Origin: Amoebophrya sp. A120 | Taxonomy: Eukaryota > Protista > Dinoflagellata | Reading direction: 5' to 3' | Length of the DNA stretch: 64,000 bases | NCBI GenBank assembly: GCA_905178155.1 | Contig: CAJINV010000011.1 | Span: forward strand, 581,982 to 645,981 | Shown: in pieces, positions 1-64,000 of the stretch | How the letters are laid out: every line of letters starts with the position of its first letter | Position numbering within the stretch: position 1 is the stretch's first letter | The notes under the pieces: generated by a model | What the model was told of the DNA's origin: nothing | Seen by the model: only the letters and a program-made list of their open reading frames with translations | Databases searched by the model: none | Translations under genes and position numbers: made by a program

Positions 1-83
1 AAATGCCGGAGCTGCATGTCGGAAGCAGCCTGGGCGGCGGCGGTGGTAACGGAGTTTTTCACTTTTGAAGATGCCATCTTCAT
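1..83 (-). CDS. 5' fragment of a second copy of hypothetical gene A (continues left of the window)
   Basis: Encodes MKMASSKVKNSVTTAAAQAASDMQLRH, identical to the N-terminus at 6524-6606. Confidence 0.6.
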   Translation of the reverse strand, partial: MKMASSKVKNSVTTAAAQAASDMQLRH

Positions 84-482
84 CTATAATTTCACGGAAA
101 GGTCTTATTTCGAAAGAAAAACAAAACGGGAACTTTCTCTGAACAAAAACTTTCTTTGTGCCACAATTTTTGGGGAACAACGAGGGTTGACTGTATGCGA
201 GCAAAAATTCCTTGTCCGAGTCTTTTCGATCATTTATTCTATCGAGTTCGAGGCACTGAACAAGTCGAAGCGACATGAAATCGAGACTCAGGTCAAAAAA
301 TCGAGTTGCGTTTTCAACATCTCGAGACGAAGATTACCAAGCGCGAGTTGTTTGTCAGCACCAAGAAAGCCTTGATGTTGTCCTGCAAAAAACCGGTACT
401 ATCGCTCGAAAGTGGAAACAAACTCAACACTCGGTGTCGGGTGCGAGAAAACGGAAAAAAACGAATAAGAAAGTCGAAATCA
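1..482. repeat. Segmental duplication, near-identical to about 6524-7004
   Basis: Direct sequence match (aaatgccggagctgcatgtcggaagc...aagtcgaaatcaa) with few substitutions or indels. Confidence 0.9.
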
Positions 483-1149
483 ATATCAACAACGTAAACG
501 AAAAATAATCGCGCAAGTAACGACCGAAATTTTGAAAGAAAAGTCCTGCACTATTGGCAGTTTTGGGCAGTCGAGCACTTGAAAAAACCTTGGGGCTCGA
601 ATAAGAAGAAAGAGGATGAGCCACCGAACCCGAAGCGCGTCAACATCATATTAATTCAACCAAGTGAAGAAATAACCCAGTGGTCGTCTCTCATAGAATT
701 CGGCTTCGGTCTCGCTTTCTATACATTTTGTTTCTCACCGTCCTCGACATAGATGCTTTTTCAGCAACACCATTTTTTTGCGTATTAAATCAACATACTT
801 AATGTTCAGCGAAGAAGTTCATTTCTCGTCCAAAAGAGCACAGTCTTCTATTTTGCACTATTGCCACTATTGGCCCAGTGTGCCTGCTGTTCCTACACGG
901 TGGTAAGCATCTTTTTCTCACTGCAGGTCGGGCATCCGGAAGCCCACCCGGATGGTTATGGGCGCGTCCAGCGGCTCGTTAGTGGCCCGCCGGTGCCTGT
1001 CGACGGCGCGCAGAAGGTCCAACCACTATGACAATGCACAACTCGTCCCGCCCCTCCTTGTCACATGTAGTTTTGCATGGGCAGCAATACAAAGACCCGC
1101 AGCACATCCAAATTAATATATTTATATATGGAAGAAAATGGGGCCGGAG

Positions 1150-1595
1150 AGGTTCCGGTAGAGGGTGGGGAGAGGTTTGATAGAGGTAAAATAGAGGTTG
1201 GGAGAGGTAAAGTAGAGGGTCGGGAAAAAATAGAGGGTCGGGGAGAGGTAAAACGAGAGGTAAAGGAGAGGGTAGGGAGAGGGTGGGTAGTATGTCCGCC
1301 CGTATAGCGGGGCTATACGCCCGAAGAGGGTAGGTAGAGGGTGGACAGAGGTCAAATAGAGGGTAGGGGGAGAGGGACGAGAGGGTCAGAGAGGGTGCGT
1401 AGTATAGAGCGACCCTCTATGTGACCCTCTACCGCGACCCTCTCCGGGAGCCTCTATTTTACCTCTCGGGGGACCCTCTCGGGACCTCTCCGACCCTCTC
1501 CGGGACCCTCTCGGACCCTCTCCTGGACCCTCTCATCGACCCTCTCGTCGACCCTCTCCTCGACCCTCTCATCGACCCTCTCCTCGACCCTCTCG
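1150..1595. repeat. Fold-back satellite: (GAGAGGGT/GAGGGTC)n followed by the complementary (GACCCTCTC)n
   Basis: Purine-rich array at about 1150-1400, pyrimidine-rich array at about 1410-1595, further GACCCTCTC copies at about 2430-2470. Confidence 0.7.
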
Positions 1596-3217
1596 CGGTG
1601 CTGCTCTTCCAAGGGCTTCGCGTTCTTCTTGGGCGCGGTTCATAACCGGGTCCACGTTCCCGGGGCGGCGTCGGGGTTTTGTTTTCAAGCGCGCGAAACG
1701 AGGAGCCGCGCAGCGCCCGCACCGTGCTGCCTGCGGGGGAGGGACAACAAACTCGGCGGCCTCTTGGGTGGCATGTGCGCAGAGGGTGGGCAGCGAGGGC
1801 TCGCGTCTTTTTGTTTTTGCCAGGCGATGGGGCCGATGGCTGCCCCTGCGTAATTTTGTTTGACCCGGTTCTAGGCAAGAAGCGAAGGAACCACCCCCCG
1901 CGACCGCCCCAGCCTTGCGCCTCGCCGGGCGTGTTTTTGGCCGCCAAACAAAAAACGAAGGACGCGCAGCGCACACCGCAGTAGCGCAGGGGGTGCGAGT
2001 CAGAAATTAAGGGGCGAGGAAAAAAAAGTCCCGGTCTGTCATGCTCTTTTCCTCAATTTGCTAGAACTTTTGGGCAAAATTCGCGAAAAGCTAGGCTTTC
2101 CGCATTACAGACCGCCGATTGGGAGGGAGCAAAATCGCACAAACAGCAACACAGGCCGACCAGTTACTTTTAAGAGATAACCCCCCGGAGTTTGTAACGC
2201 CGTCGCGAAATGCGGCGGAAACACAGAAACTCCACTGCTTCTCGCGGTGGTATGGTGGTGGTGGGGTTGACATGGGGCCAACGTCCACCACAGCGGTAAG
2301 CCCAAGGGGGCACGCGGTCGGTATGTTGCCACGCCTGCCGACCCGGCCGCCCCCAAGCGGGGCACAGAGCGCAGTCGCCTATCAGCCGGGGGCAGGAAGC
2401 GAAATTTTAAAACTTTATTTTTATTGGGCCTCTCCCGGACCCTCTCGCGGACCCTCTCGCGGACCACCTCCAGGAGCACAGCCTGCCCACTTGTCTGCGC
2501 GCGGCGCCCCCTAAAGAAACTCGCTAGGGCGCAGCGACCGGCTGGCATTGTTTCACTTCGCTTTCAGATCAGGGCGGCCGTTCAAAGTGCGTGCGCCGCT
2601 CTGCGTCCCCCAGAGGGGGCGCGGCGCCACGCCTTAACCTGGTCGGCCACCTAGGGTGGCCGCAACTTCTTTCCCACAGCGACCGCGCGCGCTGGCAGCA
2701 GGTGCGTCGCCCTTGTGGTGTCTTGAACGTTGGCGCCCGGAAATAGTTTCCTGCGCGCATTTTCCTACGGCGCGCAGGCAGCTACTAAGGCCGGGCATGC
2801 AGCAGCAGGTGGAAGTGTAGGACGCGCCCCGGCGCCGTCTATTAGTAACACAGGCAGGGCCCTTGAGGCGCGCCCCCCAGGGTGCCCACCGATGCCGAAA
2901 CATGGGCCGGGCTCTTTTTATTTGGTTGTGTAGCGGCGCGCTGCGATTCATTGCTGGCGCCACCTTCCCCACCGGGACACCTCCACCGAACAGCCCCCTC
3001 CCCGGCGGCCTTCGCCGGGGGGTGGCTGGTCATTATCATATGGAGCCTGTGCATGACACGTTCTTCATGCGCGTACTTTAGTACTGTTTGATCTTTATTT
3101 GCGGAATCTGTCATGCAAATAGTACCACGAGGGCAGCCGCAGCGCTTATATTTTTTGGTCTTTTGCATATTAACAAACAAGGGGGAGGGGTACTACAACT
3201 AGTTGTGCACCCTCATA

Positions 3218-6200
3218 ACCACGTATCAGTTTCGCGGAGAATCCGCGGATTCCGCTCCTCAGCCGATGCTTCCGACTCGCTCTCCCCCACGAAATCGTCG
3301 TCATCCAGCGGCACTGCGTCCGCGTTTCCAGAAATGCCGTCTGGGTGGTCATCGTCCTCCATCGGCACCACATCCGCGCAGCTACCGGCGGTGCCCGAGG
3401 TCTCGTCGGGCTGGTTTGTCCCGCCCGCGCCGTCGGAACAGCGGCCATTCGCGGACTCATCCTCCTCTCTCTCCTCGCCATCACTGTCGTCGCCATCTAT
3501 GCCTTGCTCAGATGTTACAATCTCGAACGTTTACAATTATAAAAATCCGGATTTGTGCTGCTAGAAGAACTTCTCGTCAGCAATCACAAACACAATTCGA
3601 CCTTACTGTGACACAGCAAGGTCAGATTGTGATTCCGCGTGACAGGTGCTAGAGCGGCCAACCACGTGAGAATTCTGTTCTGGTGAAATTTGTGGATGCA
3701 AAAAATACAAGACTCTCTATGTTCCTCATGCTGTTCTTCATCCAAGGTAAATTCCAGACTCTATTGCAACGTTTGAGATTGTAACACCTGACAAGGTCAT
3801 ACGGTCGCTGACGCTTTCTTCCTGCTCGTCCTCCGCTGGGGAAGGTTCCTCAAAGAGTCCGTCCACAGAAAACGAGAGGTGCTCGAAAGTACGGTTCTCG
3901 CAGGCAGCGAGCTGCTCAGTCGGCGCGTGCAGTGACTCGCACCAGCTAGAGGCTTCGTCAAAGTGAAGTTTCAGCAGCTGCTGCCCTTCGGGAGTCCGGG
4001 TCGCCTGCACAAGCTGGACTAGGGTGCGGAGCTCGCTGACGCATGCCTCCGCTTCCGATCTGGTAGCAACACCAGGCACGCGGAACTTGCGCTCGCGAAG
4101 TCGGTTGGCCACGTAGACTGCTAATTTGTCTGCTTCATCAGCACCACCATCTGCCTGCTCAACCTTGATTTGGATGGCGTCCGCCTCCGGGTCGGGAGCC
4201 GCGTCCCCCGGAAAGACAACCCGCACGTCGGCATCGAGCAGTCCAAACGCGCCCAGCGAGGCGTTTCCTCGCGCAGTAGATTTTTGCACCCCCTGAATCT
4301 GAAGCGAGAGGAAGGTGCCGGAAATGGTGTCTACTTTGAAAATAGCAGCGATGTGCTTCTGCTTGAACTCGAAGCGCGGTTTGACGGAGAACGGATCGAG
4401 CCGCGGCAACTTGGGTAGCTCCCCAATTTTAAGGCCAAGTCCACTCCACACCGGCGTCAAGTTTTCGCTTCTCCACAAACACTTCTGGTCGTAGATGAGG
4501 TGATGCCGTTTGTGATACTCTTCATGCATTGCAAACATGTCTTGGTCTGGAACACAGTAACTGGTGATGCTACGTCTACACCCTGCAAGAATCTGTGTTA
4601 CATGTCTGCCAGCAGTTGTCCACTTTTGACCAAGTTGAGAGGGAGTTTCTCACGCATGACAGGCATGATAGAGGTCGCACAGAATCTGTCATGCCAGGTC
4701 CTGCATTGCAGACCTCATGGGTCACGGAAAATCTGCATGACAAGCTTCCACACTGCCAGACCCAGACACGTTTGCATTTGATACTTTTGGTTCCACAGCA
4801 ACTTCTCCTTCTCGGAGGACACCTTGAGACTCAGTGAGCTAGTATCAAAAGGAAAAATCCCCCCGCCCCATATCGAAATGGAAATCTGTGACGCAGGATT
4901 TGTGTACACAAATTTGTCTTGCGGTGAAGGACTGCAGACAGATACAAAGTCCGGAACGGGGTGGCTTAGGGTAGGTACTTAGCATGGCAGACGTCTGCCC
5001 TAGTAGCGCAGCAGCGTTACAAATCGCCTGCGAAATGCAGCGGAAGCCGTGGCTTTGCTCTCTTGCAAGACAGACTCGATTTGTGACGACCACAAAGCAG
5101 CATCACAAATTTTGAAAAGCACGCCTTTTCGATATGGGGAGGGGGGATTTTTCGTCACAATAGCCAGACGGTAGCCCCCCCGCTGCTTCCATCTTTCCGG
5201 GGAGACTCACCGCGAACTCTCCCGCCAAAAGGTCAAGCTCACGAGAAAGCGCCATGTGGAGGGTGTGCAGCACGTAAAATTCTTTGCGTAGCGAAGGGAC
5301 GGAGTGGTAATGAAATCTAATATTTCCGGGAGTCGGAGGTGGAAATCCTCTGTCTACGCTGCGTTCTGCGAGTTAGTATGAATTTGTTTCGAAATTATTT
5401 TTTCCTCGTCCAAGGAACAATACTCAGCTTTTCACGTAACGAAGATAGTTAAGCGGATCTTTTTTACGAGCGACAGCACAAAAACAAAGACAATTGCACC
5501 TAAAAATCTGAAAAGATACCTGTGATGAGCTCGACCAGCAGCTGCCGTCCACTCGCAATCACCATTCCCCCTGCATTCACAACACAAAACTCCACGGCGG
5601 GTGCCAGAAGATGAGACTCCTTCGGCTGCACGAAGTCGGGGTTTTTCCAGCAGACACGGGCACCCATCCGTTCCATCGAAGCGCCGGACCACATTGCAAT
5701 AATCCGGTGCATGATCGAAGTGGAGGGAGCGGACTTCGTGCCACTGTCGGGTTTGATCTTTCGCGCTGCGTCGCAGATGCCCTTTACTTCACGCTTGTAG
5801 CTGCCGTGTATCCGCTGCAGATCGGAGATGATATAGTCCAGCGCATGGACATGCTTGTAGTAGCAGCGCTTTTTCGACTCCAGCAGCTCATCGTATTCGA
5901 CCAGTTTTTCCGCACGGTGGTATTCCTCGGCCGTGGACAAGGCTGCAGCGGTGTACTCAAGACACTTCCAAAGCCCCGGCTTATTCTTGAATGCGTCGTC
6001 GACACCTGCGATACAATTGCTCGTTGTGCGAGAAGATTCCGCCGGAAGAACTTGCCCTGCTCTCTCAGCAGCGGTCCCTTCATCTTCCTCGCCACCAGAT
6101 CTTGCCTGAAGATCCTCGTCGTGATGGCACGTAGATGGTACTACGTTTGTTGACTCAGCACTGCGGAACCAGTCATGTTCCAATCCGACGACAGCCGCAA

Positions 6201-6606
6201 GCTCCTCCGCCACCTGAAACGCGTCGAGGGTCCTCAAGGCCGCGGGCAAGATCGTCAGTACGGCACCAGGCTCCAGCAGGACAACCGACGGTGCGGCGCC
6301 GAATTCATGAGGGTCTGGTCCCTCGATAGCGCCGGGTAGTTCGTTCGAAGGAGGAGGACTGGAGGAAGATTCGCCGGAGGAAGATTCATCTTTGGAGGGC
6401 GCACTGGGGCGGACCGCACGCACCCTCTGCAGCAACTCGTCATATGCCGTACTCCCTGGCTCCCACCCCATCGCGGTTTCCAACGCAGATCGCGTGAAAA
6501 AGGCCCCTTCTTCAGGAACGGAGAAATGCCGGAGCTGCATGTCGGAAGCAGCCTGGGCGGCGGCGGTGGTAACGGAGTTTTTCACTTTTGAAGATGCCAT
6601 CTTCAT
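3218..6606 (-). CDS. Hypothetical protein A (multi-exon, acidic C-terminus; 3' end uncertain)
   Basis: ORFs 5500-6606 and 3738-4538. Removing introners joins LLWNQK|YHKRHH and SVSDR|DDSDGEE in frame. The link between 5500 and 5163 is assumed to be a canonical intron. Confidence 0.6.
3498..3801. mobile_element. Introner, family H (TIR TATG..TCAG.TGTTACAATCTC.AACG)
   Basis: TIRs; flanks ccatc/cggtc. Confidence 0.8.
4523..4783. mobile_element. Introner, family A (TIR TATCAAATGCAAA.ATGTCTGGGTCTGG)
   Basis: TIRs; left end CA instead of TA; flanks ctctt/ctttt. Confidence 0.8.
4843..5162. mobile_element. Introner, family D (TIR TATC...GGAAAAATCCCCC.CCCCATATC)
   Basis: TIRs; flanks gctag/gccag. 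Confidence 0.85.
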
Positions 6607-7583
6607 CTATAATTTCACGGAAAGGTCTTATTTCGAAAAAAAAACAAAACGGGAACTTTCTCTGAACAAAAACTTTCTTTGTGCCACAATTTTTGGGGAA
6701 CAACGAGGGTTGACTGTATGCGAGCAAAAATTCCTTGTCCGAGTCTTTTCGATCATTTATTCTATCGAGTTCGTGGCACTGAACCAGTCCAAGCGACATA
6801 AAATCGAGACTGCTCAGGTCAAAAGATCGAGTTGCGTTTTCAACATCTCCAGACGAAGATTACTAAGCGCGAGTTGTTTGTCAGCACGAAGAAAGCCTTG
6901 ATGTTGTCCTGCAAAAAACCGGTACTATCGCTCGGAAGTGGAAACAAACTCAACACTCGGTGTCGGGTGTGAAAAAACGAAAAAAAACGAATAAGTCGAA
7001 ATCAACGCACTTAAACGACTCATCGCGACATCTGCGCAAGTAAAAACCGAAATTTCGGAAAGAAAAGATTTTAAAAACAGCAGCGAGCGCTGCGTGCTTT
7101 CAAAATGAGATCTCTTCCAAAAAAAAGAACAATGAGTACGCACCAGATAAGGCGCCTCGTTACGCAATATATTCCATGTTGTCACAGGCCACCAAAGTCC
7201 CGCTGACTTGAGCTTGACAAAGTTCATCCTCGTAAGTATAATATCTGTTGCAGCAAAACTCATTTCTCTTCTTCAAGGCGCAATCTACGCAAAAAGCGGG
7301 CAAGGCGCAATCTTTCGCAAGCGCGAAAGCGGATATTGGCGCTCTGCCACCAGCCTTCAAATCCTTTCTTCCATAGTGTACAGAAACTCCTGCGCTTGTT
7401 ATTTCCACGAACTGCCTTCAACGGCTGCTCATGGTGTGACGCCTGCGACGGAAAACAATTACACGCGCTCCTGGAGAAACAGAGTAGACGATGAAGGTAC
7501 TTATGCTAGTGCTGTTTTTTGACAGTGGAGGACGCTCCGTGTCTTTTGTTTTGGTCCGACGTGGATCTCTACTGCAATTTCTA

Positions 7584-10500
7584 TTAACCGGTCGTATTTA
7601 TGTCCTCGTCCTCGAGATCAGAATCAGAATCGAAGAGCGTCGAACCGCGCGTCCGCGGCGTCCCGGAGCCAGTACTACTTGCCCAGCTATGATGCCTGCT
7701 GCCCCGGGACAACAACTTGCGACGAACCGCCGGATCTCCCGCTGGTCGTCCATGTTGTAGTTCTGGCTGCTGCCGAGAACCACGAGAAGCTCCTGCCGGT
7801 GGCGGGACGCGACAAATGCGCGCGCTTTGCAGCCCGGTCCGCAGGAGCCGCAGCAGCGTCCGAATTTCCGCCTTTGCAAACGGATCCGCGGTGTAGGCTG
7901 CGGCACAGTGGTCCAGTGGCGCTAGTGGTTCCGGAACGACCTTTACCGGCACATATGGAGGAGGCAAACCGGACGAGTAGGAGTGAAGCACTGTATGAAC
8001 TGCAAAAGTATCGTACTCGTATAGATGCATTTTTTCTCAGCATGAGAAATAAAATTTGTAATGCGGATTTACCTTAAGAAAGAAATTTGTAATGCATGAA
8101 TGCGATTAGTACGAGTACGATACTTTTGTACAGGATACACTGCGGCGCCGACCAACTCCGTCAGCACGTCGAATCGCAAGGCGGCGATGGACTCCTCCTC
8201 CGCCTCAGAAACCGCAAAGTTGACGACGGGGCGGCCGACCGCGTCCGTGCAGACGTCGGCTACCAGTGCGGCGAGTTCGCCGGCCAGCCGACATAGACTC
8301 CCCCCGCCATCCCACAACACCATCTTCGCCAGATTCGCCAGCGCCGTCCCCTGCGCCAGAAAGTACAGTCCCGTCTCGCGCGGCGCACAGCTCCCGAACA
8401 GCGGTTCCCCGAGCGCGAGGCGCACCAGCATTTCCTGAACCGCTTGCACCGCGAGCAGACCCGCGTGCGTGACAGAAGCACAGGCTGTGGTCGACAGAAA
8501 TTGTAACGGAGATGCTCCTGCTGGGCCAGCAGGCTGTTGCGCTGCAGCTTCTAGGATATTGATTCCGCCCTGCAAGGAGCGCGACAAAAACGTCGACGAC
8601 GCAGACGTTCCAGCATTGATTGTACCACTACTACCACCTGTTGTTCCACCTTCGATCACCGCGGCGGCTGCTGCTGAGAAGGCACTCGCACCCGTCATCG
8701 CCGCAGCGCCCGCACACGGCCCGCTGCGGATAAAGTCCGCCAACGTGTCGCGCGCCATCTGCAGCTGCTGCAGTGGCTCGAGAAAGGTCGCCGACGGACG
8801 CACGTGGGGAGCGCGGACGGGGCGCACCCGGAGACACTGCACGGCGAAGACGCGCAATGTCCAAGCGAGGAGTTGCCCGTACTTGTTTTTCCGCCCGCAC
8901 AAACTTTTCAAAGCGTCCTCGGTCACGAACGCCAGCGCGAGATTGCGCAGCAACGCCAGCGCGAGCCCGAGCCGCGCCAGGTCGTCGTCGGACACCCCCT
9001 TTTCGTTCCCCCGCAAACCAGAGTACGTCGTGTCGTGCAGGAACCCGATTGCGTTCGCGAGAACCACCAGCTGTGCGGCCCACCGCGCCGCCCGCAAGCA
9101 CGAGGCCGAGATTCTGCCGATGTGTCGGGTGCACTCCCCCAGCCGATGTTGAGCTATCAAATGTAAAAGTGTCTGGGTCTGGAAACTTGTGATGCTGTGT
9201 GGCGTATCATGAGGAGGCGACAATTGCTGGCTCAGCATGATAAGTTTTTGAGCTTCTAGAGGTTGCCTATTCTGCATGACAAACTACGTTTCTGCATGAC
9301 AGAAAAGTAGGGCTCTTTGGTAATGTGCATGACAGATTTAAGAATCACGCCAGACAAGCATGACAAACTTGCATTCTTCCAGACCCAGACATTTTTACAT
9401 TTGATATGAACGTGTGCCGCTCGACTGGAATTCATCTCCGCCGTCTCATCGGCTCCTGGTCCTCGCGGCGGACCCGCAGATGAAGTACCGCTGCTACTGA
9501 TTTCACGTGCAAATCGCCGCAACCGCTCGACGCGGAACAGTTTTGCGAGCGCGCGGCCGCAAGTTGCACCGGCCCAGCGGATATCAAATGCAAATACGTC
9601 TGGGTCCTCTGGAACAAAGCAACTTGTCATGCTAAATCTGAATCATGGAAAATAAATCTGTGTTGCATGATTACCGAATAAAGTTGTCCACTTTTGACAT
9701 AATCGAGAGGCAGTTTCTCATGCAGGAGAGGCATGATAGAGCTCTCACAGAATCTGTCATGCTATGTCCTAAATACCAGACCTCATGGGTCATGGAGAAC
9801 CTGCATGACAAGTCTGGCATTCTTCCAGACCCAGATCGATATTTGCATTTGATAGCGGAGGCACTGCGGAACCACTACTCCCGGCGCTCGGCTGGGAGTA
9901 GTCCTAACCCAAGAAGGTGGTTGTTCCCCGCCGTCTACGACTCTGTCGACCAGAGTCAGGAATTGCGCAAGCAGGTGGTTGGCTTGCTGGTCTACGGAGC
10001 TGTTCTTGTTCGACCTTGCAGTTACTCTACCTCGTCGCGAGGTAGTACAACTAGTTGATGGCATCATCATCTCCACGGGATTCAGCGCCAGTATTTCCTC
10101 GGTCTCGGTTATCGCAAGAAAAAAGTGTTACAGTTACACACTGTGTTGCAAGACCGGCAACACAGACAACCTTTCTCGTGCAGAAAATGCTTCGGAGCCT
10201 CGTTTCCTTCCTGTTTTCCCTTATGATCTTCGCATTGCAAGTTTTCTCTGTCACACAGAGAAAATTTGTGATGCAGAAACTCCAACAAATGTGTAACTGT
10301 AACACTTTTTTCTCGTGATATCGGTCCGGCACACAGGACACCGGCCCTGGTACGTCCGCGCTCGCCGCATCTGCGAATAGCACTTCCCGTGAATAAAATG
10401 TCCACACGGCCACAGACCGAAGCTGATGCGGCTTGATGTTTGTCCTGCTGGGTCTTGATGTTCCCGGACACATACAGGCTCCAGACAGATCGGGCACGAG

Positions 10501-11095
10501 ACTCCTTCTGGTGCTGATGTCGCCGCATAATAGTTCGGTCCGGTTCGTTGGTTCGATGCTGCATGACCTGGTCTAGTACCTCTTCCTGCAGATGACGAAC
10601 TGGTGCTGCCCGTGCTTTTTGTACTAGACCAACTGCTGCTGCTGCTGCTGCCGTGCGATTCACCTTCTACCTCGCCGGCGCTGTTCTGCAGGTCTACTAC
10701 ACACGTGAGAAACGCGCTTAGTTGCCGCGATTTCTCCCGCGAAAAAACCGACTGCCCGGACGGAGCGTCGGTTTTGTTTCCTCGAGAATTATTTCGTGGT
10801 CCTCTCCCCCCTGCTGCCCCACCTCCGGACGCCGACCGGAGAAAGGATCTGCGCTTGGCTTCCGCAAAAAGCAGAGTGTGACTGGAGGTCCTCGACGCCC
10901 CAAATGAAGGGCGTGGGACACCACGAGGACCACCTGGCGGGGTCGTGTCCCCCAGTCGTTCCTCCACTGCTCCCAGCAGCTCCTCCACGACGTGCTGCAG
11001 TCGGATCGTAAAAAATGCCGCGCACCAAACCGCAATTCCAGCCAGGGAAGTGAGGCGAGAAAGAAACATTTGCTTGTGATTTCGTCCTGGCATCA
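7584..11095 (-). CDS. RING-H2 (C3H2C3) zinc-finger protein, putative E3 ubiquitin ligase; 4 introners
   Basis: CPICLEP...WPCGHFIHGKC...CPVCR at about 10325-10500. All four junctions are in frame (RT E|TEE, CLR|WAG, HVQ|HRL, AAV|LHS). Start codon uncertain. Confidence 0.8.
7994..8137. mobile_element. Introner, family F (TIR TAT....GCAAAAGTATCGTACTCGT)
   Basis: TIRs; perfect TSD cactg. Confidence 0.9.
9155..9406. mobile_element. Introner, family A
   Basis: TIRs; flanks tgagc/tgaac. Confidence 0.9.
9582..9854. mobile_element. Introner, family A
   Basis: TIRs; perfect TSD gcgga. Confidence 0.9.
10110..10320. mobile_element. Introner, family E (TIR TATC.C.AGAAAAAAGTGTTACAGTTACACA)
   Basis: TIRs; perfect TSD tcggt. 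Confidence 0.9.
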
Positions 11096-11991
11096 TCAAC
11101 CGTTTGCTGCGATCTTCAAAAATAAAGTGGAACTCTGACTGCAACTATCCACCCGGAGCCGAAGTGAGTAGTCAGGCTGTATCTAAACTACTTACATTAA
11201 AGCAAAACCAACAAAATTTCTGTGCATAGTATCAAGAAGTCAGCAGCTGCCCCGCCGCAGCAGAAGCATTATCAGAAGAGTATAGCTCTATGAACTGCAC
11301 GAAGAAAGAACTGTCACTGACAAATATTGCCCCGATCCGAATCTTTCAAAAAATGCTGCAGCTCGCCGAAAGAAGTTGCCTTTTGCTTGCTCTCTAGTCA
11401 CCAGCTGCAAGAAATGAATACAAGAAAAACGCTGCAAGGAACGAATGGTGTAGTTCGACGCACGCTGACGCTGATCTTGTATAGGAATATCTCACAGCTA
11501 TCATCTTCGCTTAAAAGTAGACAATGCGAATTGCTCTTCTCGTCAGGAAAAAAACGAGGCACCTCAGTTACATAATTGTCGATCTTTTGATCCTTCTTTC
11601 ATCCAGAGCCGCGGCTCACATCATGACGGAGTGCGATTCGTTACCGAGCTGAACGACTGTTCCACTCTCTTGCTGTTCCTGAACAAGTAAGCGCTAGGAC
11701 AAACACTACTTAACTACAGAGTGTGAGTCTGAGTGGGTAGTACTTTATCGGCAGATCAAACACTAGCTCCTTCCGGCACAGCTTCCAGATATTGCAAAAA
11801 AGTTTTGCTCTTTTTTTTTAAACTACAAATCACAAAGCTAAAACTGCGAGAAAGTTCTGTAACGACATCAGATCGGAAATGGTGGTGATCCAGGCTCGTC
11901 ATCACTGATTTTTCGCGGTTCCTGTTCGTGGTCCGCTCTTCTATCGGCACGATCGCAAATCAATGAGCAATGAAACGACAACTGCGCCTCG

Positions 11992-14900
11992 TCAGCCCCC
12001 CGCACGATGCCAGTCCCGCCACAAGACGGGGACTCCTTCTTCTTGATACGCTCGTTTACTGTGCGACGACGTTTGCAGCTGCGAATGCACTTCCTTCCAT
12101 ACCTGGTGACAGTCGTACCAAAGCTTGTGTTTCAACACTTCCATTTCACTTCGCAGTTCCATGGCCACGTCCACCGGTTTCCCGCCCGCCGCGGGATGGC
12201 ACACCCGCTGCCAAGTCGGAATGACCGCGCGCCGCTGGTAGCCGTAGCAGAACTCCAACAGCTGTAGCACCGCCTCGCACTCGGCCCAGGTGTGGGTGGT
12301 GGCCTCGAACACGATGAGTCGGGGCAGTGCGATCAGCCCCAGATTCTCGAACCGTTCCCACATGAGGGACCGCACGATGCCGTAATCGGCGTATCAAATG
12401 CAAATATCCCTGGACGTCTGGAAGAGTGCAAGATTTGTGACGCAGGTTTTCCATGACCCATGAGGTCTGGAATGCGAGACCCAGCATGACAGATGAGATT
12501 CTTTGAGGTCTCTATCATGCCTTTCTTGCATGAGAAACCCCCTCCCAACTTGGTCAAAACCGGACAGCTTTTGGCACTCACGCAACACAGGCTTTTGCAT
12601 CATTCAGATTTAGCATGACAAGTTCTACTTAATCTTCCAGACATACAGGGATTTTTGCATTTGATACGGCGTTGCAGCAGTCGATCTTAATGGTGTCGAT
12701 GAGCAGAACGCGCTGCAGGGTCTATCGAATGGAAAAATCCCCCCTCCCCATATCAAAACGGAATTTCTGATGCTGGATTTGCGTACACAAATCAGCTTTG
12801 TATTGCAGAGAGGCATTGCGGCCAGGTCCCCAGGCTATGTAGGGGCGTATAGGTCTAGTATTTGTTCAGCATTGCAAACGGCTCCCCTTTAGGCCCAACC
12901 GCATGATAAATTGCTTCCATAATGGGGCGGAAGCTTCTGTCCTTGTCTTCTTGCAATACAAGTGTGATTTGTGACCTCAAATCCGCAACACAAATTTTCG
13001 GAAACATACCTGTTCAATATGGGGAGGGGGGATTTTTCCTTCTGATAGCGTCAGGATCTGGTGCAGGGACTCCACCGGGACCAGTTATCCTGTTTAAAAA
13101 CGCCCCCACCACACAGGTAGTTGTCATGCAATTCTGCATGCTGAAAATGTTTCCCATGCGTAGTCCCATGCGAAGCGCCCACTCGTCGCGTTTTGGAATT
13201 TGTGATGCTCCAACCAGCATAATAGGCCACGTCTGTGATGCTGCTGAAGCAACTAGCCAAACCGAACTACATTACGAGGCCAAACTTGTTATGCGCAATG
13301 CCCAAAGCTAGCTGATTTGTGCAGCAGATTCTCCATCTTGACTCTGGGGTGGAGGGGATGCTTTTATTCAGAATACCAGTTCGCGCTTCATCAGGTGCAG
13401 CAAGCCGTTGGAGGCGAGCACCTGCAGCAGGTAGTCGACCGGCTGCTCTATGCTCGTGCACGCGCACGCCCGCTCGCCCACGAACTGGCAGGTGCGGCAG
13501 TCGTACTGCCGATGTAGCCGGCACACTGTGTTTCCGCAGGTCCGCATGTGCTGCATCAGGTCCGGGTCGAGGCCGTAGAGGTAGCGGTAATGGTTTGCAT
13601 CAAAACTTCTAGTACTGGCCCGAGTGGGTCCTTTACTAGGTTTTCGCCTCTGCCACTCGTCCTTGCGCTTCCAGGCTCTCACCGCAGCAACCTGGATTTC
13701 ATCCGTGGGTTGGATCTTTACAAATATGCACCATAGGCATATTGTTTGACGATCACGACGAAGACGATCAGACATATTTATTATGAACAAGTTGCACAGG
13801 ATGAAAGTCGTGCAACGAAAAATGAAAAACAAGAACCCTCTTCTACTACGTCTCTCTCGCCAGATTCGGTCCGGTAGCTGAGCGGGAGGGGCGCGGCGAG
13901 TAGTTATCGTAAGGGAAAATCCCCCCTCCACATATCGAAAGGGTGCGTCTCAGAAAATTTGCAATGCTGATTTGTGGCCACAGATCGTTTCTGTCTTGCG
14001 CGAACGCAACTCCACAGTCTCCGCCGCGTTCTGCAGGCGGTTTGTGATGCTGGTGGCCCTACAGACTAGACGTTTGCCATGCGCAGCGCCTAGCCCAAAA
14101 CATCTCTACGCAGTCTTGATATAGGCCTGCAGTCCTCTCCAGCAAGACAAATCTGATTTATTGTGTATGCAAATCCAGCATCAGAAACCTCGTTGCGATA
14201 TGGGGAGGGGAAATTTTTCCATTTGATAGCAGGTCCCGCCCCGGCTCGGATACAAACGAGCTTTGTTCCTCCGGAATGTCGGACACCTGCAGCGAGTCGG
14301 GCGTGGCGTCCTCTGCTGAAAAAGTAAGCACCTGTTGCTCGACTGCGCAGGGACCACTTGGCCTTGTGTTCGTGTTCGTCCCGGGGTGCCCACCACTGTG
14401 GGGGTTCCTGGAGGTGGTGCTTGTCGTTTGCTCCTGCTTGATGGCACTGAAAACGTCATAAATTTTCCAACCGTCTACTTCCTCGACAACGAAGCCTGCT
14501 TCCGTCTGGATCTGGCCGCTGCTCCTATTGGTTATGACTTGCACTTGCTCCTCGCTTGCTCCTTCAAAAATATTACCATCGCGTGCCGGTGGTCGTGTCT
14601 CTGTCTTCTTCGCCACATGATCTTCCCGTAGTTCCCGCTGCAAAGGGACCGGAGCCTCCTCGTTGTATACCACTTGTTCATCTCCGATGCTGCTGGTGAC
14701 AAAGACAACATCGTCGTCGTCATAATTTTTATCCTTGCGGCGGTGGGCGGCCACCTGCTCGCCCGCAAGTTCCTCCTCTTCTTCCCACACTTTCCCGGTC
14801 TCCCGGTAGTAGAGCCACGAGAGAAAGTCCGGATTCGTGCAGTCAGAATCGCGGACCAGACGCAACTGCTCTCCCTCGGACTTGTCCGAGAACCATCCCT

Positions 14901-15819
14901 GCTCCCACCTCCAGTACTGCACCACCCAGCTGGCCAGGTACTTTCGGTGCTCCTCGTCCTTGATTTTCCGCTCCCCGCGCCCCGTGAGCCGCGTTTTGAC
15001 TACTTTTTGCAACTTCGTCAGGTTGCCCGACTCTTCGGGCAGCGAGTCGAGGTTCTGTGTCCCAGGAAAGAACTGCAACTGCTTCATCACTCTTCTTTGT
15101 TTTGCAAGATCTGCACCACAACCTTTTTCCACATGACACGGAAACTTTGCCGTGCGCGCTTCCGCCCAAGTGAAATATTAAACACAGTGGAAGATAGATC
15201 AAGTGTTTATTTGCAGGTGTAGCAAGACAAAAAAGTTTTGCGTTTCAAATTTTGCATCACAAGTAAGTTCACAGTGAAACGGTTTCTATTTTCCTGCGAT
15301 ATTCTGCTGGATGGCGTCAATGCTGATCCCCGTGGCGGTCGGCAACCCCAGCCACTCCTCGCAGCCCTTGTATAAACTTGCGCATTTCGAGGAGAGGAAG
15401 TACGCATTGCTGTCCCCGTCCCGGTCAAGGTCCTCAGGGAAGCAGGCCTGCGCGAAGCTCTGGTAGTACGACGCACCCACCTCCACGAAGTCCCGATACT
15501 CCGGGAGAACCACCAACGCGGGGTCGTCGAGATGCTTCCGTACCAAATCCTGAAAAAACAGCGCCACGGCGTTCAGGGTCAGCAGCTTGTACCTGCGGTA
15601 GTCGAGGCTGGTAACCTGGTCGATTTTTGCCAGCTGCTCCAACTGCTTAAACCTTGGAATCACCAAGTAATCCCGCATCGACAAGGTCCCGCGTTTATCC
15701 GCCGGCAGGTCGCGCTTCAAAGGCCGCATGCCCCAAAAGCAGTGGTTCAGCTCGATCACCCGCTCTCGTCTCCGGACGGCGGGAGCTCTTGCTCTTGGTG
15801 GATGCGAGAAGTCCGTCAT
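11992..15819 (-). CDS. FkbM-family (Methyltransf_21)-like SAM-dependent methyltransferase with long insertions
   Basis: N-terminal FVEVGAS motif. Reconstructed C-terminal LLIDTIKIDCCNA|DYGIVRSL...PRLIVFE resembles FkbM IDxxKIDxEGxE...PxIxxE. The junction near 15110-15300 is not resolved. Confidence 0.6.
12392..12666. mobile_element. Introner, family A
   Basis: TIRs; perfect TSD cggcg. Confidence 0.9.
12723..13047. mobile_element. Introner, family D
   Basis: TIRs; flanks gggtc/gcgtc. Confidence 0.9.
13086..13375. mobile_element. Introner, family B (TIR TATCCTGAGTAAAAACGTCCCCACCCC)
   Basis: TIRs; perfect TSD ccagt. Confidence 0.85.
13905..14228. mobile_element. Introner, family D
   Basis: TIRs; flanks gtagt/gcagg. 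Confidence 0.85.
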
Positions 15820-16767
15820 TATCTCGCGGTAGTAAATCTATTTGTCGCGGGATGTATGTACTTATGTAGCCTTTATCGGGTCGACGTGCGGCTTGTGGTG
15901 GCGAAGGCTCGTGGCTGTCTCACATCGTCGTGAACAGCAAATGGCTGTCATGATTTGAAACTCACAGTATGTAAGTACTCTTCACACTTTGCAATTTTAT
16001 ACCTTTTTGATTTTTCAATCCTCAACGCGGCCACCATTTCTATTCTATTCTGAGATTTTGCCAGCAGGCGATGCCCATTTTGACGAAGAATGAACTCGCC
16101 GGAAGATCATGTTGAGTCTGAAGATCATGGTCAGCAAAAGAGACGCGTCTCCCGAATATGAATTTCGAAAAGAAAAACACGTGAGCCAAGAAAAGACAGT
16201 GTCAACGACAAGGAAGAGCCACTACCAAATCGACCGCGGGCAAATAGATACGATCGGATCAGAAGAAGAACGTGAACTTCCAGTACTCGGTCCTCCGTGA
16301 AGATCTTCGTATTGTTTCAAACTCGATAGAATCGTGATCCTTTTTCCTTCATAAGAATCTTCCTTCTTGCTTTTCTTACGACGTTCAGCCCAGAGAGGCG
16401 CAGCAAAAGCGGTGCGAATGTTGAACGGAGGAACATTTTTTTCGCACAGAGGAACAATAGAGTGACGCCGACGACGTGTGGTCGTGTACAAGAACGTAGC
16501 GTCCTGACCGTACTATGTGGTCAACAAGAACCCAGGATTTAGTACTTACTCACGAGTCTCTGCGTTAAGGGCAAGAACGGTCATCTCCGTTCTGTCTGCT
16601 TCTCCGTTTTGTTCTCTTGTTTCGGTTTTAAGTATGTTGTTCAGCAACCAAGCATGTCACAGTCACAGTCTGCATCTTCAAGCCTGCGCAACATGAGAAT
16701 GAGTCACAGTCACTTATATAATGCCGCACTTCTATCCATCTACTTCTCCCAGCGCTGGTACTCCTCC

Positions 16768-19700
16768 TCACCCCAATTGGGGATTGTAGCAGACGTTGTC
16801 CTTGGAATAGAAGCTTCGGTCGGAAGGAACGTGGTCGAACAGGTTCAAAAAGTAGTTTTCCCCCGCCGTCCTCCGGCGTACCACCCGCTTCTGGAAGAAC
16901 ACGCCATCTTTTGACTTGTACACAACGGTGCGCGCCAGGTCGCGGAGAGTGCTTGAGGGCGAGAGCCATAGTGCGTGGAGTTGCTGCTGGTCAATCGTGA
17001 CGTCCCACCGGTCTTTGAGGTACAGCAAAAGTTTCTTTTCCACGTCGCTTAGTGCCTGTGAAAGTGCACAGCGACCCTTCCCCCTCATTTGTATGGCACG
17101 AACGGCAATACAAGCAGCACCGAGAATTATGCAGGTCTTGCATGACAAATCTGCACAGGATTGTAGTGCTATTTGGACTGGCAGAACACTTGTCATGCAA
17201 ACAGTGCTAAGAGGCACAGCCTGGATTGGGCATTTTGCATGACAAATGAGGGGGAGGGGGAGTTGTGCACTGTCATATTGCCTCCAACTCGTCGACGCTG
17301 GTCTCCTCGTCTTCCTGCCGGGCCGTGCCGGACGAGATAGTACTGCTCGCGGCTCCACCCCGGTGGTGCAACGAGACAAAGACGTCCTGCATTTTCGTGT
17401 CCAGGCTCCAGTGCGCACAGTAGGAGAGTTGCTTCTTCGTGCCGGTCTCTCTCGAGAATTGCTTCGCCACCGCCGAAGTGGGAGATAAAGAAGACCCGTC
17501 CTTCGAGAGTTCCTCCGACACAGACGAGTCCCCAGGAGCGGGATCCTTCTGCGGCGGCGGGGGCGCCGCGAACCGAAAGCCGCCGATCTTGTGCCGGATC
17601 GCAAGCAGTTGCGGGTTCGCCACACCGTACAGGTGAATCGTAGTCGTGCCGCTATCGTGTGGTGCTGCTGCTGTTCTTTCGGATTCGGGGGAGGCTTTAA
17701 TATGAAGACTGTTCGAGGACGCTCCTGCGACTGTTCCTGTTGCAACTACATCTACAAGATGATTTGTTATAGCACCTGTGTTCATCCGCACCGCGTCTTG
17801 ACTAGTACATCTCTCATCCAACTCCGACAACGGCAAGGATAAGAGCATGAGGTCCGCTTTCATCGCCGCCAGAAAGGCCTCGCGGTTCTTCAGCTGCCGC
17901 TGGTACACTAAGTGCCCGTCGTAGAAGTAGCTGATTAACAGGAGGAACATCAAGAGGGAGGTTGGCAAAAAAATGGTGAGCACCAACAGCAGGAACAGGA
18001 CGAAAAAAACCAACTGCGTGATCCACCGCACCCGCCCGGTGAACAGGTTTTTGTACTTCTCAAATGCCTCCACGTACGACTCAATCGTGTCCAAATACCC
18101 GACAAAGAACTCGACGAATTGCTCGAACTCCGTTTGCAACGAGTACAGATATGCATTGCAAATATCGTGATCTGGGTCTGATTCCTATAAGGTTGCGATG
18201 CTAATGTTCGAAGGATACTTCGCGAACAGTGTTGCTGAGCCGCGCATGGCAAGTTTCATCATCTGAGCATAGCTATGTCTACACGCTAATCTCATGACAA
18301 TAAGGCGCCTTTTTGCATGACAAAGAAGTGGCACTGTAGCACAACGAGCATGACAGAATTTTCTTTCGTCCCGGCCAAGCATGACAATAAACTCGCCTGC
18401 TTCCCGGGGACCCAGACCACATATTAGCAGTGAATAACAGGGGGATCAATCCAACTCCTGCGGCAGAGGAAGCTGCAGCTCCTGCCACGGCAGATGAACT
18501 ACTCGCGTTCATGAGCTGTCCGCCGAGCTGCTGGTGGGTGATCATCCCCCGTTTGCTTTTTCGCGGAATCCCCAAGCTGTGGGTCGTACCATGCGCTGCC
18601 TGGATAGCTGCGTTCATGATCGGGGAAGCTGGTCGTGGCCCACCGCTTAATGTACTTGTTCCTTTCATCAACATATTCGACGTAGTTGTAGTTCCTGGCA
18701 CGATGTCCAGTAGGGCATCGTTATTTCCATAATTTCCGATTTCATCTCCCTGCGCGGAACGTGGAATTTCATCATCTGGTGCCGGTGATATGTTTAAAGC
18801 TGCTGCGGTTGTTCTCCTCTCTTTCCTCTGCCGCGCACTCAGCAGCGCAGCATTTTCCAAAGCCGCCTGCTGCGCCAGGTCTTGCTGGCTCTGGGAAAAC
18901 AGGTTGCGCATGATCTGCTGCCCATCCTTATCCGGATCCAGTGCGTCCCCAAACGACGCGGCGGACTCGTTCTTCCCCAGCATAATCAACGGGCCTCCCG
19001 TAGTTGAACTACCACCGTCGTGCTGCAGCAGGTTATTATACGACAAGTCGCTGCCCAGGTGCTGGGCCGAGGAGGCGGACGTCATAGACCCAAAGGCTTT
19101 CCCCAGCGGGGACGCGAACTGCGCACTGTCCTCGTCCTCCGCCTCCTCATTCCCGGAGGAGTCAATCGTGCCCAGATCGGGGAGCGACGCAAACATCTCC
19201 GTCCTGTGCCCCGACGCAACATGCCGCCGCGCCAGGTCGTGCGAGGACTCGCGGCCGCCCGTGGTATGATCTACTTCGCTGGTCTTGGACAACTTCGTTA
19301 CTCGACTCATCGTGCTGGCAAGTCCTCTTGCGCTGGGACTACTGCGTTGCTCGACTTGTGTAGTCGACATAGGAAAATAACCCGTACTACCCTGCTGTTG
19401 CGTAGTAGTCGCGCCAGTAGGTCGTCCTCCTGGAGATGATATGGTCGAGACGAGTCTGCTTTCGGCACTGAGCTGCGCAAAAACCGCCGCGTTTTTGGAG
19501 CTGATTGGTGTGGAGGTCGGCGAACTGAAGACCGGACTCGAGGGCTGCTGGTGGATGATGGTGGTCACGTTCGAGCGGGTGAGAAACGGTTCGCTTTTGT
19601 CTCTGTCTGCTCCACCGCCCTTTTCTGGCGAGGAGGTGGAGTCCGAGAGGAACGCGAGATTTTCTTGTTGAGCACGACGGAGATCCTCGTGCACTGCGTC

Positions 19701-22700
19701 CGCCGCGTATTTGTCATGAGCGCCAGGACGAATCCTGGACGAAGAAGCACGACCGTGCACTTGCTTGAACAGCTGCCTCGCGTCGACTAGCGCGTCCTCG
19801 CGACACGCCACCCGGGGCGTCTCCTTCGGTATTGTGAGGCAAAATCCCCCCTCCCCATATTGAAAACGAGATTTGTGATGGTGTATTTGCGTACACGAGT
19901 CGGCTTGTATTGCTAGAAGGCCACGAGACGCAGTTACTCCTTCGTTTGCAGGCAATTTGTAATTACACAAAATAGAACACACTTCAATCCCAAAATAAAT
20001 CTCCTTTCTTTCTTTTTTCCTTGTTTCCTTTTTTCCTTCCAATTCGCACGCAATAATTATCGCTACGGGCCTTGAGGCAATTTGTAATGCTGTTTTCCGC
20101 CTCCACTTTCTTCCTGTGATGCTGAAGACGCAAGGGGTTTCCCAGCACGCCAGCCAGTGCCAGCGCTACAGTCTGCATCTTTTCCCTTTTAGCGTCACAA
20201 CGCGAGTTGTGATCATGAATCATGCTACACAAATCTCCTTTTGAGTACGACGAGGGAGGACTTTTCATCTTGATATTCGGACTCACGTGTTTCTCCGCCT
20301 CGTGCAGTTCCTTCGCGAACCGGTGCTCCATGCGTGTTTTCTTCCCTGCATGTTCCCGGCTGCTGTGGTCGCCCGCGTTCGTAGTGGTACTATACCCAGC
20401 AGCACTCGAGGAGGGCTCATTTCCGATCCGGGTGATTCTCGCGCGGCGCGCGACCCAGTGCCGGCGCCGCACCGCAAAATTCTTGTCCCCGTTGCCACCA
20501 CCAAACGTCGGCACGGGCTGCCAGTCGTCGGCGTGGAAAGATTCCGCGTATCGCCACCCGTCCACGTCTGTGGACACGCCGGGACTGGAGACAATGCTCC
20601 ACTCCCAGAAGACCCGGTAGCGGCCAAAATCGGTGTGTTTTTCCGGCGCAGGTCTTTTCGTGCGCGTGTTCCGCACGTCGCACCACTCCGAGGGGCATCA
20701 AATGCAAAAATGTCTGGGTCTGGAATGTTGCCGGGTTTGTCATGCATATTTTGCTTGATCCAGGATTGTGTGTGATGCATGCCCTACCATCACAGACTTT
20801 TAGAACCCTTCCTGCTGCCGACTCCGCATGACAAATGCCCTCCCCAGGTAGCACAAAATAGACTCCTCTTGCTGGTCATGCAATACAGATTTCTTTACAG
20901 TCCAAAGTTAGCATCACAAGTTCCAACCTTCCAGACCCAGGCATTTTTGCATGTGATAACGGGTCACCGGATTGAAAGCCGCTGAAGGACAGGAGCTGAA
21001 ACTTGCTAAACGCGTTGTTCTATGCATCGCAAATGTGTCTAGGTCTGGAAGATGCAACTTTGTTGTGCAGGCTACGCATGACCCGGAAGGTTTGGAATGC
21101 GTGGTCTAGCATAACAAGCTTTGAGAAGACTCCTCGATACTTATTTCGCATTTAGAAACTAGAACTACGTTGCCTTCGTGTTGCCCAAAGTGGGGGCTTG
21201 TTTTGCTGGTCATGCCATACAGACTTTTCTGTCGATCAAATCTCGCATGACAAACTCGGACTCTTCCAGACCCAGACATATTTGCAGTTGATATGTTCAG
21301 TTCGCGTCGTTGTTCCTCCGGGTCCACCACCTGTTCATCCGTGCTGCCCTTGAAAAAATGCAGCACGGCATTCACGTTGTTCGTCACCAGCACCGCACGG
21401 CGCTCGTTTTCAAAGACCTCCATAGACATCGGAATGTCGTCAAAGTTCGGCTCCTGCCAGGACCGGAGCAGCTGCTCCACCCTTGCACTGGGCAGGGACG
21501 CGGCGTCGCTGTTGGCGGCTCCGCCATCGTTGCTGTCCTCCAAATCGTTCAATCTCTCTTGAAACCCGGGGATCTGGAGCTGGGTGCGCTTCTTACTCTG
21601 TCCCGGCGACTTGTTGGACAGCAGGTCGGTGGTGGTGGCCCGTTTGAACGTTTTGTCACTCGGAATTGCGAGCGCGTAATCCTCGGATAGATCCTCAGCG
21701 AAAACGTGAGCCCTGGCAGTGTCACTCTTGGAAGGCGGACTGAGTAGGGTAACGGGAGTAGTTCTTACCGCTATTGCCGTGGCTTTCATGTGTTTGAATT
21801 CAAAATTACCGCTATCAACATCATAGCTAGTGGCGTCTTCATCCTCTGTAGCTGTGGGGGGGTGGAGGTAGATGCCAGGAGGCGCAGCTTGCCTTGATGC
21901 TCTGTCGTAAAAATTATTGCCTCGCCTTCCGGGGATGTCATCGTCCACGGCCTCTTCGTGACTGGAGGACTCATCTGGGTCGGTTCGCGGCCGGCGCGTG
22001 ACGTCGTTGTAGGTATTATCCTCTTCTTGTAGTCCGGAAGCTGCGGAGGAAGACGCGGATTCCTCATTGCTCTCGTCTACTACTGCTCCGCTGTCGGATG
22101 AAACAAGGAGATCCAATTGTGATCCTTCCCCCGCCCCACCGTGAGCCAGCTCCCCCGCATGATGTTGATCTCCTGGTAGTGAGCTCGCGAGAGTCCTCGA
22201 GGGCGTCGTGCCCGCCTCGGCTGCTTGTTCTGCTCGCTCGGTGTTGATACCCATCATCGTGCCGGGATGAACAAGTGGTTCTTCTTGTTGTGCCAAGATA
22301 TTATAATTGTGTTTCTGAGCTGCAAAACTGAACTCCGTACCAAAGTCCACCAGCTGCTTGCACCTTCGAGTGGAAACTCGGTGCAGCCGAAACCCGGCCC
22401 GGTACCCGTAGTGCAGCAGCAACCTGGTGTTTTTCTGGATCCACGGCTTGTTGTGCAGGCTGACGGCTAGGTGCGAGGCCCAGCCGTACAGCCAGGGCAG
22501 GTAATGGAGAAAGAACACGACGCCCATCTCCAGGCCAAACACGGTCCAGAATAGCACCCGCCGTTGTCCGGGCTGCAGCTCCGCGTTGGCCTGCCGCTGC
22601 TTCAGCACCGTCAAGATTTCCCGCAGGTCCAACGCCAGCGCCTCCCGCGGGCTGCTGCGCACGAACGTTCGAAGGCCGGAAGCGGTGTGCGGCAGGAGCG

Positions 22701-25700
22701 AGCGGGCAAAGCGTGTGTCGGAGATTAAAGGTAGAATTTTGTACTCCCGCTTCTGCTCGGCGGTCTTGTCACCCTGTGCTGCTGCGCCACCCTTGCGGTG
22801 GTTTCGTTTCTCCCGGTGACTCTTTCCCTCCTCTTTGGTCCGCTCCCACAAACTATCAAATGCAAATAAGTATCCCTGGATGTCTGGAAGGATGCAACTT
22901 GTGATGCTGCATTTGGATTCTACAAAAATCTGTATTGCATGAACAGCAAAAAAGGCCCAGCTTTTGCGACGGCGAGAGGGCACTTCTCTTGCGGTATAGG
23001 CATCAGGAAGCCCTCACAGGAGTCTGTGATACTACGGCATACATCATAGACATCAGGGGTCATGCAAAATGTGCATGACAAACCTTGCAACATCCCTGCA
23101 GAACCAGACACATTTGCATTTGATACAAACCGGACACCGGCACGAAGTTCAGGCGCCAGAGCTTGTAGCACACCCAAAGGAGAAAGAACGCGAGAAAGTA
23201 GTCGTATTGGTACAGTAAGAACCAGCTGGACACGAGTAAGTACAACCAACTTCGGTAGTACTGCTCGAATTCCAAAATCCAGTTGATCCCCGCGAAAAAG
23301 TCCCGCAGAACCGCGAACGCGTTGCCCAACCGCGTCAAGGTCCGCCGCGCGTCGACGAGAAACACGTATCCCGAGTAAAAGCGTCCCCATACCAGAGTTA
23401 AGATGGGAAATCTGCTAGACAAATCAGCCAGCTTTGGTTGTTTCGCATGACAAGTCTGTTTCCGTAGTGTAGTCCTGTTTAGGTACTTCAGCAGCATCAC
23501 AGGTCTAGCATATCTAGCTGATTATAGCATCACAAATTCCACAACACGACTCGAAAATGCCCCTCATGGCGATCCGCATGAGAAACTTTTTTAGCATGCA
23601 GATTTGCATGACAACTCTGGGGTGGGGACGATTTTACACAGGATAACACGGACAGTGTCGCCATGTCCATGTTTTTGATCTTCAGACTCCGCTGGTTCAT
23701 CCGGTTCAGCAGTGGCTCAACAGGGAAGTGGTCGTTGGTCCAGTGCCGGTTGTAGTGGACGCGAAACGTGACAAAAATGCGCGCGTCGTCGAAAGGCGTT
23801 TTTTTGTTTTCCGAGTCGAATACTTCGGCATGGTGATCCGGCTGACCAGAACTGTCGGTTGATTTTATGAACAGCTTGTGAGCCCGCTTTTTCATCTTCG
23901 TATCTTTTTTATCCTTCTGTGCGACCTGCAGGTCCTTGCGAACCGCCTCGGGTGGTCGTAAGGGGGTTCTCGTCGCCTCGTAGACCTTATCAAGAACATC
24001 TTCGTCGTCGGCTGGACGTCCGGGTGGGGCGAGAGTAGTAGAAGTAGCGGCTGTAGAAGTTCCTGGCACAACATCCTCACCAACTCCGTGCTGCTGCTGA
24101 TCAATATCCCCAGTTATGGTTGTAGGCACGACGACCGGAGCCGCTGCAGGAGCCGCGGGGGAAGATTTTCTCACAACTGCGGCCGCGGTGGGGCTGTTCA
24201 GTTGGCTGTCTTGTGGTAAGCTGTCCTGCTTTTTTATCGCCATCACCAGCGGAAACTGGTACTCAGTTTGCCCGGACTATGAGAGTTGTGCACAACTAGT
24301 ACTCACCTTGTCATGCAAAATACCAAATGCACCCTTTGCCTTTTGGCATGTTTTGCATGACAGGTTCATCTGGTAGATCAGACAGCACTACAATCATCCT
24401 GGGTCGTGCATTTTTTGTCATGCAAAACCGGCAGTCCTCTTCCCGACGCTTGTATTTTTGACTTGTCAATATTGAGACTTGTGGACTATGAAACCAGTGC
24501 CAAAGGTGTTGCAGTGCCGGGCACTTGGCTCAAGGTATTGTGTCGGGAATTGCTACGCCCAATCCCTCTTCACCCTTCAATGGGCATTTTTTTCGACCCC
24601 TCTCGTTCACTGCACGTTGAGTGAACCTGAAAGAAAATCGATCCGCCGAGTTCGTTACAGTCAAAATCGACTGGTACTAACTCGCCGTCGCCAGTCGGGC
24701 GAAATTTGCTACTTTGCGTGAAGGCTGCAAAAGGTAGACCCTTCGCCGGAGTATAGTTGGGGCTGAGTCCGTTACGGTTCGTTCCGGTTCGTTTCACCGT
24801 AACGAACGAATTTTCGTTCGTTCGTTACGGTTCGTTATGGTTCGTTTCACCGTAACGAACGAATTCCCGTTCGTTCGTTACGGTTCGTTACGGTTCGTTT
24901 CACCGTAACGAACGAACTTCCGTTCGTTCGTTATGGTTCGTTACGGTTCGTTTCACCGTAACGAACGAGCTCGTCAGGAGCCGGTACGCCCTGGCGAACG
25001 AATCCGAGTTTGTGGAAAAGACGGCTGTGCGTGAAAACTGCAAAGGGGCAAAATTCTCGCGAGACTGTGCAGAAGGCCTGCGGCTCAGCAATGTTGCCGT
25101 CTTCTCCGGTGTCGGCTTTGTGCGTTTTTCTTTAGCGAACAAGGTCAGTGAGTACTTCGGAGGGGCTGTTGTTTGTTGAAGAAAAATGCGACTTCATGCC
25201 CGTGCTCGTGTTCCGGGTGGAGCTCTAGGCATCCGAGTGTGCCGGCCTGAATCAGTAGCGTGGGGGCCAAAAGTTCCTGCATGTGTGTCCCCCGCGCGGG
25301 CAGCCCCTTGGTGCGTCACGGCCGGCGCCCTTTCCTGGCGCACGTCGCGCAGCTGGCGGCCATGGCTGGTTGATGTCGAGCCGCTGCGCCATCCTTCGGA
25401 ATATTCCGTGCGACTTTCTGCATTCGAAAATACATAGCGCCGCCGCGCGGAATATTCCGAAGGATGGCATGGCAGATTTCGTGGCGAGTCCTTCGCGGGG
25501 CTTGCCCCCCTTTCCGATAAACGATCTGCCGGCTGGCAGTCGAGGCTGGCACTCAGGAAGGGGCGGCGGGCGACTCCTCTCCGTGGTCGTCCGTGTAGCA
25601 TCCGGTCGGAGGGCCCCCTTCCGCATATAAATCGAGAATACCTTCCTGCGGAATATTCCCCACGACGGCATCCTGCATTTATAAACGTTACTTTCGAAAA

Positions 25701-28700
25701 CACATAGCACCGCCGCGCGGAATCTTCCGAAGGATGGCAGGGCTAATTTTGTGATGAGCCGCCCCCCGCAGGCGCACTCCGGCTTCCCGAAGTCTCCGAT
25801 CTCCGGGGCCCCGGATCCGCGCAAAGCCACTTCGTTCGTTCGTTCGTTACGGTGAAACGAACCATAACGAACGAACGAACGAAAAGCCATTCGTTCGCTC
25901 GTTCGTTCGTTAGGAAGATAGTAGGGAGATAGAATCGGGCTCGTTCGTTCGTTCGTTCGTTACGGTGAAACGAACCGTAACGAGCTAACGAAAGTCCATT
26001 CGTTCGTTCGTTTGGTCGTTACCGGACCCGCGAAGCCACTTCGTTCGTTCGTTCGTTACGGTGAAACGAACCATAACGAACGAACGAACGAACACGCATT
26101 CGTTCGTTCGTTCGTTCGCTTGGATGACAAAGCCAGTGCGTTCGTTCGTTCGTTTGTTCGTTCTGATGCCACAAACGAACTCGTTCGTTCGTTCGTTACG
26201 GTGAAACGAACCGTAACGAACCGTAACGAACCGTAACGAACGAACGAAAATTCGTTCGTTACGGTCAAACGAGCCGTAACGAGCCGTAACGAACCGTAAC
26301 GGACTCAGCCCCAACTATATTGCTTCGCCGCAATATTCCTTCGCCGTCTTTTTTTTATAATCATACGAAAACATATTGGATCGCTAGGGCGGCCGTACAG
26401 TTGTTTACCTACGGTGGGGTCGTAGAATCAAAAAAAAAAATCGCGCGCGCGCACTGCGCGCGCATTCGTTCCTCCCATACGCAATGGCTTTGCATTGATT
26501 CGAAGACCATAGAAGAGAGGCAAGGAAGTTGTGCACTGTTATACAAACCGCTCCTGGAACAAAAACAGCGGCACCTCCAGATACCCCAGCAGCTGCGGGC
26601 CCTTGTCCGCGAAGGGTGATTGCGAGAAAAGCTCAAAGCGGATGCAGTTGTCCGGATTGGCGTCGTAGTCTTGCACCGGGAACTTCGGCAAAAAACACTC
26701 CCGCGGCCAGCGGTACTGCGCGGCGTGCTCCACCGGGCCGCCTTTCACGCACATCAAGGGTCGGAAGGTCAAGGGCGCGTTGGGAAGAAGTGCAGGGTCA
26801 GGGTGATGTGCTGCTGTTCTACTTGAGGGCTCCTGCTGCTTTTGTTTGTTGCTGGAAGTTGTTGCTTGGGCAGCTGAGTTACCATGTTGATCCGGAGTTG
26901 TTGGACTAGACCCCCCGATCATTCCGGCAAACTCCGCGAAGCGTTTCCGCAGATTGATGCACTCGGCCTTGTAGGGCGCCACCGCGATCGTCTTGCAGTC
27001 GCACATTCCGAACTTCACGCGCCAAAAAATCTTGGACTGCAAAATCTTCAGATTGTGCATGTCCTTCTTGAACCTCCTCAGCAACAACGGGTTCTTCGTC
27101 TGCTGCCGCGCCGCCGTTCGTGGAGATAGAGGGTTCACTTCCAAACTAATTCCGGACGTCGTCGACGCGTGGTTGATTTCATTGTTCTGCTCCTGCGTTG
27201 TCCCGTCCGCAGTACGATCCGCTGCAGCCCCGGGAAGCTGCACTTGTTTCACCACTTCGGCAGCAGACCCAGACGTGAGCTGCTCCTGCTGACTGGGAAC
27301 AAACGGCTCACTGTCGTGGCTGGAAAAGCTGTGCCGTGTGCCTTTCGTGTCCGTGACCGGCGACCACTCGTGGTTGTTTTCCACCAGTACATTTTCCTCA
27401 TCGTGTCCATCCAGTTGTGCCGCCGCGGGCCGACTGGAGGATGACGTTGCGGAGGACGAAGAAGAAAAGTTTTCCTCCTCGACATCGTCGCGGGAGAGAG
27501 AATCAATACTATCGCGGAAATTATTATTGTCTTCTTGGTGTTCTTGTTGTACTACCACGACTCCATGCGCCGTCTTTCCACCTCTTTTCTGTTCCACTTC
27601 GTCGTCTGGCGGGGGGAAAACCGACATAGTCTCGCGGCCTGGAGATAGTACAATTTTTGCGGTTGTAGATCTCTCTCCATCAGCATCCTCGCAGCCGCCC
27701 ACTACTTTCTCCACCTCGTCGTCGCGTGGGTCATCTTCAAGCGACTTGTGACCACCACCACCATCTTCGTGCTGATGTTGGCCTAGTTGATGTACAACAT
27801 CTTCGTCATCTTTATTTTTCGCGTCAAAATAACTCATCTCCGCATTATGTTGTTGAACATAAGTCTCGCTGTCCTCGTCGCCGTCCTGCAAAAGGTGCTC
27901 CTGAGACCCAGCGTAGTAATTTGCCAAGTCTGCGATGTCTCCCTGCGACGTCGGGCCCGCCGGCGGACTGTCTGCGGAGGTCGGAAAAACGCGGTCGTAT
28001 CAAATGCAAATATGTCTGGGTCTGGAAGAGTGCTAACTTGTCACGCAGGTTTTCCATGACCCGTGAGTTCTGGAATGCGGGACCTAGCATGACAGACTCT
28101 GTGAGGTCTCTGTCATGCCTATCCTGCACGAGAAATTTCCTCCCAACTTTGTCGAAAGTGGACAGCTTTTGGCACTCATGCAACACAGATTTTTGCATGA
28201 TTTAGATTTAGCATGACAAGATGCAATTCTCCCGACATCCAGGGATATTTGCAATCCATAGGTCGTAGTCCAACACGACGTCCTCCACTTGAATCTCCAA
28301 AAACGCCGGGCGGTCGTTATAACCCGCTCAGGTGTTACAATCTCAAACGTTGCAATAGAGTCTGAGACTTGTCTTGCATGAAGAGCATGACAGACTCGCA
28401 GAGCGTTCCACTTTCTGCAATACAAGTTTCGCCAGATTGTACTAGTGGGGTTTGGGGCTCCGGAACTTGTCATGCGCAATCCTGCGAGAGTTGGCTAGAT
28501 CACGCGCTCTTGCATCACAGATTTCCATACTCTATTGTAACGTTTGAGATTGTAACGCTTGAGCGGGTCATAGTCGTCTTTTTCGTGCACGGGCAGGAAG
28601 TCCACGCTTTCCCGCAGCAAGGGAATCTATCCTGTGACAAAGTATCGGACTCGTAGTGATCGCAGTTATGCATTACAAATCTACTTGCTAAGGTAAACGT

Positions 28701-31700
28701 AAATCCGCATTACAAATTCAATCTGTAATGCTTAGCCAATTTGTATTGCGATTTATACTAGTACGATACTTTTGCAATGCATAGCACCCAGTGGTCCACG
28801 ATGTCCTCTTCCAACCCGTAGAACTCCAGCGGCGCCTCCTTCTTCTCCGCGTGGCTGCTAGAAGAACTACCACCCGTCTGGTGGTTGGGAAAAAGCGTGA
28901 ACGCAGCGAGGTGCAGCTGCTTCATCTTTATTCTTTCGTCATGATTGTTCTCTTTATTATTTTCTTCCGAGAAAATTCTTAAATTTTCGCTTTCCCCAGC
29001 AGCCGCCGGTTGTGAGGGGGTTGTTGTTTTCTTGAGCGCCCAAGGGTTGTAGCCGAGGGGAATGCGTAGTGCCTTTCGCTCTTCAGATGTTGACCCAGTC
29101 GTGCTCACCTTGCTCGTGGTTTTTTTATCCAGACGGGGGTCTGTCGTGTCTGCAACGTGGCCTTGACGTTCCGCTTCGGTCGTGTTTTCGCCATTTATTC
29201 CGAGATCCTCCTGATGATGTCCAGCACTTGTCGCAACTACGATTTCGTCGTCGAGGTCATCATCTTGCCTGCCCACCGCTGCTTGCGACTCCACTGTAGC
29301 CCCCGCGGCCGCCCCGCCTGCCTGCAGTAGTTCCACCTCCTGTTCCTGGTTAATGGTAGAACCACCAATACAAGCTGCGCCCCCTTCGTCGAAAAATTCG
29401 AGATCCACCGAGTAGTTCCTCCTCCGTCCGACGACTTCCATGACGGGAAACAAAGACCCAGTCTCTGTCGTACTACCCGTCCTCCCTCCAAATTCGTCTT
29501 CCTGAAACACCGCGGCGCCGCTGAGCGGAAAGATGTCGCGCACCGTTTCCTTCTCGTAGCTGTTGGAATAGTAGTACGGCCGATGCTATCAACTTTGCAA
29601 AAGTTCTTCGTACTACTATATTGTGCTTTAATCGCAATAATATTGCGTGACATCTCTGGGCTAATCTTGAAGTAGATCTTCAGCTGCAATACAAATTCCA
29701 TATTTTTCGCGCTCCACAATAGATACACTTGTTGTCATGCGACTTGTCGCGTAGTACGATATTATGCTTTTGCAACGCATAGATGCAGCCGGTCCGCCTC
29801 TTCCTCCGCCTGGGCCGGGGTATCCACAGAAAAACACCCATCGACATCCATTTTTTGCATGACAAACCCATGACTTAATACGTGTTTTGCATGACAAATT
29901 GGATGTGGATGAGTTTTTTTCTGTGGATACGGGGAGTAGGTTTCGTCCACCTTGAGAATCCGGAGTCCGCGCTTTTTCACAAAAGAGGGATAACTCGTAT
30001 CGTCGAAAGGACGATCCACGGACGGAGACGATTCCTGCCGAACCAGTTCCTTGGATAAAGACTTTCCCTTGAGCGACCCGAACAACCCACCCCGCTCTTT
30101 CTTTCCAAGCGGGCTGTAGTTGTGCCGTGGACTACTCGCGCTGCCTCCTTTGGGGGACGAGGCACCGGCTCGGTCGCCTCCTGTTCTAGAAGACGCGGTT
30201 GACACTTGGTCGACTACCTCGTAGAGTATCACGAGACAATGCGTCCCATCCGTTTGGTCCTCGCCCAGAATCTCTTTGCCAAAAAGCTGGGCCGTAAATC
30301 CTTTCAAAATGTTATGAGAGTGCACAACTCCCCCTCCCCCTCATTTGTATTGCATGAACAGCAATACAAACACCAGCACACGTGAAGCCTGTGCATGACA
30401 TCAAATTCATGCGCCTAGTGTAGTACTGTTTGGGCTTCCGGAATCTCTCATGCGTACAGTGCCACAGGGAAGCACTTCAATTTGGGCTTTTGCATGACAA
30501 ATGAGGGGGAGGGGAAGTTGTGCATTCCCATAAATGTCCACCATGCCACCGCCGGCAACCTGTGTTGGAGTTTTAATATCTTGGCAGAGATGCTGATGAA
30601 CTTCTATCTTCTACCTGGGGAAAACCTGTTACACGAAAACGAAAAGCAACGATACTATCATGCGAAAATAAAGAGATTATACGAAATATAGAAACTTCAG
30701 TGCTCGGTGTCAGACCGTGTCAATAAAAAAATCACAACTTAAATGATGAATCTTCCCACGATCGATCTTCATAATACGTTCTGCAAGATGCGGTAGAACT
30801 TAGCGTTTTCGCTTTTCTGGTGTCTTTTCTTCCACAAAACGCCCTGCTTCAGAATGCGGACGCGCTTGGGGCGCATGTGGCCCTGCAGTTCCAAGTTTGA
30901 GCCGGGAAAGAGGAACAGTCCGCAGTTCAAATCGCGCGGGCGGAACTCGCCCTTCGCCTGGGCCGCCGCAGCCCGCTGGCGGTCGTATTTGTCGCGCCGC
31001 TGTATGGATGTGTCAGGTTTGAAATCGTCAAAGTTGAAATAGTTTGTCATGCATAAAACGGATACCCGTTAGACCTCCAGTTTGTAGTCGGTGCATGACA
31101 AATTTTCCCGGTCCTGGAAGCGAGTCTGTCGTGCGGTTTAGGGCAAAAGAGCTGCCTTCTGTCATGCTAGTCAGCAGTCCAACTGTTGACCCTTACAAGG
31201 ACTATAATCCGCCTCCCGTGGGTCCTCTGCAATAGAGTCACTTTCTGCGTCGCATTTTATGCATTACAAATTATTTCAACTTTGATGATTTCAAACCTGA
31301 CGCTCCCATACGCTGCCGCTCCCGCGTATCGCGCGCCGTCGCCGAGATTTCGACCAGCGTTTTCTGCGCAGTGACGGAGAGGTAGTCAAACATCGACCCG
31401 ATTTGTACTCCGATACCACCGAAAAAACCGGTGGCTGAGGATTGCGGTTCCGCCGCGTCTTCAACAGCAGCTCCAGTTTCTGTAGCGGCAGCGGCGCTAG
31501 AAGCCGTTTCTCTACTATCCGCCCCTTCGAGCGCTGCGGCATCTTGGTCAACTACATCTACTGTGGCCAACGGTTCTTCTTGCACGGAGTGGTCTGCAGA
31601 AGATGATGTCCCCTCTACAGAATGAAATTCCGTACCTTCCACCGAAAGTGCCGTGGCGAGCAGAGCGTCGTCTTCTGCAGCCGTACTACCCGGCTGATTT

Positions 31701-34700
31701 TTATACTCTGCCGGGTATAATCCGCCCCCCGTCGCTTCATCTTCCCCCGGGACTCCTGCTGCGCGGTCTTCCACAAGCAGTGGCGCTGCTTCCTCGTCTT
31801 CATTCGCAGGGGCCGATGTTCCTGCGCTCGCCGTGGTAGTAGTACCTCCGCTTGCTCCACTGGAGTAGAACATCCTGGCCCACAGCGAACCGAAAAACGT
31901 GGTAGATATTCTATGAAAAAACGTCCCCACCCCATAGTCAAGATGGGGATTTGGCTACACAAAGCGAGCATCTTTTGGCTGTCGCGCAAGACAAGTTTGG
32001 GCTCGCCGCGTCATCGCGTTTAGCTAGTGTAGCTGCATCACAAATCGATCCCCTTATGCTGCTTCTAGCATGACGCACTGCCAGACAGCATTACAGAATG
32101 CTCTTCAACATGGGGCTCTGCATGACAAACGTTTGAGGATGAGGCTTGCAGATTTGCATGACAACTCTGGGTTGGGGAGGTTTTTCCGCAGGATAGTAGA
32201 GGGCTTGGATACATCCACCGGATGGTCTTTGTTGTCCTCATCGGCGTCGGCGGTCGCGGTCGAAGCACCGTTTGCCGACTCGGCGGCTGGAAGTAGATCC
32301 GCAGCTGCAGATCCTCGTCTCTGCCGAAGCCCCTCTGGCGCGCCAACGTCGGAGATGGTCGTGTAGTCTTCGGTAATTATCATATCCGCAGCAGGTGTGT
32401 CAGAAGGACCACGCGCTGCCGCGTCCTCTCCATCATGGATCTCCTTCTCCTGCCCAGAAGCCGGGGTGGTGTCATTCTTCGCGCCAACATCTTCCATAAA
32501 AAAATTTCCATCCTCCTTCTGACCTTCCAGTTCACACGAGGTGAGTGCCAGGTTTACCAGCCGGTCCGTTTCCGAAAGCGCCATAACTTCTCCGACCGAC
32601 ACGGACTCCTCCGGCTCAGCTCCGCCTTTCGTCCGGCCCCGCTCCACGTCCAACACTTCTTCTTGCAAGTTCTCCTGCTCTTGTAGCGCCGTCGTTATAT
32701 TACCACTACCAGCGATTATTTCATCATCTTGCGCAAGCGGAGGACCTGCTGCAGCCGCACTGTCGCGCCCAGAAGTACTCTGCAGCGTCCTCTGCTGGGC
32801 ATCCGAAGAACTGTAGTTTTCGTTCGGCGCCTGTTGTTGTACTGACGGTGGCAGGAGACGCTGGAAGGGCCGTTCTACTACATCGTCGGGCTCGGGCTTT
32901 CTTGTACCATCTTCCACCTCGTCCTCCCCTCCGCGACTGAGAGACACGAAGCTCTTGTCCAGGAGGCTTGTGGCGACGTGTGGAAATAAGGGTAAAGCGT
33001 CCGACGGGGGCACCACGTGCCGTGCGTGCGGCGTGCCGGTCGGACTCGGATACAGCAAAGCATCGTCGTCGGTTCGTTTCGAATCGCTCCGACTCGCACA
33101 AGAACTGGAGGCGAGCGGGACCACTTGCGTGTATTTCGGACTCCCTGGGAGTTGTAGAGCTTCAGGTATGCAAGAAAAAAACTGCGTAAGTGTAACTTTG
33201 TAATGCAGAGCATGAAATAGAGGCACACCTGTCATGCCAGACAGCCACGAAGTCCTCTTTTGATGTGTGTTTTCCCTTACAAGCCACGCATGACAGGTTT
33301 TCGCTGTCATGTAGAGCATATTTGTGATGCTATCAGCCAAGGAAAGTTACACTGACACAGTTTTTTTCTTGGATAGCAGGACCGGAGTGTGGGGCTGCAG
33401 AAGTTATCATAGTACCATCATGATGTTGATCTAGTGCGCTGCTTTTATCGATAGTATAATTTTTGTCACTGCTCGCGAGAAGTGCAGCTGCGCGCGCGTC
33501 CTGTTCCTCCTCTTCGGCTAAAAAAGTGGCTTCTTCCTCCTGTGTGGGTGTCCAGCTGGCGTGCCGCATGGCGCGCACAAACTGCGGGCTGCGAGGGCCA
33601 GTACAACTACCAGGGTCGGCATGATCTCCGTCGCTTGTGTCGTCGTGAATTATATCAGTTGCACCTGAAGATGGGATTTGGATCATGAGCGCAGCAGGAG
33701 CTGCGGTTTTAGGTGCAACACCGGTTGTATCCTCCTCACCAGCAGCAACATCTTCGGACGACGAGGACGGCTTTTCTTGCGCCGTGTACAACGGCTTGCC
33801 ATCCGCGCCGTTAAGCTGAAGATCCGCTACCGTTACAACTGGCCCTGCCGGGAGATCCGAACTGGTGGCGGACTCTTCCCCGGTATGAAATGCAGCGACG
33901 TCTGGGTCTGGAATTAAAATGTGATGCTAATAAAAATTTGCGGATCTTCACAAATATGAAAGACACGCATGACAAGTTTCTGAGCGACTAGGTGTTCTTG
34001 TGTAAAACTGCATGAGAAACTGCGTTTCTGCATTACAAGAAAAGCAGCGCGGTAGCGCGACATGCACGACAGATCCTTGATCTTGTCTAATGTCAGCAGA
34101 GCATTACTTACAAGGCTTACAATCTCCCAGAACCAGACATATTTGCAGTGGATACCCGGGCTTGATCTCCAGTTCCTCCATCCGAGTAGTTCCCGCTGTA
34201 TATGAAGATGGGATTTGGATCATGAGCGCAGCAGGAGCTGCTGCTGTTTTAGGAACGGCGGTTCTTGTATTGTCACCAGGAGCAATAACATCCTCGGACG
34301 ACGAGGACGGCTTTTCTTGCGCCGTGTACTGCTCGCCACCTAAATCGTCCTGATCAACACCCTATGCACGGCAAACGGATCACAATCGTACAAATTGCAA
34401 GCATGCAAGACAAATCTGGTTCCGTACTTGAATCTGCATGACAAATTGCAATTTTCTTCTTGAGAAATTTATTATTATTTGTAATGCAATTTGTACTAGT
34501 GCGATGCTTTTGCAGTGCATACACCTCCTACGGTAGTCACAACTGGTCCTCCTGGCGGGAGGTCCGAACTGGTAGCGGACTCTTCGCCCGGCTTGATCTC
34601 CAGTTCCTCCATTCGCGGAATCGAGGTTGCGCGACCAAAAGACAGCAAATCGACATCTTCAACGATCCCCCCGTCGTCGCTACTAGTTGTACTGCTCTTC

Positions 34701-36478
34701 GCTTGCTTATCCAGAAAAGTAACAGTGGAAGTGTACCTTTGTAGGAAGGGCAGCATCACAAATTCGCTTTGCATTACAGGGAAATAAACCTGTCATGCGC
34801 AGCTAGTATATCCTCGAAGCGCGTACTTATGAAAGTGGGCTATGACGCACATCCAGCATGACAAGTGTCAAAATTTTGCATTTTCTGCACCACCGACTCG
34901 CACTCACACAGTTTTTTTTCTTGCATACTGCTCTACTTGGGACGGCGGTGCACCCTCCTCGGGACTGGACGCCGGCTTCGAGGGGATTTCCGAGTCCGGC
35001 GGTAATAAATCTAGCTCCGGGCTTTTTTTACTCGACGTGGCATTTTGATGCCTCTTGTCGCTCGTAGATGTCAAAGTCCCTGCTGGGCTTGTTGTGCCAA
35101 GAATTATAATCTTAGCATCGTCCACCTCCGCGGGCACCCTAGCTCCTTCGACATTGTGCACTAAAGTTGTAGGGGACCCTGCCTCCGCCCGATCGTGAAG
35201 ATCATCTTGTTCCTCTTCCGCATTCATCAGTACCGTCGCCTGATCATCATGATCATCTCCTTCTCCGCCCACTATCACACAGAAAAAAGCAGGCAGGTCA
35301 CATTTGTAATGCAAAAATAAACACGCCAAAAAATCTGTATTGCATACCCGGAACAGCATGCTATGTGGCCGCCCATGACAGATTTTTCTGCGTATTTATG
35401 TATGCATTACAAATCTGCCCTGCCTGCTTTTTTCTATGGGATACCCACCACAGGCTGCGCAGGCCGCGCGTTCTTCTCCGGTGCCGCCAGCAGTGGTGGC
35501 AGCGACTCCCGACCGGACCCGCTGCTGGACCGCCGCTTCGGGCGGGCGATTATCCAAGAAAAAAACGTTGCTAGTGTAAATTTGTGATGCGCAGCATGCA
35601 AATTGATTGCGCCGGTCATGCTGAGCCTGCATAGTAGGGTCCATTCAAGGGCGTTTCACGTACTATCTGCGCATGACAGGTTTTTGCTGTCACGCGAGAC
35701 ATATTTGTCATGCTAATCCTCCAAGAAAGTTACACCTATTTACAATCTTTTTTTCTTGGATAGCGATTACCTCGTCTTCACTGTTGAATTCCTCATACGC
35801 CTCCGGGTGGTCGGCGTTCGCGCGTTGCAGGATCGCCGTCGGGGAGGTCAACACCGTTTCTAGGGCGTTGAACAAAAGCTTTGCGGGTGCGCCGGCGTCC
35901 GTAGACGTGGCCGAGTCCTCTTCCCCAGCGGTGGACTTCGAGTCCGTTCGGGAAGAAATAACCGTGGGCACGCCTGCACGCGGAAGCTGTTGCCCACCCC
36001 CTCGTCCGCGCTGTTGTGCTAAGACGGAACTGCTGCTCGGTCCATAGCCTCCAAGAAGCGCTGATGACGAAGATAGTTGCAGGCCACTAGAAGTGGTGCC
36101 CGAGGTCGTGCCGGCCCGCAAGGTGGTACTACTACCTGGGAGTTGTGCTCCTGTCGTTGCCCCCGCCACCCACTCCGGCGGGCGCGGCGTGCCCCGGACG
36201 CTCGGGGGCACGGTGGTCGTGGCGCTCCGGGCGGACAGCAGCCCCGGCTCCGATTTGCCCTCCTGCACGAAACGGACGGGGGAAGATTCGCCCTCGTCCG
36301 GAATGACGGAATCGCCGCCGTCGTCATCGTAGCGGCTGTCCGAATCCTCCGCCCGGGCGGGAAGAAAACCAACATCTTCGGACGCGCGCGCGGGTTCTTG
36401 AGGCAGCTGTTCTCTTGAACCACGACTAGTACTGCTTTTGCCACCAGCGACAGAAAGGGGGCCCTCGTCTGTCATCAT
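16768..36478 (-). CDS. Giant membrane-associated protein: low-complexity N-terminus, PH-like, C2-like, transmembrane (Pex24p/MCTP-like) and DysF (peroxin/ferlin) domains; 22 introners plus at least one GT-AG intron
   Basis: All 22 introner junctions translate in frame. Motifs: LKQGVLWKKR...YYYSNSYEKETVRDIFPL (PH-like); IRFELFSQSPFADKGPQLLGYLEVPL (C2-like); VFENERR...GDPSEWCD...DVDGWRYA...VRRRHW (DysF); hydrophobic helices at about 23150-23330, 22450-22560 and 17930-18020. 3' end may extend further. Confidence 0.75.
17057..17277. mobile_element. Introner, family C (TIR TATGAGAGTGCACAACT)
   Basis: TIRs; left end TG instead of TA; flanks gtgcc/ttgcc. Confidence 0.85.
18150..18436. mobile_element. 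Introner, family A (diverged)
   Basis: TIRs; flanks acaga/acagg. Confidence 0.8.
19830..20275. mobile_element. Introner, family D (enlarged)
   Basis: TIRs; perfect TSD ttcgg. Confidence 0.8.
20696..20958. mobile_element. Introner, family A
   Basis: TIRs; left end CA; flanks agggg/acggg. Confidence 0.85.
21021..21293. mobile_element. Introner, family A
   Basis: TIRs; perfect TSD tgttc. Confidence 0.9.
22854..23125. mobile_element. Introner, family A
   Basis: TIRs; perfect TSD caaac. Confidence 0.9.
23367..23645. mobile_element. Introner, family B
   Basis: TIRs; perfect TSD acacg. Confidence 0.9.
24278..26543. mobile_element. Introner, family C, expanded to 2.27 kb by nested insertion(s)
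   Basis: tatgagagttgtgcacaa ... gttgtgcactgttata; flanks cggac/caaac; removal gives in-frame QERFG|QTEYQFPLVMAIKK. Confidence 0.75.
24752..26319. mobile_element. Non-autonomous TIR element (MITE/foldback-like) with (CGTT)n subterminal arrays
   Basis: Perfect TIR TATAGTTGGGGCTGAGTCCGTTACGGTTCGTT / AACGAACCGTAACGGACTCAGCCCCAACTATA; outer TA may be a TA TSD; no credible ORF. Confidence 0.85.
27998..28260. mobile_element. Introner, family A
   Basis: TIRs; perfect TSD ggtcg. Confidence 0.9.
28318..28572. mobile_element. Introner, family H
   Basis: Long TIRs; perfect TSD gtcgt. Confidence 0.9.
28628..28783. mobile_element. Introner, family F
   Basis: TIRs; flanks gaatc/gcacc. Confidence 0.8.
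29587..29781. mobile_element. Introner, family F (diverged)
   Basis: TIRs; perfect TSD gatgc. Confidence 0.85.
29821..29929. mobile_element. Introner, family I (TIR TATCCACAGAAAAA), 109 bp
   Basis: TIRs; perfect TSD cgggg. Confidence 0.9.
30313..30532. mobile_element. Introner, family C
   Basis: TIRs; perfect TSD aatgt. Confidence 0.9.
31003..31310. mobile_element. Introner, family J (TIR TATGG....GTCAGGTTTGAAATC.TCAAAGTTGAAATA)
   Basis: About 50-bp TIRs; perfect TSD cgctg. Confidence 0.9.
31907..32195. mobile_element. Introner, family B
   Basis: TIRs; perfect TSD gtaga. Confidence 0.9.
33167..33375. mobile_element. Introner, family K (TIR TAT.CAAGAAAAAAACTG)
   Basis: TIRs; flanks tcagg/gcagg. 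Confidence 0.9.
33884..34154. mobile_element. Introner, family A
   Basis: TIRs; perfect TSD cccgg; paralogous empty site at about 34578-34600. Confidence 0.9.
34363..34521. mobile_element. Introner, family F
   Basis: TIRs; flanks caccc/cacct. Confidence 0.85.
34708..34927. mobile_element. Introner, family K (diverged)
   Basis: TIRs; flanks ttgct/ctgct. Confidence 0.8.
35273..35443. mobile_element. Introner, family G (TIR TATC.CA.AGAAAAAAGCAGGCAG)
   Basis: TIRs; perfect TSD cccac. Confidence 0.9.
35551..35762. mobile_element. Introner, family K
   Basis: TIRs; perfect TSD gcgat. Confidence 0.9.
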
Positions 36479-36904
36479 GCGAGGGGAGCAGGGGAAAAGC
36501 GTAGGAGCTGAACCCTAGCACCTCCTGGGTAATGCCTTTGATAGCGCGTATGACATTAGAACAAGCTCTCGCAGACCGGTCGTAGAACGAGCTCTCGCAG
36601 AACTACAGATTTCTCTTTCCATACCTCCGAATAAACTACAGCGCGAGAAGAACAACACACCAGGATGAGCAACAAGAACAGCTTGATCTTCCCAATATCT
36701 TGACGCATACTCGGTGAGGCGAGTCTGTTCTGACCATGATCACAGTCAGAAGCTTTGTTTATCACTCTATCGAGCAAGGTGGATTTTGACAACTACAAGG
36801 GGAAAAATCAGTGCGGTTTTTCACGAATCTGTAGCAGTGTTGTATTATCTTCGTGCCGTAGCCAAGCTTAGTTTCCTAGAGCAGCTACGGGTTTATTTTT
36901 TCAG

Positions 36905-37035
36905 TAGTGCGTAGTTGTAGTAGTTTAGTTGCGCCAAGCAGAAAACTCATCAGAAGTGCTACACTCCTTACAAACAGAACAAGCGATGGCAACATCACCT
37001 GCTGTTAAGGTGCAGCTTCAGGATGTCCAGCACTA
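36905..37035. repeat. Intergenic dispersed repeat, second copy at about 40290-40430
   Basis: gtagtagtttag.tgcgccaa...aactcatcagaagtgctacac...acaaac present at both sites. Confidence 0.65.
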
Positions 37036-37939
37036 CGAAGAAAATAAAACACTGGAGGCGATGATTCTTGTTGGTTCTATTTCTAATCTTTGTGGCGTTC
37101 AGATGCACAGATGCTTGCTAGCTTGCAATGCTACGCACGGACCGATGCTAAACTAAACACGCGGAAGGTTCGAACATACACAAAATCTGCGTCAGCTTGT
37201 AAAAATGCATGGAGCAAGTATGTTCAAACTATTCGACTTCGACCCCTGTCGACCTGTAGACAAAACAAAAGCAGTCTCAGTGCTGGGGGTTTTCGGGAGC
37301 TTTATCTTTTGCGAGGACTAATATAGCGCTTGTAGTTGTTGGGGTTCCGGCTAAAGTAGATGCACGGAGGTCGAGTTCTCGCCCTTCTTCTTTTCTTCCG
37401 TGCCTGCAGCTTCTCTTGATCTTCGCGCATCCTCGCTGGCTGGCGTAGGAGGATATTTGTTTGTTTGTCAGTTGAGATTGGTCACATGGAACCAGTTGAA
37501 AGGTGTTCTTTCTTCTCATGTGTCAGTGTCTAGCGCTACTTCAATAAAAAGCACAACCTGGCGGAGCTGCTGTGGGGCCCGCCTTAGAAAAACTAACTGT
37601 ACCTGATGCTGGGAGCGCTAATTTTATAGAAAAACAGACCCTGTCTGGAAGACAAAAGGTGTGATGAATTGCTAGGAGAAGTCTTTTCATCTTCAAGACA
37701 TGCTGTTCAGAAATCAAAGCAAAGTCTTACTTTTTTTGTTTTTTTTTTTAAGAGCCTTGCTGCGTCGGTCAGCATCGGATCGTCTAAATCATATAGGAGC
37801 TTTTATAAGTACTTATGCTCCAACACAAGCCAGCTCGATTCCCGCTAGGGTAGATCTCCTGCTGGTAGTGCCGGAACTACTACTGGTAGGATCTCCCGCT
37901 GGTTCCTGGACATCCTGGAGCAAGGGCACCCGAGCAGCC

Positions 37940-39234
37940 TCAAGGGGACCGGAAGTAGCCGCCGGGGACCCATTCCCCCCCCCCCGCAAGAGCAGCAAAG
38001 GGGACCGGAACCAAGGGGACCACGTCGGAAATTGGATTTACCGGAAGTGCGCGACGAGTTGGAGAATATCCACTGCAAACATCCTGTCTGTGTGGGTCTG
38101 AAAGCTTGTGAAGCTGTCGTGGGTTGGCCAGGAATCAGAAACATCGGCGGCCATGCATGACAAGATTTTGGGCTGGTAGGTCTAATTGCCTGTTCAACAT
38201 CTACGTGCAGAACGAATAAAACGGCGCGCCCCATGCCATCATTTTGGGCAACGTGCGTGACAGCCTTGAAGGTCTTCTTCATGCTAGCCGATAATAGTAA
38301 GTGTTGCACTTATTCTTTTCCCGACCCAGACATCATGTTTGCATATGCATACAGGTGGAACCAGCGGCTTTGCTGCGTAGGAATTGATCATAGAAGCCCA
38401 CCGGTTCACCAACTGCTCGCTGCTAATATGCATGTTCCAAAGGTCACGGAAGTCACGGACAAAAGTGTCAAGCTGTGCGTGATTCCGCCATGGGGACTGA
38501 CGACCTGCAACCTTTTGGAGGCTAAGATGAGCCACCTGGTCATAAGGTTTGAATCTCCGCCACTTCATGGCTGTGCCGTGAGCCGTGAACCGCAAATGTG
38601 CCTGGTCGCGGTGGCCGTTGATCACGAGGGCGGCGAGAAAAGCTTTGTGCCCGAAACGCAAGGTTGGCGGATCAACAACTTTGTACCGCAAAGGGAGAGA
38701 AGGCGGCGTGGCGGACTTGTATTCCAACGTAATGCCAAAAGGACGGACCTGGTCGGGGCCGGGACGGGTCAGCGAAATGGGTGGCGAACGGATCAACGAA
38801 ATGGTCCAGTAAGCCGCTGGAAAATCGAACGATCCGCTCGTCGTCCGGTGCTTAAAGATATGCACGATAGTGCGGTCCTCGTTCTCGGAATTGTCCAAAA
38901 AGTAATACCACGGATGGGGGTCGGTCAAGTCATCCTTGAGTGACTCACGCAAGGATGAAAAAAGCAGGTTCTGTACCTCTTCTTCTCGCAGCTGCGGAGC
39001 TAAAGTGGCATCTATATTGAATGCCTCTCCAAGTCGTTTGACCTGATACTTCATCGTTGCCCCACGTAAGAAACCATGCTTGTTATACGCATCCTCGTAA
39101 TACGCAAGAAGTCCTTCCGCGCCCACATTCGTAACGGCTTCACGGTGTTCGGCGGTCCTGGACCGCAATGCGCTGACCACTGCCACCGTCGACAAGTGAC
39201 AAACGAGAGACATCGCAAGAAAACGCGCCGGCAT
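37940..39234 (-). CDS. Hypothetical protein with a possible N-terminal signal peptide; one introner
   Basis: 316-aa ORF with hydrophobic N-terminus; removing 38067-38351 gives LVPPA|TRRALPV...FRSP*. Confidence 0.55.
38067..38351. mobile_element. Introner, family A (old, TSD decayed)
   Basis: Diverged TIRs; flanks gagaa/caggt. Confidence 0.6.
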
Positions 39235-40638
39235 TTTCTTTGGTACAATGATGCGCGAGATGATCGATATGATGATAATGCTATGGATATCAATAGGAAC
39301 GAATCGTCCTAGATAAGATCTGACCCAGCTCCACTCGGTACGAAGATTCTACGTGTAGATGTTGGCCCTGGGCGGGTCAAGTGGGGAAATAAAGCCGAAT
39401 TACAATTCAAACAGAGTTGCGCTAAAAAGCGACGGCAAGAAGCACAGCTCCAATTGTCACAAGACCGCGCAGGTGTCGTACGTAATGATGTTGCCAGAAG
39501 TAGATGTGGTAGAAAGTGCTTGCTGTAGTTTGTTTGGTAGAAAGTGCTTGCTGTAGTTTGTATACTGTTTTCAAGCTTAAGAGCTAAGTTGGTGGCGGGA
39601 CGTCAAAGAGGGAACTGTTGCTGTGCGTTGTGAAAAGAGAATGCACTGCAGCCATCTTCTTCAAGTGCTACTAGATGGGCCGACTGACAAGAGATTACAA
39701 CTCCACTAAAAGAAATTGATCCCCGAAAAGTGCTTTTTCTGTTTCGTTGTTTCCATCAAATTCATCGTTTCACCGATATTGCAACATTTTCCTGAGTCGA
39801 TTTATCTCTCTTGTTTCAACATTTATTTTTACCGAGGAGAGAGATTCTGCTTAGTGCCTTCCGTCAAGGTCGCATTCATTTCGAAAAGGGCTCTTTCGTA
39901 TGATCTCCTCTATGATTTTTTTGTGAACTTCTTTCCATATTTCGAGCCACTCACATCAAAGATTTGTTTCCGCTGATCTCCTACATCTTTGGCCCAACCA
40001 TACCGAATAGCAATAGGAATAGACAAACCCAGAATGAAAGTAATAAACCAGGACGAAGAGCAACTAGAGCACTTTGATCATGCCTTCTTGACCAACATCA
40101 CGCATAGTCGGTAAGACGGGCCTGTGCCGACTCCACATGGTGGGTTCACGCATAGTCGGTAAGACGGGCAAGTACAAAAGGAAAAATCAATGCGGTTCTT
40201 TTTCAAGCAAATTGCTAGACAGCAGTGCATTTTGGCGCGGTAGAGCGAAAAACCTTCTTTATTTCGAGCGCTGATTCCCCAGCCAAGTGCGTACTTGTAG
40301 TAGTTTAGGTGCGCCAAATACAACTAGAGAACTCATCAGAAGTGCTACACCACTCACTTACAAACTGAGAACAAGTGATCAGGGCAACTACTTATATCGC
40401 CTGCTGTTGACGGAGGTTGCTCTAGGGGACGCAAGTAGAACACTTTCTTCTCTGCAAGAACTATGCCGTGTTTGTTGCCCCCGTAGATGGAATTGTTTAT
40501 CCTTTGTACTCAATTCCGAATTTCTGCACCTCATCTTCGAAGAATTTTGTTGCTTTGTGAGACGGTGAAACCAAAAACAGGCTGGTGTTGAGACTCTTCC
40601 TTCTTTTTCTAGGCTTCTTATGATTACACGACTGTGCG

Positions 40639-40868
40639 TATGAGAGTGCACAACCCCCCCCCCACGTCCCTCTCGTTCGCCATGCAAAAGTATACCATCT
40701 CCACACATTGCGTTGCCTCGTGGCACTTTTTGCATGACAAGTTCTAGCAGCCGAAACAGTGCGTACAATCCTGTGCAAAATTGTCATGCAAGACCTGCAC
40801 TGTTGGTGATGCTTGTATTGCTGCTCATGCCTTACACGCGAGGGGAGGGAGAGTTGTGCACTCTCATA
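40639..40868. mobile_element. Family C element outside any recognised CDS
   Basis: Perfect 16-bp TIR tatgagagtgcacaac; flanks gtgcg/gcgcc. Confidence 0.85.
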
Positions 40869-41740
40869 GCGCCTCAGAAAATTTTCATGCGAAGCGGTCG
40901 AGCACCAGATACTTATTTAAGTGGAATTTCGTGAAAGTCGTACATCTAAAAGGCCGTAGTACTGCTGCGAATGAAGATTTTTGAACATCGTTCTTGCAGC
41001 TATGCTAAAATCCGGAGGAAAGTTACTCTATCGACAAAACAGAGATGTTATATTCTACTTTAATAACCTGCGCGAAAGGGAAACGGTTCATGCGATCAGA
41101 TTTTTCATGTTCGATGAGATGAGTATGTTTTTTCGAAATAAAAGCTCGTCACTTTGTACACCTCTGCCGCCGGGAAAGATCCCGGGCGATGCAGACTGTG
41201 ACAGCTTTTTGACTGTACACGTCGATGTTTTTTTACGATCAGCTGTTTTAGTGATATTGCATAATTCCTGGTGGGAGTTGTTATCCTTACTAGACGAAAA
41301 ATTTTTTGTTGACATGTTATTATGCAGGATGATTTTATAGCTTGTCGTGATGAAACATGAAAATCCAGTAGTGCACTTCACTACATTTAGAGCTTTTATA
41401 ATACACTTTGCGGTTAATACTAACGTCATGCTGTAATTACTGTAGCAGTAAAAAAAGAAAATGACGGATTTTTACAAATTTGATTATCACTATTGTACAC
41501 GAAAAAAGTTCATAGCATATCGGCTTTCTATGTATACTGTAAATCAGATACCGCCTCTGCAAAACCTCCTGCTCCGACTTTTGTCTAGTGATACCACTAG
41601 CAATTTATTTTCAAGTCGAGACACAAGGGCTTAGAAATAACGCAGTCGATACACTGCGGGACGCCATAATTTCTTGTTTTACTGTAGTTCATCTTACGGA
41701 ACAAAGTCATAATAGTACTTATCCGGCGACCCATGCAGAC

Positions 41741-44700
41741 TTACGCCTGCACGTTGGCCATGGGGAACATGATGCACTTGACCTCGGTAAAGTTTTCCAG
41801 CGCGTATTCGGACTTTTCGCGACCCCACGCATATCCCACAGAAAGAAGCAGATGAAAGAGCGTATTTGTAAAATGCAAGTATAGAATGTACTTTACTTAG
41901 TTCTTGTGCATCCTAAAAAAACACAGCATGCTGACGGCTCGCCCATGACAGATTTTTATTTTCTGTCAGTTACTTTTTGCATCACAAGCATGCCCCGCCT
42001 GCTTTTTTTCTGTACGATAACCCGGACTCCTTGTAGCCGCCAAAGGGCACCGCGGCGTCAAATATGCATTGCAAATATGCCTGGGTCTGGAAGATTGCCA
42101 GGTTTGTTATGCATATTTTGCATGACCAATGACGCCTGTAATGCATGCCCTAGCATCCCAGATTTTTAGAAGTCTTCCTGATGCTTTTTCCGCATGAGAA
42201 ATGCCCTCCCCGTGTAGCACAAACTGGACTCCTTCTGCTAGTCACGCAATACCGATTTTTTTGGAATCCAAAGACAGCATCACAAGTTACCACCTTCCAG
42301 ACCCAGACAATGACAATTTTGCACTTGATATCAAAGTTGTCGTAGCAGTTGATCCACACGGTTCCGTATGAATTGCAAAAATACTTCTTTAGTCGCACCC
42401 GTACTCAATATGCAGACACGCATGACAAACACAAATCTTCTTCTCAAGGTGAAACAGCCTTACAAATTGCATTCGTCATGCTGAGCTACTTAATTTGTAA
42501 AATACTGAGCTACTTAATTCGTAATATACTACGTACGACTACACTTTTGCACTGCATATTCCGGCCTCCAACCGGCGCGCAATGCCCATCGCCTTCCCAA
42601 TGTCCGTGCAGCACACGCCCGCAGCCAGTCCGTAGTGCGTGCGATTGGCGCGGGTCACGGCGTACTTTATCCTCCGCAAAATTGTCCCCACCCCATACTT
42701 GGAATAAACTCTGCAACACAAATCGAGAAGTTTTGGGAAGCGGGCCTGCCAAGATTCTCCCTGTGTTGCTGTGCAGGTTAGCAAGGACAGCCGTAAATCT
42801 TCACAAAGCCGTCTCCCTAGCCTGCTTAGAGCATTGGATTGCAAACACCAAAACAACTGCCATGGAGGGGATGCGCATCTTCACATATGCTCCTGTAATT
42901 GCGAACCTGCATGACAACTCTGGGATTGTGGGGACGTTTTTACACTGGATATCCTGCGAAGATTATTTTAACATCATGCAGAGCAATACCATGAATGTGT
43001 TTTTCAAGGTTCTTGCACGAAACTTGAATCCAGACTCTCAGGCCGTACGCTTAACTCGTGCAGCGCTTGAGTCGTGCGCTTAAGCCGTGCGCTTAGGTCG
43101 TGCGCTTAAGTCGTGCGCTTAAGTCGTGCGCTTAAGCCGTGCGCTTAAGTCGTGCAGCGCTCCTGCCAACTTAAGCCGTGCGGCGGTTAAGTCGTGCAGC
43201 GGTGGAGCCATTCGCTTGGTTCGAAACCTCCTAACTCGTGCGGCGATAGAGTCGTGCGATTGAGTCGCTCAGCAGCGCTCTTAAGTCGTGCGCCTAAAAA
43301 CCCGTACAGCGGTTCAGTTGTGCGCTTGTTGACTCGTCCGATGGTTAAGTACTTAAGTCGTGCGCTGAACTCGTGCAGCGCTTATTAAAAAGCCGCGTGT
43401 AACTACTTAACGTTTAAGAAGTCGTGTGCCTAACAACTCGTGCGCTTTTACTGGTGTTGCACTGATAGGAGCGTGAAGAAGAGCGTAAGTACTTCTCATC
43501 AAAAGCTTAGTACCTCGATGCTGGAATACTTCTGCAGCTGCATGACCGGGCCAAAAATTTCTTCCTTCGCGATGGTCATGTCGTCCGTGACATCGCCAAA
43601 CACCGTGGGCTATCAAATGCAAATATGTCTGGAAGAGTGCAAGTTTGTCATGCAGCTTGTCTGGCATGAGTCTTAAATCTGTGACGTCGATGAGCAGGGA
43701 AAGGACCTCTTTCCTGTCATGCGAAAACGCAGTTTGTCATGCGAAAAACGAAACACACAGCACCGCAAAAACTTGCCATGCTGGGCTGCATATTCTTGTA
43801 GTGTCTTCCCACCACTCACAGATTTGCATCACAAGTTCTTTCCAGACGACCCAGACATATTTGCATTTGATATGGGCTTGATGAAGTAGCCACAGTCGCC
43901 ACGTCGCTCCCCGCCGGTGAGACACTTGGCGCCCTGCTCCTTTCCCCCCGCAATGTAGTTCAAAATCCTGTCAAACTGAATCTTGTCCACCTGGGGACCC
44001 TGCTCGCACCCCTCCTTGGTACCCATGGTGACCTGCTCCGCGCGCGCCACGCACTTCGCCGCGAACGCGTCGTAAATCGACTCGTGCACGAGAATGCGGG
44101 AGCTGGCGCAGCAGCACTGGCCCTGGTTCAGGAACAACCCGACGTGCGCCACCGCGGCCGCCTGGTCCAGGTCCGCATCCTCTACCACACAGAAAAAAGC
44201 AGGCAGGCCACATTTGTAATGCCAAAACAAATACACAAAAAAATTAGTATTGCATATCCTAAACAGCTATATGTTATGGGGCCGCCTGTCATGACAAATC
44301 TTTCTGTGTATCTATTTTTGCATTACAAATAATATGGCCCGGTGCCTGCTTTTTTCTCTAGGGTATCCTCCGTGATGATCAAGGAAGACTTTCCGCCCAG
44401 CTCTATCCTTAGTAAAAATGTCCCCACCCCAGAGTTGTCATGTTGGAATGCAGATTTGCGATGACAGGAATACTTGTAATGCGCATCTCCATGAGAGGCA
44501 TTACCAGTCGCGTTTTGAAATTTGTAATGCTGCAAACAGGATAAGAAGATGGATTTGTGACGCGGTTTTCCTTGCTAACATGCACTACACTACGGACTGC
44601 AACTTGTCATGCGTGGCTCCCAAAACTTCTGGATTTGTGTTGCTAAGTCCCCAACTTGACTCTGGTGTGGGGACGTTTTTACTCAGGATAAGCTCGAGCG

Positions 44701-46484
44701 TCACCTTCTTCAAGTTGCCCTGGCCCGACATCTCCACGATCTTGTGGCCCACCAGCGAGGACCCGGTGAAGCAGATCTTGGCAATGTCCGGGTGCTTCAC
44801 GATGGCGTCGCCGCACCCCGGTCCATACCCGGAAATCACGTTCAACACTCCCGGCGGGAAGCCCGCCTGCTTCGCCAGGTCGCACATCATCAAGGCGGTC
44901 AACGGGGTCTTCTATCCCATGTAAAAACGTCCCCACCGCTCCATGGTTGTGTGTCATGCAGAATTGCATCTACAGGGAGATCGAGAATTGTCGCGCGCAT
45001 CCCCATGAGAGGCACTTTTAGTCGTGCTTCAGAATTTGTGATGCTGTAAACAGGATGAGAAGATGGATTTGTGATGCGGTCCTCGTCCTTGCTAACCTGC
45101 ACCACAATTACGCTGAGATAAAAACTTGTCATGCGTGACTCCCAATAAAACTTCTGCATTTGTGTTGCAGATTTCCCATCTTGACTCTGCGGCGAGGGCG
45201 TAGTTTTTGCTCAGGATATCTTCTCCGAGGACTTCATCACGCAGGTGCAGCTATCAAATGCAAAAATGTCGAAACTTGTGACGCTGCGTTGGGAATAGGG
45301 AATGCCCTGCAATGCACAACCAAGCATGAGAAATATCGTCGCTTCTTTGTGGTGCGTTTTTGCATGACAGGCCTAAGGGTCTCTTCTTGGACACGCATCA
45401 CAAACTTTTTGGTCATCCCAGACAAGCATGACAAATCTCGCAGTCTTCCAGACCCAGACAGTTTTGCATTTGATAGCAGCCCGCCGCGAGCAGCGGACCC
45501 CACTTCCACGCCAGCATCAGGATGGGAAAGTTCCTATCAAATGTAAAAATGTCTGGGTCTGGAAGAGTCATGCTGTTTCTGCATGACACAGCAGGTCTGG
45601 CATGGAAGCTCTAGCATCACAGGTTTCGAGAAGCTTCCGCAATGCCGAACCTGCATGACAAATCCCCCACTTTGGTGACAGAAAGTGGGCAGCTTTTGCT
45701 ACCCATGCATGAGAGATTTTTGTGTGTTCTGAAATGCGCATGACAAGTTGCATTCTTCCAGACCCAGACATTTTTACATTTGATAGTTCCACGGGATCAC
45801 GCAACCCACCACGCCCACCGGCTCGTTATGAGAGTGCACAATCCCCCCTTCCCTCTCATTTGTATAGCAGGAGCGGCAATACAAGCGTCAGCAAGAATGC
45901 AGGTTTTGCATGACAAATTTGCACAGGATTGCAATGCTATTTGGGCTACCAGAACTTGTCATGCAAACAATGCCAAGACGAGGTATAGCTATAGCCTGGC
46001 ATTCTTGGTGTTTTGCATTACAAATGAGGAGGAGGCGGAGTTGTGCACTCTCATACTCGTGGACCGTCATCGCGAAGGTGTGCGGGTCCTCCGTCGGAAT
46101 GGTCTTCCCGCACATGCCCTTGTCCGCGAACCCCGCGTAGTACCGGAAGTGCTGGATGGCCAGTTGAATGTCCACATTCCGGGCGGTCGAAACTGGCTTG
46201 CCGTTGTCCAGCGACTCAACTTCGGCCATCTGCTGCTTGTTCTGCTCGAGCAGGTCGGCGAGCTTCAACATCATGTCGCGCCGGGCCGGTCCCCCGCAGT
46301 CGCGCCAGGTAAAGAAGGCCTGCTTCGCGGCCGCCACCGCCTTGTCGACATCGGCCGCCGTGCCCTTCGCCACCGAGGCGATCACCTTCTCGGTGGAGGG
46401 GTCGATGGTGTCGAAGGTGCCGCCATCGCTGGCGTCGCACCACTCGTTATTGATGAAATGCTGCGTGCGGATCTCCAACGGCAT
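41741..46484 (-). CDS. NAD(P)+-dependent aldehyde dehydrogenase (ALDH1/2-like); 11 introners plus one GT-AG intron
   Basis: Reconstructed motifs: [76 protein letters not shown]; stop TAA at 41743-41741. Confidence 0.97.
41832..42019. mobile_element. Introner, family G
   Basis: TIRs; flanks acgca/acccg; splits ESG|WGRE. Confidence 0.85.
42063..42330. mobile_element. Introner, family A
   Basis: TIRs; perfect TSD tcaaa. Confidence 0.9.
42367..42558. mobile_element. Introner, family F
   Basis: TIRs; perfect TSD ttccg. Confidence 0.9.
42668..42951. mobile_element. Introner, family B, adjacent to a canonical acceptor
   Basis: TIRs; flanks tactt/tcctg. Confidence 0.85.
42954..43513 (-). other. 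Canonical GT-AG intron of the ALDH gene
   Basis: GAG|GTACTAAG ... TTCGCAG. Confidence 0.8.
43040..43445. repeat. Intronic minisatellite, unit about 13 bp (CTTAAGTCGTGCG)
   Basis: Many tandem degenerate copies. Confidence 0.9.
43611..43872. mobile_element. Introner, family A
   Basis: TIRs; perfect TSD tgggc. Confidence 0.92.
44183..44365. mobile_element. Introner, family G
   Basis: TIRs start TACC; perfect TSD tcctc. Confidence 0.92.
44404..44690. mobile_element. Introner, family B
   Basis: TIRs; perfect TSD agctc; splits the catalytic LEL|GGKS motif. Confidence 0.95.
44913..45218. mobile_element. Introner, family B
   Basis: TIRs; perfect TSD tcttc. Confidence 0.92.
45252..45475. mobile_element. 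Introner, family A
   Basis: TIRs; perfect TSD gcagc. Confidence 0.92.
45535..45785. mobile_element. Introner, family A
   Basis: 32-bp perfect TIR; perfect TSD gttcc; splits PWN|FP. Confidence 0.95.
45827..46055. mobile_element. Introner, family C
   Basis: 15-bp perfect TIR; perfect TSD ctcgt; splits VHE|PVG. Confidence 0.95.
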
Positions 46485-47529
46485 CCTGATAACTGGGGCG
46501 CTTTGCTTCTTTTAGAAACAACAGCGATTTTCTATCTGTTGGATTTTTTTCTTTTTTTATGTTGTTTTTTCGATGGATCTTCACGTCGTGTTCGAGATAG
46601 TTAGAAGAACCGTTATTGCGCTGACGAGCTTTCAGACCAACTGATGAGAAAGCGAGCTTCTTGGCGTAGTTTTTCCTTTTTAGGTACTTATTTGTTCGAG
46701 CAAATAAATCAGGAATTTGATAAAAAATTCCGACTCAGGTGTGTAATCTTGCAGTGGAGGTTTAGTTTGGAAAATTGTTGAGCTACCGGGGTGCCCTTGT
46801 ATCACCTGCGTTATTGCGAGTGGGTGGATCCATATTTAGCGAGTTATATATCAGGTGATCTACGTGCTGACCGACGTTGCGTGACAAAAATGCGAGGCTA
46901 AAATTCAGTTTGTCTCTCCACATGAGCTCTCAAAATTTTTTATCGGCCGTTCCTGCAACGTTACGGAGCCGGTGCTCCGTTCATGGGCTATAATGATCCG
47001 TACCGAAATACGGCCGCGTGTAGCAGTACAGCAGGAGGATTGCACATAACGCTCGGCTCGAAAACTGATGAATTTATTCTGTTCGGCGCTGTCGCCTTAG
47101 AATGTCCTTTTGCGACCTTGTAGTCTCATTAGTGCCTGGATCGGTATTCTATCACTTGCTGTTGTTGATTGAAACGACATCGCTGCTGAAGAGGAAGATG
47201 AAGATGATGAAGATGATGTAGCTCGAGCTGAAAATAAAGAAGAAGAAGAAGATGATGATGATGATGCGGCTCGAAAACTAAACTGAGAATCGCGGGACCG
47301 GAGAGTACTCTTGCCAGGAGATCTTTGTTGGCGCGAAGGGACTCGCGGCGGCCCCGTGCGGCGCGCAGTTCTGGTGCACCTTCATATTCTACCGACACTT
47401 ACGCCGTATTTTACACGCGGCGGTCGGAGACGTGCCGGCGTGCACGCAAGGTGAGAAGTGGCATGGCCACGCCTGTTTCACGGCGGACGCTGCAGTACTT
47501 CGCGCATGCGCGCAGCGCCAAGCTCTCGA

Positions 47530-47640
47530 CCGGGCGGGGGCCGGACCGGGTGGCAGGGCGGGGGCCGGACCGGGTGGCCGGGCGGGGGCCGGACCGGGTG
47601 GCAGGGCGGGGGGCGGACCGGCGGGGGCAGGACTGGGTGG
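47530..47640. repeat. GC-rich 24-bp tandem repeat (GGGCGGGGGCCGGACCGGGTGGCA)
   Basis: Three to four tandem copies, G-run rich. Confidence 0.85.
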
Positions 47641-48590
47641 CCAGCGCAAAATGCCGCACGTTGACTCACCACAGGCACACAATCTCGCACAGCGCCCAGA
47701 CAAAGTAGTAAAATATGGCACGGCGGCTGTTCAAAGTAGCAGAATACGGTCTCTTGCCCAGTCAAAGTCGGAAAATCTGGCACATTACCGGGTCAAAGTA
47801 GCAAAATCCGAGGCGTTGACCGGTCAACTTCGCAAAATCTGGCACGTTCAACGGCCAAAGTTGCAAAATCTGGCATCTTGAGCAGTCAAACTCACAAAAT
47901 GTTGGATGTTGAAAAATTGCAGTTGCAAGATCTGCCACGTTCAATGGCAAAAGTTGCACAATTTGGCATCTTAAACGGCCAAAACCGCAAAAACATCGCA
48001 AAGCATTGCCTATTCACTACAAAAATTTGGAAAATCCTATGTGTTAACCGGTAAAAATTGCAAAATCTTGCTTATTGACCACCAAAACTTGGAAAATGTG
48101 GCGGCTTGACTGATCAAAATCGAAAAATCTTGGTAATTGACAAGCCAGAATCAAAAATTATGGGCATTTTACCGGCAAAACGTGCAAAATATTGGAGAAA
48201 ATTGCAAAATATAGCAAATTCATTGGCTCAAGTGGGAAAATCTGGCACATTGGCCGCCGAAAATTGAAAAATATTCCACATCAACTGGCCAAACTTGTAA
48301 AATAATACATATTAAGTGGCGAAAATCCTGAAATTTTGCGCACTTATCAACCAAAGTTGTGCAATTTTGCACCAAACGTGGCCAAAGTTGCAAAGTCTTA
48401 CGCGCTAACTCGCCAGGGTTGCAACATTTTGCAAATTTACCAGCTAAACTCCGAAAATTGTTCAGAGTCAAAGACAAAAGTTAAGCAATATTGCATAAAA
48501 AAGGCAAGAGCGTTGTAATGTTGCACAAGTTCACTGAAAAAATGTGAAATCTTGCTGATTGACTTGCCAAAATCGCAAAGCCCTCAACTC
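47640..48590. repeat. Degenerate satellite with a period of about 33 bp (CAAAGTTGCAAAATCTGGCAC.TTGACCGGT)
   Basis: Recurrent gcaaaatctggca and aaagttgca motifs at regular spacing. Confidence 0.7.
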
Positions 48591-49873
48591 GCGACCGTCG
48601 GGGGCCCTCACTGAGTATGATGCAACGACCTGCCTCCTCGATGAAGGCCGGTGGCAGTGCAAAGACCCCCTCCTACATTTCGCTCCATGACCGCGCGCGC
48701 TCGGGTAGCGACCTGTCAAAGCAGACCCGACGGGGTCGGTTTCCCCCCCCCCCCCCTCCTTTCCGTCCGCGCACAAGCCGCGAAGCAAGCGGAGCGCGGC
48801 CATATGACTGCGACCATCGTCTTCATCCATGGCCCCGGACGCCCTTCCCCCCGGTCCAGTTCGGAAGGGGGCCCTGACGGCGCCGCGGCGCCTTCCTCGG
48901 GCGGCGCGCGTTCGCGCTACGATTCCAGCCGCCGGGCTGGGTCCGGGCTTAGGGACCCCGGGCCGAAGGATGTTGCTCGCTCCGCCAGCGGTGCTGCGGC
49001 GATCGGTATTTCGGGGCGAGGCGCCCGGGCCGTGCTTCGGGCACTGTCAAAAGAAAACGCGGAAACCGCACCCCGGGAGTGCAGTCACAGCGGCGCCCGG
49101 GCGCCCGGGAATCGGGGCAGCCGCGACCGCACCCTCTCGCCCGCTGCTTTGCGACGGTAAAAATTAGTCGCCCGTGCTACAACCGCTGTGCATCGGGAGA
49201 ATAAACCTATCACCAATATCCTACTGCGTCCAATACTAACTAAGGTGCGCGTCGTGGTCCTCATTGAGAAGCTTTTCAACCTTCAAAATTTGGCGTGTCT
49301 GGTCATTGAAATTTTGAACGAAGTTCCGTGGCTCAGCGCGATGAGAAGTCAAGTGAGTGAAAACAGATCCTGACGCACCGCTAGATCCGTTCTACTACCC
49401 AACCACATTCTCAAACACAAACTTGAGCAGCAACAGGGCACGCCGTAGTCTTAAATTGTGCTTCTCGAAGATGGAGTGAGCGTCTCTGTAAAAATTGTTC
49501 CAACGCTACCGCATATGATACTACGAGGGACTACGCGTCGTGCTCCTGTACCCACGGAAGAAAACTACACATGGCAGCATATCAATTTCGCGCCCGAACT
49601 ACGGAAATCGTCGGCCGCCGCCGAGCACGTGGCGCAGAAGAATCCGGGCATTTTTCTCGCTGTCCCGCGGTCGCTTTAACACCAGCACTACTTTGTCGAG
49701 GATTTTTACGCACCGCAGAACCCTTTCGTATCAACCTGCCGAAGAACTACTACCCGCGACGCCGAACCCCCTGGGGCATCGCCACAGAACTCGCGTGTTC
49801 TACTGCGACGCGCTTGTAGCCCGGCGCGCCGAGTAGTGTAAAGCCCGGCCGCGGGGGCGACCAGGTCATAAGT

Positions 49874-52800
49874 ATGAATCCGCTGCGGCACTTCCTGGAG
49901 GCGCATCCCAAGTACAACCCCGACCAGACCACGCGCGCCGATGACCTTCGCCAGGCCCAGAACGAGCTGCGACGGTGTTCGCGATGCGCGGACGGCGTGT
50001 CCACCAACCAAGCGCGGCTGCCGAAGCAGGAGGTATGCAATGCCAATGCAAAAGTATCGTACTCGTATAAATGCATTACAAATTTCCTCAGGATGAGAAA
50101 TAAAATTTGTAATGCGAATTTACCTTAAGATGAAAATTTCTAATGCATGACTGCAATACGAGTACGATACTTTTGCACAGGATAGGAGGGACCGTGGGAC
50201 GATGCTGCGTGCATCGACGAGCTGGTGCAGAACATGGACGACCACGTATCAAAAGGAAAAATTCCCCCTCCCCATATCAAAACGAAGTTTCTGATGCTGG
50301 ATTTGCGTACACAAATCAGATTTGTCTTGCTGGAGAGGATTGCAGGCCTATACTAAGCCTGAGTAGAGAGGTTTTCTGCTAGACGCTAAGCATGGCAAAC
50401 GCCTAGTCTGTAGGGCCAACAGCATCACAAACCGCCTGCAGAATGCGGCGGAGCCTGTGTAGTTTCGGCCCTGCAAGACAGAGATGATTTGAGGTCACAA
50501 ATGAGCATTACAAATTTCCTGAGACGTGCCTTTTCGATATGGGGAGGGGGGATTTTTGCTTACGATACCACGTGCGGCTGATGAACCAGAATGCGCACGC
50601 TATCCTGTGTAAAAACGTCACCTCCACCCCAGGGTCAAGCGGAAAGCCTAGCAACGCAGATCCAGAAATTTTGGGTACCAATTTTTTATATCCGTGTAAA
50701 ATAGGAAAATATGCGTGCGCACTAGACAAGTTTGGGCGAGCACTTTGATCTGATGTTTTGCTAGTGCCGCCGCATGAATAGATTATAAAGCGACTCGTGA
50801 AGATTCTAGCCCAGGACAAACTCCCCGGAGACAGCATTGGAAAAGGCGGCCTGTCATGTGGCTGCGCATGAGAAACTTTTTAGGCATGCCGATTTGCATG
50901 ACAGCTCTCGTCGGTTGGGGACTCCGGCGTTTTTCCCCAGCATACACGTCGAATTTACGGAGCCGGAGTTCGCCGTTTGTACAGTCAGGACGACCACTAC
51001 TCGCCGGCTGTACTACAGCCACACGTCGCGGTTTCGCCCGCAGTTCGGGTACTTGCTCCGTTGTTCTCCTGTTTCTTCATCTACTACCGCAGAAGGAGTA
51101 GAACACCGAAAAAGTAGTAGACCCCCGCGGAACGGCGCACTTAGTGCTGCAACTACACATGATAGTAGTACTGCTGCTTCCAACAAGAAGCACCGCCTCG
51201 GGTGTCTCGGGGTCTCCTCCGATTACATCTACCTGCTTAACTACGAGACGTGTTTCCGCCCGCGGAACTTGGTGGTGGGCTACACGGGGGAAGAGAAGCG
51301 GGAAACGTGTCAAGCCCGGAAGCTGGCGTATCACAGTGAAAAATGCCCCCACCCCCAAAGTTGCAATAATTTGTGATGCGAAGTTTCCAAGTGAAAACTT
51401 TTTGTCATGCCTGAAAGGAGTGTAAATCTTTCTGATTCAGATTCTAGGCGTAAATAGCATCGTTCGGATGACAAGCGACGCTCTTGCTGGGATCTTTTGC
51501 AATGCAAATTTTTGCTATTCACGAAGATGGAAAGTCTGTGACGCTGATAGACGCAAAAGGGCGAGTGTTTCAGGTGGAAAGGTTTGCAATACGAATGCTC
51601 CCAAGTTCGGGGGTGGGGGCGTTTTTTATGGTAATATGGCGAAGGGGAAATTCGGCGACGGGCTGAACAGCTCCATCAACCGGCTTTTGTCGTCCTCCTG
51701 TAAGGAAATGAAGCGGTCCGTGGAAATTTTCACGTGCGGTTGGCGCTACACGTTTTTCTTCAGCGACAAAGCGAGTCCGACGGGGGTCGAGACTTTAGCC
51801 TACACGGTGGAGCCTTTTGATATGTATAACACACCACCACCAGCTGCGGGGACCACGCGGGGGAGTAGTAGTAGTGTTTGCGGGATGAACAACAATCGAA
51901 ATAGCTGTGGTTCTTTCCCACCGGAGCTTGATTTCGATGCGAACAGCGATACTTTAGTCCGTATCTACGCCCCCCAGTTCCAGTTCGACTACAGTCGGTA
52001 TCTGTTCTTCCTGCGTTCTGATAAGCACGGCAAAAGTAGAAATCCGATACTAGTATGAATTGCATCTTCACAGACTTTCTCTCAGCATGAAAAATTGAAT
52101 TTGCAATGCTGATTAGCGTGGTACAGAGGTAGATCTGTCTTGCTGATGCATGCTCGCGATTACTACAAATGCGATGCTTTTGGAGTGCATATCTGACCAG
52201 GTGTTGCAGCTCGTTGTAAAAAAGCCGGAGATGATATTGAATCATGCTAATTCATCTCGGGCTAGCGGAAAGCAAATTCTCTTGGATGTTGCCAACAAGA
52301 AGGCCGACCACTCCCACCACGACGAAGAGGTTTTTGACGCAGCCCCGCCCAGAATGCAGGTGGAGGTGCTTGCCAGCGTCGAAACCCGCAACCGCATGTA
52401 CGTGAAGGGTATGGTCGTGATCGATCGGAACCGCCGGAACGGCACCGGGCCCCGCCTGCGTAACCTCATGTTCGGGTACAACCTGGTTGATTTCGAGATG
52501 CGCTACCGCGACCGACAGGAGAGCCTGTCGTTGCAAGATCAGCAGGAGGCCGTGACGCTCGGGTGGCACGCGCTGCGAGACAACAAACCGGCCATGAGCA
52601 ATTTGTTTGAAGCGCTGCTGGGGCATGAACTCTGTTTCGAGCTCCAGGTGCTGTCCGAAAACGTCTGCGAGGAGACGAAGGAGATCTGTGTATCCTAAGG
52701 AAAAACATCCCCACCCGAGAGTCAAGATGGGGATCTCGCAACACAAGCCAAGAAGTTTTGGGAGTCACGCATGACAAGTTCCTCTCTGTATTGTAGTACA

Positions 52801-55800
52801 GTTTAGCAAGCGCAGCCGCATCACAAAGCCATCTGCTCATCCTCTTTGCAGCATTACAGAGTCCAAAACACGATTGCAAACGCCTCTCATGGGGATGCGC
52901 GTTACAAATTTTCCTGTGACTGCAAATCTGCATGACAACTATGGGGTTGGAATATAGTGGCCGGGAGATGATGGTGATGGCACTTTGGTGTCCGCCTGAC
53001 CCACCCGCCCTGCGTCTCAAGCCATCTGCGGCCATGGCACAAAGGGGGGGCAAAGTGCGTCGCATTTTGTTTAGCATGACAACTATGGGGTGGGGACGTT
53101 TTTACTCAGGATACTGTGTTGCGATGAAGGCAGCGTTTGCGGAGAAGTACGGGGTAATATGCGAAGAAAAAAGTGTTACAGTTACTTACAAACTCTGATG
53201 CAAGACCAGCAAGAGAGATAACCTCTGTCGTGCAGGAAATGCTTTCCAGCCTCATTTCATGCGTGTTCTTTTCCCTTATCGTCTGCGCATTACAAGTTTT
53301 CTTCGCTACGCGGTAGAGCGACTTCGTGATGCTGAAATTGCAACGAATGTGGAACTGTAACACTTTTTTCCTGTGATAGGTAAATGCAAGACCCTACTGC
53401 GATGAAAAGACGAAGGCGGCGATCGAGAAATTACAGCTGCTGCCGCAGAAGGTATAAAAGGGATCATATATTTTTTCAGTGCTGAATGAAGATGCTAGGT
53501 ATAAAAGCTATGCTCTAATTTCTGCTATTCAAAATTTTTTAAAAATCTCACTGCAGTGTTTGCGAATCAATGCTATTTTTTTACCTGCACAAAAAGAAAC
53601 CCAGGTTCCCCTCCCTCTCATGCGCCTTCTCCAGAACCTCTTTGTCTCCCCGGAGCGCGAGCTGGAGACCCAAAATTCCGCCAAGCTCATCAAGTCCCGG
53701 CACGTGCGGCACTCGCAGCGGGACAAGACCTATCGCGGTCTGTACAGCGCGCTGCAAGCCGCGGTGGAATCGTGCGTGGTCGCTCCGGAAGACGATGTGA
53801 TTGACGACCCGATCGAGTCCAGACAAAATCGGCTCCCGCAACTCCACCTCCGCGACGGGAAGCACATCCAACTCTCCGCCTGCGTGCGAGGCGAGGAGCG
53901 GACGGAGTTTTGGCTTTCTGGATTTCTGAAATACCCGTATTTAAACCGGGGGTACAAACTGGACGAGGAAAAACTATGCATTGCAAAGGTATGATCGTAC
54001 TAGTATAAATCGCATGACAAATTTCCTCAGCGTGAGAAATGTAATGCGGTTTTCACTTGACAAAAAAATTTGTAATGCATGACAGCGATTGCTACGAGTG
54101 CGATACTTTTGCACAGGATAAGAGCCGTGGATCAACAATTGTCCGGTGTTTTGGGCGTGCCGGGACACCCGGAACGTGCCCCACACGAACGGCAGGTTCG
54201 AATACTTCCTCTACTTTGACGGCCACCGGTACTGCATCCAAGCGGCGAACAAACTCCACGACGTGCAGGCGGCGCGGCAAACGTACCCCCTAGCGGAACT
54301 GGTCACCACCGATCTCCCCTGGTGGGCGCCCCGCACGCAGTGGCGGGAGCTTCTGGGGGAAAGGTTGCCGACGAAGAAGGTGGAGGCGAAGGATTTCGAT
54401 GCAAAGCCGGTGGAGGTCACGGCGACAGCAGTTCTTGGAGGAAGACAAAATGCTGAAAGAACACAAAAATCTTCACACAGAACCACCGGCTCCTGTACAA
54501 CACAACAACACGATAGTAGGTTCGATGTTTACGTCAACTGGGACTGCTTTCTCGAAGTTCTGGAGGCGGAAGAGGAGGAAAATTTCGAATTGAACAAAGA
54601 CCTGGCATGCATCCAGCTCGCGGCCGCCTCTGATTTTGCGAAGGACGTTCTGCAGAAGGTACGGGACGGCTTGGGGAAACTACGCACGATCGCGTTAGCG
54701 CAACACGACTGGGACGAGATCTCGAAAAGGGCGCAGGACCGCCTCATCAAAATGTTCATCCCGATGGACGAACAAAATAAATCGCGAGTAGCAGCGGACG
54801 AGGTTCATCTTGCACCAGAAATAATAAACATTAATGAAAATAAGAACAAAAACCGCAGCACAAGCACAACTTCAAGCTGCCTCGAGGACCCTGCGTTAAT
54901 ATTACTGCAGAAGTCCACCTTGGCCAAGTTCCGTTCCACCGACGTTCAGCAGCAGCTCGCGAACTTCGTCGCCGAGCTATTGAGAGGAAAAATCCCCCCT
55001 CCCCATATCGAAAAGGTATGTTTCCGAAAATTTGTCTTGCTGATTTGAGACCACAAATCACGTTTGTCTTGCAAGAAGACAACTCCACAGGCTCTGCCGC
55101 ATCATGCAGGCGGTTTGTGATGCTGTTGGGCCTACACCATAGACGTTTCTCATGCTAAGCGCCTAGGCCACAACTTCTCTACTCAGGCTTGGCAGGAGCC
55201 TGCAGTCCTCTACTGCAAGACACACGTGATTCGTGTACGCAAATTCAGCATCAGAAACTTCCGTTTGATATGGGAAGGGGGGATTTTTCCTTGTGATGCG
55301 AGCAGCTTGCGCGGAAAAAGCTGTGGCTGGACCGGGGAAGCAATACAGATGAAGAAGATGATCCGGATAAAATGCTACTCGGCGACGCGTATGGATTGCA
55401 AATATGTCTGGGTCTGGAAGAGTGGAACTTGTAATGCTGTCTGCGGATTCTAAAAATATCTGTGTTGCATGAGCAGCAAGAGGACTCAGCTTTTGGCACG
55501 CGGAGAGGGCGTGTCTCATGCGTAATTAGCATCAAGAGGCTCTCAAAATCAAAAAATCTGTGTTGCTAGCACCAGCATCACAGACCTCACGGGTCATGCA
55601 AAATGTGCATGACAAGCCCCGACTCTTCCAGACCCAGACATTTTTGCAGTTGATACCGCGGTCTTGCGGTTCTTCACGGCGCTGCAGTGCTTGAAGTCGA
55701 AGCATAGTGTCCACGAAACGGAGGCGATCGACCAGTATCTGTGGAGCGAGGAGTGTCTCGGGAAGAGCTTGTACAAGGACCTCCGGTACACCATTGGGCA

Positions 55801-58234
55801 CAGTTTGGTGCAGTCGGAACAGAAGTACACCACGCTGACAAAGTTTATCGCAAGCAAAAAGTGTTACTGTTACACGCATAGCCTTCTACTATGCAGGGAA
55901 AGCAAGACAGACAACCTCTGTCATGCCGGATATGCATACACACCTTGTTTCGTACGTGTTTTATTCCGGTAGGATTTCTGCAACGCAAGTTTTCTGCCTC
56001 AGGCAGAGAACAAATTTGTGTTGCTGAATTGGCAACAAATGTGTAACTGTCAACACTTTTTCCGTGTGACAAAGTTTCTCGCGACCTTGCTGGAGAGGGA
56101 AAAGCTCCGGCTGCCCCCTGCCTTAGCGGATGTGGCCGCGGGGGTGAAGACGACCGAGGAGTTGCCGTTGCCCACCGTTCTATTACACTGCATCAACGCG
56201 GCACACTTCACGAGCTTGTTGGAACGGAAGAAGGGCTTCGGGAAGGAGAAAAGGGGATTGCTGGACCTCGATTATGGCCGCCGCGCGGGGGAGAAGAAAG
56301 ACGAAGAAATATTAAACGACGTCCTCCTTGGTGCATCGGAACCAGCTGCAAATGCAGGGTCGTTGAAAACAAGCACGCGGTCAAACTCAACATCCGTGAG
56401 GAGCAATAAGCTACTTGGAGAGCCGCGCGGTGGAGCAGGTCCTCCGGCTGCGAGTGCATCGACAAGTGTGGTTGAGCGACGTGGTGAACAAAAATCCGCA
56501 AGAAGCTGCTGCCCTGAGCATGATGGTGAATCGAATGAAGGCATCGTGAAGGGCGCGCTGGAGCTGGCAACGAAGATAAAGACTACGAATCACAATGCTA
56601 GTACGTGGAATTATAACGCGCAAGCAGGAACTACAGTGGCAAGCTACACGGAAGACGCAGTACAAAATTCGGCGCAACATCAAGAAGTAGACTCCACCCG
56701 CCGCCGCCGCACGTCGAGCTTGGAGGCAGCGGAGAAAAGCATACTCTCTAGCAGCGTGGGGACCACGCCGGTGAAAAAGCGCAATGCTTCTACTGCCGAA
56801 GAGGAAAAAATCAAGCGCGATGAGCAGAACGAAAGCGCGGCTGGAAGCGCTGGCGGAGCTGCTGCTTCGAGCTCAAGCAAGTGGCTGGCGAGTGTGCAGA
56901 ACCGGATGAGCAATAAGAGAAAAAGATCTTTGTCCAGCGAAAGCGAGAAGAGCTTCCAGCCGAAGGAACTTTCGTCGGCACTTCAGACGAAGGTTTTGGG
57001 TGCGCGGAAGTCCTCCCCGAAGTTCACCATTGAAGAAGGTCAGTCCTATCCCAGTGCAGCTTCGGAAAGCGACAGAGAAATAAAGCCAGTCAAGGAAAAG
57101 AAGAAAGTGAAATATTATGACAAATCCAAGAAAGAAAAAAAGAAGAAAAAAGCACGGAAGGAAAGAAAAGCGAACAGCGATGGTGAAAAAAGTGACGTCC
57201 TCGAGGAGGTCTCTTTTGACCAACGGCCCGGGCATCTCAAGCTCATGAAGGGCGTAACCCTCAAAGAGCAGAGAGGGAAAAAGATAGAGGAGCAGCGTGA
57301 GGGTGGTGCCCAATCGAAATCCACCTCCGCTACGGAAGGTGGTGCTAAAGCCTATCCCTTTTTCGCCGGTGCAGCAGCTGCAGCAAGAACGACGACTAAA
57401 TCTAATGTTGTCCTCCCGAAGAAGATTTCCCCCCGGCGACAGGCGCAATACGACCGCGACTACCAGGAATTACTACACCTCCGGGAGCAGAACCGCTGTG
57501 AGAATGCGGGCACCCGCCGCTTGGACGAGATTTACCAGGAAGAGAAGGAGGCGCGACAAAGGTTAGAATTGCAGAAGAAGGAAGAAGAGGCACAGAGGCG
57601 GAAGGCAGCACAGGAAGAGAAGTTGAAAAAACTGAGGTACGTCGAAAAGCTGCAGCAGAGCTACCAAAATAACGCGGGCGATGGGAAAATAAATGGGCTG
57701 CTGCTGGAAGAAGCTGGCGAGGCGAGATGTATTTCGCAGCGCAACCCCGGGATGCTGACGCAGAGGAACCCGGCGTCTCTCTCGCAGAGAATTGCAAATC
57801 CGCTGTTGTTAACCACGCCGTCGCCAGAAGTGAATGCAAAAAACACTACTGCGTGTTCTTCTACCGGGGTGGATTTCTATCGGAAATTCTGCCGCGGTGC
57901 GGCAGTGGATTATGGATTGCAAAAATGTCTGGGTGTGGATGATTGCAACTTGTCATGCTAAATCTGAATCAGGCAAAAAACTGTGTCGCATGGTTGCCAA
58001 AAGTTGTGCACCTCTGATCTAATCGAGAGGCAGTTTCTCATGCAGGATAGGCATTCGAAAGGTCCCACAGAATCTGTCATGCTATGTCCTACACACCAGA
58101 CCTCATGGGTCACGGAGAACCTGCATGACAAATCTGGCAATCTTCCAGACCCAGACATTTTTGCAAACCATATGGATCTGAAACCTGCAAAAGGGAAATG
58201 CATCCTCAAGCCAGGACCGAACGGCAGGAGGTAA
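49874..58234 (+). CDS. Large hypothetical protein with a Lys/Glu-rich C-terminal region; 12 introners plus one GT-AG intron
   Basis: Junctions checked are in frame (PKQE|GPWD, DH|VRL, HA|EFT, KLA|KGK, RSD|QVL, IC|VAMK, EEK|PWINNC, AVD|LKP...RR*). No recognisable domain; start uncertain. Confidence 0.7.
50034..50184. mobile_element. Introner, family F
   Basis: TIRs; perfect TSD ggagg. Confidence 0.9.
50247..50567. mobile_element. Introner, family D
   Basis: TIRs; perfect TSD ccacg. Confidence 0.9.
50601..50944. mobile_element. Introner, family B
   Basis: TIRs; flanks cacgc/cacgt. Confidence 0.85.
51329..51636. mobile_element. Introner, family B
   Basis: TIRs; perfect TSD tggcg. Confidence 0.85.
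52022..52191. mobile_element. Introner, family F
   Basis: TIRs; perfect TSD tctga. Confidence 0.85.
52691..53113. mobile_element. Introner, family B, with an internal insertion
   Basis: TIRs; perfect TSD ctgtg. Confidence 0.9.
53158..53378. mobile_element. Introner, family E
   Basis: TIRs; perfect TSD ggtaa. Confidence 0.9.
53975..54120. mobile_element. Introner, family F
   Basis: TIRs; flanks aaaac/agagc. Confidence 0.85.
54978..55298. mobile_element. Introner, family D
   Basis: TIRs; right end TG; perfect TSD cgagc. Confidence 0.9.
55390..55655. mobile_element. Introner, family A
   Basis: TIRs; flanks acgcg/ccgcg. Confidence 0.9.
55846..56071. mobile_element. Introner, family E
   Basis: TIRs; right end CA; perfect TSD aagtt. 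Confidence 0.9.
57911..58172. mobile_element. Introner, family A
   Basis: TIRs; perfect TSD tggat. Confidence 0.9.
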
Positions 58235-59357
58235 TTTTTCGAAAAATTGACGTGTGGCTGGTATTGTTTACATTGGAATCACCTTGCACAGAATAAAATT
58301 ACTATACTAGCGACATTTTTTCACATGATCTACGCGTGACGTGTGACATAAACGATGACAGCAAGTACATGCCGTGTAATTGTGCAGCATGGGTGCATTG
58401 TCCCTATCTGATTTGATAATCAGATCACGCTAATACGCCCTGACGCATCATTCATAAGTAAACATATTTTGCAAAGAGCGGTTTCCTAAACTCTGCATCA
58501 CGAGGGGACGACAGTTGCAATGGATCGCACCTGAAGGACCAGGTTTTATTTCTTCCAAGGATCAAACATAATTTCGGAGCCCTTGCTTCCGCAAATATTT
58601 ATCGTGTTGCAAAATTTGATTTTGTTTTTGTCCTACTGGTTTTTTTTGATACGTAAAAAACAGCTGAATTTCTTGAAGCGTAGTATAATCTGTCGATTCC
58701 ATGACCCGATAGAAAAAAGTTTATCCAGTCGGTGCCATACGTCTTCCAAACCGAAAGTAGATGAACAGAGTGAACACAAACTTCGGTCGTGTGAAACACG
58801 CTCAAATAAGGCCGCCATTCGGTAACATGAGAGCCCACTGTTTCTTTTGTCTTTGCAAATCGTTTCTGTGCGTCGCACTGACGCAGCAAACCGTTTTCCA
58901 TGTCGTTCAAAAATTACTTCCAGGGAACCCCTTTTTGTGGACATTTTTCTTGTACCCTCCCAGTCAGATGAAAATTGAACAAATGCATGCGCGTTCATAG
59001 TGGCACATTTGCTTTGCTCTTGCCAAATCGCATTTACGGTTTCCAGTGACGCGACCTACCATATTACACCAATAGATCCCGCCGCGGTCGTTCTTTTTTT
59101 TTTGCGACAATAAGAAAGCGCGCAGTGTATGTGCCAGGCAATAACGGATTTTAAGCTCGCTCTGTAGAGGAATGTGTGACGTTGAAATTATGCCGTTGAG
59201 CCGCGCTCCCCCGGATCGCGTAACTACACTCGCGCGCCGCCGAGCTGCTCCCGTATAGGAAGCGGCGCCACAGCGACCATTGGTTTTCAGGATAAAAAAG
59301 CCATACTTCGGGAACTGCGGTATACTCGTTCGTACTAGTTCGCGGCCGTGTGACATA

Positions 59358-62300
59358 ATGTCTACTCCGGAGATCATTGGCCCCGCCGCTGGTGCTACAA
59401 CCCGGTCACAGGAGAACGAGGACTCGAAAATCCTCTGTGAGCCGGTTCCTGACGAGGAGGATGTGTCCACCGAAGTCCCCTCCCTGGTCCCCGACGAGGA
59501 CGAGCTTCCGCCGCTGCGGCGACGCACCAGCGAGTTTTCGCGGTCGATGTCCAAGGATTTTCCGGCGGTCACCGTGCATATTTTACCGGAGAAAGCGCAG
59601 ATATTTTCCCTCTTCGAGTGCCACGAGGTGTACACTATGGGGCGGGACATGCTAAACGAGCAGGCAGACAGAAGAGATAAAAAACCGAGTTCAACAACAA
59701 CATCTGGGCGGTCATCCTCGTCTTCCAAAGGCATAAGAACAACTTTGCAGCAACTCGGGAATTATCCTGTGCAAAAGTATCGTATTCGTATTGCAGTCAT
59801 GCATTACAAATCTTTTTCTTAGGGTAAATCCGCATTACAAATTTTATTTCTCATGCTGAGGAAATTTGTAATGCATTTATACGAGTGCGATACTTTTGGA
59901 GTTCATAGAAATCAGCTTTTAAGCCTGAGCAGGAGCGCCATGGAGCACCGGAGTAAGCTTCGGAATCTCTCTTATCAAATGTAAAAATGTCTGGGTCTGG
60001 AAGATTGCAACTTGTCATGCTGAATCTGGATCATGCAAAAATTTGTGTTGCATGATTACCAAAAGATGGCCACTTTTGACCAGTTTGGCAGCGAGTTTCT
60101 CATGCAGAATAGGCATGATAGACACCTCACAGCGTTTGTCATGCTAGGTGCTGCATTCCAGGCCCCATGGGTCATGGAAAAACTGCATCACAAATCTTGC
60201 ATTCTTCCAGACCCAGACATTTTTACAGTTGATATCTCTAGTCCCGATCAAAAGACCAGAGATAGCGCATCAAGCAGTACCGCCCTAAATTCAAGTACTG
60301 TCCCCGATGGACCCGGCTCCGGCACGACAAGCAGCAGTACGACCGCTACTACAGCTTCCACCTCGTTTCAGTTTCTGCACTACGCGCACTATTTCCGGGC
60401 GCATTTTCTCTCCTGTTCCGCGGTGTCCCACCCGTGCAAAACTATCATCACCGCGTTTCTGATCCTCCTCTACACGGTCATCGCCTACATTCCGTTCGGC
60501 GTGGGGAAAAAGTTCGTGACCACGATGACGCCCTACACGCTCCCCCCGATGATGGGATCGCTGGACGCGCGGATGTACGCATTCTGCAAATATGTCTTGG
60601 TCGGGAAGATGAGTGCGATACTTGTCCTATGCTGGTGTGGCATGACGCTGCGCTCTGTATTGCGTGGCCACGATGAAGAGCTCCTCCCGTCTGTCATGTA
60701 AGAACGCTGTTTCTCATGCGGGCTACGCAAGAACACAGAGCCACGGAAAAACCTGTCTTGCTTCGCGGTGCATTGCAGTGTGCTATGCTATTCGCTGACA
60801 TGCATTACAACTTTCCAGGCCCGGACATATTTGCACTCGATAGGATGTGCCGGGTGCGGGCGGAGTTGCTGAAGAACGCCCACGGGACGGTGTTGGACTT
60901 CGGCGCGGGGTCCGGTGTGTACATGAAGTACTGTTTTCCGAAAACGGAGAAAAACCAGTTCGGGCAGGACGGGAACAAGGCGAATTTCGTCCACAAGTAC
61001 ATCGCGCTCGAACCCAATTTGGAAATCGCCGCGCAGTTGAAGAGGCAGTCGGAGAAACTGATCCGCGAGTGCGAGGAGCTCCTGGGGCCGCAACGAGCGG
61101 TGTCCATGCCGGCGAAGGCGGTGTCCAGCATCCCGCCGGCTGGAAAAAGACTCGGAGTTGTCGCAGACGATATTTCGACCGGGGTTGCGAAAGTGGACAC
61201 CATCACATCATCTTCACCACCATCAGAGTTAGAAAGGGCAGCAGAAGGTGAAGGAGCGCATCTTCATGAGAAAAATAAATTTTCCATTCCACCGCGCAAG
61301 AGCTCGGACCCGGAGCTGTTTGGAGGTTCATTCGGAAGTCATTTTTTACCCTCGAGAAGAACCCTGCTGTCCGAAACGGAAACTCCCTCGTCCCCTACCT
61401 CTTCCGCCTGTTCACCGAAGCTGCCCAACGCGACGGCGCTCCGCCGCACCATCACCGAGAGCACCACGGCGAGCAGCACGGATTTTTCGCTTCCGAAACT
61501 CCAGAAACCCCGGCCAAGCTCATTCTCGGTTCAAACCGAGGATTTGTTTCCTACAACGCACGATGTCAGCGACGTAGAGGAGGAGGAGCCACTTTTGTTC
61601 CGGACGGATAGCGTTTCCTCGTGGAATAAAGTCACTAGTGGCCGGGGTGGCAGAAGTAGTCCACCCGCAGGAGCAGCTCCTGCAAGCCCGATCCAAGATC
61701 AGTACGGCATTCAAAAATCTAACAATCCGATGAAGCTCGAGCGGACGACGAGTGCTGTGAGTTCGTCGTCCACGACGATTCGAAGACGCGTTTCCACAAC
61801 GTCCAGCCGGGCGACGGCACCAGAAGACTACGCTCTGGACGACGAAATGGTGGCCGGCGGCGTGGACGAGAAGGAGGACTTCTACCCGCGAAAAGAACAA
61901 CATCAGCTCGATTTATTTGAAAACAGCAACAATGATGAAAACGTGCAAAACGACAAGAATTATGATCCGAGGGCGTACAATAGGAGTATGTTTGAGGAAA
62001 ATAAGAATATCAAATCCAACTCCAACACCTTCACTACCTCCCTCGGCACCTTTCCGCGCCGGAGGATGCTGAAACACATCCCGGAGGTCGAAGTTGTCAC
62101 GGAATACCTGCAAGAGTACGCGAAGCGGATCCCGGAGAACAGTATCGACTACATTTTACTGGGCAACGCGCTCTGCATGGTAGACGACGTGGAGAAAATT
62201 TTGCAAGATTTGAAACGGTTGCTCAAACCGGAGACGGGCCGGATTTTCTTCTCCGAGCACGTGGCGGCGCTCCCGCGGAACTCCTGGCGCCGGAAGCGCC

Positions 62301-62482
62301 AGGACTGGCTCAACCCGTGGTGGGCGCGGGTCAGCGACGGCTGCAACTGCAACCGGGACTCGCTGTCCAGCATGGCAAGCGTGTTCGGGAAGGATTTCGA
62401 CCTCGTCAGTTTTGAGATTGACAGCTGCGGTACGTGTCCCTGGAACGCTTTGTTTCAGGTAGGATTGGGGCGGAAGAAGTAG
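59358..62482 (+). CDS. Class I SAM-dependent methyltransferase (Methyltransf_11, METTL7/TMT1-like) with a membrane anchor and a long low-complexity insert; 3 introners
   Basis: VLDFGAGSG, ALEPN, SIDYILLGNALCMVDD...KRLLKP..GRIFFSEHV...W...DGCNCNRD; junctions in frame (LGN|QLL, NLS|SPD, ARM|CRVR). Confidence 0.85.
59763..59907. mobile_element. Introner, family F
   Basis: TIRs; flanks ggaat/gaaat. Confidence 0.9.
59973..60234. mobile_element. Introner, family A
   Basis: TIRs; perfect TSD tctct. Confidence 0.9.
60576..60842. mobile_element. Introner, family A (diverged)
   Basis: TIRs; perfect TSD ggatg. Confidence 0.85.
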
Positions 62483-63368
62483 AAAGGTCGTGTGTAGGAA
62501 AAACTTGTTTATCCACATGGAGTAAGTAGTAGATGACAGTTTGTTGTATAGTGCTGTAAAAATCTTAGTCTACTCCGTGAAGGTCGTACCTACTACTAGG
62601 TCGTGCAGTTGTAGTTCCGCTCATGACGGAGATGTTGATATTAAGACTTTTTTGGATTGCAGATTGTAGGCCGTGTGGCCTCCGACGGGTCGTGCACGCG
62701 CTTACCTAAATGCCATCTTCATATTAGCACGCAGATGATCACGTCGCACACGAGTTTCAGCAAAGCACTAGTCGGTTAGACTGCTTGTTGGAGCGTGTGC
62801 AAGATCGAGTTTGTCCAAGAAGAGTACCGCTAAATGACTCTTCCATGATGTTTTCTTCGATTTACACTATGAAAAGCCTACCCAGCACCTCCTCAATTGT
62901 ATAATTTTTTTTGGAATATACGTAATGGCGCAAAAAAGTCCAGTGGTCCAAGACGGGAGGTTAATATTCCAATCTACCTAGTAGCGCACGACCTTATTTT
63001 CGTGAAGACGGTGGCCCCACACTATTACATTTGTTGGGAGATCATGAAACTGTTTCGAACTTTTAACTGTATTTGTTTTGGTTCAGGCGGTACAAAGCAA
63101 AAATGAATCCGTCTCGCAATACTGAGCAGCTGCAGAAGTAAAGCGGCAGTTTGTCCTCGTAGCCACCTCGAGCACGTGTTCCGGTCTCCTGTTGAAATCG
63201 TTTTTCCTCCAATTTTGTTTGAAAAGCCGCATCTTCCCTGCGCCAGAAGAATGTCGAGCGCTGAACTAGAATTGCGTATTTTCAATAGCACGTCGCAGCG
63301 GTTTGTAAATACTGTCTTACGATCCACCACTACATCAAAAAGAAAAAATCAAGAGGAATAAAAGGAGA

Positions 63369-63965
63369 ATGGCCTCGTCGTTCGCTTTCGGCGCCGCTTT
63401 CGCGTCCGTTTACTCTCTCGCACGGTACTCCAAGCACGTTGACCCTCCGGTAGACGATTGGAAGCATCACCACACCGGGCATGATCCAACCTCCGCGTCG
63501 GGATCATCTATTTCAAGCAGCTCTTCATCTAGAGCACCGTTGGCCCAGCCTCCTCCCGGGGCGGCGGTGAAGCATCCAGCACAATTCATGCCGTCCCAAG
63601 TACTCCGGCAACATCAACATCAACATCCCCGCGCCACCAAGTCGACCGCGGTGCGGTGGGCGCAGCTTCACCGCTTTTCCAAGCGTGTGTTTCTCTGCGG
63701 TGTTACGACGGGATTATTGCATTTTCTGTTCACGAAACGCTACCACTACTTCTCGTCCCTCGCGTTAGACCGCTTGAAGGACGACAAAGCCCTGATGAAC
63801 TTCGCCGATTTCGCCCCGCCCGTACCGGGGATGAAGCCGATTCCGGTGGAGGAGATGGGGGACGGGGAAACGCTGGAGGAAATTCAGGCGGAGGAGCAGC
63901 GCTTGTTAAAAGAGCTGGAACGGAACGACCGGGACAGGAAACGATTTGCGGTCTGGACGTCGTGA
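63369..63965 (+). CDS. Hypothetical protein (198 aa, one or two hydrophobic segments)
   Basis: Uninterrupted ORF, coding-like composition, AT-rich flanks. Confidence 0.55.
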   Translation: MASSFAFGAAFASVYSLARYSKHVDPPVDDWKHHHTGHDPTSASGSSISSSSSSRAPLAQPPPGAAVKHPAQFMPSQVLRQHQHQHPRATKSTAVRWAQLHRFSKRVFLCGVTTGLLHFLFTKRYHYFSSLALDRLKDDKALMNFADFAPPVPGMKPIPVEEMGDGETLEEIQAEEQRLLKELERNDRDRKRFAVWTS

Positions 63966-64000
63966 AATTATTTGTTCCTCAGACGGCTGCTGGTGGGCAA

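Follow-up and report, generated by a model that had tools for sequence, protein, structure and literature searches.

Introner elements of Amoebophrya sp. A120 preferentially keep the TA at their transcript-5' end and appear to be excised at a single register

Genes in the 64,000-nucleotide stretch of Amoebophrya sp. A120 DNA analysed here (the window) are interrupted by inverted-repeat elements bounded by TA, and the question is why this dinucleotide is kept at the transcript-5' end and lost at the 3' end. An earlier note had counted 60 such elements, all with the 5' TA; our hand-curated catalogue contains 63, and the 5' TA is indeed present in every one. The scans ignored the two end bases, and the catalogue is apparently complete, the internal motif GCAWNACA occurring 209 times inside elements and twice in the remaining 44 kb. 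In silico excision of every element together with 5 nt leaves open frames of up to 2755 codons; two exon queries matched Amoebophrya sp. A120 proteins at 100% identity, and the spliced models are identical to those proteins.

Position counts define the inverted repeat as TAT, seven variable bases and at least three A, with ACAA replacing AAA in one family. TA forms the terminus of this repeat and is enclosed by a direct repeat of exactly 5 nt (identity of 0.90 at length 5 and of 0.25–0.32 at lengths 2–4 and 6–8), and in all five elements that were folded the predicted structure joins the two ends in a long stem. No Pfam match was obtained for five ORFs of the two long elements (1027..3217 and 24278..26543), and no transposase was found within the window. 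These are non-autonomous inverted-repeat elements, each with 5-bp direct repeats, and they are the published introner elements of this organism (Farhat et al. 2021, PMC7789003). In the parts of that paper available to us, A120 introner repeats of ~240 nt start with TAT, seven variable bases and AAA, and direct repeats of 3–5 nt (the legend of Fig. S19 gives 5 bp) lie over the exon/intron boundary. A Tc1/mariner-type MITE or a TA-bounded IES was rejected, as neither TA is left after removal and the duplicated target is 5 bp of free sequence, not TA. The IS3EU/GingerRoot DNA transposons share the TA..TA termini and differ in the duplication, usually 6 bp in that group according to the portion of PMC10045372 available and 5 bp here.

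The features are listed below in window coordinates; "differs at" gives the positions at which the two direct-repeat copies are unlike, "cut" the distance before the 5' T permitted by a joint or piece end of RNA-type contigs (described further on), and ALDH the aldehyde dehydrogenase gene.

1027..3217, minus: long introner, 2191 bp, TA..TA; repeat copies identical; ORFs without Pfam match
3498..3801, minus: introner; differs at 3, 4
4523..4783, minus: introner, 3' TA lost (transcript TG); differs at 3; piece end 4512, cut -5 to 2 nt
4843..5162, minus: introner; differs at 3
7994..8137, minus: introner
9155..9406, minus: introner; differs at 2
9582..9854, minus: introner
10110..10320, minus: introner
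12392..12666, minus: introner
12723..13047, minus: introner; differs at 4
13086..13375, minus: introner
13692..13849, minus: probable canonical intron GTAG..CAG, from two pieces of a single RNA-type contig
13905..14228, minus: introner; differs at 1, 4; pieces start 14228, cut -1 to 1 nt
15058..15301, minus: introner, 3' TA lost (transcript CA); letters matched by an X7 contig; overlooked in the earlier note
17057..17277, minus: introner, 3' TA lost (CA); differs at 5; piece end 17052 (X1), start 17279 (X3), cut at least 1 nt
18150..18436, minus: introner; differs at 1; piece end 18144
19830..20275, minus: introner
20696..20958, minus: introner, 3' TA lost (TG); differs at 4; piece end 20690, cut 0–1 nt
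21021..21293, minus: introner
22854..23125, minus: introner
23367..23645, minus: introner
24278..26543, minus: long introner, 2266 bp, internal AACG repeats; differs at 3, 4; two longest ORFs without Pfam match
27998..28260, minus: introner
28318..28572, minus: introner
28628..28783, minus: introner; differs at 2, 4
29587..29781, minus: introner
29821..29929, minus: introner, the shortest (109 bp)
30313..30532, minus: introner
31003..31310, minus: introner
31907..32195, minus: introner
33167..33375, minus: introner; differs at 5; no joint in RNA-type contigs
33884..34154, minus: introner
34363..34521, minus: introner; differs at 1
34708..34927, minus: introner; differs at 5; no joint in RNA-type contigs
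35273..35443, minus: introner
35551..35762, minus: introner
38067..38351, minus: introner; repeat alike at 2 of 5 bases; joint 38062>38353 in 4/4 runs, cut 1–3 nt
40639..40868, minus: introner, ALDH 3' UTR; joint 40633>40869 in 4/4 runs, cut 0–1 nt
41721..46484, minus: ALDH gene; spliced model equals P0001 (484 aa, Amoebophrya sp. A120)
41832..42019, minus: introner, ALDH; joint 41826>42020, cut 0–2 nt
42063..42330, minus: introner, ALDH; joint omits element plus 5 nt
42367..42558, minus: introner, ALDH; joint omits element plus 5 nt
42668..42951, minus: introner, 2 nt downstream of canonical acceptor; with the canonical intron accounts for the 849-nt joint 42663>43513, cut 0–1 nt
42953..42953, minus: putative one-base (G) micro-exon between canonical intron and introner, given a cut one base before TA
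42954..43513, minus: canonical intron GTAC..CAG, ALDH; RNA-type contig joint
43611..43872, minus: introner, ALDH; joint omits element plus 5 nt
44183..44365, minus: introner, ALDH, TAC ends; joint omits element plus 5 nt
44404..44690, minus: introner, ALDH; joint omits element plus 5 nt
44913..45218, minus: introner, ALDH; joint omits element plus 5 nt
45252..45475, minus: introner, ALDH; joint omits element plus 5 nt
45535..45785, minus: introner, ALDH; joint omits element plus 5 nt
45827..46055, minus: introner, ALDH; joint omits element plus 5 nt
50034..50184, plus: introner
50247..50567, plus: introner
50601..50944, plus: introner; differs at 5; no joint in RNA-type contigs
51329..51636, plus: introner
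52022..52191, plus: introner, 5' end TAA
52691..53113, plus: introner
53158..53378, plus: introner
53452..53604, plus: canonical intron GTAT..CAG; agrees with annotated protein P0121
53975..54120, plus: introner; differs at 2, 4; P0121 gives cut 0–3 nt
54978..55298, plus: introner, 3' TA lost (TG)
55390..55655, plus: introner; differs at 1
55846..56071, plus: introner, 3' TA lost (CA)
57911..58172, plus: introner
59763..59907, plus: introner; differs at 2
59973..60234, plus: introner
60576..60842, plus: introner, 5' end TAC

In the window, the transcript-5' TA is kept in 63/63 elements, while the 3' TA, which the earlier note had called dispensable, is lost in 6/63 (binomial p = 0.031, Fisher p = 0.028). 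The five losses listed in that note are all present and all at the transcript-3' end: 4523 (CA), 17057 (TG) and 20696 (CA) are left ends in minus-strand genes, and 55297–55298 (TG) and 56070–56071 (CA) right ends in plus-strand genes. The sixth (15058, TG), found by the scans blind to terminal bases, likewise lies at the 3' end. The tally by transcription that had been proposed gave the same polarity in further copies of these families at loci L001–L166 of another assembly, where TA is changed in 18 of 310 elements, 16 times at the 3' end and twice at the 5' end (p = 0.0013; strands called by hand, not blind); the automated subset alone gives 9 versus 2 in 212 elements (p = 0.065). Pooled, there are 2 changes at the 5' end versus 22 at the 3' end (p = 3.6e-5, or 0.0015 with two doubtful strand calls flipped). 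The 5' T is unchanged in all 373 elements, against 12 changes of the mirror base at the 3' end, and the 5' A is changed twice (L024, 2263–2529; L045, 4542–4786) against 11 times; the claimed invariance of the 5' TA thus holds for T but not fully for A. Repeat positions 3–34 have no such polarity (285/6993 versus 339/7278, p = 0.09), and the third base is no more stable at the 5' end (non-T in 7/275) than at the 3' end (3/275). The polarised decay is limited to the first two bases.

Since the families insert both ways (of 101 element pairs in the window alignable over 60% of their length, 53 have the same orientation relative to transcription and 48 the opposite) and TA is a palindrome, a bias of element end or strand is excluded as the cause. 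It is very improbable that the asymmetry is an artefact, whether of sample size, ascertainment or strand-biased mutation: the values for the window (p = 0.03) and the automated replication, each taken alone, the unblinded strand calls and a window without intergenic control copies are in its favour, but the searches ignored the terminal bases, the internal motif indicates a complete catalogue, the pooled difference survives the flipping of doubtful strands, and TA is palindromic.

Removal from transcripts was followed in contigs X1–X4, which come from two samples of one study and whose RNA status is a guess. Twelve of 13 joints omit the element plus 5 nt and the 13th a canonical intron plus an element with its 5 nt; the removal length is element plus 5. 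Removal on the RNA is supported by these data. Excision from DNA, ciliate-like or by a transposase, with the asymmetry as chance or by-product, is hardly credible: the inverted repeats and TA ends do resemble DNA elements and the RNA nature of the contigs is a guess, but the same contigs omit a canonical GT-AG intron, contig depth is 0 at 47372–49363 and ~1000 nearby, a low-depth unspliced contig lies alongside (14 versus ~900), even-depth X7 contigs keep the elements in place, and a DNA reaction acting alike on both ends would leave no polarity with respect to transcription.

The exon/intron boundary lies inside the direct repeat. Joints 38062>38353 (1–3 nt before T) and 40633>40869 (0–1 nt) intersect at 1, and joints 41826>42020 and 42663>43513, together with five piece-end placements, all permit a cut 1 nt before T. 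These four informative explicit joints and five placements are all in minus-strand genes, and the register was written down from piece ends before the explicit joints were examined. At 33167, 34708 and 50601, named beforehand as test sites because the repeat copies differ at position 5, no joint was seen in the RNA-type contigs. From the fit to all joints, we strongly infer a single register, N/TAT…ATA NNNN/ (slashes mark cuts), so that the intron takes in one base ahead of the 5' TA and four beyond the 3' TA; under it, 1/63 elements has GT-AG ends. Because the cut falls one base upstream of TA, T is intron +2 and A is +3. The 3' TA, at −6/−5, is not at the acceptor but 4 nt inward of it, which makes it dispensable.

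The earlier note had taken UA as an RNA-level 5' splice signal read by a variant U1/U6 complementary to UAU(C/G). Polarised constraint and RNA removal bear out the first part, but UA is not the first dinucleotide. An intron starting with U-A at +1 and +2 would agree with the real polarity of decay and with the seven of nine informative junctions that permit a cut exactly at T; the other two, joint 38062>38353 (4/4 runs) and the pieces around 17057, retain base 5 of the downstream repeat and exclude it. The third base lacks polarity, which together with the failure to detect U1 snRNA in the available text of Farhat et al. leaves a variant U1 unsupported, and the nine top A120 non-canonical motifs in their Table S4 all start with NT and none with TA (PMC7789003). 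We regard this model as highly improbable.

Of the traits of U2-type introns, U at +2 is present (0 changes/373, given the proposed register), while G at +1 (93/275) and AG at −2/−1 (24/275) occur at chance level. At repeat position 16 of the 3' arm, a candidate for the branch A, conservation is lower, not higher (20/226 versus 8/219), and within the last 38 nt no 3'-arm position is kept better than its 5' mirror in a branch-A-like way, although redundant or distant sites could exist. A search of the window for snRNAs found none. The three canonical introns fixed in the window (13692, 42954, 53452) all start with GTA.

The explanation we consider probable is that introners are excised at one register, the 5' T and A being kept because U6 reads U+2 and A+3, with the hairpin likely setting the 3' cut. 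U6 pairs with these two bases in the portion of PMC9803359 available; by analogy with known spliceosome structure, its A45/G44 (human numbering) would make the contacts. The U6 snRNA of an ordinary spliceosome would likely still read the 5' UA in this way, and the starting TA likely resists mutation since the splicing machinery reads it as in ordinary introns. The 3' cut would likely be positioned by the predicted end-to-end hairpin. The requirement for G+1 and G−1 may, again judging from spliceosome structure, have been abandoned at both ends together, so that any 5-bp target could be spliced without trace in either element orientation. Against this explanation, a normal spliceosome would not tolerate chance-level G+1 and AG at −2/−1; the two altered 5' A bases and the weaker conservation of the candidate branch A also tell against it.

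In the sections of Farhat et al. available to us (PMC7789003), over 60% of Amoebophrya introns are removed despite lacking GT-AG ends, and the spliceosome is reported to be near-complete, with U2, U4, U5 and U6. The nine top motifs of strain A25 in Table S4 start with TT and A25 repeats begin with TTA; given each strain's repeats, the NT and TT starts place U at +2 and A at +3 in both strains. More tentatively, a U1-less Amoebophrya spliceosome might work without G+1, terminal AG or a fixed branch site, U6 reading only U+2/A+3 and the transposon hairpin serving as ruler for the 3' cut; the unrelated repeats of the two strains (TAT at offset 1, TTA at offset 0) would then obey the same N-U-A rule. 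If true, no known splice code would be more reduced, a single rule would account for tens of thousands of 'signature-less' introns, and any 5-bp target would be open to invasion and scarless splicing in either orientation.

Alternatively, the same register and RNA signal could serve a non-spliceosomal endonuclease/ligase or a separate machine, of the sort suspected for nonconventional introns of euglenids, recognising the stem and the 5'-foot U. The absence of G+1, AG and a polarised branch A, the undetected U1, the long stem predicted in 5/5 folded elements, and the euglenid stem-loop introns, with offset pairing and release as circles (PMC11282704, as far as available), speak for such an enzyme. 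We nevertheless find it unlikely, since the two constrained bases equal +2/+3 of canonical GUA in A120 and, as Table S4 suggests, again in A25 at a different repeat offset, and an unrelated enzyme would have no reason for such agreement.

A fixed register and a two-base signal polarised by transcription make the splicing of introns without GT-AG ends, in an organism with no detected U1 snRNA, directly testable (lariat origin, key bases, U6 positions). The register also fixes gene models, in which junctions have so far had no unique position within the direct repeat, and illustrates a route from a DNA transposon to a harmless intron at any target.

The element class itself is already known, and the single register and polarised decay are added here; we found no statement of a fixed register or two-base rule in print. 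Our elements share with the A120 introners of Farhat et al. the organism, TAT repeats, direct repeats, families and non-GT-AG removal. The available text of that paper proposes that the hairpin joins exons, reports no clear splice signature, describes splice sites as shifting in position with respect to the hairpin, and leaves border and mechanism open, whereas in our data a single register is consistent with every joint and the decay has a polarity. The NT start is already implicit in that paper's Table S4, and its Fig. 3 may show it. Canonical U2-type introns, of which GTA-starting GT-AG examples occur in the same transcripts, share U+2 and A+3, but the introners are without G+1, terminal AG and a detected fixed branch A, and their 3' site is apparently set by distance from the predicted stem. 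Nonconventional introns of euglenids, in the sections of PMC11282704 and PMC12621601 available, likewise have inverted repeats that pair the ends with an offset and target-duplication-like repeats at the junctions, and a MITE origin has been proposed for them; there, +4..+6 pairs with −8..−6 (CAG/CTG) as against +2 with −5 here, the introns are released as circles, and those sections report no U+2 rule. The non-canonical introners of Fritillaria borealis are also MITE-derived with inverted and direct repeats, and are spliced by an adapted U2 spliceosome (PMC11282704 and bioRxiv 2025.08.15.670264, as far as available), but most of them have AG-AC/AG-AT ends, with G at +2, while the A120 introners carry U at +2 and any base at +1, −2 and −1.

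Two scans ignoring the two terminal bases, combined with hand curation of the sequence, gave a catalogue of 63 introner elements, ranging from 109 to 2266 bp, in the 64-kb window. All of them are located inside transcribed sequence, 62 in coding frames and one in a 3′ UTR, so the window holds no intergenic copies to serve as an untranscribed control for the comparison proposed in the earlier note. An 8-nt internal motif, GCAWNACA, occurs 209 times within the 63 elements versus twice in the remaining 44 kb, and since it is nearly confined to the catalogued elements, few if any have been missed. It is present in both orientations in 62 of the 63 elements, across otherwise unrelated families, and is a candidate binding site for a transposase or a splicing factor.

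Every element carries a direct repeat beyond the TA ends, and its mean identity, 0.90 at a length of 5 and 0.25–0.32 at the remaining lengths within 2–8, identifies the TA as the terminus of the inverted repeat and rules it out as a target duplication; no target-site preference was seen. According to the passages of PMC7789003 describing A120 introner elements, their inverted repeats begin with TAT, followed by seven variable bases and a run of A; the repeats in the window fit this description, and the element class is therefore already known. Other features observed in the window are as follows:

1–520 and about 6523–7050: a near-identical duplicated stretch, recognised by eye, comprising a gene start and its upstream region
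1027–3217 and 24278–26543: a pair of 2.2-kb elements from the same repeat family that contain tandem as well as inverted repeats internally (AGAGGG-rich; AACG-rich) and whose ORFs have no Pfam-detectable match, possibly captured or nested DNA
42954–43513: a canonical intron filled with a short tandem repeat of CTTAAGTCGTGCG-like units
46760–49400: a silent block between genes that contains both a GC-rich tandem repeat and an array of degenerate A-rich repeats, and that may represent a further mobile element

Alignment of four runs of one study, whose RNA status is a guess, on positions 32100–52000 revealed 13 joints, every one present in 4/4 runs. Twelve of them skip exactly the element plus 5 nt, while the remaining joint (849 nt) comprises a 560-nt canonical GT-AG intron, an element and 5 nt, with a micro-exon between. 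At this locus the introner is inserted 2 nt past the canonical acceptor (42952–42953), so that a single base remains as a micro-exon (two bases if the cut is made at the T). All four runs contain the exact spliced product, and the arrangement suggests that the introner can be removed first. The element at 40639, which sits in a UTR, is spliced as well. Identity of the direct repeat as a guide to the 3′ cut was ruled out by element 38067, which is removed precisely with 2/5 bases alike. The joints at 33167, 33884, 34363, 34708, 35273 and 35551 and the plus-strand elements lack cover and thus provide no evidence.

Sequencing depth is zero at 47372–49363 versus about 1000 in the adjacent genes, a low-depth unspliced contig is present alongside the spliced one, and contigs of even depth from another run, X7, still contain the 15058 element, matching it letter for letter. 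All these data fit splicing and not DNA excision, and the joints, the depth pattern and the co-existing unspliced contig bear out the argument against excision made in the earlier note. A further run with the same species label (X11, raw reads) was uninformative, its 214 aligned reads falling on element sequence. At 37089–37093, contigs of RNA type that originate elsewhere are joined in 4/4 runs and have long loose ends; the stretch near 36750–37118 may hold a repeat shared by 3′ UTRs, or trans-joined sequence.

Exon 46056–46484 is 100% identical to an ALDH protein (P0001), and exon 52198–52686 is 100% identical to an annotated plus-strand protein (P0121), both named Amoebophrya sp. A120. The ALDH model minus ten elements and one canonical intron equals P0001 exactly, and, at 484 versus 485 aa, it agrees in length with unrelated homologues. 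Once the element plus 5 nt is removed, open frames reach 2755 codons and span 14 elements; since removal of the element plus 2 nt or plus 5 nt places 58 and 59 elements, respectively, within long frames, this test is non-discriminating, and the choice is decided by the joints. The annotated start of P0121 falls downstream of element 50601; with four introners removed from 49874–51700, an open frame runs about 240 codons upstream of this start, so truncation of the public gene model is possible. For the gene at 921–5372, no protein match was found at 129–413 aa, and a representative search yielded fragments only.

The cut register can be expressed as d, the number of intron bases preceding the 5′ T of the element. 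Diverged repeat copies reveal from which copy each base at a joint derives; the remaining nine joints have identical repeats and are non-discriminating. In the first alignment, repeat-derived X7 joints swamped the joint table and contig piece ends alone were usable, the far side of the joint being deduced in these cases.

Values of d permitted by joints, contig piece ends and annotation
Joint 38062>38353: 1–3
Joint 40633>40869: 0–1
Joint 41826>42020: 0–2
Composite (849-nt) joint: 0–1
Piece end 17057: 1–6
Piece end 20696: 0–1
Piece end 13905: −1 to 1
Piece end 18150: 0–4
Piece end 4523: −5 to 2
Annotated P0121, plus strand: 0–3

The sole value compatible with all joints and piece ends, which are all from minus-strand genes and of which two exclude d = 0, is d = 1. 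This value was proposed from the piece ends before the joints; the three joints named in advance to test it (33167, 34708 and 50601) lack cover, and the two tight joints that are covered give it by themselves. Elements 4523 and 20696 belong to one family (via 55390) and are inserted in opposite orientations; d = 4 is excluded by each of them, so the cut register tracks transcription. Piece ends of three elements that have lost the 3′ TA (4523, 17057 and 20696) agree with the same register, and the direction of repeat mismatches was uninformative as a register test, the mismatches being too few. Under this register the introner intron is N-U-A-U…A-U-A-N-N-N-N, with the protected T at +2 and the A at +3, and the 3′ TA, at −6/−5, is not a splice site. 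The earlier reading of UA as a 5′ splice signal was right in placing a 5′ signal at the RNA level and off by one base in its position.

In the window, the 5′ TA is intact in 63/63 elements and the 3′ TA is altered in 6/63 (p = 0.031). The five losses originally reported (4523, 17057, 20696, 55298 and 56071) are indeed all at the transcript-3′ end, and 15058 adds a sixth. Of 101 pairs within families, 53 have the same and 48 the opposite orientation with respect to transcription, so the asymmetry tracks the transcript and not a physical element end; TA being palindromic, strand-biased mutation would not be able to yield it.

For replication, an inner motif excluding the TA served as query and retrieved 166 loci from another assembly, in which the same element families occur. 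Among 331 unique calls, 310 with at least 4/5 repeat matches were kept and 21 with 3/5 matches were dropped before counting (14 with TA..TA, and seven with other ends, apparently mis-paired). The TA was changed in 18 of the 310. Strands were called by a codon model (52/52 correct in leave-one-gene-out, margin 5 or more), and its subset of 212 oriented elements had nine changes at the 3′ and two at the 5′ end (p = 0.065); all 17 automated calls, at any score, gave 13 and 4, and hand-read frames, which were not blind, gave 16 and 2 (p = 0.0013). Hand calls overruled the model at loci L008 2489 and L074, L161 was called by hand, and the calls at L004 and L051 are of moderate confidence. The pooled changes number 22 at the 3′ versus 2 at the 5′ end (p = 3.6e-5; reversing the doubtful calls at L004 and L051 raises p to 0.0015).

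The 5′ T has no changes in 373 elements versus 12 at the mirror base, and both 5′ changes strike the A; polarised decay is thus confirmed and extended, while the invariance claimed for the 5′ TA holds for its T. Inverted-repeat positions 3–34 decay near-equally on the two arms (4.1% vs. 4.7%, p = 0.09), and decay of the 3′ TA (8/275 and 7/275) is about as frequent. Of the two 5′ exceptions (L024 2263–2529 and L045 4542–4786), one has the sequence G|TG, which forms a GT donor, and the other A|TT; in the latter case the same 11 bases are repeated in the downstream exon, so assembly or conversion may be responsible. At L004, about 1565–1810, an element with unmatched ends lies between oppositely oriented ABC-transporter-like exons, which looks like a chimeric join.

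In its text on splicing, PMC7789003 reports no splice signature and calls the border unknown, and an NT start may be visible in its Fig. 3 and S19–S25. In its Table S4, the nine top motifs of A120 all begin with NT and the nine of A25 all begin with TT, and A25 repeats are described as beginning with TTA; these data thus suggest U at +2 and A at +3 in both A120 and A25, reached from differing repeat offsets. A literature search, with subscription titles mostly outside it, found no paper stating this register or the polarised decay. The element class is known, the splice rule was not found in print, and it makes the open question of Amoebophrya introner splicing testable.

In canonical splicing, the G at +1 pairs with the terminal intron G. 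Three canonical introns fixed here begin with GTAG, GTAC and GTAT; among the introners, G at +1 (93/275) and AG (24/275) are both at chance level. Neither branch-point polarity nor a +1/−1 pairing preference was seen among the elements, and the window has no Rfam matches. That no branch A stands out leaves room for a euglenid-type route of cutting and ligation outside the spliceosome, which we consider less likely. The element ends are predicted to pair in 5/5 folded elements, and in the human spliceosome, as described for U6 in PMC9803359, A45 pairs with U+2 and G44 with A+3. Since U+2 and A+3 fit these U6 contacts, +1/−1 is free and the ends are predicted to pair, we favour a spliceosome as the probable agent, one that would have retained the U6 contacts seen in the human machinery, would have lost the +1/−1 check, and would take the 3′ cut four bases beyond the stem foot.

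What the first reader, a model, noticed from the sequence alone, without database searches (positions are those of the whole stretch)
3498..60842. Massive invasion of genes by TA...TA, 5-bp-TSD transposon-like non-canonical introns (61 elements, about 11 TIR families)
Seen: 61 elements with TIRs starting TA and ending TA, flanked by 5-bp direct repeats (about 39 perfect), 60 of them inside coding sequence. Deleting the element plus exactly one repeat copy restores the frame at every junction translated, including inside invariant ALDH motifs. Almost none can be read as GT-AG, GC-AG or AT-AC. Established: TIR plus TSD is the footprint of cut-and-paste DNA transposons, and non-canonical introner elements with inverted and direct repeats have been reported, as I recall, in Amoebophrya. 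Inference: non-autonomous MITEs that are removed precisely from the transcript by an uncharacterised machinery, coexisting with a normal spliceosome.
Basis: partly seen in the sequence, partly recalled or inferred. Interest (0 to 1): 0.92.

Follow-up and report, generated by a model that had tools for sequence, protein, structure and literature searches.

The report
Amoebophrya transposon introns, already published
The genes of this marine parasite are riddled with small transposon-like inserts that are cut cleanly out of its RNA without the usual splice signals; the phenomenon is real but was published in 2021, and what is added here is a likely fixed cut position.

Summary
Real, but known. 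I count 63 inverted-repeat elements (31% of the window), 41 with perfect 5-bp flanking repeats; shuffles give none. Removing element+5 nt opens all 8 gene models. The spliced ALDH is identical to an NCBI protein labelled Amoebophrya sp. A120. These are the A120 introners of Farhat et al. 2021: same TAT-N7-AAA ends, direct repeats and size. Probable-RNA contigs support element+5 removal for 21 of the 42 elements laid, with no deviating junction among those shown; a DNA-like run lacks the joints.

Additions not seen in the papers read: (1) the duplication is uniformly 5 bp (248 of 320 in a second assembly); (2) imperfect duplications fit one register only, intron = N+TAT…ATA+4 nt, the upper bound resting on one junction; (3) the first T never varies at the transcript-5′ end (0 vs 8 of 248); (4) GCAT[GCT]ACA is shared across families and absent outside. 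Best mechanism (inferred): MITEs spliced by a relaxed spliceosome guided by the hairpin. No transposase found.

The parts
1027..3217 (-). long introner (2191 bp; short-family ends plus large insert), TSD 5/5
3498..3801 (-). introner, TSD 3/5
4523..4783 (-). introner, TSD 4/5, transcript-3' end TG
4843..5162 (-). introner, TSD 4/5
7994..8137 (-). introner, TSD 5/5
9155..9406 (-). introner, TSD 4/5
9582..9854 (-). introner, TSD 5/5
10110..10320 (-). introner, TSD 5/5
12392..12666 (-). introner, TSD 5/5
12723..13047 (-). introner, TSD 4/5
13086..13375 (-). introner, TSD 5/5
13905..14228 (-). introner, TSD 3/5
15058..15301 (-). introner, TSD 5/5, transcript-3' end CA; found through relatives in a second assembly
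17057..17277 (-). introner, TSD 4/5, transcript-3' end CA
18150..18436 (-). introner, TSD 4/5
19830..20275 (-). introner, TSD 5/5
20696..20958 (-). introner, TSD 4/5, transcript-3' end TG
21021..21293 (-). introner, TSD 5/5 (reads AT-AC in register 4)
22854..23125 (-). introner, TSD 5/5
23367..23645 (-). introner, TSD 5/5
24278..26543 (-). long introner (2266 bp) holding a nested TIR element at 24752-26319, TSD 3/5
27998..28260 (-). introner, TSD 5/5
28318..28572 (-). introner, TSD 5/5
28628..28783 (-). introner, TSD 3/5
29587..29781 (-). introner, TSD 5/5
29821..29929 (-). shortest introner (109 bp), TSD 5/5
30313..30532 (-). introner, TSD 5/5
31003..31310 (-). introner, TSD 5/5
31907..32195 (-). 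introner, TSD 5/5
33167..33375 (-). introner, TSD 4/5 (mismatch at position 5: would test the register)
33884..34154 (-). introner, TSD 5/5
34363..34521 (-). introner, TSD 4/5
34708..34927 (-). introner, TSD 4/5
35273..35443 (-). introner, TSD 5/5
35551..35762 (-). introner, TSD 5/5
38067..38351 (-). decayed introner, TSD 2/5; RNA skip 290 = 285+5; cut after TSD position 2, 3 or 4
40639..40868 (-). introner in the ALDH 3' UTR, TSD 3/5; RNA skip 235; cut after position 4 or 5
41832..42019 (-). introner in ALDH, TSD 3/5; RNA skip 193; cut after position 3, 4 or 5
42063..42330 (-). introner in ALDH, TSD 5/5; RNA skip 273
42367..42558 (-). introner in ALDH, TSD 5/5; RNA skip 197
42668..42951 (-). 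introner 1-2 nt downstream of a canonical acceptor, TSD 3/5; RNA skip 849 = 289 + 560
42954..43513 (-). canonical GT-AG intron (560 nt) of ALDH
43611..43872 (-). introner in ALDH, TSD 5/5; RNA skip 267
44183..44365 (-). introner in ALDH, TSD 5/5; RNA skip 188
44404..44690 (-). introner inside the ELGGK motif, TSD 5/5; RNA skip 292
44913..45218 (-). introner in ALDH, TSD 5/5; RNA skip 311
45252..45475 (-). introner in ALDH, TSD 5/5; RNA skip 229
45535..45785 (-). introner inside the PWNFP motif, TSD 5/5; RNA support from contig length sum
45827..46055 (-). introner inside the HEPVG motif, TSD 5/5; RNA support from contig length sum
41741..46484 (-). host gene: aldehyde dehydrogenase, 484 aa, 11 introners and 1 canonical intron
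50034..50184 (+). introner, TSD 5/5 (reads GT-AG in register 4)
50247..50567 (+). introner, TSD 5/5
50601..50944 (+). introner, TSD 4/5 (mismatch at position 5: would test the register)
51329..51636 (+). introner, TSD 5/5
52022..52191 (+). introner, TSD 5/5; adjacent RNA contig pieces skip 175
52691..53113 (+). introner, TSD 5/5
53158..53378 (+). introner, TSD 5/5
53975..54120 (+). introner, TSD 3/5; an RNA contig piece resumes at 54125 (fits a cut after position 4 or 5; weak)
54978..55298 (+). introner, TSD 5/5, 3' end TG; RNA support from contig length sum
55390..55655 (+). introner, TSD 4/5; RNA support from contig length sum
55846..56071 (+). introner, TSD 5/5, 3' end CA; RNA support from contig length sum
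57911..58172 (+). introner, TSD 5/5; adjacent RNA contig pieces skip 267
59763..59907 (+). introner, TSD 4/5; RNA skip 150; upstream copy kept at position 2
59973..60234 (+). introner, TSD 5/5; RNA skip 267
60576..60842 (+). introner, TSD 5/5; RNA skip 272
918..6606 (-). host ORF (stop to stop, about 813 codons), 4 introners and an inferred canonical intron near 5366-5519
7584..11144 (-). host ORF with a RING finger (887 codons), 4 introners
11992..15837 (-). host ORF (about 735 codons), 5 introners and an inferred canonical intron near 13692-13849
16768..36514 (-). host ORF (about 4040 codons), 22 introners and an inferred canonical intron near 30611-30777
37940..39348 (-). host ORF (373 codons), 1 introner
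49874..58234 (+). host ORF (1662 aa), 12 introners and canonical intron 53452-53604; residues 231-1662 identical to P0090
59259..62482 (+). host ORF with a methyltransferase domain (845 codons), 3 introners

Best explanation
These 63 elements are the published introner elements of Amoebophrya sp. A120: non-coding inverted-repeat inserts with 5-bp duplications, removed from RNA as element plus 5 nt wherever a junction was seen, and likely spread as MITEs and excised by a relaxed spliceosome guided by their terminal hairpin. Shown: anatomy, frame restoration, RNA junctions for 21 elements, both orientations relative to transcripts, no preferred AG. Inferred: one transposase type with a 5-nt staggered cut mobilises all families, binding the TIR and the shared GCAT[GCT]ACA repeats. 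Inferred: the TIR stem brings the ends together, the 5' cut falls 1 nt before the stem (N|N-TAT read as a GTAT donor whose G is no longer needed) and the 3' cut falls 4 nt beyond the stem, so one TSD copy goes with the intron and insertion anywhere leaves the protein unchanged.
For: Identity: spliced ALDH equals P0001, labelled A120, at 484 of 484 residues; gene model residues 231-1662 equal P0090 across 8 elements. TAT-N7-AAA is at 89 of 124 ends and is the published A120 motif. Splicing: 14 listed joints, 2 adjacent-piece joints and 5 elements by length sums all equal element+5 in probable-RNA contigs; X7 shows depth 0 for the 11 such joints and holds elements in place. A 3' UTR copy is spliced too. 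Register: allowed cuts are {2,3,4}, {4,5}, {3,4,5}, {4,5}, {2-5} and, weakly, {4,5}, so only 4 fits all six; the retained copy switches side with gene strand. The first T deviates 0 times at the 5' end and 8 times at the 3' end of 248 elements, p=0.008. All 5 canonical donors in my models start GTA, 3 of them GTAT. Transposon footprint: 248 of 320 perfect 5-bp repeats, against 1 of 4 bp and 0 of 6 bp, in a second assembly; both orientations. A120 has a nearly complete spliceosome with U1 snRNA not detected.
Against: No lariat, branch point or spliceosome dependence was tested. The upper bound of the register rests on one decayed element (38067) that happens to start GT in register 4. Runs X1, X3 and X4 are only guessed to be RNA, come from one study as contigs, and most joints carry 'between: not known'. 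The protein identities may rest on the same RNA data. No transposase was found in 51 ORF or exon translations of the window and loci scanned, and Farhat et al. found none in A120. The strand caller for the second assembly was checked only on its training window (52 of 53). An invariant first T would also fit a cut directly at the TIR.
Confidence: 0.7

Rival explanations
1. Same elements, but removed by a separate structure-reading machinery (endonuclease plus ligase, or a Euglena-like pathway) beside a normal spliceosome.
For: Terminal dinucleotides are unconstrained: in register 4 donors are GT 21, CT 17, AT 13, TT 11 of 62, and acceptors are scattered. Elements work in both orientations. 58 of 60 short elements fold at z<-2. 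Five canonical GT-AG introns coexist. The Euglena precedent has an unknown machinery.
Against: The 5'-specific invariant T and the resemblance of N-TAT to the host's GTAT donors suit a spliceosomal donor. Fritillaria shows a spliceosome can adapt to non-GT-AG transposon introns. Hairpin folding follows trivially from selecting on TIRs.
Confidence: 0.25
2. The elements spread through an RNA intermediate (intron transposition or an integrase-like enzyme) rather than as MITEs of a classical DDE transposase.
For: No transposase was detected in A120 by Farhat et al.. One A120 introner family has TIRs with Copia/Gypsy-like ORFs. Five-base duplications are typical of LTR integrases (recalled).
Against: TIRs, a uniform 5-bp TSD and subterminal motifs in mirror arrangement are DNA-transposon hallmarks. 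16 of the 21 A120 rows I saw in the 2025 dataset are classed TIR DNA. hAT5 is a DNA-transposon precedent for 5-bp TSDs.
Confidence: 0.15
3. The elements are gene-killing insertions or assembly artefacts and are not spliced.
For: Low-depth unspliced contigs exist across 40639 and 42668.
Against: Spliced joints dominate in X1 (770.7 vs 44.7; 871.7 vs 18.7) and give an intact ALDH that is 55-75% identical to 11 homologs, with no gap at any of 11 junctions. A second assembly holds 320 elements with the same anatomy.
Confidence: 0.01

Closest known systems
Amoebophrya sp. A120 introner elements (Farhat et al. 2021, PMC7789003; 58 families in the 2025 survey, PMC12130899)
   Same: Same organism label, TAT-N7-AAA inverted repeats, 3-5 nt direct repeats (5 bp in their Fig. 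S19 legend), about 240-260 nt, non-canonical junctions, repeated families, MITE comparison.
   Different: No difference in kind. They describe DRs of variable length and an intron border that 'remains unknown'. Here the DR is uniformly 5 bp and the junctions fit one register; the 5'-only invariant T and the shared GCAT[GCT]ACA motif were not in the text I read (their figures were not visible).
Fritillaria borealis non-canonical transposon-derived introns (PMC11282704 section 6; PMC13326754 abstract)
   Same: TIR+TSD introns outside GT-AG at species-specific positions, attributed to an adapted spliceosome.
   Different: Those have preferred ends (AG-AC, AG-AT) and divergent U2AF paralogs. Here no acceptor dinucleotide is preferred and no such factor was examined.
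Euglena nonconventional introns (PMC12501133 abstract; PMC11282704 section 6)
   Same: Paired ends, repeat-flanked, non-canonical, fixed spacing between stem and junction, coexisting with GT-AG introns.
   Different: The Euglena signature N3CDG…CHG N5-6|R is not met here. Those introns are released as circles; the excised form here is unknown.
Symbiodinium, Aureococcus and Micromonas introners (PMC9860276 passages)
   Same: Non-autonomous DNA-transposon-like elements that create introns.
   Different: Those carry or co-opt canonical splice sites from element or TSD; here only 2 of 63 read canonical in register 4.
hAT5 DNA transposons (PMC12730594 passages)
   Same: 5-bp TSD; YA…TR termini and subterminal repeats are typical of hAT (recalled).
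   Different: No transposase is known for these elements, so the superfamily cannot be assigned.

Membership tests
Amoebophrya A120 introner elements | Host is Amoebophrya A120 | tested here: met
   Two window genes are identical to NCBI proteins labelled A120
Amoebophrya A120 introner elements | Inverted repeats at both intron ends starting TAT-N7-AAA | tested here: met
   89 of 124 ends; 52 of 62 elements at one end or both; definition
Amoebophrya A120 introner elements | Direct repeats of 3-5 nt at the junction | tested here: met
   41 of 63 perfect 5-mers, 54 of 63 at 4/5 or better
Amoebophrya A120 introner elements | RNA-supported non-canonical junctions | tested here: met
   21 of 42 elements laid; runs are guessed RNA
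Amoebophrya A120 introner elements | Repeated families | tested here: met
   9 multi-copy body families among 62 elements; 288 of 320 loci elements hit a window element, median best identity 81%
MITE (non-autonomous TIR transposon) | TIRs, constant-length TSD, short, non-coding | tested here: met
   median 262 bp; no Pfam hit in the long elements
MITE (non-autonomous TIR transposon) | Cognate autonomous element or transposase | not testable with these tools
   No whole genome held; none in the long copies examined
MITE (non-autonomous TIR transposon) | Empty orthologous sites or insertion polymorphism | tested here: inconclusive
   None of the 155 fetched loci overlaps the window's coding sequence. 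Homologous ALDH proteins lack inserts, but their genes were not seen
hAT5 | 5-bp TSD | tested here: met
hAT5 | hAT transposase | not testable with these tools
   No autonomous copy found; not filed as hAT5
Canonical U2/U12 intron | GT-AG, GC-AG or AT-AC ends | tested here: not met
   6 of 63 in any register, 2 in register 4
Spliceosomal intron (relaxed) | Lariat and snRNP dependence | not testable with these tools
   Contigs only. The candidate branch motif GCAT[GCT]ACA is not biased to the sense 3' end
Euglena nonconventional intron | 5'-N3CDG…CHG N5-6|R signature | tested here: not met
   Register 4: +4 is T in 182 of 185. Register 5: +6 is G in 6 of 185. Signature

The most novel reading that the evidence does not exclude
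A120 splices by geometry: the cut falls 1 nt before and 4 nt after a terminal RNA stem, needs only a U at intron position +2 and no AG, and works in either orientation. Every insertion of one 5-bp-TSD transposon system, all families sharing GCAT[GCT]ACA, is therefore a ready-made, protein-neutral intron. This would turn the 'variable' A120 borders into one rule.
Probability: 0.5. Interest if true: 0.65.

Novelty: already known. Interest (0 to 1): 0.3.

Why it matters
How Amoebophrya removes tens of thousands of non-GT-AG introns is an open question in the source paper. The elements themselves are not new. A single register with one invariant base would replace 'variable splice sites' by a testable rule, explain why genes tolerate such dense invasion, and allow the A120 intron borders to be re-annotated. 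It can be checked on existing RNA-seq reads.

Tried and rejected
Whole-genome search was impossible: no genome is held.

Branch-point role for GCAT[GCT]ACA: rejected. Sense copies near the 3' end are no better kept than mirror copies near the 5' end (112 vs 126 of 248 within 50 nt; 150 vs 173 within 100 nt, slightly the opposite way).

TSD supplying canonical sites: no clear bias. G at position 5 in 21 of 62 and 63 of 185; AG at positions 3-4 in 17 of 185, about what base composition gives.

Transposase in long copies: no Pfam hit. Known RNA families: 0 Rfam hits in the window. Viral contigs: 2 matches; L154 is a chance match inside a long phage-type ORF and neither locus holds a full element.

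Testing the register through annotated proteins: the search from the giant gene found nothing (limit 2000 aa), and P0090 starts downstream of element 50601. Raw-read run X11 laid only 116 partial reads, covering 3 of 30 bins, and X9 gave only element-to-element joints among those shown; both are uninformative. Elements without RNA cover are not counted for or against.

Earlier scan notes: none. Searches translated ALDH from a wrong start and were superseded. PMC6004678 had no 'hAT5' passage.

Full report
Observation. An inverted-repeat scan without a TA prior showed many 100-450 bp elements. Selecting TA..TA pairs on TIR score alone (>=12) gave 50 elements, 28 with a perfect 5-nt flanking repeat; 10 shuffles gave 0-3 elements each and no perfect repeat. 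Curation with an end library gave 62 elements, and relatives in a second assembly revealed one more at 15058-15301; no further hits remained in the masked window. The final set is 63 elements, 19,780 bp (31%), median 262 bp, 41 perfect TSDs and 54 at 4/5 or better. TIRs fall into 10-15 clusters.

Frames. Removing element+5 nt puts 41 of 62 junctions in ORFs >=1500 nt, against 12-14 for the other phases and at most 29 in 100 random-phase controls. This test fixes length only modulo 3. With 5 canonical GT-AG introns, all 8 gene models have one stop; one is about 4040 codons and holds 22 elements. The borders of three of these canonical introns are chosen among several that fit. Spliced ALDH (484 aa, 11 elements) is open only at +5 among +0, +3, +4, +5, +6 and +7. 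None of 11 homologs has a gap within 5 residues of any of the 11 junctions.

Identity. The ALDH model equals P0001 and residues 231-1662 of another model equal P0090, both labelled Amoebophrya sp. A120 by NCBI. Farhat et al. 2021 (PMC7789003; abstract, sections 10, 11, 12, 16, 32, passages and supplement legends read; figures not visible) report that over 60% of A120 introns are non-canonical. They also report 29,850 introner copies, inverted repeats starting TAT-N7-AAA, 3-5 nt direct repeats (5 bp in Fig. S19), U1 snRNA not detected, no transposase in A120, and an unknown border position. That motif is at 89 of 124 ends here. A 2025 survey (PMC12130899; passages, and 21 of 58 A120 rows of one supplement) lists 58 A120 families, 16 of the 21 seen classed TIR DNA. 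The finding is therefore known.

RNA. Thirteen runs were listed. On 27400-46600, 11 of the 15 joints shown come from probable-RNA contigs X1/X4; 10 equal element+5 and one (849) equals element+5 plus a 560-nt canonical intron. X7 has depth 0 for all 11 and carries elements in place; the other 4 rows are X7-only element-to-element joints, and 538 rows were not shown. Contig lengths (369 and 118 nt) add elements 45535 and 45827. On 49300-62700, 3 of 15 joints shown are exon-exon and equal element+5; 8 are X9-only and 4 are short-sided joints into elements; 77 were not shown. X4 pieces add 52022 and 57911 directly and 54978, 55390 and 55846 by sum (828 = 326+271+231). In total 21 of the 42 elements laid are supported, and none shown deviates. 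Limits: the runs are guessed RNA, contigs, from one study, and may be the data behind the annotation. Unspliced contigs exist at lower depth in X1 (44.7 vs 770.7; 18.7 vs 871.7) and at similar depth in X4 at 40639 (7 vs 8.2).

Register (my addition). Where the two TSD copies differ, the RNA shows how many bases (k) come from the transcript-upstream copy: 38067 k=2-4; 40639 k=4-5; 41832 k=3-5; 42668 k=4-5; 59763 k=2-5; 53975 k=4-5 (weak, from a piece start). Only k=4 fits all, and the side kept switches with gene strand. The intron would be N+TAT…ATA+NNNN. The bound k<=4 rests on 38067 alone, seen in X1 and X4 with contiguous pieces. In that register donors are GT 21, CT 17, AT 13, TT 11 of 62 and acceptors are scattered. 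Independently, the first T of the TIR deviates at 0 transcript-5' ends and 8 transcript-3' ends of 248 elements (window 0 vs 3, second assembly 0 vs 5; p=0.008); TIR positions 11-13 show no asymmetry. The 185 second-assembly strands were called with a codon model out of 297 elements. All five canonical donors start GTA and three GTAT. I infer that N-TAT is read as a donor whose +1 G is no longer required. Six literature searches showed no paper stating this register, but Farhat et al. note 4-nt repeats upstream of A120 IRs, and their figures and Roy et al. 2023 were not seen.

Mobility. A pattern scan gave 153 loci, all from JACKZZ01 contigs. They hold 320 elements: 248 with perfect 5-bp repeats, 1 with 4 bp and 0 with 6 bp; the closest pair is 97.7% identical. 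Family members lie in both orientations relative to transcripts (for example 23 vs 22). GCAT[GCT]ACA occurs 150 times in 59 of 62 elements and nowhere outside the 63, in mirror arrangement and often 40-50 nt from the ends. It is not sense-biased, so it is more likely a DNA-binding or pairing repeat than a branch point. The two long copies are short-family ends around inserts, with no Pfam hit. hAT5 is a precedent for 5-bp TSDs (PMC12730594 passages), but without a transposase no superfamily is assigned. Hairpins are strong (58 of 60 at z<-2; z -10.9 for 45535), as expected from selecting on TIRs.

Mechanism and rivals. Best: MITEs with a 5-nt staggered insertion, removed by a relaxed spliceosome positioned by the terminal stem. 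Fritillaria is a precedent (PMC11282704 section 6; PMC13326754 abstract). Rival: a separate structure-reading pathway as in Euglena (PMC12501133 abstract), whose sequence signature is not met here. Nothing here tests lariats or snRNP dependence. PMC9860276 and PMC12005148 were read as passages only.

Verdict. Observation confirmed, interpretation supported, novelty already known, interest 0.3. The single-register reading has probability about 0.5 and would merit about 0.65.

Noticed in passing
window 42664-43513: An introner sits 1-2 nt downstream of a canonical acceptor whose CAG is part of the TSD. The RNA junction (giving D399) needs a 1-2 nt micro-exon or ordered two-step splicing.
   Followed up: partly
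window 24752-26319: A different TIR element (ends TATAGTTGGGG…CCCCAACTATA, AACG-rich subterminal arrays, no 5-bp repeat, perhaps a TA duplication) is nested inside introner 24278-26543.
   Followed up: partly
window 1100-3150; L054:4584-5068: The insert in long introner 1027-3217 has AGAGGG/CCCTCT inverted arrays; about 490 bp of it is 87% identical to a stretch in the second assembly.
   Followed up: partly
window 1-543 and 6524-7067: A 550-bp duplication (92.7% identical) of the start and upstream region of the minus-strand gene.
   Followed up: no
window 40605-41740: The ALDH transcript has a 3' UTR of over 1.1 kb holding a spliced introner, so removal does not depend on coding context.
   Followed up: yes
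window 49874-51707: The reading frame extends 230 codons upstream of the annotated start of P0090, across 4 introners; the annotation may be truncated.
   Followed up: partly
window 47532-48600: Intergenic tandem and degenerate 31/62-bp repeats (CAAAAGTTGCAAAATCTGGCA-like) between the divergent genes; possibly another mobile element.
   Followed up: no
window 43063-43390: A 13-bp tandem array inside the canonical ALDH intron.
   Followed up: no
window 37089-37276 and 37458-37575: Repeats in the 3' region of the 37940-39348 gene: very deep contigs with variants in X1 and an 80% match in L065.
   Followed up: no
window 3082-46484 vs 49874-63965: Six gene models in a row on the minus strand, then plus-strand genes, fitting the unidirectional clusters reported for Amoebophrya.
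   Followed up: no

Follow-up and report, generated by a model that had tools for sequence, protein, structure and literature searches.

Introners of Amoebophrya sp. A120 share transposon-like ends and phased internal sites that probably serve one mobilising protein

Introduction

How are so many different introns multiplied within one genome, and how are they removed? Amoebophrya sp. A120 carries tens of thousands of introners in about 2000 families, and the text of Farhat et al. 2021 (PMC7789003) leaves both their mobility without a recognised transposase and their splicing without U1 unexplained. We examined a 64-kb stretch (64,000 nucleotides; the window), for which a first-pass annotation had proposed that one trans-acting factor, using a transposase binding site or an intron-definition/branch signal, serves all families through a repeated internal motif, TTGT(C/G/A)ATGC. 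Our analysis indicates that these are probably non-autonomous DNA-transposon introns, in which the shared ends and internal repeats are likely cis-sites for one mobilising protein and splicing likely depends on the paired ends, not on the motif.

Ends and target sites of the window elements

The window holds 61 curated short TAT...ATA elements of the published A120 introner type (after three automatic calls had been discarded and nine elements entered manually), which are non-coding and 109-446 bp long, two longer family-5-type elements apart. Both ends read TAT(C/G), variable positions 5-10 and A-rich positions 11-15, each of the latter being A in 41-57 of the 61 elements. This agrees with the first-pass description, as do the frequent differences between the two ends of an element at bases 4-10 (agreement in 32-50 of 61, versus 53-58 at positions 11-13) and the replacement of the A-tract by TCAGG/TCAGA in 3498-3801, 28318-28572 and 31003-31310. 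In a further family (family 5), CACAA stands in place of the A-tract, a variant absent from that description. The A120 introners of PMC7789003 are likewise described by inverted repeats of TAT, seven variable bases and at least three A (family 5 and the TCAGG-type elements deviate at 11-15), direct repeats of 3-5 nt (5 bp in the legend of Fig. S19), non-canonical splice sites and many families; we count 11 families with at least four members among 444 elements. Moreover, an aldehyde dehydrogenase (ALDH) exon here is 100% identical to an A120-named protein.

TA is the element terminus and not the target site duplication (TSD), which comprises exactly the 5 bp just outside it and is perfect in 40 of 61 elements and matching at four or more of five positions in 53 (shuffled pairs reach 4/5 in 1.4%), with no target consensus; an exact 6-bp duplication was found in 0/61. 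A Tc1/mariner-type MITE with a TA target does not fit this duplication or the RNA-contig joints, which skip the element plus 5 nt. Element removal restores ORFs at 50/61 sites, versus 27-28 for out-of-frame removals; leaving a single TA behind, as in the Tc1/mariner reading (frame-equivalent to a +4 removal), keeps the ORF open at 28/61. The insertion orientation of family 0 is balanced (87:91).

Removal from probable transcripts and the splice register

Contigs from runs X3, X4 and X6, which are contigs rather than reads and whose RNA label is a guess, skip the element plus 5 nt at 17/17 simple joints, in line with the published removal of A120 introners from transcripts mostly at non-GT-AG ends. 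For example, the duplication AGCTC flanks element 44404-44690 at 44399-44403 and 44691-44695, and an RNA contig skips 292 nt (287+5). None of the nine joints of X3/X6 was seen in the DNA-like run X1, which represents a single life stage and is possibly the source sample; this run includes contigs that pass through elements. Run X12 (raw reads) gave 30 partial reads on the window and X9 none. Six rows found only in X1 and three short-sided rows connect different copies and were disregarded as artefacts of the repeats.

By family, the elements and their joints are as follows. Family 0 (18 copies, 4523..60842; terminal inverted repeat (TIR) positions 16-30 TGTCTGGGTCTGGAA) lies at 4523-4783, 9155-9406, 9582-9854, 12392-12666, 18150-18436, 20696-20958, 21021-21293, 22854-23125, 27998-28260, 33884-34154, 42063-42330, 43611-43872, 45252-45475, 45535-45785, 55390-55655, 57911-58172, 59973-60234 and 60576-60842, with RNA-contig joints at 18150, 20696, 21021, 22854, 42063, 43611 and 45252. 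Family 1 (eight copies, 7994..59907; AAAAGTATCGTAC) occupies 7994-8137, 28628-28783, 34363-34521, 42367-42558, 50034-50184, 52022-52191, 53975-54120 and 59763-59907, with a joint at 42367 and contig pieces at 52022 and 53975. Family 2 (seven copies, 13086..53113; AAAAACGTCCCCAC) comprises 13086-13375, 23367-23645, 31907-32195, 42668-42951, 44404-44690, 44913-45218 and 52691-53113, with joints at 23367, 44404 and 44913. The seven family 3 copies (10110..56071; AAAAAGTGTTACAG / AAAAACTGTGT) are 10110-10320, 15058-15301 (a degenerate copy whose ends are uncertain), 33167-33375, 34708-34927, 35551-35762, 53158-53378 and 55846-56071, and the six of family 4/6 (4843..55298; AAAAATCCCCCCTC) are 4843-5162, 12723-13047, 13905-14228, 19830-20275 (with a joint), 50247-50567 and 54978-55298. 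Family 5 (four copies, 17057..46055; GTGCACAAC) lies at 17057-17277 (with a joint), 30313-30532, 40639-40868 and 45827-46055. The small families (29821..51636) are 29821-29929 (family 8, 109 bp), 35273-35443 and 44183-44365 (family 9; joint at 44183) and 51329-51636 (family 10). Unclustered elements (3498..50944) comprise the three with TCAGG-type ends together with 29587-29781, 38067-38351, 41832-42019 and 50601-50944; joints were found at 29587 and 41832.

At 20696, 24278, 53975 and 42668, at least four upstream TSD bases are kept, and at 17057 at most four; a cut directly at TAT is excluded by one joint only. No joints were seen at the mismatched-TSD elements 33167, 34708 and 50601. Among 444 elements, the first T is broken 0 times at 5' ends versus nine times at 3' ends (p=0.004, for one of about 15 positions examined), and all nine A120 non-canonical sites listed in Table S4 of PMC7789003 begin N-T. 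The joints suggest that the intron runs N-TAT...ATA-NNNN. The 5' cut would thus fall 1 nt before TAT, so that +2 U of the intron would be the first T. With the 3' cut placed 4 nt beyond ATA, the exon would be restored. The text of PMC7789003 calls splice positions variable, whereas a fixed register is suggested here; if true, this N-U/+4 register would permit exact annotation of these introns and suggest that the spliceosome still reads the +2 U. The ends may be brought together for splicing by the TIR hairpin, predicted in the one element folded at -103.5 kcal/mol (z -5.9).

One internal motif in otherwise unrelated families

TTGTVATGC has 109 strict matches in the window, against 2.00 +/- 1.25 expected (100 shuffles). 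The motif is thus enriched over background. Of the matches, 108 lie within elements and one straddles an element end, and there are none in the 46,411 bases outside (exons, UTRs and intergenic DNA), so the earlier statement that the motif is rare in exons holds. A strict copy is present in 56/61 elements and a relaxed one in 61/61. The motif also occurs in 11/11 families, as had been stated, and an unseeded k-mer count over these families put motif-derived words on top, with CATGACA in 10/11. When ends and motif were masked, interiors matched across families only for the pair 4-6 (15% of pairs; at most 0.3% for other pairs), and TIR 16-30 showed a between-family identity of 0.34. The interiors are therefore otherwise unrelated save for this pair, and recent common ancestry is probably not the sole account of the motif.

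Helical spacing of the motif copies

Head-to-tail copies are 31-33 bp apart, about three helical turns, in 11/11 families and 34/61 window elements. The best 3-nt spacing window contained 10.7 group-weighted pairs, equalled in 1/2000 randomised layouts; spacings of 8-30 were depleted (5.8 observed versus 18.0), and the terminal 31 bp were avoided (15/1598 sites begin within them). Since spacer identity between paired units is 0.35, this spacing does not reflect tandem duplication; family 7 is the exception, its units looking duplicated (identity 0.69, three pairs). Element 44404-44690 illustrates an array, with five TGT-V-W-Y-GC sites in one orientation (44475, 44523, 44556, 44605 and 44636; 44475..44643, + strand) and pairs 33 and 31 bp apart.

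The first end-reading site stands 33-35 or 42-45 nt from the end. The proposed rule of one inward copy about 30-45 nt from each end was overstated: at 30-46 nt, end-reading copies are present at 44/122 ends by the strict motif and at 53 by the relaxed one, both ends have one in 11/61 elements (16-61 nt), and near-end copies of this kind are missing from family 1. The 109-bp element 29821-29929 had been described as carrying an inward-facing pair; its copies at 29857 and 29889 (29857..29896, - strand) are direct repeats 32 bp apart, the first starting 33 nt from the right end. Site number and orientation vary among families. The TAT-N7-A-tract ends are already published (PMC7789003), but the head-to-tail spacing and the avoidance of the terminal 31 bp are not found in the portions of the literature consulted; the text and legends of PMC7789003 describe neither an internal shared motif nor a 31-33 bp spacing.

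Indifference to strand and decay after insertion

Position and orientation of the motif were compared in a wider set of elements from 145 loci fetched with the family-0 pattern (191/444 elements are family 0). In the 383 oriented locus elements used (60/443 were unorientable or at an edge and were left out), end-reading copies numbered 174 at 5' versus 166 at 3' ends; the window alone gave 30 versus 17, a bias not repeated in the loci. Rare-variant rates within the motif were similar by strand (0.020 versus 0.022) and by element half (0.021 versus 0.021). Family 2 elements mostly carry the motif in a single orientation, one strand only in 18/47 and the other only in 23/47.

Among subfamily members, motif columns are the least variable of the interior (any-change rate 0.032 versus 0.137), and overall variation is lower there too (0.021 versus 0.035; second estimate 0.019 versus 0.024), which fits selection in multiplying lineages but could also reflect weak selection after insertion. 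In older copies (mismatched TSD, 70/360) the motif decays like neutral DNA, with private changes at a rate of 0.028 in motif columns and 0.0275 in the interior. The motif is absent from both GT-AG introns, namely a 560-nt GT...CAG intron (42954..43513, - strand) adjoining introner 42668-42951 and a 153-nt intron (53452..53604, + strand; boundaries from sequence, the 3' side agreeing with a contig piece). Because the motif is indifferent to transcription direction, decays in a neutral-like manner and is lacking in these two introns, its copies likely form an array of DNA sites at which a common mobilising protein acts, rather than branch or intron-definition signals. Thus, of the two forms given to the common factor in the first-pass annotation, the transposase-type DNA site fits (top shared word, unrelated interiors, fixed spacing) and the intron-definition/branch signal does not.

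A putative mobilising protein

Short ends combined with repeated internal sites bound by a transposase have working analogues in Emigrant/Lemi1 and Tn7-type ends: in the Emigrant MITE, subterminal repeats are bound by Lemi1 proteins (PMC1636448), and TnsB site arrays go with a 5-bp TSD (PMC9723613), as the consulted parts of these papers report. Emigrant differs in being pogo-like, and Tn7 in being bacterial, with TGT ends and sites of about 20 bp; neither is spliced out. hAT elements use subterminal repeats as well. A 5-bp TSD is the one feature matching hAT5 (as cited in PMC12730594), and no hAT transposase was found here. IS3EU/GingerRoot elements (PMC10045372) share TA..TA termini and TAY starts, but their TSD is usually 6 bp and no transposase was found here. 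The Ginger-like A120 family 38 (Gozashti et al. 2025, PMC12130899), compared by these features alone, is an intron-making TIR element with TA/TA termini and a 5-bp TSD; unlike the elements here, it is described there as about 810 bp long with ORFs similar to LTR-element integrase.

Given this likeness in TA/TA ends and TSD, the lead candidate would be a Ginger/GingerRoot-like integrase. Its protomers may bind a site of about 14 bp, AA(T/C)(T/C)TGTVWTGC, on one helix face, much as transposons with subterminal sites are bound, and each would cover close to 30 bp; the enzyme would cut at TA and integrate with a 5-bp stagger. If only copies with intact sites multiply, unrelated sequences would converge on one grammar, and the sites would decay after insertion. 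Neither a transposase nor an autonomous element emerged from the window or the 145 loci: among 20 + 9 window ORFs, Pfam returned ALDH, methyltransferase and RING domains but no transposase, the long elements sought by a scan proved to be nested or chance pairs with no coding element among them, Rfam gave 0 matches, and the family-0 end pattern gave 0 matches in viral_contigs.

Other readings of the motif

The motif could instead bind a host DNA-binding or chromatin protein (e.g., ApiAP2-type) that the elements exploit for their activity, or by which they are tagged at the DNA level and then removed during transcription. We consider this unlikely, although strand symmetry and helical spacing indicate a double-stranded DNA site without indicating whose, no transposase emerged, and the relaxed site is kept in every window element. 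The lack of strict copies outside elements, the neutral-like decay of older copies and the phasing of sites to element ends all speak against a host site, as does the absence of TGCATGCA, a putative ApiAP2 site. That motif and ends are mere relics of one common ancestor is very unlikely: family 4 is related to family 6, duplication seems to have produced the units of family 7, and deep ancestry lies beyond the reach of BLAST, but motif and spacing persist at differing positions and orientations in unrelated surroundings, with TIR 16-30 unrelated too, and the motif columns are the least variable of the interior.

An RNA signal for a U1-less spliceosome, be it branch point or intron-definition element, is just as improbable. 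Such a role is suggested by a UnAC branch-like word inside GCAUGACAA, often 30-45 nt from a 3' end, and by the loss of U1 reported in the text of PMC7789003. However, the motif does not follow the pattern of a branch point, which would be confined to one strand, lie close to the 3' end, persist after insertion and occur in ordinary introns. Of the elements skipped in RNA, 44404 and 44913 have only GC..ACA on the sense strand, and 41832, 42367, 18150, 21021, 23367 and 52022 only TGT..GC; family 2 has single-strand elements of both kinds. Finally, removal from DNA in the manner of an IES, with the motif guiding elimination, is extremely improbable: precise removal leaving one duplication resembles DNA excision, but X1 lacks the nine joints, contigs cross the elements, and PMC7789003 in its text calls them introns from RNA-seq.

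Implications and further features of the window

We thus favour the view that the motif copies are DNA sites read by one mobilising protein; a phased site common to families argues for one shared machine. The text of PMC7789003 reports no transposase in A120 and rejects the idea that the introners are generally mobilised by transposases. A common copying enzyme, if real, would explain the spread of so many different families, and the cross-family, helically phased site offers both a bait with which to capture the missing protein and a signature by which the autonomous element might be recognised. A bolder reading, which we regard as a long shot, is that one array-binding protein mobilises every family and, while sitting on the gene, also points out the element to a spliceosome without U1. 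That spliceosome would measure its cuts from the hairpin, at N-U on the 5' side and 4 nt beyond ATA on the 3' side. This would amount to a self-contained intron-making code, by which any DNA gaining TAT-N7-A5 ends and 31-33 bp-spaced sites would become a new introner.

Two longer family-5-type elements were also found. The 2266-bp element at 24278..26543 (- strand) contains nested arrays and is skipped by RNA contigs as one 2271-nt intron; the 2191-bp element at 1027..3217, outside the range of the first-pass annotation and not covered by RNA contigs, has an exact ACCAC duplication and a nested satellite-rich insert. The ALDH gene (484 aa; 41600..46484, - strand, coordinate at the 3' end approximate) is split by ten introners and one GT-AG intron. 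In this gene, the TSD of introner 42668-42951 spans the 3' splice site of the GT...CAG intron.

Element inventory, termini and families

The introner-type elements of the window were relisted with an automatic step blind to the TTGTVATGC motif (55 inverted-repeat calls, three dropped and nine hand-added, giving 61). As the first-pass annotation had described, both ends of these 61 elements carry TAT(C/G), variable positions 5-10 and an A-rich tract at 11-15, and positions 4-10 are frequently unequal between the two ends of one element. TA is the terminus, and a 5-bp target duplication (TSD) lies outside it, exact in 40/61 elements; exact duplications of 4 or 6-9 bp occurred in 0/61. This end grammar is already known, because the accessible portion of PMC7789003 describes A120 introners with inverted repeats in which TAT is followed by seven bases of lower conservation and then three or more A, and its figure legend gives 5-bp direct repeats.

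To this set were added 145 loci, fetched by the end pattern of family 0 and totalling 634 kb including overlaps. Here a motif-blind detector, which recovers 48 of the 61 window elements and made no calls in three shuffles, found 443 additional elements; a codon model, correct for 333/366 in leave-one-out testing, assigned an orientation to 383 of them. The 444 oriented elements, a sample skewed to family 0 (191/444), formed 11 families of at least four, plus 29 elements in groups of one or two. With ends and motifs masked, cross-family matches were found only between families 4 and 6. No target consensus was detected at the insertion sites of the 383 oriented locus elements.

A phased motif shared by all families

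The enrichment over background on which the first-pass claim depended was borne out: the window has 109 matches to TTGTVATGC versus 2.00 expected from 100 dinucleotide shuffles, with 108 strict copies inside elements (counting 24278-26543 as one) and none in the 46,411 window bases outside them. An unseeded cross-family word count recovered the same motif (CATGACA in 10/11 families, GCATGACA in 9/11), the wider site being AA(T/C)(T/C)TGT-V-W-T-GC, and a strict copy was present in 352/383 locus elements.

Each of the 11 families has members in which copies of one orientation are spaced by 31-33 bp, and 34/61 window elements show this spacing. When families 4 and 6 were merged and the best window was free to fall anywhere, the peak was reached by 1 of 2000 randomised layouts. 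Since the spacers between paired sites are only 0.35 identical, these pairs are not tandem duplications. Spacings of 8-30 are under-represented, the terminal 31 nt are nearly site-free (15 of 1598 sites start there), and there are concentrations of first end-reading sites at 33-35 nt and at 42-45 nt. We infer from these three- and four-helical-turn steps a putative protein on duplex DNA. The earlier picture of one copy inside each end, pointing inward, holds at 44 of the 122 ends and not at the rest; the 109-bp element, cited as such a pair, has two direct repeats 32 bp apart. The end TAT-S-N3-TGC-AAA of families 0 and 1 looks like a stretched internal motif and sits one 31-33 bp unit ahead of the first internal site; the same protein may use these ends as a terminal site.

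Binding site or splicing signal

The first-pass annotation proposed a common trans-acting factor, acting through either a transposase binding site or an intron-definition/branch signal. The latter is contradicted at several points. Families are inserted in either orientation, and family-site variation is equal on either transcribed strand and in either intron half (244 elements). Among 19 elements with element-skipping joints or contig pieces, the sense strand carries only GC..ACA in two and only TGT..GC, the opposite strand of the motif, in six; two GT-AG introns contain no motif sites. In the 70/360 copies with mismatched TSDs, private changes ran at similar rates in the motif (0.028) and in the interior (0.0275). 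Elsewhere, motif columns are the best-kept interior columns. Older copies changing alike with the motif otherwise best kept is what one would expect if the elements need these sites to multiply but not to be spliced, although redundancy among several copies per element could mask a weak later role.

The cross-family motif and its phased spacing instead favor sites bound by one mobilising protein common to the families, the best reading and in our judgment a likely one. hAT elements carry subterminal repeats, and a host factor of the ApiAP2 type, with a DNA site of its own, is a less likely candidate. No transposase was found in the window or the 145 loci. As far as the accessible descriptions go, IS3EU/GingerRoot (PMC10045372) likewise have TA..TA ends but, unlike here, 6-bp TSDs, and hAT5 (PMC12730594) likewise has 5-bp TSDs; Lemi1/Emigrant (PMC1636448) and Tn7-type ends (PMC9723613) serve as working analogues, not as families of these elements. 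The phenomenon is real and the elements are of a known class; no description of the cross-family phased array, or of the probable fixed splice register, was found in the accessible open-access literature, figures aside, and both appear to be new.

Removal from transcripts and splice register

Removal of each element plus one TSD copy (element+5) keeps the sense frame open for 150 nt to either side at 50/61 sites, compared with only 27-28 of 61 for out-of-frame removals. In contigs from runs that are probably RNA, exactly element+5 is missing at 8 and at 9 simple joints in two comparisons, and none of the joints from the first comparison was seen in the DNA-like run X1. In the aldehyde dehydrogenase (ALDH) gene (about 41600..46484, minus strand), one exon matches, at 100% identity, a protein of 484 aa recorded under Amoebophrya sp. 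A120, and the spliced model matches that protein without any difference. At 42664-43513, sequence and RNA contigs place an introner TSD over the 3' splice site of a 560-nt GT-CAG intron. A single GT-AG intron across this interval predicts Y at residue 399 and was rejected, as RNA contigs and protein P0001 have D, obtained only by separate introner removal with the G of the upstream duplicate kept, which at the DNA level amounts to an exon of 1 nt. Short units resembling AAGTCGTGCGCTT form an array within the canonical ALDH intron (43020-43460).

Mismatched TSDs reveal which copy RNA keeps. At least four upstream TSD bases are retained at 20696, 24278, 53975 (contig piece) and 42668, and no more than four at 17057; what is seen at 41832 and 18150 agrees with the same register. 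A single register, N-TAT...ATA-NNNN, is consistent with all these sites and is the probable intron, its upper bound coming from one joint. In the accessible part of PMC7789003, the predominant A120 non-canonical sites of Table S4 start N-T in 9/9 cases. Among the 444 elements, the first T was broken 0 times at 5' ends versus 9 at 3' ends (p=0.004, uncorrected), and a long end-to-end stem was predicted in the one element folded (z -5.9). The cut may thus be made by a hairpin ruler with a +2 U, again with the upper bound from one joint. The third base of the end, which at 3' ends is the first A of the sense-strand terminal ATA, was broken 5 times at 3' ends versus 15 at 5' ends (444 elements; p=0.04, uncorrected); that A is a possible branch adenosine, 7 nt ahead of the 3' cut.

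Other repeats in the window

Two elements of the family-5 type (CACAA in place of the A-tract), 24278-26543 and 1027-3217, reach about 2.2 kb each, swollen by different nested array-rich inserts; RNA contigs nevertheless skip the former as element+5, a length of 2271 nt. Within that 2271-nt intron lie inverted arrays of GTTCGTTAC/AACGAACG units (24760-26340), with a separate inverted repeat at the borders. The interval 47500-49200, where gene orientation changes from minus to plus strand and no RNA contig gives cover, holds GC-rich repeats together with a degenerate array that is AT-rich. Intervals 36800-37000 and 40170-40390, separated by about 3.4 kb, share a stretch of sequence; between them lies an ORF of 353 aa (38284-39348) with no Pfam match, and the arrangement may be a duplication or an LTR-like unit. 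Bases 1-540 recur at 6525-7060, which, judged from sequence, suggests a local duplication.

Follow-up and report, generated by a model that had tools for sequence, protein, structure and literature searches.

Introner elements in a 64-kb window of Amoebophrya sp. A120 are removed from transcripts in both orientations, with a cut that follows the transcript

The window, that is the whole 64-kb stretch of DNA analysed and the scope of every count given here (none is genome-wide), contains 62 TAT...ATA elements with 5-nt target duplications, amounting to 30% of its bases and including eight repeat families of 2-18 copies each. The element catalogue was filtered at a duplication match of at least 3/5. 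The duplication is perfect over 5 nt in 40 of 61 elements and matches at 4/5 or better in 53 of 61, and the sixth base is not part of it (match 12 and 18 of 59). Position counts over both ends of 59 copies give TAT, seven looser bases and AAA, in agreement with the introner repeat in the available parts of the A120 genome paper (PMC7789003). Those parts describe A120 introners with a TAT inverted repeat, seven looser bases and AAA, direct repeats of 3-5 nt (5 bp in Fig. S19), non-canonical ends, RNA-seq support and a proposed hairpin; in them we see no difference in kind from the elements of the window. The latter are the introners that Farhat 2021 (PMC7789003) described, and the system was already known, as were introners in both orientations in other algae.

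Deletion of each element with 5 nt (or, in the same frame, 2 or 8 nt) gives a longest open reading frame of about 1810 aa, compared with 790 aa at most in the other frames. This, together with the perfect duplications, argues that the catalogue is not a product of chance. Candidate 25986-26261 was discarded as part of a tandem array. The relaxed candidates 16126, 38067 and 58600 were discarded too, since shuffled sequences yield 0-8 such pairs. Element 40639, which has no assigned gene, was excluded from the strand counts. The host genes and canonical introns used below are as follows.

11995..15837, minus strand: host gene with five elements and one canonical intron, 734 open codons, from RNA joints
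13692..13849, minus strand: canonical GT-AG intron (GTAGTA...CCAG); CT..AC joint in 4/4 runs, links the exons flanking 12723 and 13905 and establishes the strand
49820..58231, plus strand: host gene with 12 elements and one canonical intron, 1680 open codons, of which residues 249-1680 are A120 protein P0001
53452..53604, plus strand: canonical GT-AG intron (GTATAA...CCAG); P0001 identical across it, X1 record 3 starts at 53603

The canonical donors observed in the window start with GTA. No Pfam match was obtained for the three exons scanned of the gene at 11995..15837. A conserved aldehyde dehydrogenase carries seven elements inside one open reading frame, and its frame requires their removal. 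Exons of the window match annotated A120 proteins identically, but the A120 gene models are fragmentary here: P0001 starts late and P0002 is partial.

The initial annotation placed eight members of families D and F at particular starts and in both orientations. All eight are present there, and together with further copies they are listed below in transcript sense.

12723..13047, minus strand: D element, orientation B; duplication GACGC/GACCC; RNA joint skips 330 = 325+5, 4/4 runs
13905..14228, minus strand: D element, orientation A, opposite to 12723 in the same gene; RNA joint skips 329 = 324+5, 4/4 runs
50247..50567, plus strand: D element, orientation A; perfect duplication, frame restored
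54978..55298, plus strand: D element, orientation B; 3' end decayed to ATG; X1 record 5 spacing equals removal with 5 nt; P0001
19830..20275, minus strand: D element, diverged and longer, orientation B; RNA joint skips 451 = 446+5, 3/4 runs
4843..5162, minus strand: D element, orientation B by alignment; frame restored; outside the RNA-compared stretches
7994..8137, minus strand: F element, starts TATCCTG; RNA joint skips 149 = 144+5, 2/4 runs
59763..59907, plus strand: F element, starts TATCCTG; frame restored
50034..50184, plus strand: F element, starts TATGCA; duplication GGAGG
53975..54120, plus strand: F element, starts TATGCA; duplication AAAAC/AGAGC; X1 record 4 starts at 54125
52022..52191, plus strand: F element missed in the first scan, TATGCA type; X1 record 2 contiguous (401/402), 175 = 170+5

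RNA or annotation support covers the copies named by the initial annotation except 50034, 50247 and 59763. The orientation of D copies was called from interior alignments with the terminal 25 nt trimmed from each side. The alignment score of 12723 against 13905 was 189 in opposite and 38 in the same orientation, and that of 50247 against 54978 was 334 and 84, respectively, with a shuffled maximum of 33; over their full length, five D copies align with a mean column identity of 82%. The D ends, proposed to distinguish the orientations, do so only approximately (4843 carries CATATCGAAA at both ends), and it is the interior that fixes orientation. That 12723 and 13905 lie opposite one another in one gene was confirmed by RNA contigs linking them through the GT-AG intron 13849-13692, which also disposes of their assignment to two genes on account of different frames. 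The same proposal for 50247 and 54978 holds as to orientation; that they share a gene is suggested by the 1680-codon open frame that remains once the elements and one GT-AG intron are taken out, and the public protein P0001 begins downstream of 50247. For family F, both sense starts are as had been described.

RNA evidence came from contigs of four runs (X1-X4) of one sample, which are unstranded and presumed to be RNA; the annotated proteins are perhaps from related data. Raw RNA runs X8 and X9 were set aside as a source of the strain's transcripts, with only 32 and 3 reads placed, mostly at 90-95% identity. In a stretch containing 16 elements, 15 of the 17 joints were listed, and all 14 element joints among these skip exactly the element length plus 5 nt. 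In a second stretch at least five of 22 elements are removed and none is retained among the X1 pieces listed. In total, 19 elements are removed from the RNA-type contigs without GT-AG. The other elements referred to here are given below.

9155..9406, minus strand: A element, majority orientation; RNA joint 257 = 252+5
9582..9854, minus strand: A element in minority orientation, sharing its gene with 9155; RNA joint 278 = 273+5, 2/4 runs
10110..10320, minus strand: E element; RNA joint 216 = 211+5
55846..56071, plus strand: E element, sense orientation opposite to 10110; 3' end decayed to ACA; X1 record 5 spacing, P0001
12392..12666, minus strand: A element, majority orientation; RNA joint 280 = 275+5
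13086..13375, minus strand: C element; RNA joint 295 = 290+5
31907..32195, minus strand: C element, sense orientation opposite to 13086; annotated partial protein P0002 skips 294 = 289+5
15058..15301, minus strand: singleton with a weak terminal stem (predicted pairing 0.29), 3' end ACA; RNA joint 249 = 244+5, 4/4 runs
17057..17277, minus strand: family 5 element; RNA joint 226 = 221+5, 3/4 runs; downstream base 5 retained
18150..18436, minus strand: A element; RNA joint 292 = 287+5
20696..20958, minus strand: A element, 3' end decayed to ATG; RNA joint 268 = 263+5; upstream copy retained through base 4
21021..21293, minus strand: A element; RNA joint 278 = 273+5
55390..55655, plus strand: A element; X1 record 5 spacing, P0001
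57911..58172, plus strand: A element; X1 record 5 contiguous across it (2511/2512)
1027..3217, minus strand: family 5 element of 2191 nt within an open reading frame, perfect duplication; predicted intron
24278..26543, minus strand: family 5 element of 2266 nt, opposite to the short copies, duplication 3/5; predicted intron

RNA-type contigs lack copies of families A, D, E and F in both orientations, and one contig lacks the opposite D copies 12723 and 13905 together. For family C, RNA shows the removal of one orientation and an annotated protein that of the other. The earlier proposals that splicing competence is independent of orientation, and that removal takes the element with 5 nt and so restores the target, are thus upheld, and no orientation proved to be systematically unspliced. 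Removal of the 24278 element fuses two open reading frames into one of 2593 codons.

Short direct repeats adjoining hairpins favour template switching, and the presumed RNA nature of X1-X4 leaves room for joined forms that are such artefacts at the 5-nt repeats or are element-free DNA, from presence/absence alleles or somatic excision. We regard this as highly improbable. The same contigs also lack a GT-AG intron, whereas the DNA-like X5 reads through the canonical intron and through element 52022 (record 8); the retained duplicate tracks transcript direction; and reading frames need the removal, including that of the aldehyde dehydrogenase with its seven elements.

The position of the cut follows the transcript and not the orientation of the element: whichever way the element points, and on either genome strand, the message keeps the upstream duplicate through base 4. 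Mismatched duplications give k≥4 at 12723 and 13905, which are in opposite orientations and both retain the upstream copy through base 4, and also at 20696 and 53975. At the last of these, the start of X1 record 4 at 54125 places the loss of the downstream copy through base 4, and P0001 carries the residue encoded by the upstream copy. The single value fitting all 14 joints is k=4, and we infer that the 5' cut lies 1 nt upstream of the first repeat and the 3' cut 4 nt downstream of the second (1+4 = 5). The upper bound is set by one copy, 17057, which also fits an ordinary GC-AG cut. A register of 0+5, in which the intron would start at the repeat (UA at +1/+2) and include the whole downstream duplicate, would make 17057 a GC-AG convert: this copy reads GC at k=1, and its decayed end has created a CAG acceptor. 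Thirteen of the 14 joints also permit k=5, and the direction of mutation in three copies without an RNA joint, 33167, 34708 and 50601, whose duplications differ at base 5 only, leans 2.4:1 towards 0+5. We consider that register unlikely, as it requires a special case for the sole informative copy, and in the available part of Table S4 of PMC7789003 all nine 'predominant' A120 non-canonical motifs start with N-T and none with T-A, although those motifs depend on how the aligner places ambiguous junctions. Searches for annotated proteins across the base-5 mismatches gave none, among the longer proteins, for the exon next to 33167 and none for that next to 50601, and P0002 and P0003 do not span 33167.

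Base composition at the target sites is unbiased at each of the five positions (p 0.38-0.99, n = 61) and matches the exon background, and removal does not require GT, AG or any other base of the target. In the 1+4 register 20 of 61 copies start with GT, 5 end with AG and one has both, this being 50034, whose GGAGG duplication creates a GT-AG intron in that register; a GT/GC-AG placement of any kind is possible in 4 of 61. At the proposed +1 position G is not enriched (20/61 against a background of 33%). Conditional on the same register, U at +2 and a purine at +3 occur in all 61. At the transcript-5' end the terminal TA is intact in 61/61 copies, at the 3' end in 55/61 (p = 0.03, post hoc, on six events). 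The deviations, which comprise two opposite types of mutation, track gene strand: four are left ends in minus genes and two are right ends in plus genes. The repeats therefore appear to be symmetric in sequence yet used asymmetrically. A reading of the 3' TTGAT as a branch point (A at -3 in 60/61) found no support: it is missing from 44183, and the 5'/3' difference was only 3 versus 1.

Prediction of the terminal stem was the same on both strands (0.76 versus 0.74), with no difference between sense and antisense folding (n = 58). Stem mismatches gave no excess of G-U over A-C (49:40, p = 0.40) and predicted pairing was 0.5 or less in 10 of 58 copies, including the spliced 15058, so that a role for the hairpin finds no support in these data.

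Family A is skewed 14:4 in orientation (p = 0.03 alone) and family 5 is 4:1; the eight families together gave p = 0.065 before 24278 was added. In the available parts of the Polarella report (bioRxiv 2020.10.14.339549) the two-way classes all favour one orientation. Splicing may thus be unequal in the two orientations, with interior sequence mattering and selection or insertion bias producing the skew. We think this unlikely: families C, D and E stand at 3:5, 2:4 and 3:3, significance is lost after correction, and the minority-orientation copies 9582, 7994 and 13905 are all removed. The suggestion in the initial annotation that any exonic insertion would be neutral, which would explain the scale of the invasion, is not borne out as worded, given the skew of family A and the apparently asymmetric use of the repeats; with the 5' TA kept and the 3' TA drifting, every new copy brings in positions that have to stay unmutated.

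On a modest balance of probability, we interpret the elements as copies of a non-autonomous DNA transposon whose inverted ends alone are read by a relaxed spliceosome, which would remove the element and 5 nt in either orientation. As the same motif stands at both ends, whichever is transcribed first would be the donor. Under 1+4 every intron would start N-U-A-U-(C/G), and the UA of the repeat would lie at +2/+3, the place of UA in canonical GUA donors. The far repeat would set the acceptor by distance rather than by AG, through pairing with the first repeat or as a bound motif (a U-tract, then AUA). The spliceosome normally needs G at +1 and an AG end, and the lack of +1 G enrichment with AG in only 5/61 counts against this interpretation. 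In its favour, A120 has U2, U4, U5, U6 and 83 of 89 spliceosomal proteins according to section 10 of PMC7789003, as far as available, in which U1 was not found. More tentatively, and at somewhat less than even probability, the A120 spliceosome may be rewired to work without U1, +1 G or a 3' AG, with a UA donor core and an acceptor 4 nt past the far repeat, so that any insert of up to at least 2.2 kb flanked by these repeats and a 5-nt duplication would disappear from the mRNA without trace, irrespective of its site and orientation.

A dedicated non-spliceosomal nuclease and ligase, recognising the terminal stem and cutting at fixed spacers, would account equally for orientation independence and the 5-nt rule. 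The absence of a +1 G and AG preference and the failure to find U1 (PMC7789003, available parts) agree with it, as does the precedent of Euglena, where the accessible text describes introns with a paired motif, fixed spacers (N3 and N5-6) and circles (PMC12501133, PMC11282704). We hold it to be doubtful, because the constrained bases coincide with donor U+2/A+3 if the register is 1+4, the stem has no G-U bias, there is no Euglena-like rule for a purine at the exon start (purine first in 33/59), and in Fritillaria, from the parts of PMC11282704 available, the spliceosome itself is adapted to transposon ends.

No transposase was seen within the window, on inspection by eye of the open reading frames of the 1027 element, and the two open reading frames of the 24278 element gave no Pfam match. 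The window elements have TA..TA termini. Mobilisation might conceivably be due to an integrase-like DDE transposase encoded outside the window. IS3EU/GingerRoot elements, of the integrase-like DDE group, likewise end in TA..TA, but their target duplication is usually 6 bp, compared with 5 in A120 (PMC10045372, available parts).

From what is available of bioRxiv 2020.10.14.339549, including its citation of Huff 2016, the introner-like elements of Polarella glacialis and Aureococcus likewise have terminal inverted repeats and target duplications, make introns and in several classes occur in either orientation, and class 12 (5-nt duplication NNAGG) has the same 1+4 geometry. They need GT/GC/GA and AG from element or target, whereas in A120 the target has no bias and GT-AG occurs, in that register, in one of 61 copies. 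The non-conventional introns of euglenids also lack GT-AG and have an inverted terminal motif at fixed spacers, repeat-like borders and a probable MITE origin (PMC12501133, PMC11282704, in part); there, however, the motif is CDG/CHG with spacers of 3 and 5-6 and an exon-start purine, against TAT/ATA in A120, where the spacers are 1 and 4 (or else 0 and 5) and the exon start follows no such rule. Introns of Fritillaria borealis are likewise MITE-derived and non-canonical, and are handled by an adapted spliceosome, but have fixed AG-AC/AG-AT ends and a TAC target, where A120 ends vary freely (PMC11282704, in part).

The available text of PMC7789003 describes variable repeats and a splice position that is variable or unknown, and applies the word 'orientation' to genes. 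Neither a fixed 5-nt duplication nor a register or a TA conservation with transcript polarity was found in it, and its Figures S19-S25 may already show the register. A transcript-following cut, the lack of a target requirement and the TA asymmetry were absent from the literature searched. The removal of some 40,000 A120 introns without GT-AG is left unexplained in the available parts of the genome paper (PMC7789003). A fixed transcript-polar register would reduce the hundreds of reported splice-site motifs to one rule, their variety coming from random target bases, and would tell lariat mapping and reporter mutagenesis exactly which positions to address, making A120 splicing directly testable. 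If true, it would offer a practical fix for A120 gene models and represent a limiting case of intron gain from transposons, with no filter on target or orientation.

The inverted-end scan found TAT...ATA elements throughout the window. Together with a duplication filter, homology searches and an end profile, it gave a catalogue of 62 elements, which occupy 19,495 bases (30% of the window). Most are 110-450 nt long and two are 2.2 kb. The flanking 5-nt duplication is perfect in 40 of 61 and matches at four or more of the five positions in 53 of 61 (the 62nd element, added later, is also perfect); it ends at 5 nt and does not continue into a sixth base. Both ends carry TAT, five loose bases, G at position 9 and AAA at 11-13. 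A window exon used as query returned a single protein match, 100% identical and named Amoebophrya sp. A120, and the end motif described for A120 introner elements in section 11 of PMC7789003 matches that of the window elements, so the system is already published. The feature is real, was correctly read and belongs to that known system. Individual elements and other features of the window were:

1027-3217 and 24278-26543: the 2.2-kb members of family 5, within ORFs whose frame is restored when each is removed with 5 nt; tandem repeats inside both, no transposase recognised in either
24752-26319, within 24278-26543: a 1568-nt unit bounded by long inverted ends of its own (TATAGTTGGGGCT...) and containing arrays of a short GTTC-type repeat; it lacks a 5-nt duplication and may be another kind of transposon, nested in the element
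40639-40868: the sole element without an assigned gene; ends intact, duplication differing at two of five bases
19830-20275 and 52691-53113: two copies that exceed the length of their families by about 120-140 nt; the first is still excised exactly, and in the second the subterminal motif occurs twice
42668-42956: element in an aldehyde dehydrogenase gene (minus strand, about 46511-42000); its upstream duplicate, CAGGA, includes the acceptor of a predicted GT-AG intron and leaves an exon piece of 1-2 nt; excision of the element would have to precede that of the intron or take place together with it in a single complex
42954-43515: the same predicted canonical intron, filled by a 13-nt tandem repeat
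16771-30610, minus strand: one 2755-codon ORF once elements are removed (the public model is a 245-aa partial), possibly continued via a GT-AG intron by a 1288-codon ORF at 36514-30772
1-288 and 6524-6811: direct repeat, 98% identical; may be a gene duplicated locally and truncated where the window begins
47672-48581: tandem array of degenerate 31-nt units, in a region that has neither elements nor long ORFs

Families were assigned from element interiors, with 25 nt cut off each end, which gave eight families and no inconsistent orientation edges; the letters D and F are those of the initial annotation, and A, C and E are our own. Host strands were taken from restored ORFs, Pfam matches in three genes (aldehyde dehydrogenase, RING and methyltransferase) and one minus-strand GT-AG intron. 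In transcript sense the orientation counts were 14:4 (A), 6:2 (F), 3:5 (C), 2:4 (D), 3:3 (E) and 1:4 (family 5), with 1:1 and 0:2 in two pair-sized families, and seven gene-family combinations contain both orientations. The orientations given for families D and F in the initial annotation were all correct.

Removal was followed in four runs of one sample (X1-X4), as contigs only, whose RNA nature was guessed by the tool. The stretch 7300-24300 holds 16 elements, and the display covered 15 of its 17 joints. Fourteen span an element, and at all 14 the skip equals the element length plus 5, which bears out the 5-nt rule proposed earlier; the other is a CT..AC intron, 13692-13849. A single X2 contig of 2160 nt covers 11847-15647, including the opposite family D copies starting at 12723 and 13905. 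For 43000-62900 (22 elements) the evidence is a piece table in which elements are partly displayed; five were seen removed and none of those displayed was retained. Elements 52022 and 57911 are absent from the RNA-type contigs, whose records are numbered without a break across them; 54978, 55390 and 55846 are removed jointly (266 nt expected, 266 observed). In the DNA-like run X5 both 52022 and the canonical intron at 53452 are read through; loss at the DNA level, or an artefact, is considered extremely improbable. The annotated protein P0001 is identical to the predicted product over residues 249-1680, spanning seven elements, and P0002 omits 31907 plus 5 nt. With the element and 5 nt taken out, the longest ORF was 1810 aa and ORFs of at least 200 aa crossed 53 of 60 elements, compared with at most 790 aa and 41-47 elements for the alternative frames, a test sensitive to length modulo 3 only. 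Families A, D, E and F are excised in both orientations in RNA-type contigs, and family C in one orientation by RNA contigs and in the other by annotation. The element plus 5 nt is removed exactly, in both orientations and at any target, and splicing in either orientation, as originally claimed, is upheld. A difference in efficiency between orientations, which would not exclude the other readings, seems quite unlikely.

The cut register was read from diverged duplications, ie from which copy's bases stay in the joint, k being the number kept from the upstream copy. Elements 12723, 13905 and 20696 require k ≥ 4, and the same holds for 53975, which lies on the opposite strand. The upper bound, k ≤ 4 at 17057, is weak because the 3' end of that element is decayed and the element is also compatible with a GC-AG cut. 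Only k = 4 (the 1+4 register) fits all 14 joints, and it is probably the true register. Mutation direction at three other sites with a base-5 mismatch favours k = 5 by 2.4:1; a 0+5 register, compatible with either of the machines discussed below, appears rather unlikely. Since 12723 and 13905 are opposite yet share the same bound, the register is set by the transcript and not by the element, directly supporting the earlier proposal that the signals lie in the symmetric ends. The sections of PMC7789003 compared leave the splice position of A120 elements open; its Table S4 speaks for k = 4, with nine predominant non-canonical A120 motifs, all starting N-T (GT, CT, AT, TT) with free 3' ends, at positions which may reflect aligner placement. 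Neither an orientation count nor a fixed register for A120 appeared in the titles and abstract openings searched (subscription articles, PNAS datasets and Roy 2023 in its journal version lay outside); parts of PMC12130899, PMC9860276, PMC11282704, PMC12501133, PMC12005148 and PMC10045372 were also compared. The cutting rule is sharper and testable, with no printed precedent found.

Read in the direction of transcription, 61 of 61 elements keep TA intact as their first two bases, and 55 of 61 keep the corresponding bases at the other end (sign test p = 0.03, post hoc). Of the six 3' deviations, three are A-to-G and three T-to-C on the sense strand, which a single strand-biased mutation does not explain; five of these copies (15058, 17057, 20696, 54978 and 55846) are among those seen removed. 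With k = 4 the 5' TA occupies intron +2/+3, and the four canonical or predicted canonical donors in the window all start GTA, which places TA there too. In the parts of PMC7789003 compared, A25 repeats start TTA-purine-purine and the predominant A25 intron start is TT, a pattern which on our own reading would likewise make U the +2 base and A the +3 base. Bases at all five target positions equal exon background, there is no G enrichment at +1 among 61 elements, and AG ends occur in 5 of 61.

A terminal stem is predicted equally on both strands (mean energy -98 vs -96 kcal/mol, pairing 0.76 vs 0.74, n = 58). The predicted stem shows no preference for G-U over A-C and its positions 4-8 are frequently unpaired, which makes a bound motif and a hairpin equally plausible. 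We are cautiously inclined to a 1+4 geometry in which a spliceosome lacking U1 would take N-UAU as donor, the acceptor position being fixed by distance; a nuclease and ligase of the euglenid kind seems fairly doubtful. With 1+4 cuts an NNAGG target would produce a GT-AG intron, as that of 50034 does, and the geometry of Polarella class 12, as far as the excerpt compared describes it, equals 1+4 with an NNAGG target. Our guess is that elements began at NNAGG targets and later dropped the G and AG requirements. The excerpt of bioRxiv 2020.10.14.339549 describes introners in both orientations for Polarella and cites the same for Aureococcus.

The initial annotation regarded exonic insertion as neutral; in that wording the claim is not supported. 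Against neutrality, 59 of 61 elements lie inside gene spans containing 64% of the remaining bases (the spans come from our ORFs, and one was drawn generously); either insertion thus favours genes or only spliced copies retain recognisable ends; family A is skewed in orientation, and the 5' TA seems to be under constraint. Restoration of the message takes away the main cost of insertion, and toleration anywhere in an exon is supported.

Follow-up and report, generated by a model that had tools for sequence, protein, structure and literature searches.

The introners of Amoebophrya sp. A120, a marine parasitic protist, are described in the cited sections of PMC7789003 as elements of about 240 nt on average, with TAT-N7-AAA inverted repeats at their ends, direct repeats of 3-5 nt (a 5-bp example is given in the legend of its Fig. 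S19), non-canonical splice ends and a hairpin fold. That paper compares orthologs of distant strains; the term ‘empty site’ is absent from its text, as is the word ‘empty’ from the text of its supplement, figures aside. The MITE-derived introners of Aureococcus, Micromonas, Symbiodinium and Polarella (PMC9860276; bioRxiv 2020.10.14.339549; PMC11282704, each in the parts cited here) are, like the element studied in this work (E1), short, bounded by terminal inverted repeats (TIRs) and accompanied by a target duplication, and their splicing keeps the mRNA length, as is predicted for E1. In those introners, however, GY/GA and AG sites are brought along by the element or recruited from the duplication, whereas no AG is available at E1. 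The comparison of a filled copy with two targets to an empty paralog with one is a routine method for DNA transposons (e.g., in the portions of PMC4495683 and PMC4122938 cited here); the logic is the same in this work, where it is applied within one gene and to an element predicted to be spliced. No report of paralogous empty sites was found for Amoebophrya introners in the literature searched, which leaves aside subscription papers, bioRxiv supplements and supplementary figures.

The window, i.e., the whole stretch of 64,000 nucleotides that was analysed, contains a minus-strand gene with a tandem duplication of a unit of about 82 codons (about 250 bp of coding sequence). E1 lies in one copy of this unit and another element, E2, in the other, with the following features.

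30772..36478, minus strand: host reading frame, stop-free over 1288 codons (from 36514) once eight elements are removed as element plus 5 nt
33666..34181, minus strand: repeat unit 1, of about 81 codons (MEELEIKP to IQIPSS), with E1 inside; lies downstream in the transcript
33879..33883, plus strand: left target-site copy, CCCGG
33880..34155, minus strand: predicted non-canonical E1 intron, 276 nt, which would read GT...GG under the 1+4 register discussed below
33884..34154, strand not given: E1 introner, 271 bp, TAT...ATA
34155..34159, plus strand: right target-site copy, CCCGG
34182-34202: linker between units 1 and 2, 7 codons
34203..34612, minus strand: repeat unit 2, of about 82 codons, with E2 inside; lies upstream in the transcript
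34363..34521, strand not given: E2 introner, 159 bp, TAT...ATA, of a different subfamily, flanked by CACCC/CACCT
34586..34590, plus strand: empty site with the single 5-mer GCCCG, two synonymous differences away from CCCGG

Both units start with MEELEIKPGEESATSSDLP (minus strand). The filled site in unit 1 consists of GACTCTTC (33871-33878), CCCGG (33879-33883), E1 (33884-34154) and CCCGG (34155-34159), so that the direct repeat around E1 has an offset of 276, and the paralogous site in unit 2 is GACTCTTC-GCCCG-GCTTGATC (34578-34598). Taking out E1 together with 5 nt (276 nt) makes the lengths of the units equal and gives the peptide IKPGEES in both, and the ungapped block around the site is then identical at 57 of 62 nt. 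The differences within the 5-mer (CCC GGG versus CCG GGC) both fall on third codon positions and are synonymous. Searched against the window, the joined E1 junction scores 52/59, and the junctions of the other 49 elements, which serve with it as a control for chance over 50 elements, score 29-35; this junction search found a further empty site in the window for 0 of the 49. In the DNA run X1, one contig extends across 33760-34232 and another across 34493-34779, each with 0 differences and at a background depth of 44-50; this speaks against misassembly, although X1 is possibly the window's own source, in which case the support is not independent. The filled/empty pair is thus confirmed as real and as lying within a duplicated gene segment. 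The earlier note had described the unit with its 271-bp element between two CCCGG copies, which the sequence and a script reproduce, as well as a paralogous site with a single 5-mer and the length of the predicted spliced product, and both descriptions hold: the units align as homologous at the site, and neither a failure of homology nor a residual difference in length was encountered. Its single GCCCG is likewise there, but it differs from CCCGG at 2 of 5 positions, a point that the note had passed over.

E1 is an Amoebophrya A120-type introner, an ordinary member of a published class from which it shows no difference in kind, its own splicing being predicted. Two genes of the window match proteins recorded under Amoebophrya sp. 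A120, one of them at 99%. It has the direct repeat within the 3-5 nt range (CCCGG/CCCGG), and it belongs to a repeated family, with 16 copies in the window, aligning end to end with the 15 others. Its right arm TATCCACTGCAAA fits TAT-N7-AAA, whilst the left arm retains the TAT but only 1 of the 3 A's, and this decayed arm is 4 changes away from the nearest arm of the family. Its fold pairs the ends in a hairpin (z = -2.7; 4 of 200 shuffles were as good). Being short and non-coding, with TIRs, a locus-specific target duplication of fixed length and an empty site with a single copy, it also resembles a MITE (a non-autonomous TIR DNA transposon), and it lacks the GY...AG ends of the canonical U2 introners of the Aureococcus/Micromonas type. 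The earlier reading of E1 as an introner with a 5-bp duplication is sound, but both the element class and the 5-bp repeats were already in print, which that reading had not noted; the locus makes a modest addition, with one polarised empty site and a splice register that may be fixed.

About 50 TAT...ATA elements are found in the window. In a census requiring at least three matches between the flanking repeats, 33 of them match at 5/5, 11 at 4/5 and 6 at 3/5, and a census free of any repeat filter gives 28 of 42 at 5/5, eight at 4/5, five at 3/5 and one mis-call; perfect 5-bp repeats, observed 33 times, arise 0-3 times in 20 block shuffles. The repeats differ in sequence from locus to locus, and with respect to the host gene the members of the family are found in either orientation. 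In the 41 elements with an assigned strand (the 50 minus nine without one; for this and the later frame analysis 15371-16001 was dropped as doubtful and 38067-38351 added), there are 15 differences between target copies in 205 sites, of which 7 fall among the 133 sites at codon positions 1-2 and 8 among the 72 at position 3. As 7 of these 15 differences are non-synonymous, the intronic copies drift. Two further members of the family (4523-4783 and 20696-20958) have CAT instead of TAT at their left end, with flanking repeats of 4/5, and 11 of 86 core motifs fall outside the called elements. Inserted elements missed by the census are also likely at 29581-29785, an AT-rich stretch breaking the frame, and at 54985-55291, an inverted-repeat pair.

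The explanation that best accounts for the locus, to which we give a probability of roughly 0.85, is a duplication followed by introner insertion with a 5-bp target duplication and splicing of the element plus 5 nt. A coding segment of about 250 bp would have duplicated in tandem, and a non-autonomous TIR element would then probably have entered one copy, doubling its 5-bp target CCCGG through a staggered 5-bp cut by a putative transposase or integrase; E2 would likely be an independent arrival in the other copy. The register of removal from the pre-mRNA would be set by the terminal hairpin and not by GT-AG, giving GT...GG in the case of E1. The starting points of this explanation, i.e., the filled and empty sites, their equal length and their equal peptide, are observations; against it stands the empty 5-mer GCCCG, which is not identical to the target copies.

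Could E1 instead be older than the duplication? It would then have been precisely lost from unit 2, by cDNA-mediated intron loss, or unit 2 would have been copied from spliced RNA, and the recycling of mRNA, which occurs in dinoflagellates, counts for this unlikely course of events. So does the element itself: the match between its terminal repeats (9 of 16 nt) is the lowest among the 50 called elements, its nearest relative in the window has 64% identity, and it agrees with the family majority at 75.5% (family range 69-93%). From this decay and the lack of a close relative in the window, E1 looks older than most copies, which leaves room for an older insertion followed by precise loss, as the earlier note had conceded; gain and loss were moreover indistinguishable in the ortholog comparisons of PMC7789003 (section 16). 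The target site, however, points the other way. The synonymous divergence of the two units lies between 0.33 (over 59 codons with the same residue) and 0.48 (over 76 aligned codons), i.e., 0.17-0.24 per copy, on fewer than 60 synonymous sites and with gene conversion as a possible distortion, and despite this the target copies of E1 are identical; target-site identity alone favours a later gain by a likelihood ratio of 5-7, or of about 3 if the intronic copy is constrained. In other words, if E1 were older, seven neutral target-site positions would have remained unchanged in unit 1 whilst both differences fell in unit 2 (P 0.19-0.32). Loss would also require an additional precise event sparing E2, about 65 nt away, and the element at 34708, about 115 nt away, unless both arrived later.

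The mean age of the 41 elements, about 0.055 substitutions per site versus 0.17-0.24 for the duplication, agrees with a later gain, although this mean is too low, since decayed copies such as the two CAT-ended elements and the 11 core motifs left uncalled are under-counted. At the element density of the host gene, two such units would be expected to hold about one element. A rough model run over 24 parameter settings puts the probability of E1 being older than the duplication at 0-0.23, with a median age of 0.04-0.12, and this probability peaks at 0.23 when five arm changes are combined with an old prior and with loss at no cost. We therefore consider that E1 was very probably gained after the duplication. 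The pair had earlier been taken as direct support for insertion, with a 5-bp duplication, after the repeat arose; insertion in that order is favoured, but by inference and not by direct demonstration.

A further possibility is that the 5-bp repeat is no transposase target duplication at all, the element having spread by an RNA route (reverse splicing) or having landed in pre-existing micro-repeats. The cited sections of PMC7789003, which report no transposase for A120 and speak against a general mobilisation by transposase, lend it some weight, whereas the portion of PMC12130899 cited here ascribes A120 introners in part to TIR DNA transposons. The empty site has one 5-mer and not two, and the constant 5 bp of the repeats, their locus-specific sequences and the presence of family members in either orientation with respect to the host gene all make such a spread very improbable. 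Hardly credible at all is that the units are an assembly artefact of merged haplotypes, or that the gene is dead and E1 an unspliced MITE. A retained E1 would bring three in-frame stops into the gene, and the public partial gene model P0004 stops 8 nt short of E1's target copy; against this, both sites are spanned by X1 contigs that show 0 differences and the depth of a single copy, the frame of 1288 codons is open across eight elements, and the units differ by a dN of 0.17, lower than the dS of 0.48.

The reciprocal site is less clear. E2 is restricted to unit 2, and its removal together with 5 nt leaves the same distance between the flanking anchors in the two units (55 versus 55 nt), so it is only by its length that the E2 site in unit 1 counts as empty: what lies between the anchors has diverged in sequence, and the target 5-mer is unrecognisable there. 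That the other unit carries a different element at a different position was correctly seen before, and only this erosion of the site had been missed. P0004 agrees with the translation of the window only if 164 nt (E2, 159 + 5) are removed, ten lengths having been tested; the comparison is with the public model itself.

In a search of representative proteins the host gene gave two matches, P0004, which corresponds to unit 2, and P0005, a repeat protein of low complexity that was set aside as a chance match. Five scanned exons of the host run have no Pfam match, and of the seven exons scanned in the window six are without one, the seventh being that of a different gene (aldehyde dehydrogenase). 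Two-exon protein searches among proteins of at most 2000 aa, a weak probe, found no outgroup homologue, and the metagenomes gave 0 relatives (594 pattern matches in one scan, none confirmed, and 0 matches in another). The aldehyde dehydrogenase gene (PF00171; 44326-46511, minus strand) carries five introners within 288 codons, each flanked by perfect 5-bp repeats, and further elements in its likely continuation towards 40600.

With respect to splicing, the continuity of the frame sets the removal length modulo 3 only, as k = 2, 5 and 8 are all open, and it is the empty site in unit 2 that fixes it at +5 for E1. Accordingly, E1 is predicted to be removed from the mRNA as element plus 5 nt, leaving the protein unchanged. 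None of the six cut positions possible in CCGGG yields a 3′ AG, i.e., the ends would be other than GT-AG. Of the ten runs listed, five (X1 and X5-X8) were compared with the window. Contigs of three out of four runs, guessed to be RNA (X5, X6 and X7, from two samples of one study), have a joint 38062>38353 that skips 290 nt (285 + 5), and a weaker joint, 40633>40869, with a short side of 29-30 nt and an element-retaining contig alongside, skips 235 nt (230 + 5). Both share one register, with four flank bases on the left and one on the right (plus strand); provided that the minus strand carries both genes, as seems to be the case, the intron would begin 1 nt before TAT and end 4 nt after ATA. 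Under this 1+4 register, the intron would open with GT in 16 of the 41 elements and close with AG in 3 of them, and T is predicted at intron position 2, where it stands in all nine predominant non-canonical A120 motifs of Table S4 of PMC7789003, the part cited here. At the element at 28667 a stop would be created if the downstream copy were kept. Among the joints listed for X5-X7 contigs and X8 reads none crosses E1 or E2; X5 holds an exact piece of unit 1 of 168 nt at a depth of 2.6 and X8 has no coverage of the gene, and the result counts neither way. The flanking 5-mers of the element at 38067-38351 match at 2/5, yet the three runs skip exactly the element plus 5 nt, which suggests that the terminal repeats, and not the duplication, serve as the reference for the cut.

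It would be tempting to generalise that A120 introners are DNA transposons with 5-bp target duplications, spliced by a hairpin ruler at one fixed 1+4 register whatever the flanking letters, a proposal whose chances we see as evenly balanced. If it is true, the fixed register alone would account for the ‘patternless’ splice motifs of this genome and would hold even where the target copies have decayed to 2/5, as at 38067, whilst intragenic and paralogous empty sites would date the invasion within a single genome. A within-gene empty site shows that the 5-bp repeat either arises at the element or is removed along with it, and a relative date can be read from such a site without a second genome. 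For a class whose describing paper, in the sections cited, left gain versus loss undecided and doubted mobilisation by transposase, the E1 pair is one polarised data point. A single site is anecdotal and, with the class and its 5-bp repeats already in the literature, of modest interest. The comparison of filled and empty paralogs can be extended to every duplicated gene of the genome.

Other parts of the window deserve brief mention. The stretch 37093-37270 has a very high depth in X5 and X7 and is the only one matched by X8 reads (90-95% alike, with loose ends), so it is possibly an abundant RNA or a repeat; Rfam gave no match over 36600-37800. Two dispersed duplications, 1-543 versus 6524-7067 (92% identical) and 36906-37006 versus 40286-40408 (76% identical), have no called element in either copy. 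Short-unit repeat arrays, unrelated to the introners, lie at 24750-26320, 43030-43400 and 47780-48150.

Follow-up and report, generated by a model that had tools for sequence, protein, structure and literature searches.

How can an intron be removed to the exact base when its ends carry no recognizable splice signal? Around two thirds of Amoebophrya introns are reported to lack GT-AG (PMC7789003), and the question is raised again by an aldehyde dehydrogenase (ALDH) gene within the 64,000-nt stretch of DNA from the parasitic marine protist Amoebophrya sp. A120 analysed here (the window), which is densely populated by short elements that start with TAT, end with ATA, and carry inverted repeats of 20–40 nt (TIR) and a 5-nt flanking duplication (TSD). 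These elements are A120-type TIR introners of the kind described by Farhat 2021 (PMC7789003), where a hairpin, direct repeats of 3–5 nt and arbitrary terminal dinucleotides are reported; elements, hairpins and non-canonical ends alike have thus been described before. The repeat profile of the window shows the TAT, seven variable bases and at least three A of the A120 definition, the 5-nt TSD falls within the 3–5 nt given for the border repeat, removal from transcripts with non-canonical ends is seen as a joint for at least 23 of the 63 elements studied, and two deposited Amoebophrya sp. A120 proteins match window exons at 100%. The legend of Fig. 3 in the same paper describes the splice sites as variable with respect to the hairpin, and the border as unknown (PMC7789003). 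In contrast to that description, the mismatched TSDs of our window point to a single register of -1/+4, in which the intron would begin one base before the 5' TIR and end four bases after the 3' TIR. A fixed A120 register is not suggested in the titles and abstract openings of the open-licence PubMed Central and bioRxiv papers listed in literature searches; it is also absent from the available portions of PMC12130899, PMC11453091 and PMC11282704, and bioRxiv 2025.08.15.670264 makes no mention of Amoebophrya.

A strict scan for a TIR accompanied by a TSD, with 20 shuffles as control, returned 49 pairs, 32 of them with a perfect TSD, while the shuffles gave between 0 and 3 pairs and no perfect TSD; the introner pairs are above chance level. 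Our working set of 63 elements, to which all counts in this window refer, consists of 56 of 61 candidates and seven hand additions, two of which came from transcript joints (38067 and 44183) and five from relaxed scans (29587, 34708, 60576, 1027 and 24278). The remaining candidates, at 25415, 25848, 39986, 44211 and 48358, were removed as weak or internal pairs. The elements begin with TAT in 60 of 63 cases, and 61 measure 109–446 nt. Two larger elements of 2.2 kb, at 1027–3217 and 24278–26543, have introner-type TIRs, a 5-nt TSD and an interior of tandem repeats. The set has the TIR, the fixed-length TSD and the lack of coding capacity of MITEs, the 2.2-kb pair having no open frame above 235 aa, and the element interiors match each other in both orientations, as repeated families do. 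An autonomous cognate transposase was not found in A120 by Farhat, according to the available text (PMC7789003). Long reading frames reappear once each element is taken out together with 5 nt; up to 47 kb these frames lie on the minus strand, and beyond 48 kb on the plus strand.

The TSD is perfect in 41 elements and mismatched in 22, the number that the initial annotation had estimated. The mismatches spread evenly over TSD positions 1 to 5 (8, 5, 5, 9 and 5; p=0.67), and because of this uniformity they do not by themselves give the splice register. The register was read from transcript joints, with four runs aligned on 27500–47000 and four on 12000–22200. Runs X3–X6 are contigs, presumed to be RNA, from two samples of one study; contigs drop rare forms, and most joints carry the flag 'between: not known'. 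On 27500–47000, 15 of 27 joints were listed and 13 were collinear; on 12000–22200 the figure was 11 of 11, made up of ten elements and one canonical intron. Two joints, 28220–45566 and 33200–35710, were dropped as cross-matches, each joining different element copies. The raw-read runs X10 and X11 gave no collinear joint at a coverage of 4/30 and 2/30 bins, with every read lying only partly on 27500–47000.

For at least 23 of the 63 elements a removal joint was obtained, and in 22 of the 23 the skipped length is that of the element plus 5 nt; the last, of 849 nt, resolves into 289 + 560. The contigs on 12000–22200 also skip the canonical GT-AG intron at 13692–13849, and no other letter in them differs from the window. 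Family members in opposite orientations are both removed (12723 and 13905, 17057 and 40639, 42668 and 44404), so an oriented internal signal is not needed. The coordinates of the introns that bear on the register are collected in Table 1.

Table 1. Features of the ALDH gene and of the introners whose joints bear on the register. Overhangs are the ranges, in nt, allowed by each transcript joint.
Feature	Positions	Strand	Remarks
ALDH coding region	41741..46484	-	484 aa, PF00171; 11 introners and one canonical intron inside
Introner body, TIR to TIR	41832..42019	.	188 nt, in ALDH gene
Transcript-upstream TSD copy CGGGT	42020..42024	-	positions 1–3 exonic in contigs; under the proposed rule the exon would run through position 4 and the intron open with position 5 (42020)
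Transcript-downstream TSD copy TGCGT	41827..41831	-	positions 1–3 intronic in contigs; under the proposed rule the intron would close with position 4, and position 5 (41827) belong to the exon
Intron predicted by the -1/+4 rule	41828..42020	-	193 nt; joint allows 41827–42019, 41828–42020 or 41829–42021
Introner intron	12719..13048	-	body 12723–13047; overhang 4–6
Introner intron	13901..14229	-	body 13905–14228; overhang 4–6; family of 12723, opposite orientation
Introner intron	17053..17278	-	body 17057–17277; overhang -1 to 4, excludes 5; four runs, two samples
Introner intron	18146..18437	-	body 18150–18436; overhang 1–5
Introner intron	20692..20959	-	body 20696–20958; overhang 4–5
Introner intron	38063..38352	-	body 38067–38351; overhang 2–4 only; found by joint, missed by strict scan
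Introner intron 3' of ALDH stop	40635..40869	-	body 40639–40868; overhang 4–5; family of 17057, opposite orientation
Introner intron	42664..42952	-	body 42668–42951; overhang 4 (one 849-nt intron) or 4–5 (two adjacent introns)
Probable canonical GT-AG intron	42954..43513	-	560 nt; acceptor within upstream TSD copy of element 42668
Probable one-base exon	42953..42953	-	between canonical intron and introner

The element at 41832–42019 was where the initial annotation had located its argument, holding that the upstream TSD copy stays exonic, that the intron ends 5 nt beyond the 3' TIR, and that neither an acceptor sequence nor TSD identity is needed. The element folds as one long hairpin (z -4.46; equally stable shuffles 0/200). 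In the contigs of X3 and X6, 41826 and 42020 are directly adjacent, a skip of 193 nt that gives ESGWGRE, and SGWGR is present in 17 of 19 homologs; use of the upstream allele at this site is borne out. The deposited protein P0004 also reads ESGWGRE, but is no independent witness, since transcript data of a similar kind may lie behind it. The two TSD copies differ at positions 1 and 3 only, leaving a joint ambiguity of 2, and overhangs of 3, 4 and 5 nt therefore yield identical mRNA. The 5-nt overhang that had been read from this element is not fixed by it, and is rejected by the elements at 17057 and 38067. A further introner, at 40639–40868, lies 3' of the ALDH stop codon, and its removal is no less exact than that of introners within coding sequence.

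To compare joints we let k count the bases of the upstream TSD copy that remain in the mRNA, a value equal to the 3' overhang. Nine joints, including that of 41832 (3–5), are informative: k=4 fits all nine, k=5 fits seven and k=3 fits four, and if each joint had its own register, drawn independently and uniformly, these nine joint sets would arise with a probability of 7e-4. An overhang of 3 nt or less fails at 5/5 joints able to test it. The two joints that can put the 5-nt overhang to the test, 17057 and 38067, both reject it, and there the mRNA has the fifth base of the downstream copy; the decision between 4 and 5 rests on these two joints from one study. The elements at 17057 and 40639, from one family in opposite orientations, jointly bracket k=4. 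The element at 38067 is placed on the minus strand by a 372-aa minus-strand ORF and by its neighbours, though a 325-aa plus-strand frame also spans the joint. Position-5 mismatches are also present at 33167, 34708 and 50601, for which there is no joint among those listed; searches of deposited proteins for 33167 and 50601 gave no matches, the fragments recovered do not cross 33167, and the mismatch at 34708 is synonymous.

These observations make it likely that the introns follow the rule N-TAT...ATA-NNNN, so that the mRNA would retain upstream positions 1–4 together with downstream position 5, and very probably this single register is common to all copies. The nine commonest non-canonical classes of A120 in Table S4 of Farhat all begin N-T and none is TA (PMC7789003), which agrees with an overhang of 4 nt; aligner tie-breaking may underlie these classes. 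At 38067 a one-base insertion within the 5' repeat leaves the cut unshifted, and from this element the reference for the cut seems to be the terminal TAT and not the A run. The distance given in the initial annotation is thus likely to be off by one base: positions 1–4 of the upstream copy are kept as proposed, but position 5 comes from the downstream copy at 17057 and 38067. Mixed registers had been named there as evidence against the proposal, and one form of mixture, upstream positions 1–4 with downstream position 5, is what the transcripts contain. A 3' site set by distance from the TIR end fits the joints once 5 nt is corrected; the ruler may be the paired stem or the terminal motifs, 15058 and 17057 being removed although mispaired. 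Exact removal at mismatched sites upholds the view that TSD identity is not required.

A natural test is offered by the 849-nt joint in the ALDH gene, which is best read as a canonical intron, a one-base exon and an introner (560 + 289). A single 849-nt intron at 42664–43512 fits the data too and is less likely. An in-frame AG lies 3 nt past the 3' TIR of element 42668 and is unused: it would give Tyr, and the contigs and P0004 read Asp; in 17 of 19 homologs the residue at this site is either Asp or Glu. The AG beside the introner is bypassed, at least in the dominant form. A fixed order, with the introner removed first, was considered and abandoned, the same mRNA being expected from either order.

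The intron ends were also considered across the whole set. With an overhang of 5 nt the intron would end in AG in 2 of 63 elements and with 4 nt in 5 of 63 (p=0.45; background 6.9%), which is not the AG acceptor of U2 introns and agrees with the earlier description of the 3' ends as arbitrary. The donors at k=4 are GT in 21, CT in 17, AT in 14 and TT in 11, with +1 at background, and likewise do not have the GT/GC of U2 introns. None of the positions +1 and -1 to -4 carries more than 0.07 bits, and each of the 16 combinations of a +1 base with a -1 base is present among the 63. Base +1 pairs with the 3' overhang no more often than expected by chance (12–18/63), and the first base of the next exon is a purine in 34/63, equal to background. 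Intron +2 is T and +3 is A in 63/63, with 0/126 changes as against 6/126 in the 3' partners (p=0.03, uncorrected), a pattern that looks like a spliceosomal donor.

The pairing of the ends was predicted for 61 folded elements, the two 2.2-kb elements being left out. The TIR core is predicted to be paired in 59 of the 61, and all three terminal pairs in only 41. An A-C mispair in place of the second terminal pair does not prevent the exact removal of elements 15058 and 17057, and the excess of G-U over A-C in the stems (95 vs 71) is not significant (p=0.07). One element, at 44183–44365, has TAC/GTA ends, its third terminal pair having changed in a compensatory way, and is removed exactly in transcripts.

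Taken together, our data show an exact removal that is independent of AG and of orientation, and the allele that is used at nine mismatched sites. We give about an even chance to the proposal that fixed -1/+4 cuts from the TIR ends are made by a structure-guided machinery working like the nonconventional splicing of Euglena. The predicted TIR hairpin would bring the intron ends together, and the terminal TAT/ATA motifs would act as reference points for cuts one base before TAT and four after ATA; the intron would then likely be measured from the hairpin and not read by the sequence of its ends. The two overhangs sum to the 5-nt TSD, so that no insertion, whichever way round, would leave a scar on removal, and this scarless removal would account for the spread of the element through coding sequence. 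A dedicated nuclease-ligase would, on slightly better than even grounds, be the catalyst in place of the spliceosome; it is favoured because nothing is read at +1, -1 and -2, because there is no fixed branch A, and because of the parallel with Euglena. In its fullest form, which we hold tentatively and a shade under even, A120 would possess a second, spliceosome-independent splicing, convergent with the Euglena code, that reads only the TAT/ATA-capped hairpin and cuts scarlessly at -1/+4, even where the neighbouring exon is a single base; its substrates would number tens of thousands of introns.

The same -1/+4 register could also be produced by a relaxed major spliceosome, a possibility to be taken seriously even though we judge it distinctly under even. 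Here donor bases +2 to +5 (N-UAU-G/C) would come from the TIR, the missing U1 would be replaced by the hairpin, and the position of the 3' site would depend on its distance from the end of the TIR or from an A within the TIR. The invariant T and A at +2 and +3 are what such a donor would have, and the two canonical donors examined both begin GTA. Against this, the second splicing step normally reads positions +1, -1 and -2, all of which are unconstrained; +2 to +4 would be hidden in the stem; and the 63 elements have no invariant A at -5 or at -7, where 20696 and 44183 respectively carry G and both are removed in transcripts. Other dinoflagellates are described as keeping G+1 and relaxing +2 (GC, GA), the reverse of the pattern seen here (bioRxiv 2020.10.14.339549). 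More in keeping with spliceosomal removal, every top non-canonical class of A25 starts with TT and the A25 repeats start with TTA, an arrangement that would yield the same +2/+3, and U2, U4, U6 and most spliceosomal proteins were found by Farhat while U1 snRNA was not, as far as the available text goes (PMC7789003); the non-canonical introns of Fritillaria also appear to be spliceosome-excised (review PMC11282704).

Those introns of Fritillaria borealis resemble the A120 introners in MITE origin, TIR, TSD and non-GT-AG ends, but prefer AG-AC and AG-AT ends and an exonic TAC, neither preference being seen in A120 (Henriet et al. 2019, as reported in PMC11282704). The TIR introners of Aureococcus, Symbiodinium, Polarella and Florenciella are likewise described as non-autonomous DNA transposons from which one TSD-worth is removed, and some work in both orientations or draw both splice sites from the TSD (PMC9860276; bioRxiv 2020.10.14.339549). 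As described, they carry or co-opt GT/GC/GA and AG, whereas A120 would cut both ends within the TSD with no demand on sequence.

The closest parallel to the structure-guided reading is found in Euglena, whose nonconventional introns are also non-GT-AG, have a paired terminal motif at fixed spacers, and have a proposed MITE origin (Nomura et al. 2025, PMC12501133). Knock-in experiments reported there showed a 3-nt donor spacer and a 5–6-nt acceptor spacer around the paired motif (PMC12501133), and in both systems the 3' spacer exceeds the 5' spacer, by 2–3 nt in Euglena and by 3 nt in A120. The A120 introners share the paired ends at a fixed cut distance, with pairing predicted and a single distance inferred from nine joints. 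The motifs differ: Euglena has CDG/CHG, spacers of 3 and 5–6 and a purine at the start of the next exon (PMC12501133), and A120 has TAT/ATA, spacers of 1 and 4 and no purine bias. The A120 introners thus work like euglenid nonconventional introns and, on their motif, are no members of that class; with a euglenozoan host on one side and an alveolate on the other, convergence is the likely link. In Euglena these introns are reported to be removed later than conventional ones (PMC6221363) and to yield circular products, for which RNase III-like or tRNA-like routes have been proposed (PMC12621601), the release form being a full-length circle without a lariat (PMC12621601, PMC12501133).

A register that varies within the duplication, as in the reading of Farhat, or that is mostly 0/+5 with exceptions, is an unlikely account of the same joints. 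It draws on the wording of the Fig. 3 legend (PMC7789003) and on the Euglena acceptor side, where 5 or 6 is tolerated (PMC12501133); moreover, each joint gives a range and not a point, 5 is allowed by seven of nine, and two joints alone separate 4 from 5. These same two reject 5, five of five reject 3 or less, and all 23 skips equal the element length plus 5 (with 849 nt as 289 + 560), so that both cuts would have to shift jointly. An origin of the joints in artefact (RT jumping from one direct repeat to the other, edited RNA or allelic differences among strains) or in DNA loss of elements is very improbable: the runs are only presumed to be RNA and hairpins between direct repeats favour template switching, but long frames appear only after element removal, the spliced ALDH contig has a depth of ~1058 against 19–45 in unspliced pieces, the same contigs skip a canonical GT-AG intron with no other letters differing from the window, and switching at the hairpin base should retain the downstream copy where five joints retain upstream position 4.

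If true, the fixed -1/+4 rule N-TAT...ATA-NNNN would make a code of what has passed for 'no signature', and would allow ~30,000 introns to be annotated to the right base. It would also direct work on lariats, circles and end mapping, and would add a second lineage with Euglena-like spacer geometry. Mismatched TSDs would provide a cheap method of fixing the register in any introner-rich genome.

Several other features of the window were recorded. A near-identical duplicated stretch, at 1–372 and ~6524–6898, heads two neighbouring loci in the translations. The switch from minus-strand to plus-strand genes falls in a repeat-rich, apparently non-coding region at 47187–48460 with 31-nt and 24-nt arrays. 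On the plus strand, a long gene at 49820–58231 contains 12 introners; Pfam searches with five single exons and an Atlas search with one exon gave no usable match, and a motif across its element 55390 recalls what we take to be an RNase III signature. Further along the same strand, an exon at 60848–62479 encodes a class I methyltransferase domain (PF13489, E 8e-12).

Follow-up and report, generated by a model that had tools for sequence, protein, structure and literature searches.

Decayed duplications suggest one cut register, measured from a terminal hairpin, for the transposon-like introns of an Amoebophrya ALDH gene

In the marine parasite Amoebophrya sp. A120 we found an expressed ALDH gene interrupted by 11 non-coding inverted-repeat elements that are absent from its cDNA, and we think it rather likely that these leave the pre-mRNA by a cut measured from the terminal hairpin, likely 1 nt before it and 4 nt after it, rather than by recognition of GT-AG or by matching of the flanking duplications. 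The element class and the gene model are already published and annotated: the inserts are the A120 introner elements of Farhat et al. (2021; PMC7789003), and share with them, as described in the accessible part of that paper, organism, gene, non-canonical ends, TAT-start inverted repeats with an A-run, families and RNA support. The features listed there were all found in the ALDH inserts, namely RNA-supported non-GT-AG borders, inverted repeats of 8-20 nt, direct repeats of 3-5 nt, TAT followed by seven variable nucleotides and three or more A, and grouping into families. What our analysis suggests that is new, the rest being mostly known, is that four elements with decayed duplications act as rulers and point to one cut register. 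Taken alone the ALDH observation is an illustration; its value lies in the question of how the roughly 60% of A120 introns that lack GT-AG are cut.

The ALDH coding region lies at 41741..46484 on the minus strand of the 64-kb window (the whole stretch of DNA analysed), in 13 exon pieces encoding 484 aa (PF00171, E 1.5e-173). Its frame, read from 46484 to 41741, is broken at 11 places, and the unspliced gene contains stops and frameshifts; removal of 11 segments, each of an element core plus 5 nt, and of one 560-nt GT-AG intron leaves 1455 nt, which are 484 aa and a stop, with no internal stop. An earlier note, made from the sequence alone, had counted 11 introners, and we found 11, although it named 10 junctions and the introns number 12, since interruption 8 comprises the GT-AG intron as well as an introner. 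It had also put the shortest exons at about 30 nt; the shortest ordinary exon is 28 nt, but the composite interruption implies one of 1-2 nt. The full-length product with catalytic Glu and Cys that the note had reconstructed was borne out: our product is identical to the annotated NCBI protein (CAD7962752.1 / GSA120T00023213001) and has the full PF00171 domain with PWNFP, FTGS, Glu254 (in LELGG), Cys288 (in GQCCC), EEIFGP and the cofactor motifs. It is 51-74% identical to 17 aligned relatives, and its best solved-structure match is 1a4z (E 1.5e-164). Judged by sequence, it appears to be an ALDH1/2-type protein with the same full-length domain and no notable difference.

Selection on the protein, also claimed by the note, was confirmed: pS was 0.67-0.76 and pN 0.23-0.30 in all five relatives tested, with dS near or at saturation; these five come from the 80 ALDH loci, at 54-64% identity, that a metagenome scan gave. 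Both listed coding differences in a wild relative are synonymous, and its UTR (~180 nt) has 10 differences and a 6-nt insertion. These results support an expressed gene under purifying selection.

The 11 inserts are 183-306 nt long, start with TA(T/C) and end with (A/G)TA, and their outer 14 nt match as inverted repeats at 10-14 of 14 positions. Repeat positions 11-13 read AAA in 10 of the 11, the family of introner 1 having no A-run, and introner 6 starts with TAC. Around each lies a 5-nt duplication, perfect in nine cases and with two mismatches in the other two. Global alignment of the 11 elements barely set families apart from shuffles, and BLASTN clustering was used instead; it gave the five families that the note had recognized (introners 2/3/7/10, 4/5/8, 6/11, 1 and 9). 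Ten introners cluster with other elements of the window, introner 9 having only a 53-55 nt match to another family. The window holds 54 such elements (109-423 nt, too short to encode a transposase), and their duplications are uniformly 5 nt long, mean identity being 0.90 at this length versus 0.25-0.33 at lengths of 2-4 and 6-8. Zero to two mismatches were found in the duplications of 37 of 43 window candidates, versus one of eight candidates in five Markov-shuffled windows together. Terminal inverted repeats, a fixed-length target duplication, small size and one paralogous empty site are traits of MITEs, or non-autonomous TIR transposons; the accessible part of PMC7789003 reports no transposase in A120. 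The empty site, read by eye, corresponds to element 33884-34154 and was exposed by an internal duplication in a gene near 33680-34700. For the ALDH elements no empty site was found, the 80 metagenomic ALDH loci including no close relative and thus no orthologous empty site.

Spliced cDNA, as the note expected, was seen. Joints for introns 3-11 occur in cDNA-based runs from up to three studies, with X13 reads covering introns 5-11, X3 and X6 contigs introns 3-11 and a single estuary contig intron 6; X11 and X12 showed no coverage of ALDH exons. All of this evidence comes from reverse-transcribed RNA, and the X13 library appears to have been amplified from low input, so that its reads, counted below, are not independent molecules. 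All elements that follow are on the minus strand. Introner 3 (core 45252..45475, TATCAAATG family, duplication GCTGC/GCTGC) has its joint at 45246-45476 and introner 4 (44913..45218, TATCCTG family, GAAGA/GAAGA) at 44907-45219, both in X3 and X6. Joints in X3 and X6 were accompanied by X13 reads for introner 5 (44404..44690, TATCCTG family, GAGCT/GAGCT; 36 reads), introner 6 (44183..44365, GAGGA/GAGGA; 17 reads, and also X9), introner 7 (43611..43872, TATCAAATG family, GCCCA/GCCCA; 50 reads) and introner 10 (42063..42330, TATCAAATG family, TTTGA/TTTGA; 54 reads); introner 9 (42367..42558, CGGAA/CGGAA) is joined in 79 X13 reads and in X3. For introner 1 (45827..46055, TATGAGAGTGCACA family, ACGAG/ACGAG) and introner 2 (45535..45785, TATCAAATG family, GGAAC/GGAAC) we infer removal from the length of X3 contig 14, whose 369 nt between 44176 and 46056 equal the exact exon sum with introns 1-6 all removed.

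The inserts are kept in the DNA-like run X1. Its contigs over 37542-42090 and 42280-43667 are unspliced with 0 differences, inserts being present wherever the listed contigs cover them, and none of the listed RNA joints is among the X1 joints counted. At the two sites for which retained forms are listed, these account for about 2% and 5% of contig depth, and the RNA runs that hold them have zero depth in intergenic bins. Elements bounded by TA might recall the TA-bounded internal eliminated sequences of ciliates, but excision from DNA is contradicted by the unspliced X1 contigs and by retained forms occurring in RNA runs alongside zero intergenic depth; a dead pseudogene sits equally badly with a pN far below pS and with a wild relative that varies synonymously in its listed coding differences while changing in its UTR. 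We regard either possibility as exceedingly improbable. Hairpins with a short direct repeat are the signature of false introns produced by template switching. Such elements are present here and every RNA run is cDNA-based, so reverse-transcriptase artefacts over hairpins flanked by direct repeats have to be weighed; they are nonetheless very improbable, because the unspliced gene is broken whereas the spliced product is a complete ALDH resembling its relatives, retained forms are so scarce at the two listed sites, elements predicted to fold weakly are skipped too, and one skip in a UTR ignores a better repeat.

The note had proposed the conserved ALDH as a ruler for exact splice junctions, and here we disagree. 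A perfect 5-nt duplication lets the junction slide by 5-6 nt with no change in the mRNA (both = 5 or 6 in the seven of nine with a listed joint), so the nine ALDH introners that have one cannot fix a junction. Only elements with decayed duplications serve, and four of these have RNA cover: introners 8 and 11 in the coding region, one element likely in the ALDH 3′ UTR and one in a neighbouring gene. Introner 8 (42668..42951, TATCCTG family, in the orientation opposite to 4 and 5) is flanked by CAGGA/AAGTA, which allows registers 0-1, where register 1 means that the cut takes 1 nt ahead of the 5′ repeat and 4 nt beyond the 3′ one. Introner 11 (41832..42019, CGGGT/TGCGT) allows registers 0-2, with its joint at 41826-42020 (both = 2; 42 X13 reads, X3, X6). 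The UTR element (40639..40868, introner 1 family in the opposite orientation, GGCGC/CGCAC), which lies outside 41741-46484 and has a fold z of -6.8, allows registers 0-1, its joint at 40633-40869 skipping 235 nt, or core + 5 (both = 1; 45 X13 reads, X3, X6). The neighbouring-gene element (38067..38351, ACCTG/TTCTC, three mismatches) allows registers 1-3, with a joint at 38062-38353 that skips 290 nt, again core + 5 (both = 2; 231 X13 reads, X3, X6). All four thus lose core + 5 nt despite two or three mismatches, and of the allowed registers {0,1}, {0,1,2}, {0,1} and {1,2,3}, register 1 alone fits every site. We conclude that the intron likely includes 1 nt on the 5′ side of the hairpin and 4 nt on its 3′ side, which would give it an N-U-A start resembling GU-A. 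The chance probability of a common register among four sites is 0.16, and register 0 is excluded by one site only, at which register 1 happens to give a GT donor. Two further elements with position-5 mismatches, at 33167 and 50601, have low RNA depth and no listed joint; two homolog searches found nothing, and a representative protein search returned two A120 fragments short of the junction and one unrelated repeat protein.

The same rulers also bear on removal guided by the direct repeats themselves, with a floating cut that crosses over wherever the copies still match near the 3′ end, without a fixed register. In all four the crossover falls within the matched block nearest the 3′ end, as a repeat-guided cut would explain just as well; moreover 36 of the 54 duplications are perfect, and PMC7789003, in its accessible part, states that splice sites vary in position with respect to the hairpin. 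Against this, removal is efficient with one matched base at the crossover in introner 8 and the UTR element, and longer matched blocks at positions 2-3 go unused, as does a perfect CGC repeat touching both ends of the UTR element: it would give a skip of 233 nt, not the 235 observed, at a joint crossed by no ATG-started frame and therefore with no frame to protect. Nor is decay, which affects 18 of the 54 duplications at one or more positions (26 of 270 positions in all), obviously below expectation for families whose copies are 64-93% alike. We consider repeat guidance unlikely, though a genuine competitor, and favor a cut at a fixed register.

Introner 8 is a ruler only if interruption 8, an 849-nt composite in which a GT-AG intron precedes the introner, is correctly divided. 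Its first half (42954..43513, minus strand) is a canonical-looking GT...CAG intron of 560 nt with a 13-nt tandem repeat, putatively spliced separately; a candidate exon piece of 1-2 nt, GA (42952..42953, minus strand), would lie between it and introner 8. The joint, at 42663-43513, has both = 0, and the mRNA codon is Asp, not Tyr, in 42 X13 reads, X3 and X6. A single 849-nt GT-AG intron, one base away, would give Tyr and is contradicted by these reads. We suggest that the interruption is removed in two steps, as a GT-AG intron and as an introner that would have landed 2 nt into the next exon. Removal in one step, as an 849-nt TA...GT intron or as a GT-AG intron followed by U-to-G editing, would invalidate this ruler; the reads do show one 849-nt skip, and no half-spliced form is among the joints listed, the only other form being fully retained (X3 depth 18.7 versus 871.7). 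However, the two ends of the 849-nt piece do not pair with each other, whereas its 3′ end does pair with the internal TATCC start at 42951 (10 of 14 positions), the CAG acceptor lies exactly where the duplication predicts, and the two-step reading yields the observed product only with registers 0-1. One-step removal is therefore doubtful, and we retain the two-step reading. The note's precise excision of non-GT-AG introns stood for the 11 introners, none of which reads GT-AG in registers 0-5, but missed the canonical U2-type GT-AG ends of 42954-43513.

We propose the following mechanism. The anatomy suggests that MITE-like DNA transposons landed in both orientations and each left a 5-bp target duplication. 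In the transcript the TAT...ATA repeats are predicted to pair and would bring the ends together: folded with their flanks, 10 of 13 elements have terminal pairs at a mean predicted probability of 0.74-1.0, and the three with weak predicted pairing (introner 10, 0.01; introner 9, 0.07; the neighbouring-gene element, 0.30) are spliced all the same. G-U and A-C mismatches in the inverted repeats number 37 and 25 (p = 0.16), with no clear selection on RNA pairing. Core + 5 nt would then be removed, the length being that of the joints and the position the one we infer from the rulers. Because these offsets, 1 + 4, add up to the length of the duplication, each new insertion would leave an exon restored without error, irrespective of its orientation and of the target sequence. 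Splicing was seen for two families in both orientations, so the splicing signal likely sits in the symmetric element ends. The catalyst is probably the organism's U2-type spliceosome, which would read a relaxed N-U-A donor (with the U and A of GU-A at +2 and +3) and find the acceptor by distance rather than by AG.

A hairpin-measured cut could instead be made by a structure-specific endonuclease with a ligase, or by a ribozyme-like activity, as proposed for euglenid nonconventional introns. Over the 54 elements the +1 base is free (G 18, C 15, A 11, T 10), as is the acceptor dinucleotide; A120 is reported to have no detectable U1 snRNA; and, according to the available part of PMC11282704, offset-stem introns of euglenids are released in circular rather than lariat form. 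Set against these points, reports credit A120 with U2, U4, U5, U6 and 83 of 89 spliceosomal proteins, and register 1 gives these introns the U (+2) and A (+3) of canonical donors. We hold a non-spliceosomal catalyst to be improbable, if credible, and prefer the spliceosome.

More tentatively, and short of expecting it, we suggest that a general A120 splicing rule without GT-AG may exist: the hairpin would position both cuts, the first 1 nt ahead of its 5′ arm and the second 4 nt beyond its 3′ arm, with U at +2 and A at +3 as the only fixed bases and an acceptor chosen purely by distance, so that every insertion would be born a perfect intron. If so, the supposed absence of a splicing signature would be one hidden signature, perhaps common to strain A25, whose repeats start with TTA. 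Were a fixed +1/-4 rule to hold, it would tell us what the splicing activity acts on, account for the lack of harm when these transposons sit within conserved genes, and give an example of an acceptor picked by its distance from a stem. Where a junction is ambiguous, BLAT moves it toward GT-AG. T at +2 in nine of nine top A120 motifs and nine of nine top A25 motifs in Table S4 of PMC7789003, whose authors used BLAT, speaks for the proposed register but may reflect aligner bias. That paper, in its accessible part, left the border position unknown because direct repeats hide it, and gives repeats of 3-5 nt with splice sites variable relative to the hairpin, in contrast to the uniform 5 nt in our 54 elements and the one register of four decayed copies; its supplementary figures S19-S25 may bear on the cut position. 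The literature searched, outside subscription journals and bioRxiv supplements, gave no fix of the A120 cut position in the parts available. Decayed duplications lift the junction ambiguity, and with 18 of 54 mismatched and about 30,000 such introns reported in the genome, thousands of rulers are expected in existing DNA and RNA data.

Other systems share parts of this picture. Introners in Gozashti et al. (2025; PMC12130899) are also transposon-derived, and A120 is cited there with tens of such introns in single genes; the accessible part treats origin and classification and does not deal with where non-canonical A120 introns are cut. Euglenid nonconventional introns, as the available part of PMC11282704 describes them, are likewise non-GT-AG, with a terminal stem set back from the junctions, duplication-like repeats and an unknown catalyst. 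Their stem, however, pairs +4 to +6 (CAG/CTG) with -8 to -6 at a pyrimidine/purine junction consensus, whereas in A120 the ends are TAT/ATA, pairing would begin between +2 and -5, and the bases at the junction are free. Fritillaria borealis has, from the accessible parts of PMC11282704 and PMC7789003, a similar massive gain of non-canonical introns of MITE origin, but keeps preferred ends (AG-AC, AG-AT) attributed to the spliceosome, while the A120 acceptor dinucleotide shows no preference.

The ALDH coding region (46484 to 41741, minus strand) has a reading frame broken by eleven elements of 183-306 nt, which fall into five families by BLASTN clustering, as the earlier note had read them. All eleven start with TA(T/C) and end with (A/G)TA, their outer 14 nt match at 10-14 positions, and a 5-nt duplication borders each; its copies are identical in nine elements and differ at two positions in introners 8 (CAGGA/AAGTA) and 11 (CGGGT/TGCGT). 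Removing in silico each core (the element without its flanking duplication) plus 5 nt, together with one GT-AG intron, leaves 1455 nt of open frame, which translate exactly into the annotated protein CAD7962752.1 (484 aa, model GSA120T00023213001, Amoebophrya sp. A120 at NCBI), itself a 100% match to exon 1. This product has a full PF00171 domain (E 1.5e-173), its nearest solved structure is mitochondrial ALDH2 1a4z (E 1.5e-164), and the catalytic residues Glu254 and Cys288 are both present, bearing out the claim of a full-length, ALDH1/2-like protein with its catalytic Glu and Cys retained. The purifying selection claimed for it also held against relatives, pN (0.23-0.30) lying below pS (0.67-0.76) in all five tested; dS was 1.7-2.8 for three of them, and the other two were saturated. 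Against an estuary metatranscriptome (X9), the two coding differences listed leave the amino acid unchanged, and the UTR has 10 differences and a 6-nt insertion in ~180 nt.

The introners are almost certainly removed precisely at the RNA level. Raw reads of RNA run X13 gave a single joint per intron for introns 5-11 (17-79 reads each), with no alternative joint listed at a 2% share, and left introns 1-4 without cover; these reads end in template-switch adaptors, so they may derive from few molecules. Joints for introns 3 and 4 were supplied by contigs of RNA runs X3 and X6, and intron 6 is crossed by one X9 contig. Because X3 contig 14 has 369 nt between 44176 and 46056, the exact exon sum with introns 1-6 removed, we infer that introns 1 and 2 are spliced too. 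The evenly covered, DNA-like run X1 spans 37542-42090 and 42280-43667 in contigs that keep the introns and agree with the window at every base, and the X1 joints that were counted include none of those listed for the RNA runs. The 2020 runs may be the source data of the assembly and were not taken as independent of it.

Where the duplication is perfect, several junction positions give one and the same mRNA, and all that the protein reveals is the loss of core plus 5 nt; the earlier proposal that the protein is a ruler for exact junctions therefore stands for decayed duplications and fails for perfect ones. We used as rulers four elements with decayed duplication and RNA cover, and took the register s to be how many bases of the upstream duplication copy fall inside the intron. 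The registers allowed are s = 0-2 for introner 11, s = 0-1 for introner 8 under a two-step reading, s = 0-1 for a likely 3' UTR introner (40868-40639, minus strand), and s = 1-3 for an introner of the neighbour gene (38351-38067, minus strand; three duplication mismatches). Only s = 1 is compatible with all four, so that the intron would be 1 nt + TAT...ATA + 4 nt; the chance of four sites having a common register is 0.16, and s = 0 is ruled out by one site only, where s = 1 yields a GT donor. A rival is a floating cut guided by repeat matching: at each of the four rulers, the crossover falls within the last matched block on the 3' side. At the 3' UTR introner the loss is 235 nt; a cut at the perfect CGC repeat that abuts both element ends would remove 233. 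We consider that the cut position is probably set from the element's ends and not by matching of the repeats, and we are evenly divided on a fixed +1/-4 register.

At s = 1, all 54 introner-like elements of the window have U at +2 and A at +3, a conservation that is in part a product of our scans, which demanded or gave preference to TA ends; any base can stand at +1 (G 18, C 15, A 11, T 10), and the final two bases are likewise free. In two families, elements are spliced in either orientation, which suggests the symmetric ends as the signal. The ends are poorly paired in the predicted fold of 3 of 13 folded elements, though these are spliced; single-element folds gave z = -1.8 and -6.8, and G-U exceeded A-C mismatches in the repeats (37 vs 25) without significance. 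Catalysis by the spliceosome is somewhat the better supposition.

Interruption 8 is an 849-nt composite of a 560-nt GT...CAG intron (43513-42954, minus strand), two bases and introner 8, whose duplication contains the old CAG acceptor. We rejected a same-length GT-AG excision one base away, which predicts Tyr where the mRNA has Asp. No half-spliced form was among the joints listed; the fully retained form was seen in X3 (depth 18.7 vs 871.7). Within the canonical intron lies an array of 13-nt tandem repeats that includes inverted copies (43050-43380).

The 54 elements occupy 13.3 kb (21%) of the window. Mean duplication identity is 0.90 at a length of 5 nt and 0.25-0.33 at other lengths; 36 elements have no mismatch, 11 have one, six two and one three, making 18 potential rulers, with position-5 mismatches at 33167-33375, 34708-34927 and 50601-50944. 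In a first scan, 37 of 43 window candidates had 0-2 duplication mismatches, against 1 of 8 across five shuffled windows. The 3' end is other than TA in four of the 54 (4523-4783, 20696-20958, 54978-55298 and 55846-56071; ATG in three, ACA in one), and the 5' TA, which the scan favours, never departs; these 3'-only departures, small in number, fit a constrained donor.

The observation is correct, and the introner system is already known: Farhat et al. (2021; PMC7789003) describe such elements in A120, with >60% of introns non-canonical, inverted repeats of 8-20 nt starting TAT with an A-run, and direct repeats of 3-5 nt. They report U1 snRNA as undetected in A120 and a clear splicing signature as absent, and say that the intron border position 'remains unknown'; in their Table S4, T stands at +2 in all nine leading motifs for either strain, a pattern consistent with s = 1 in A120 and with a +2 U/+3 A rule common to the second strain, A25, whose repeats start TTA. 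BLAT alignment bias could yield such a pattern of T at +2. Gozashti et al. (2025; PMC12130899) report single A120 genes with tens of introners, a review (PMC11282704) draws parallels in euglenids and tunicates, and introns of Amoebophrya ex Karlodinium and AT5 are given as mostly canonical. Our literature search, over the text available, found no paper that fixes the A120 cut position; rulers with decayed duplications yield a precise rule, one that can be tested, for this still unexplained type of splicing.

Around ALDH, its 3' UTR (40500-41740) is apparently at least 1 kb, X3 and X6 contigs running on from the joint of intron 11 to that of the UTR introner; the region holds an ATG frame of 113 aa, and no ATG-started frame crosses the UTR introner joint. 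The neighbour gene (37235-39536) is well expressed, with one intron and 334 aa after splicing; its first exon had no Pfam match. At 38446 and 40603, nearly every or every X13 read departs from the window, so that run may represent a sibling strain. A minus-strand gene at 33680-34700 is internally duplicated, with one introner per copy (33884-34154, 34363-34521), each missing from the other copy; these paralogous empty sites place insertion later than the gene duplication. X1 contigs aligned at 34154 and 45535 show a genomic locus where the ends of two elements lie just 6 nt apart, a gap that would leave an exon of ~1 nt between the neighbouring introners. Very deep RNA cover with loose ends on both sides (36783-37276; X3 and X13) likely marks a transcribed repeat with copies elsewhere in the genome. 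A degenerate 31-nt array of ~19 copies (47532-48581) lies where genes appear to switch from minus to plus strand, and a separate 53-nt repeat region, CGTT/AACG-rich, spans 24770-26301.
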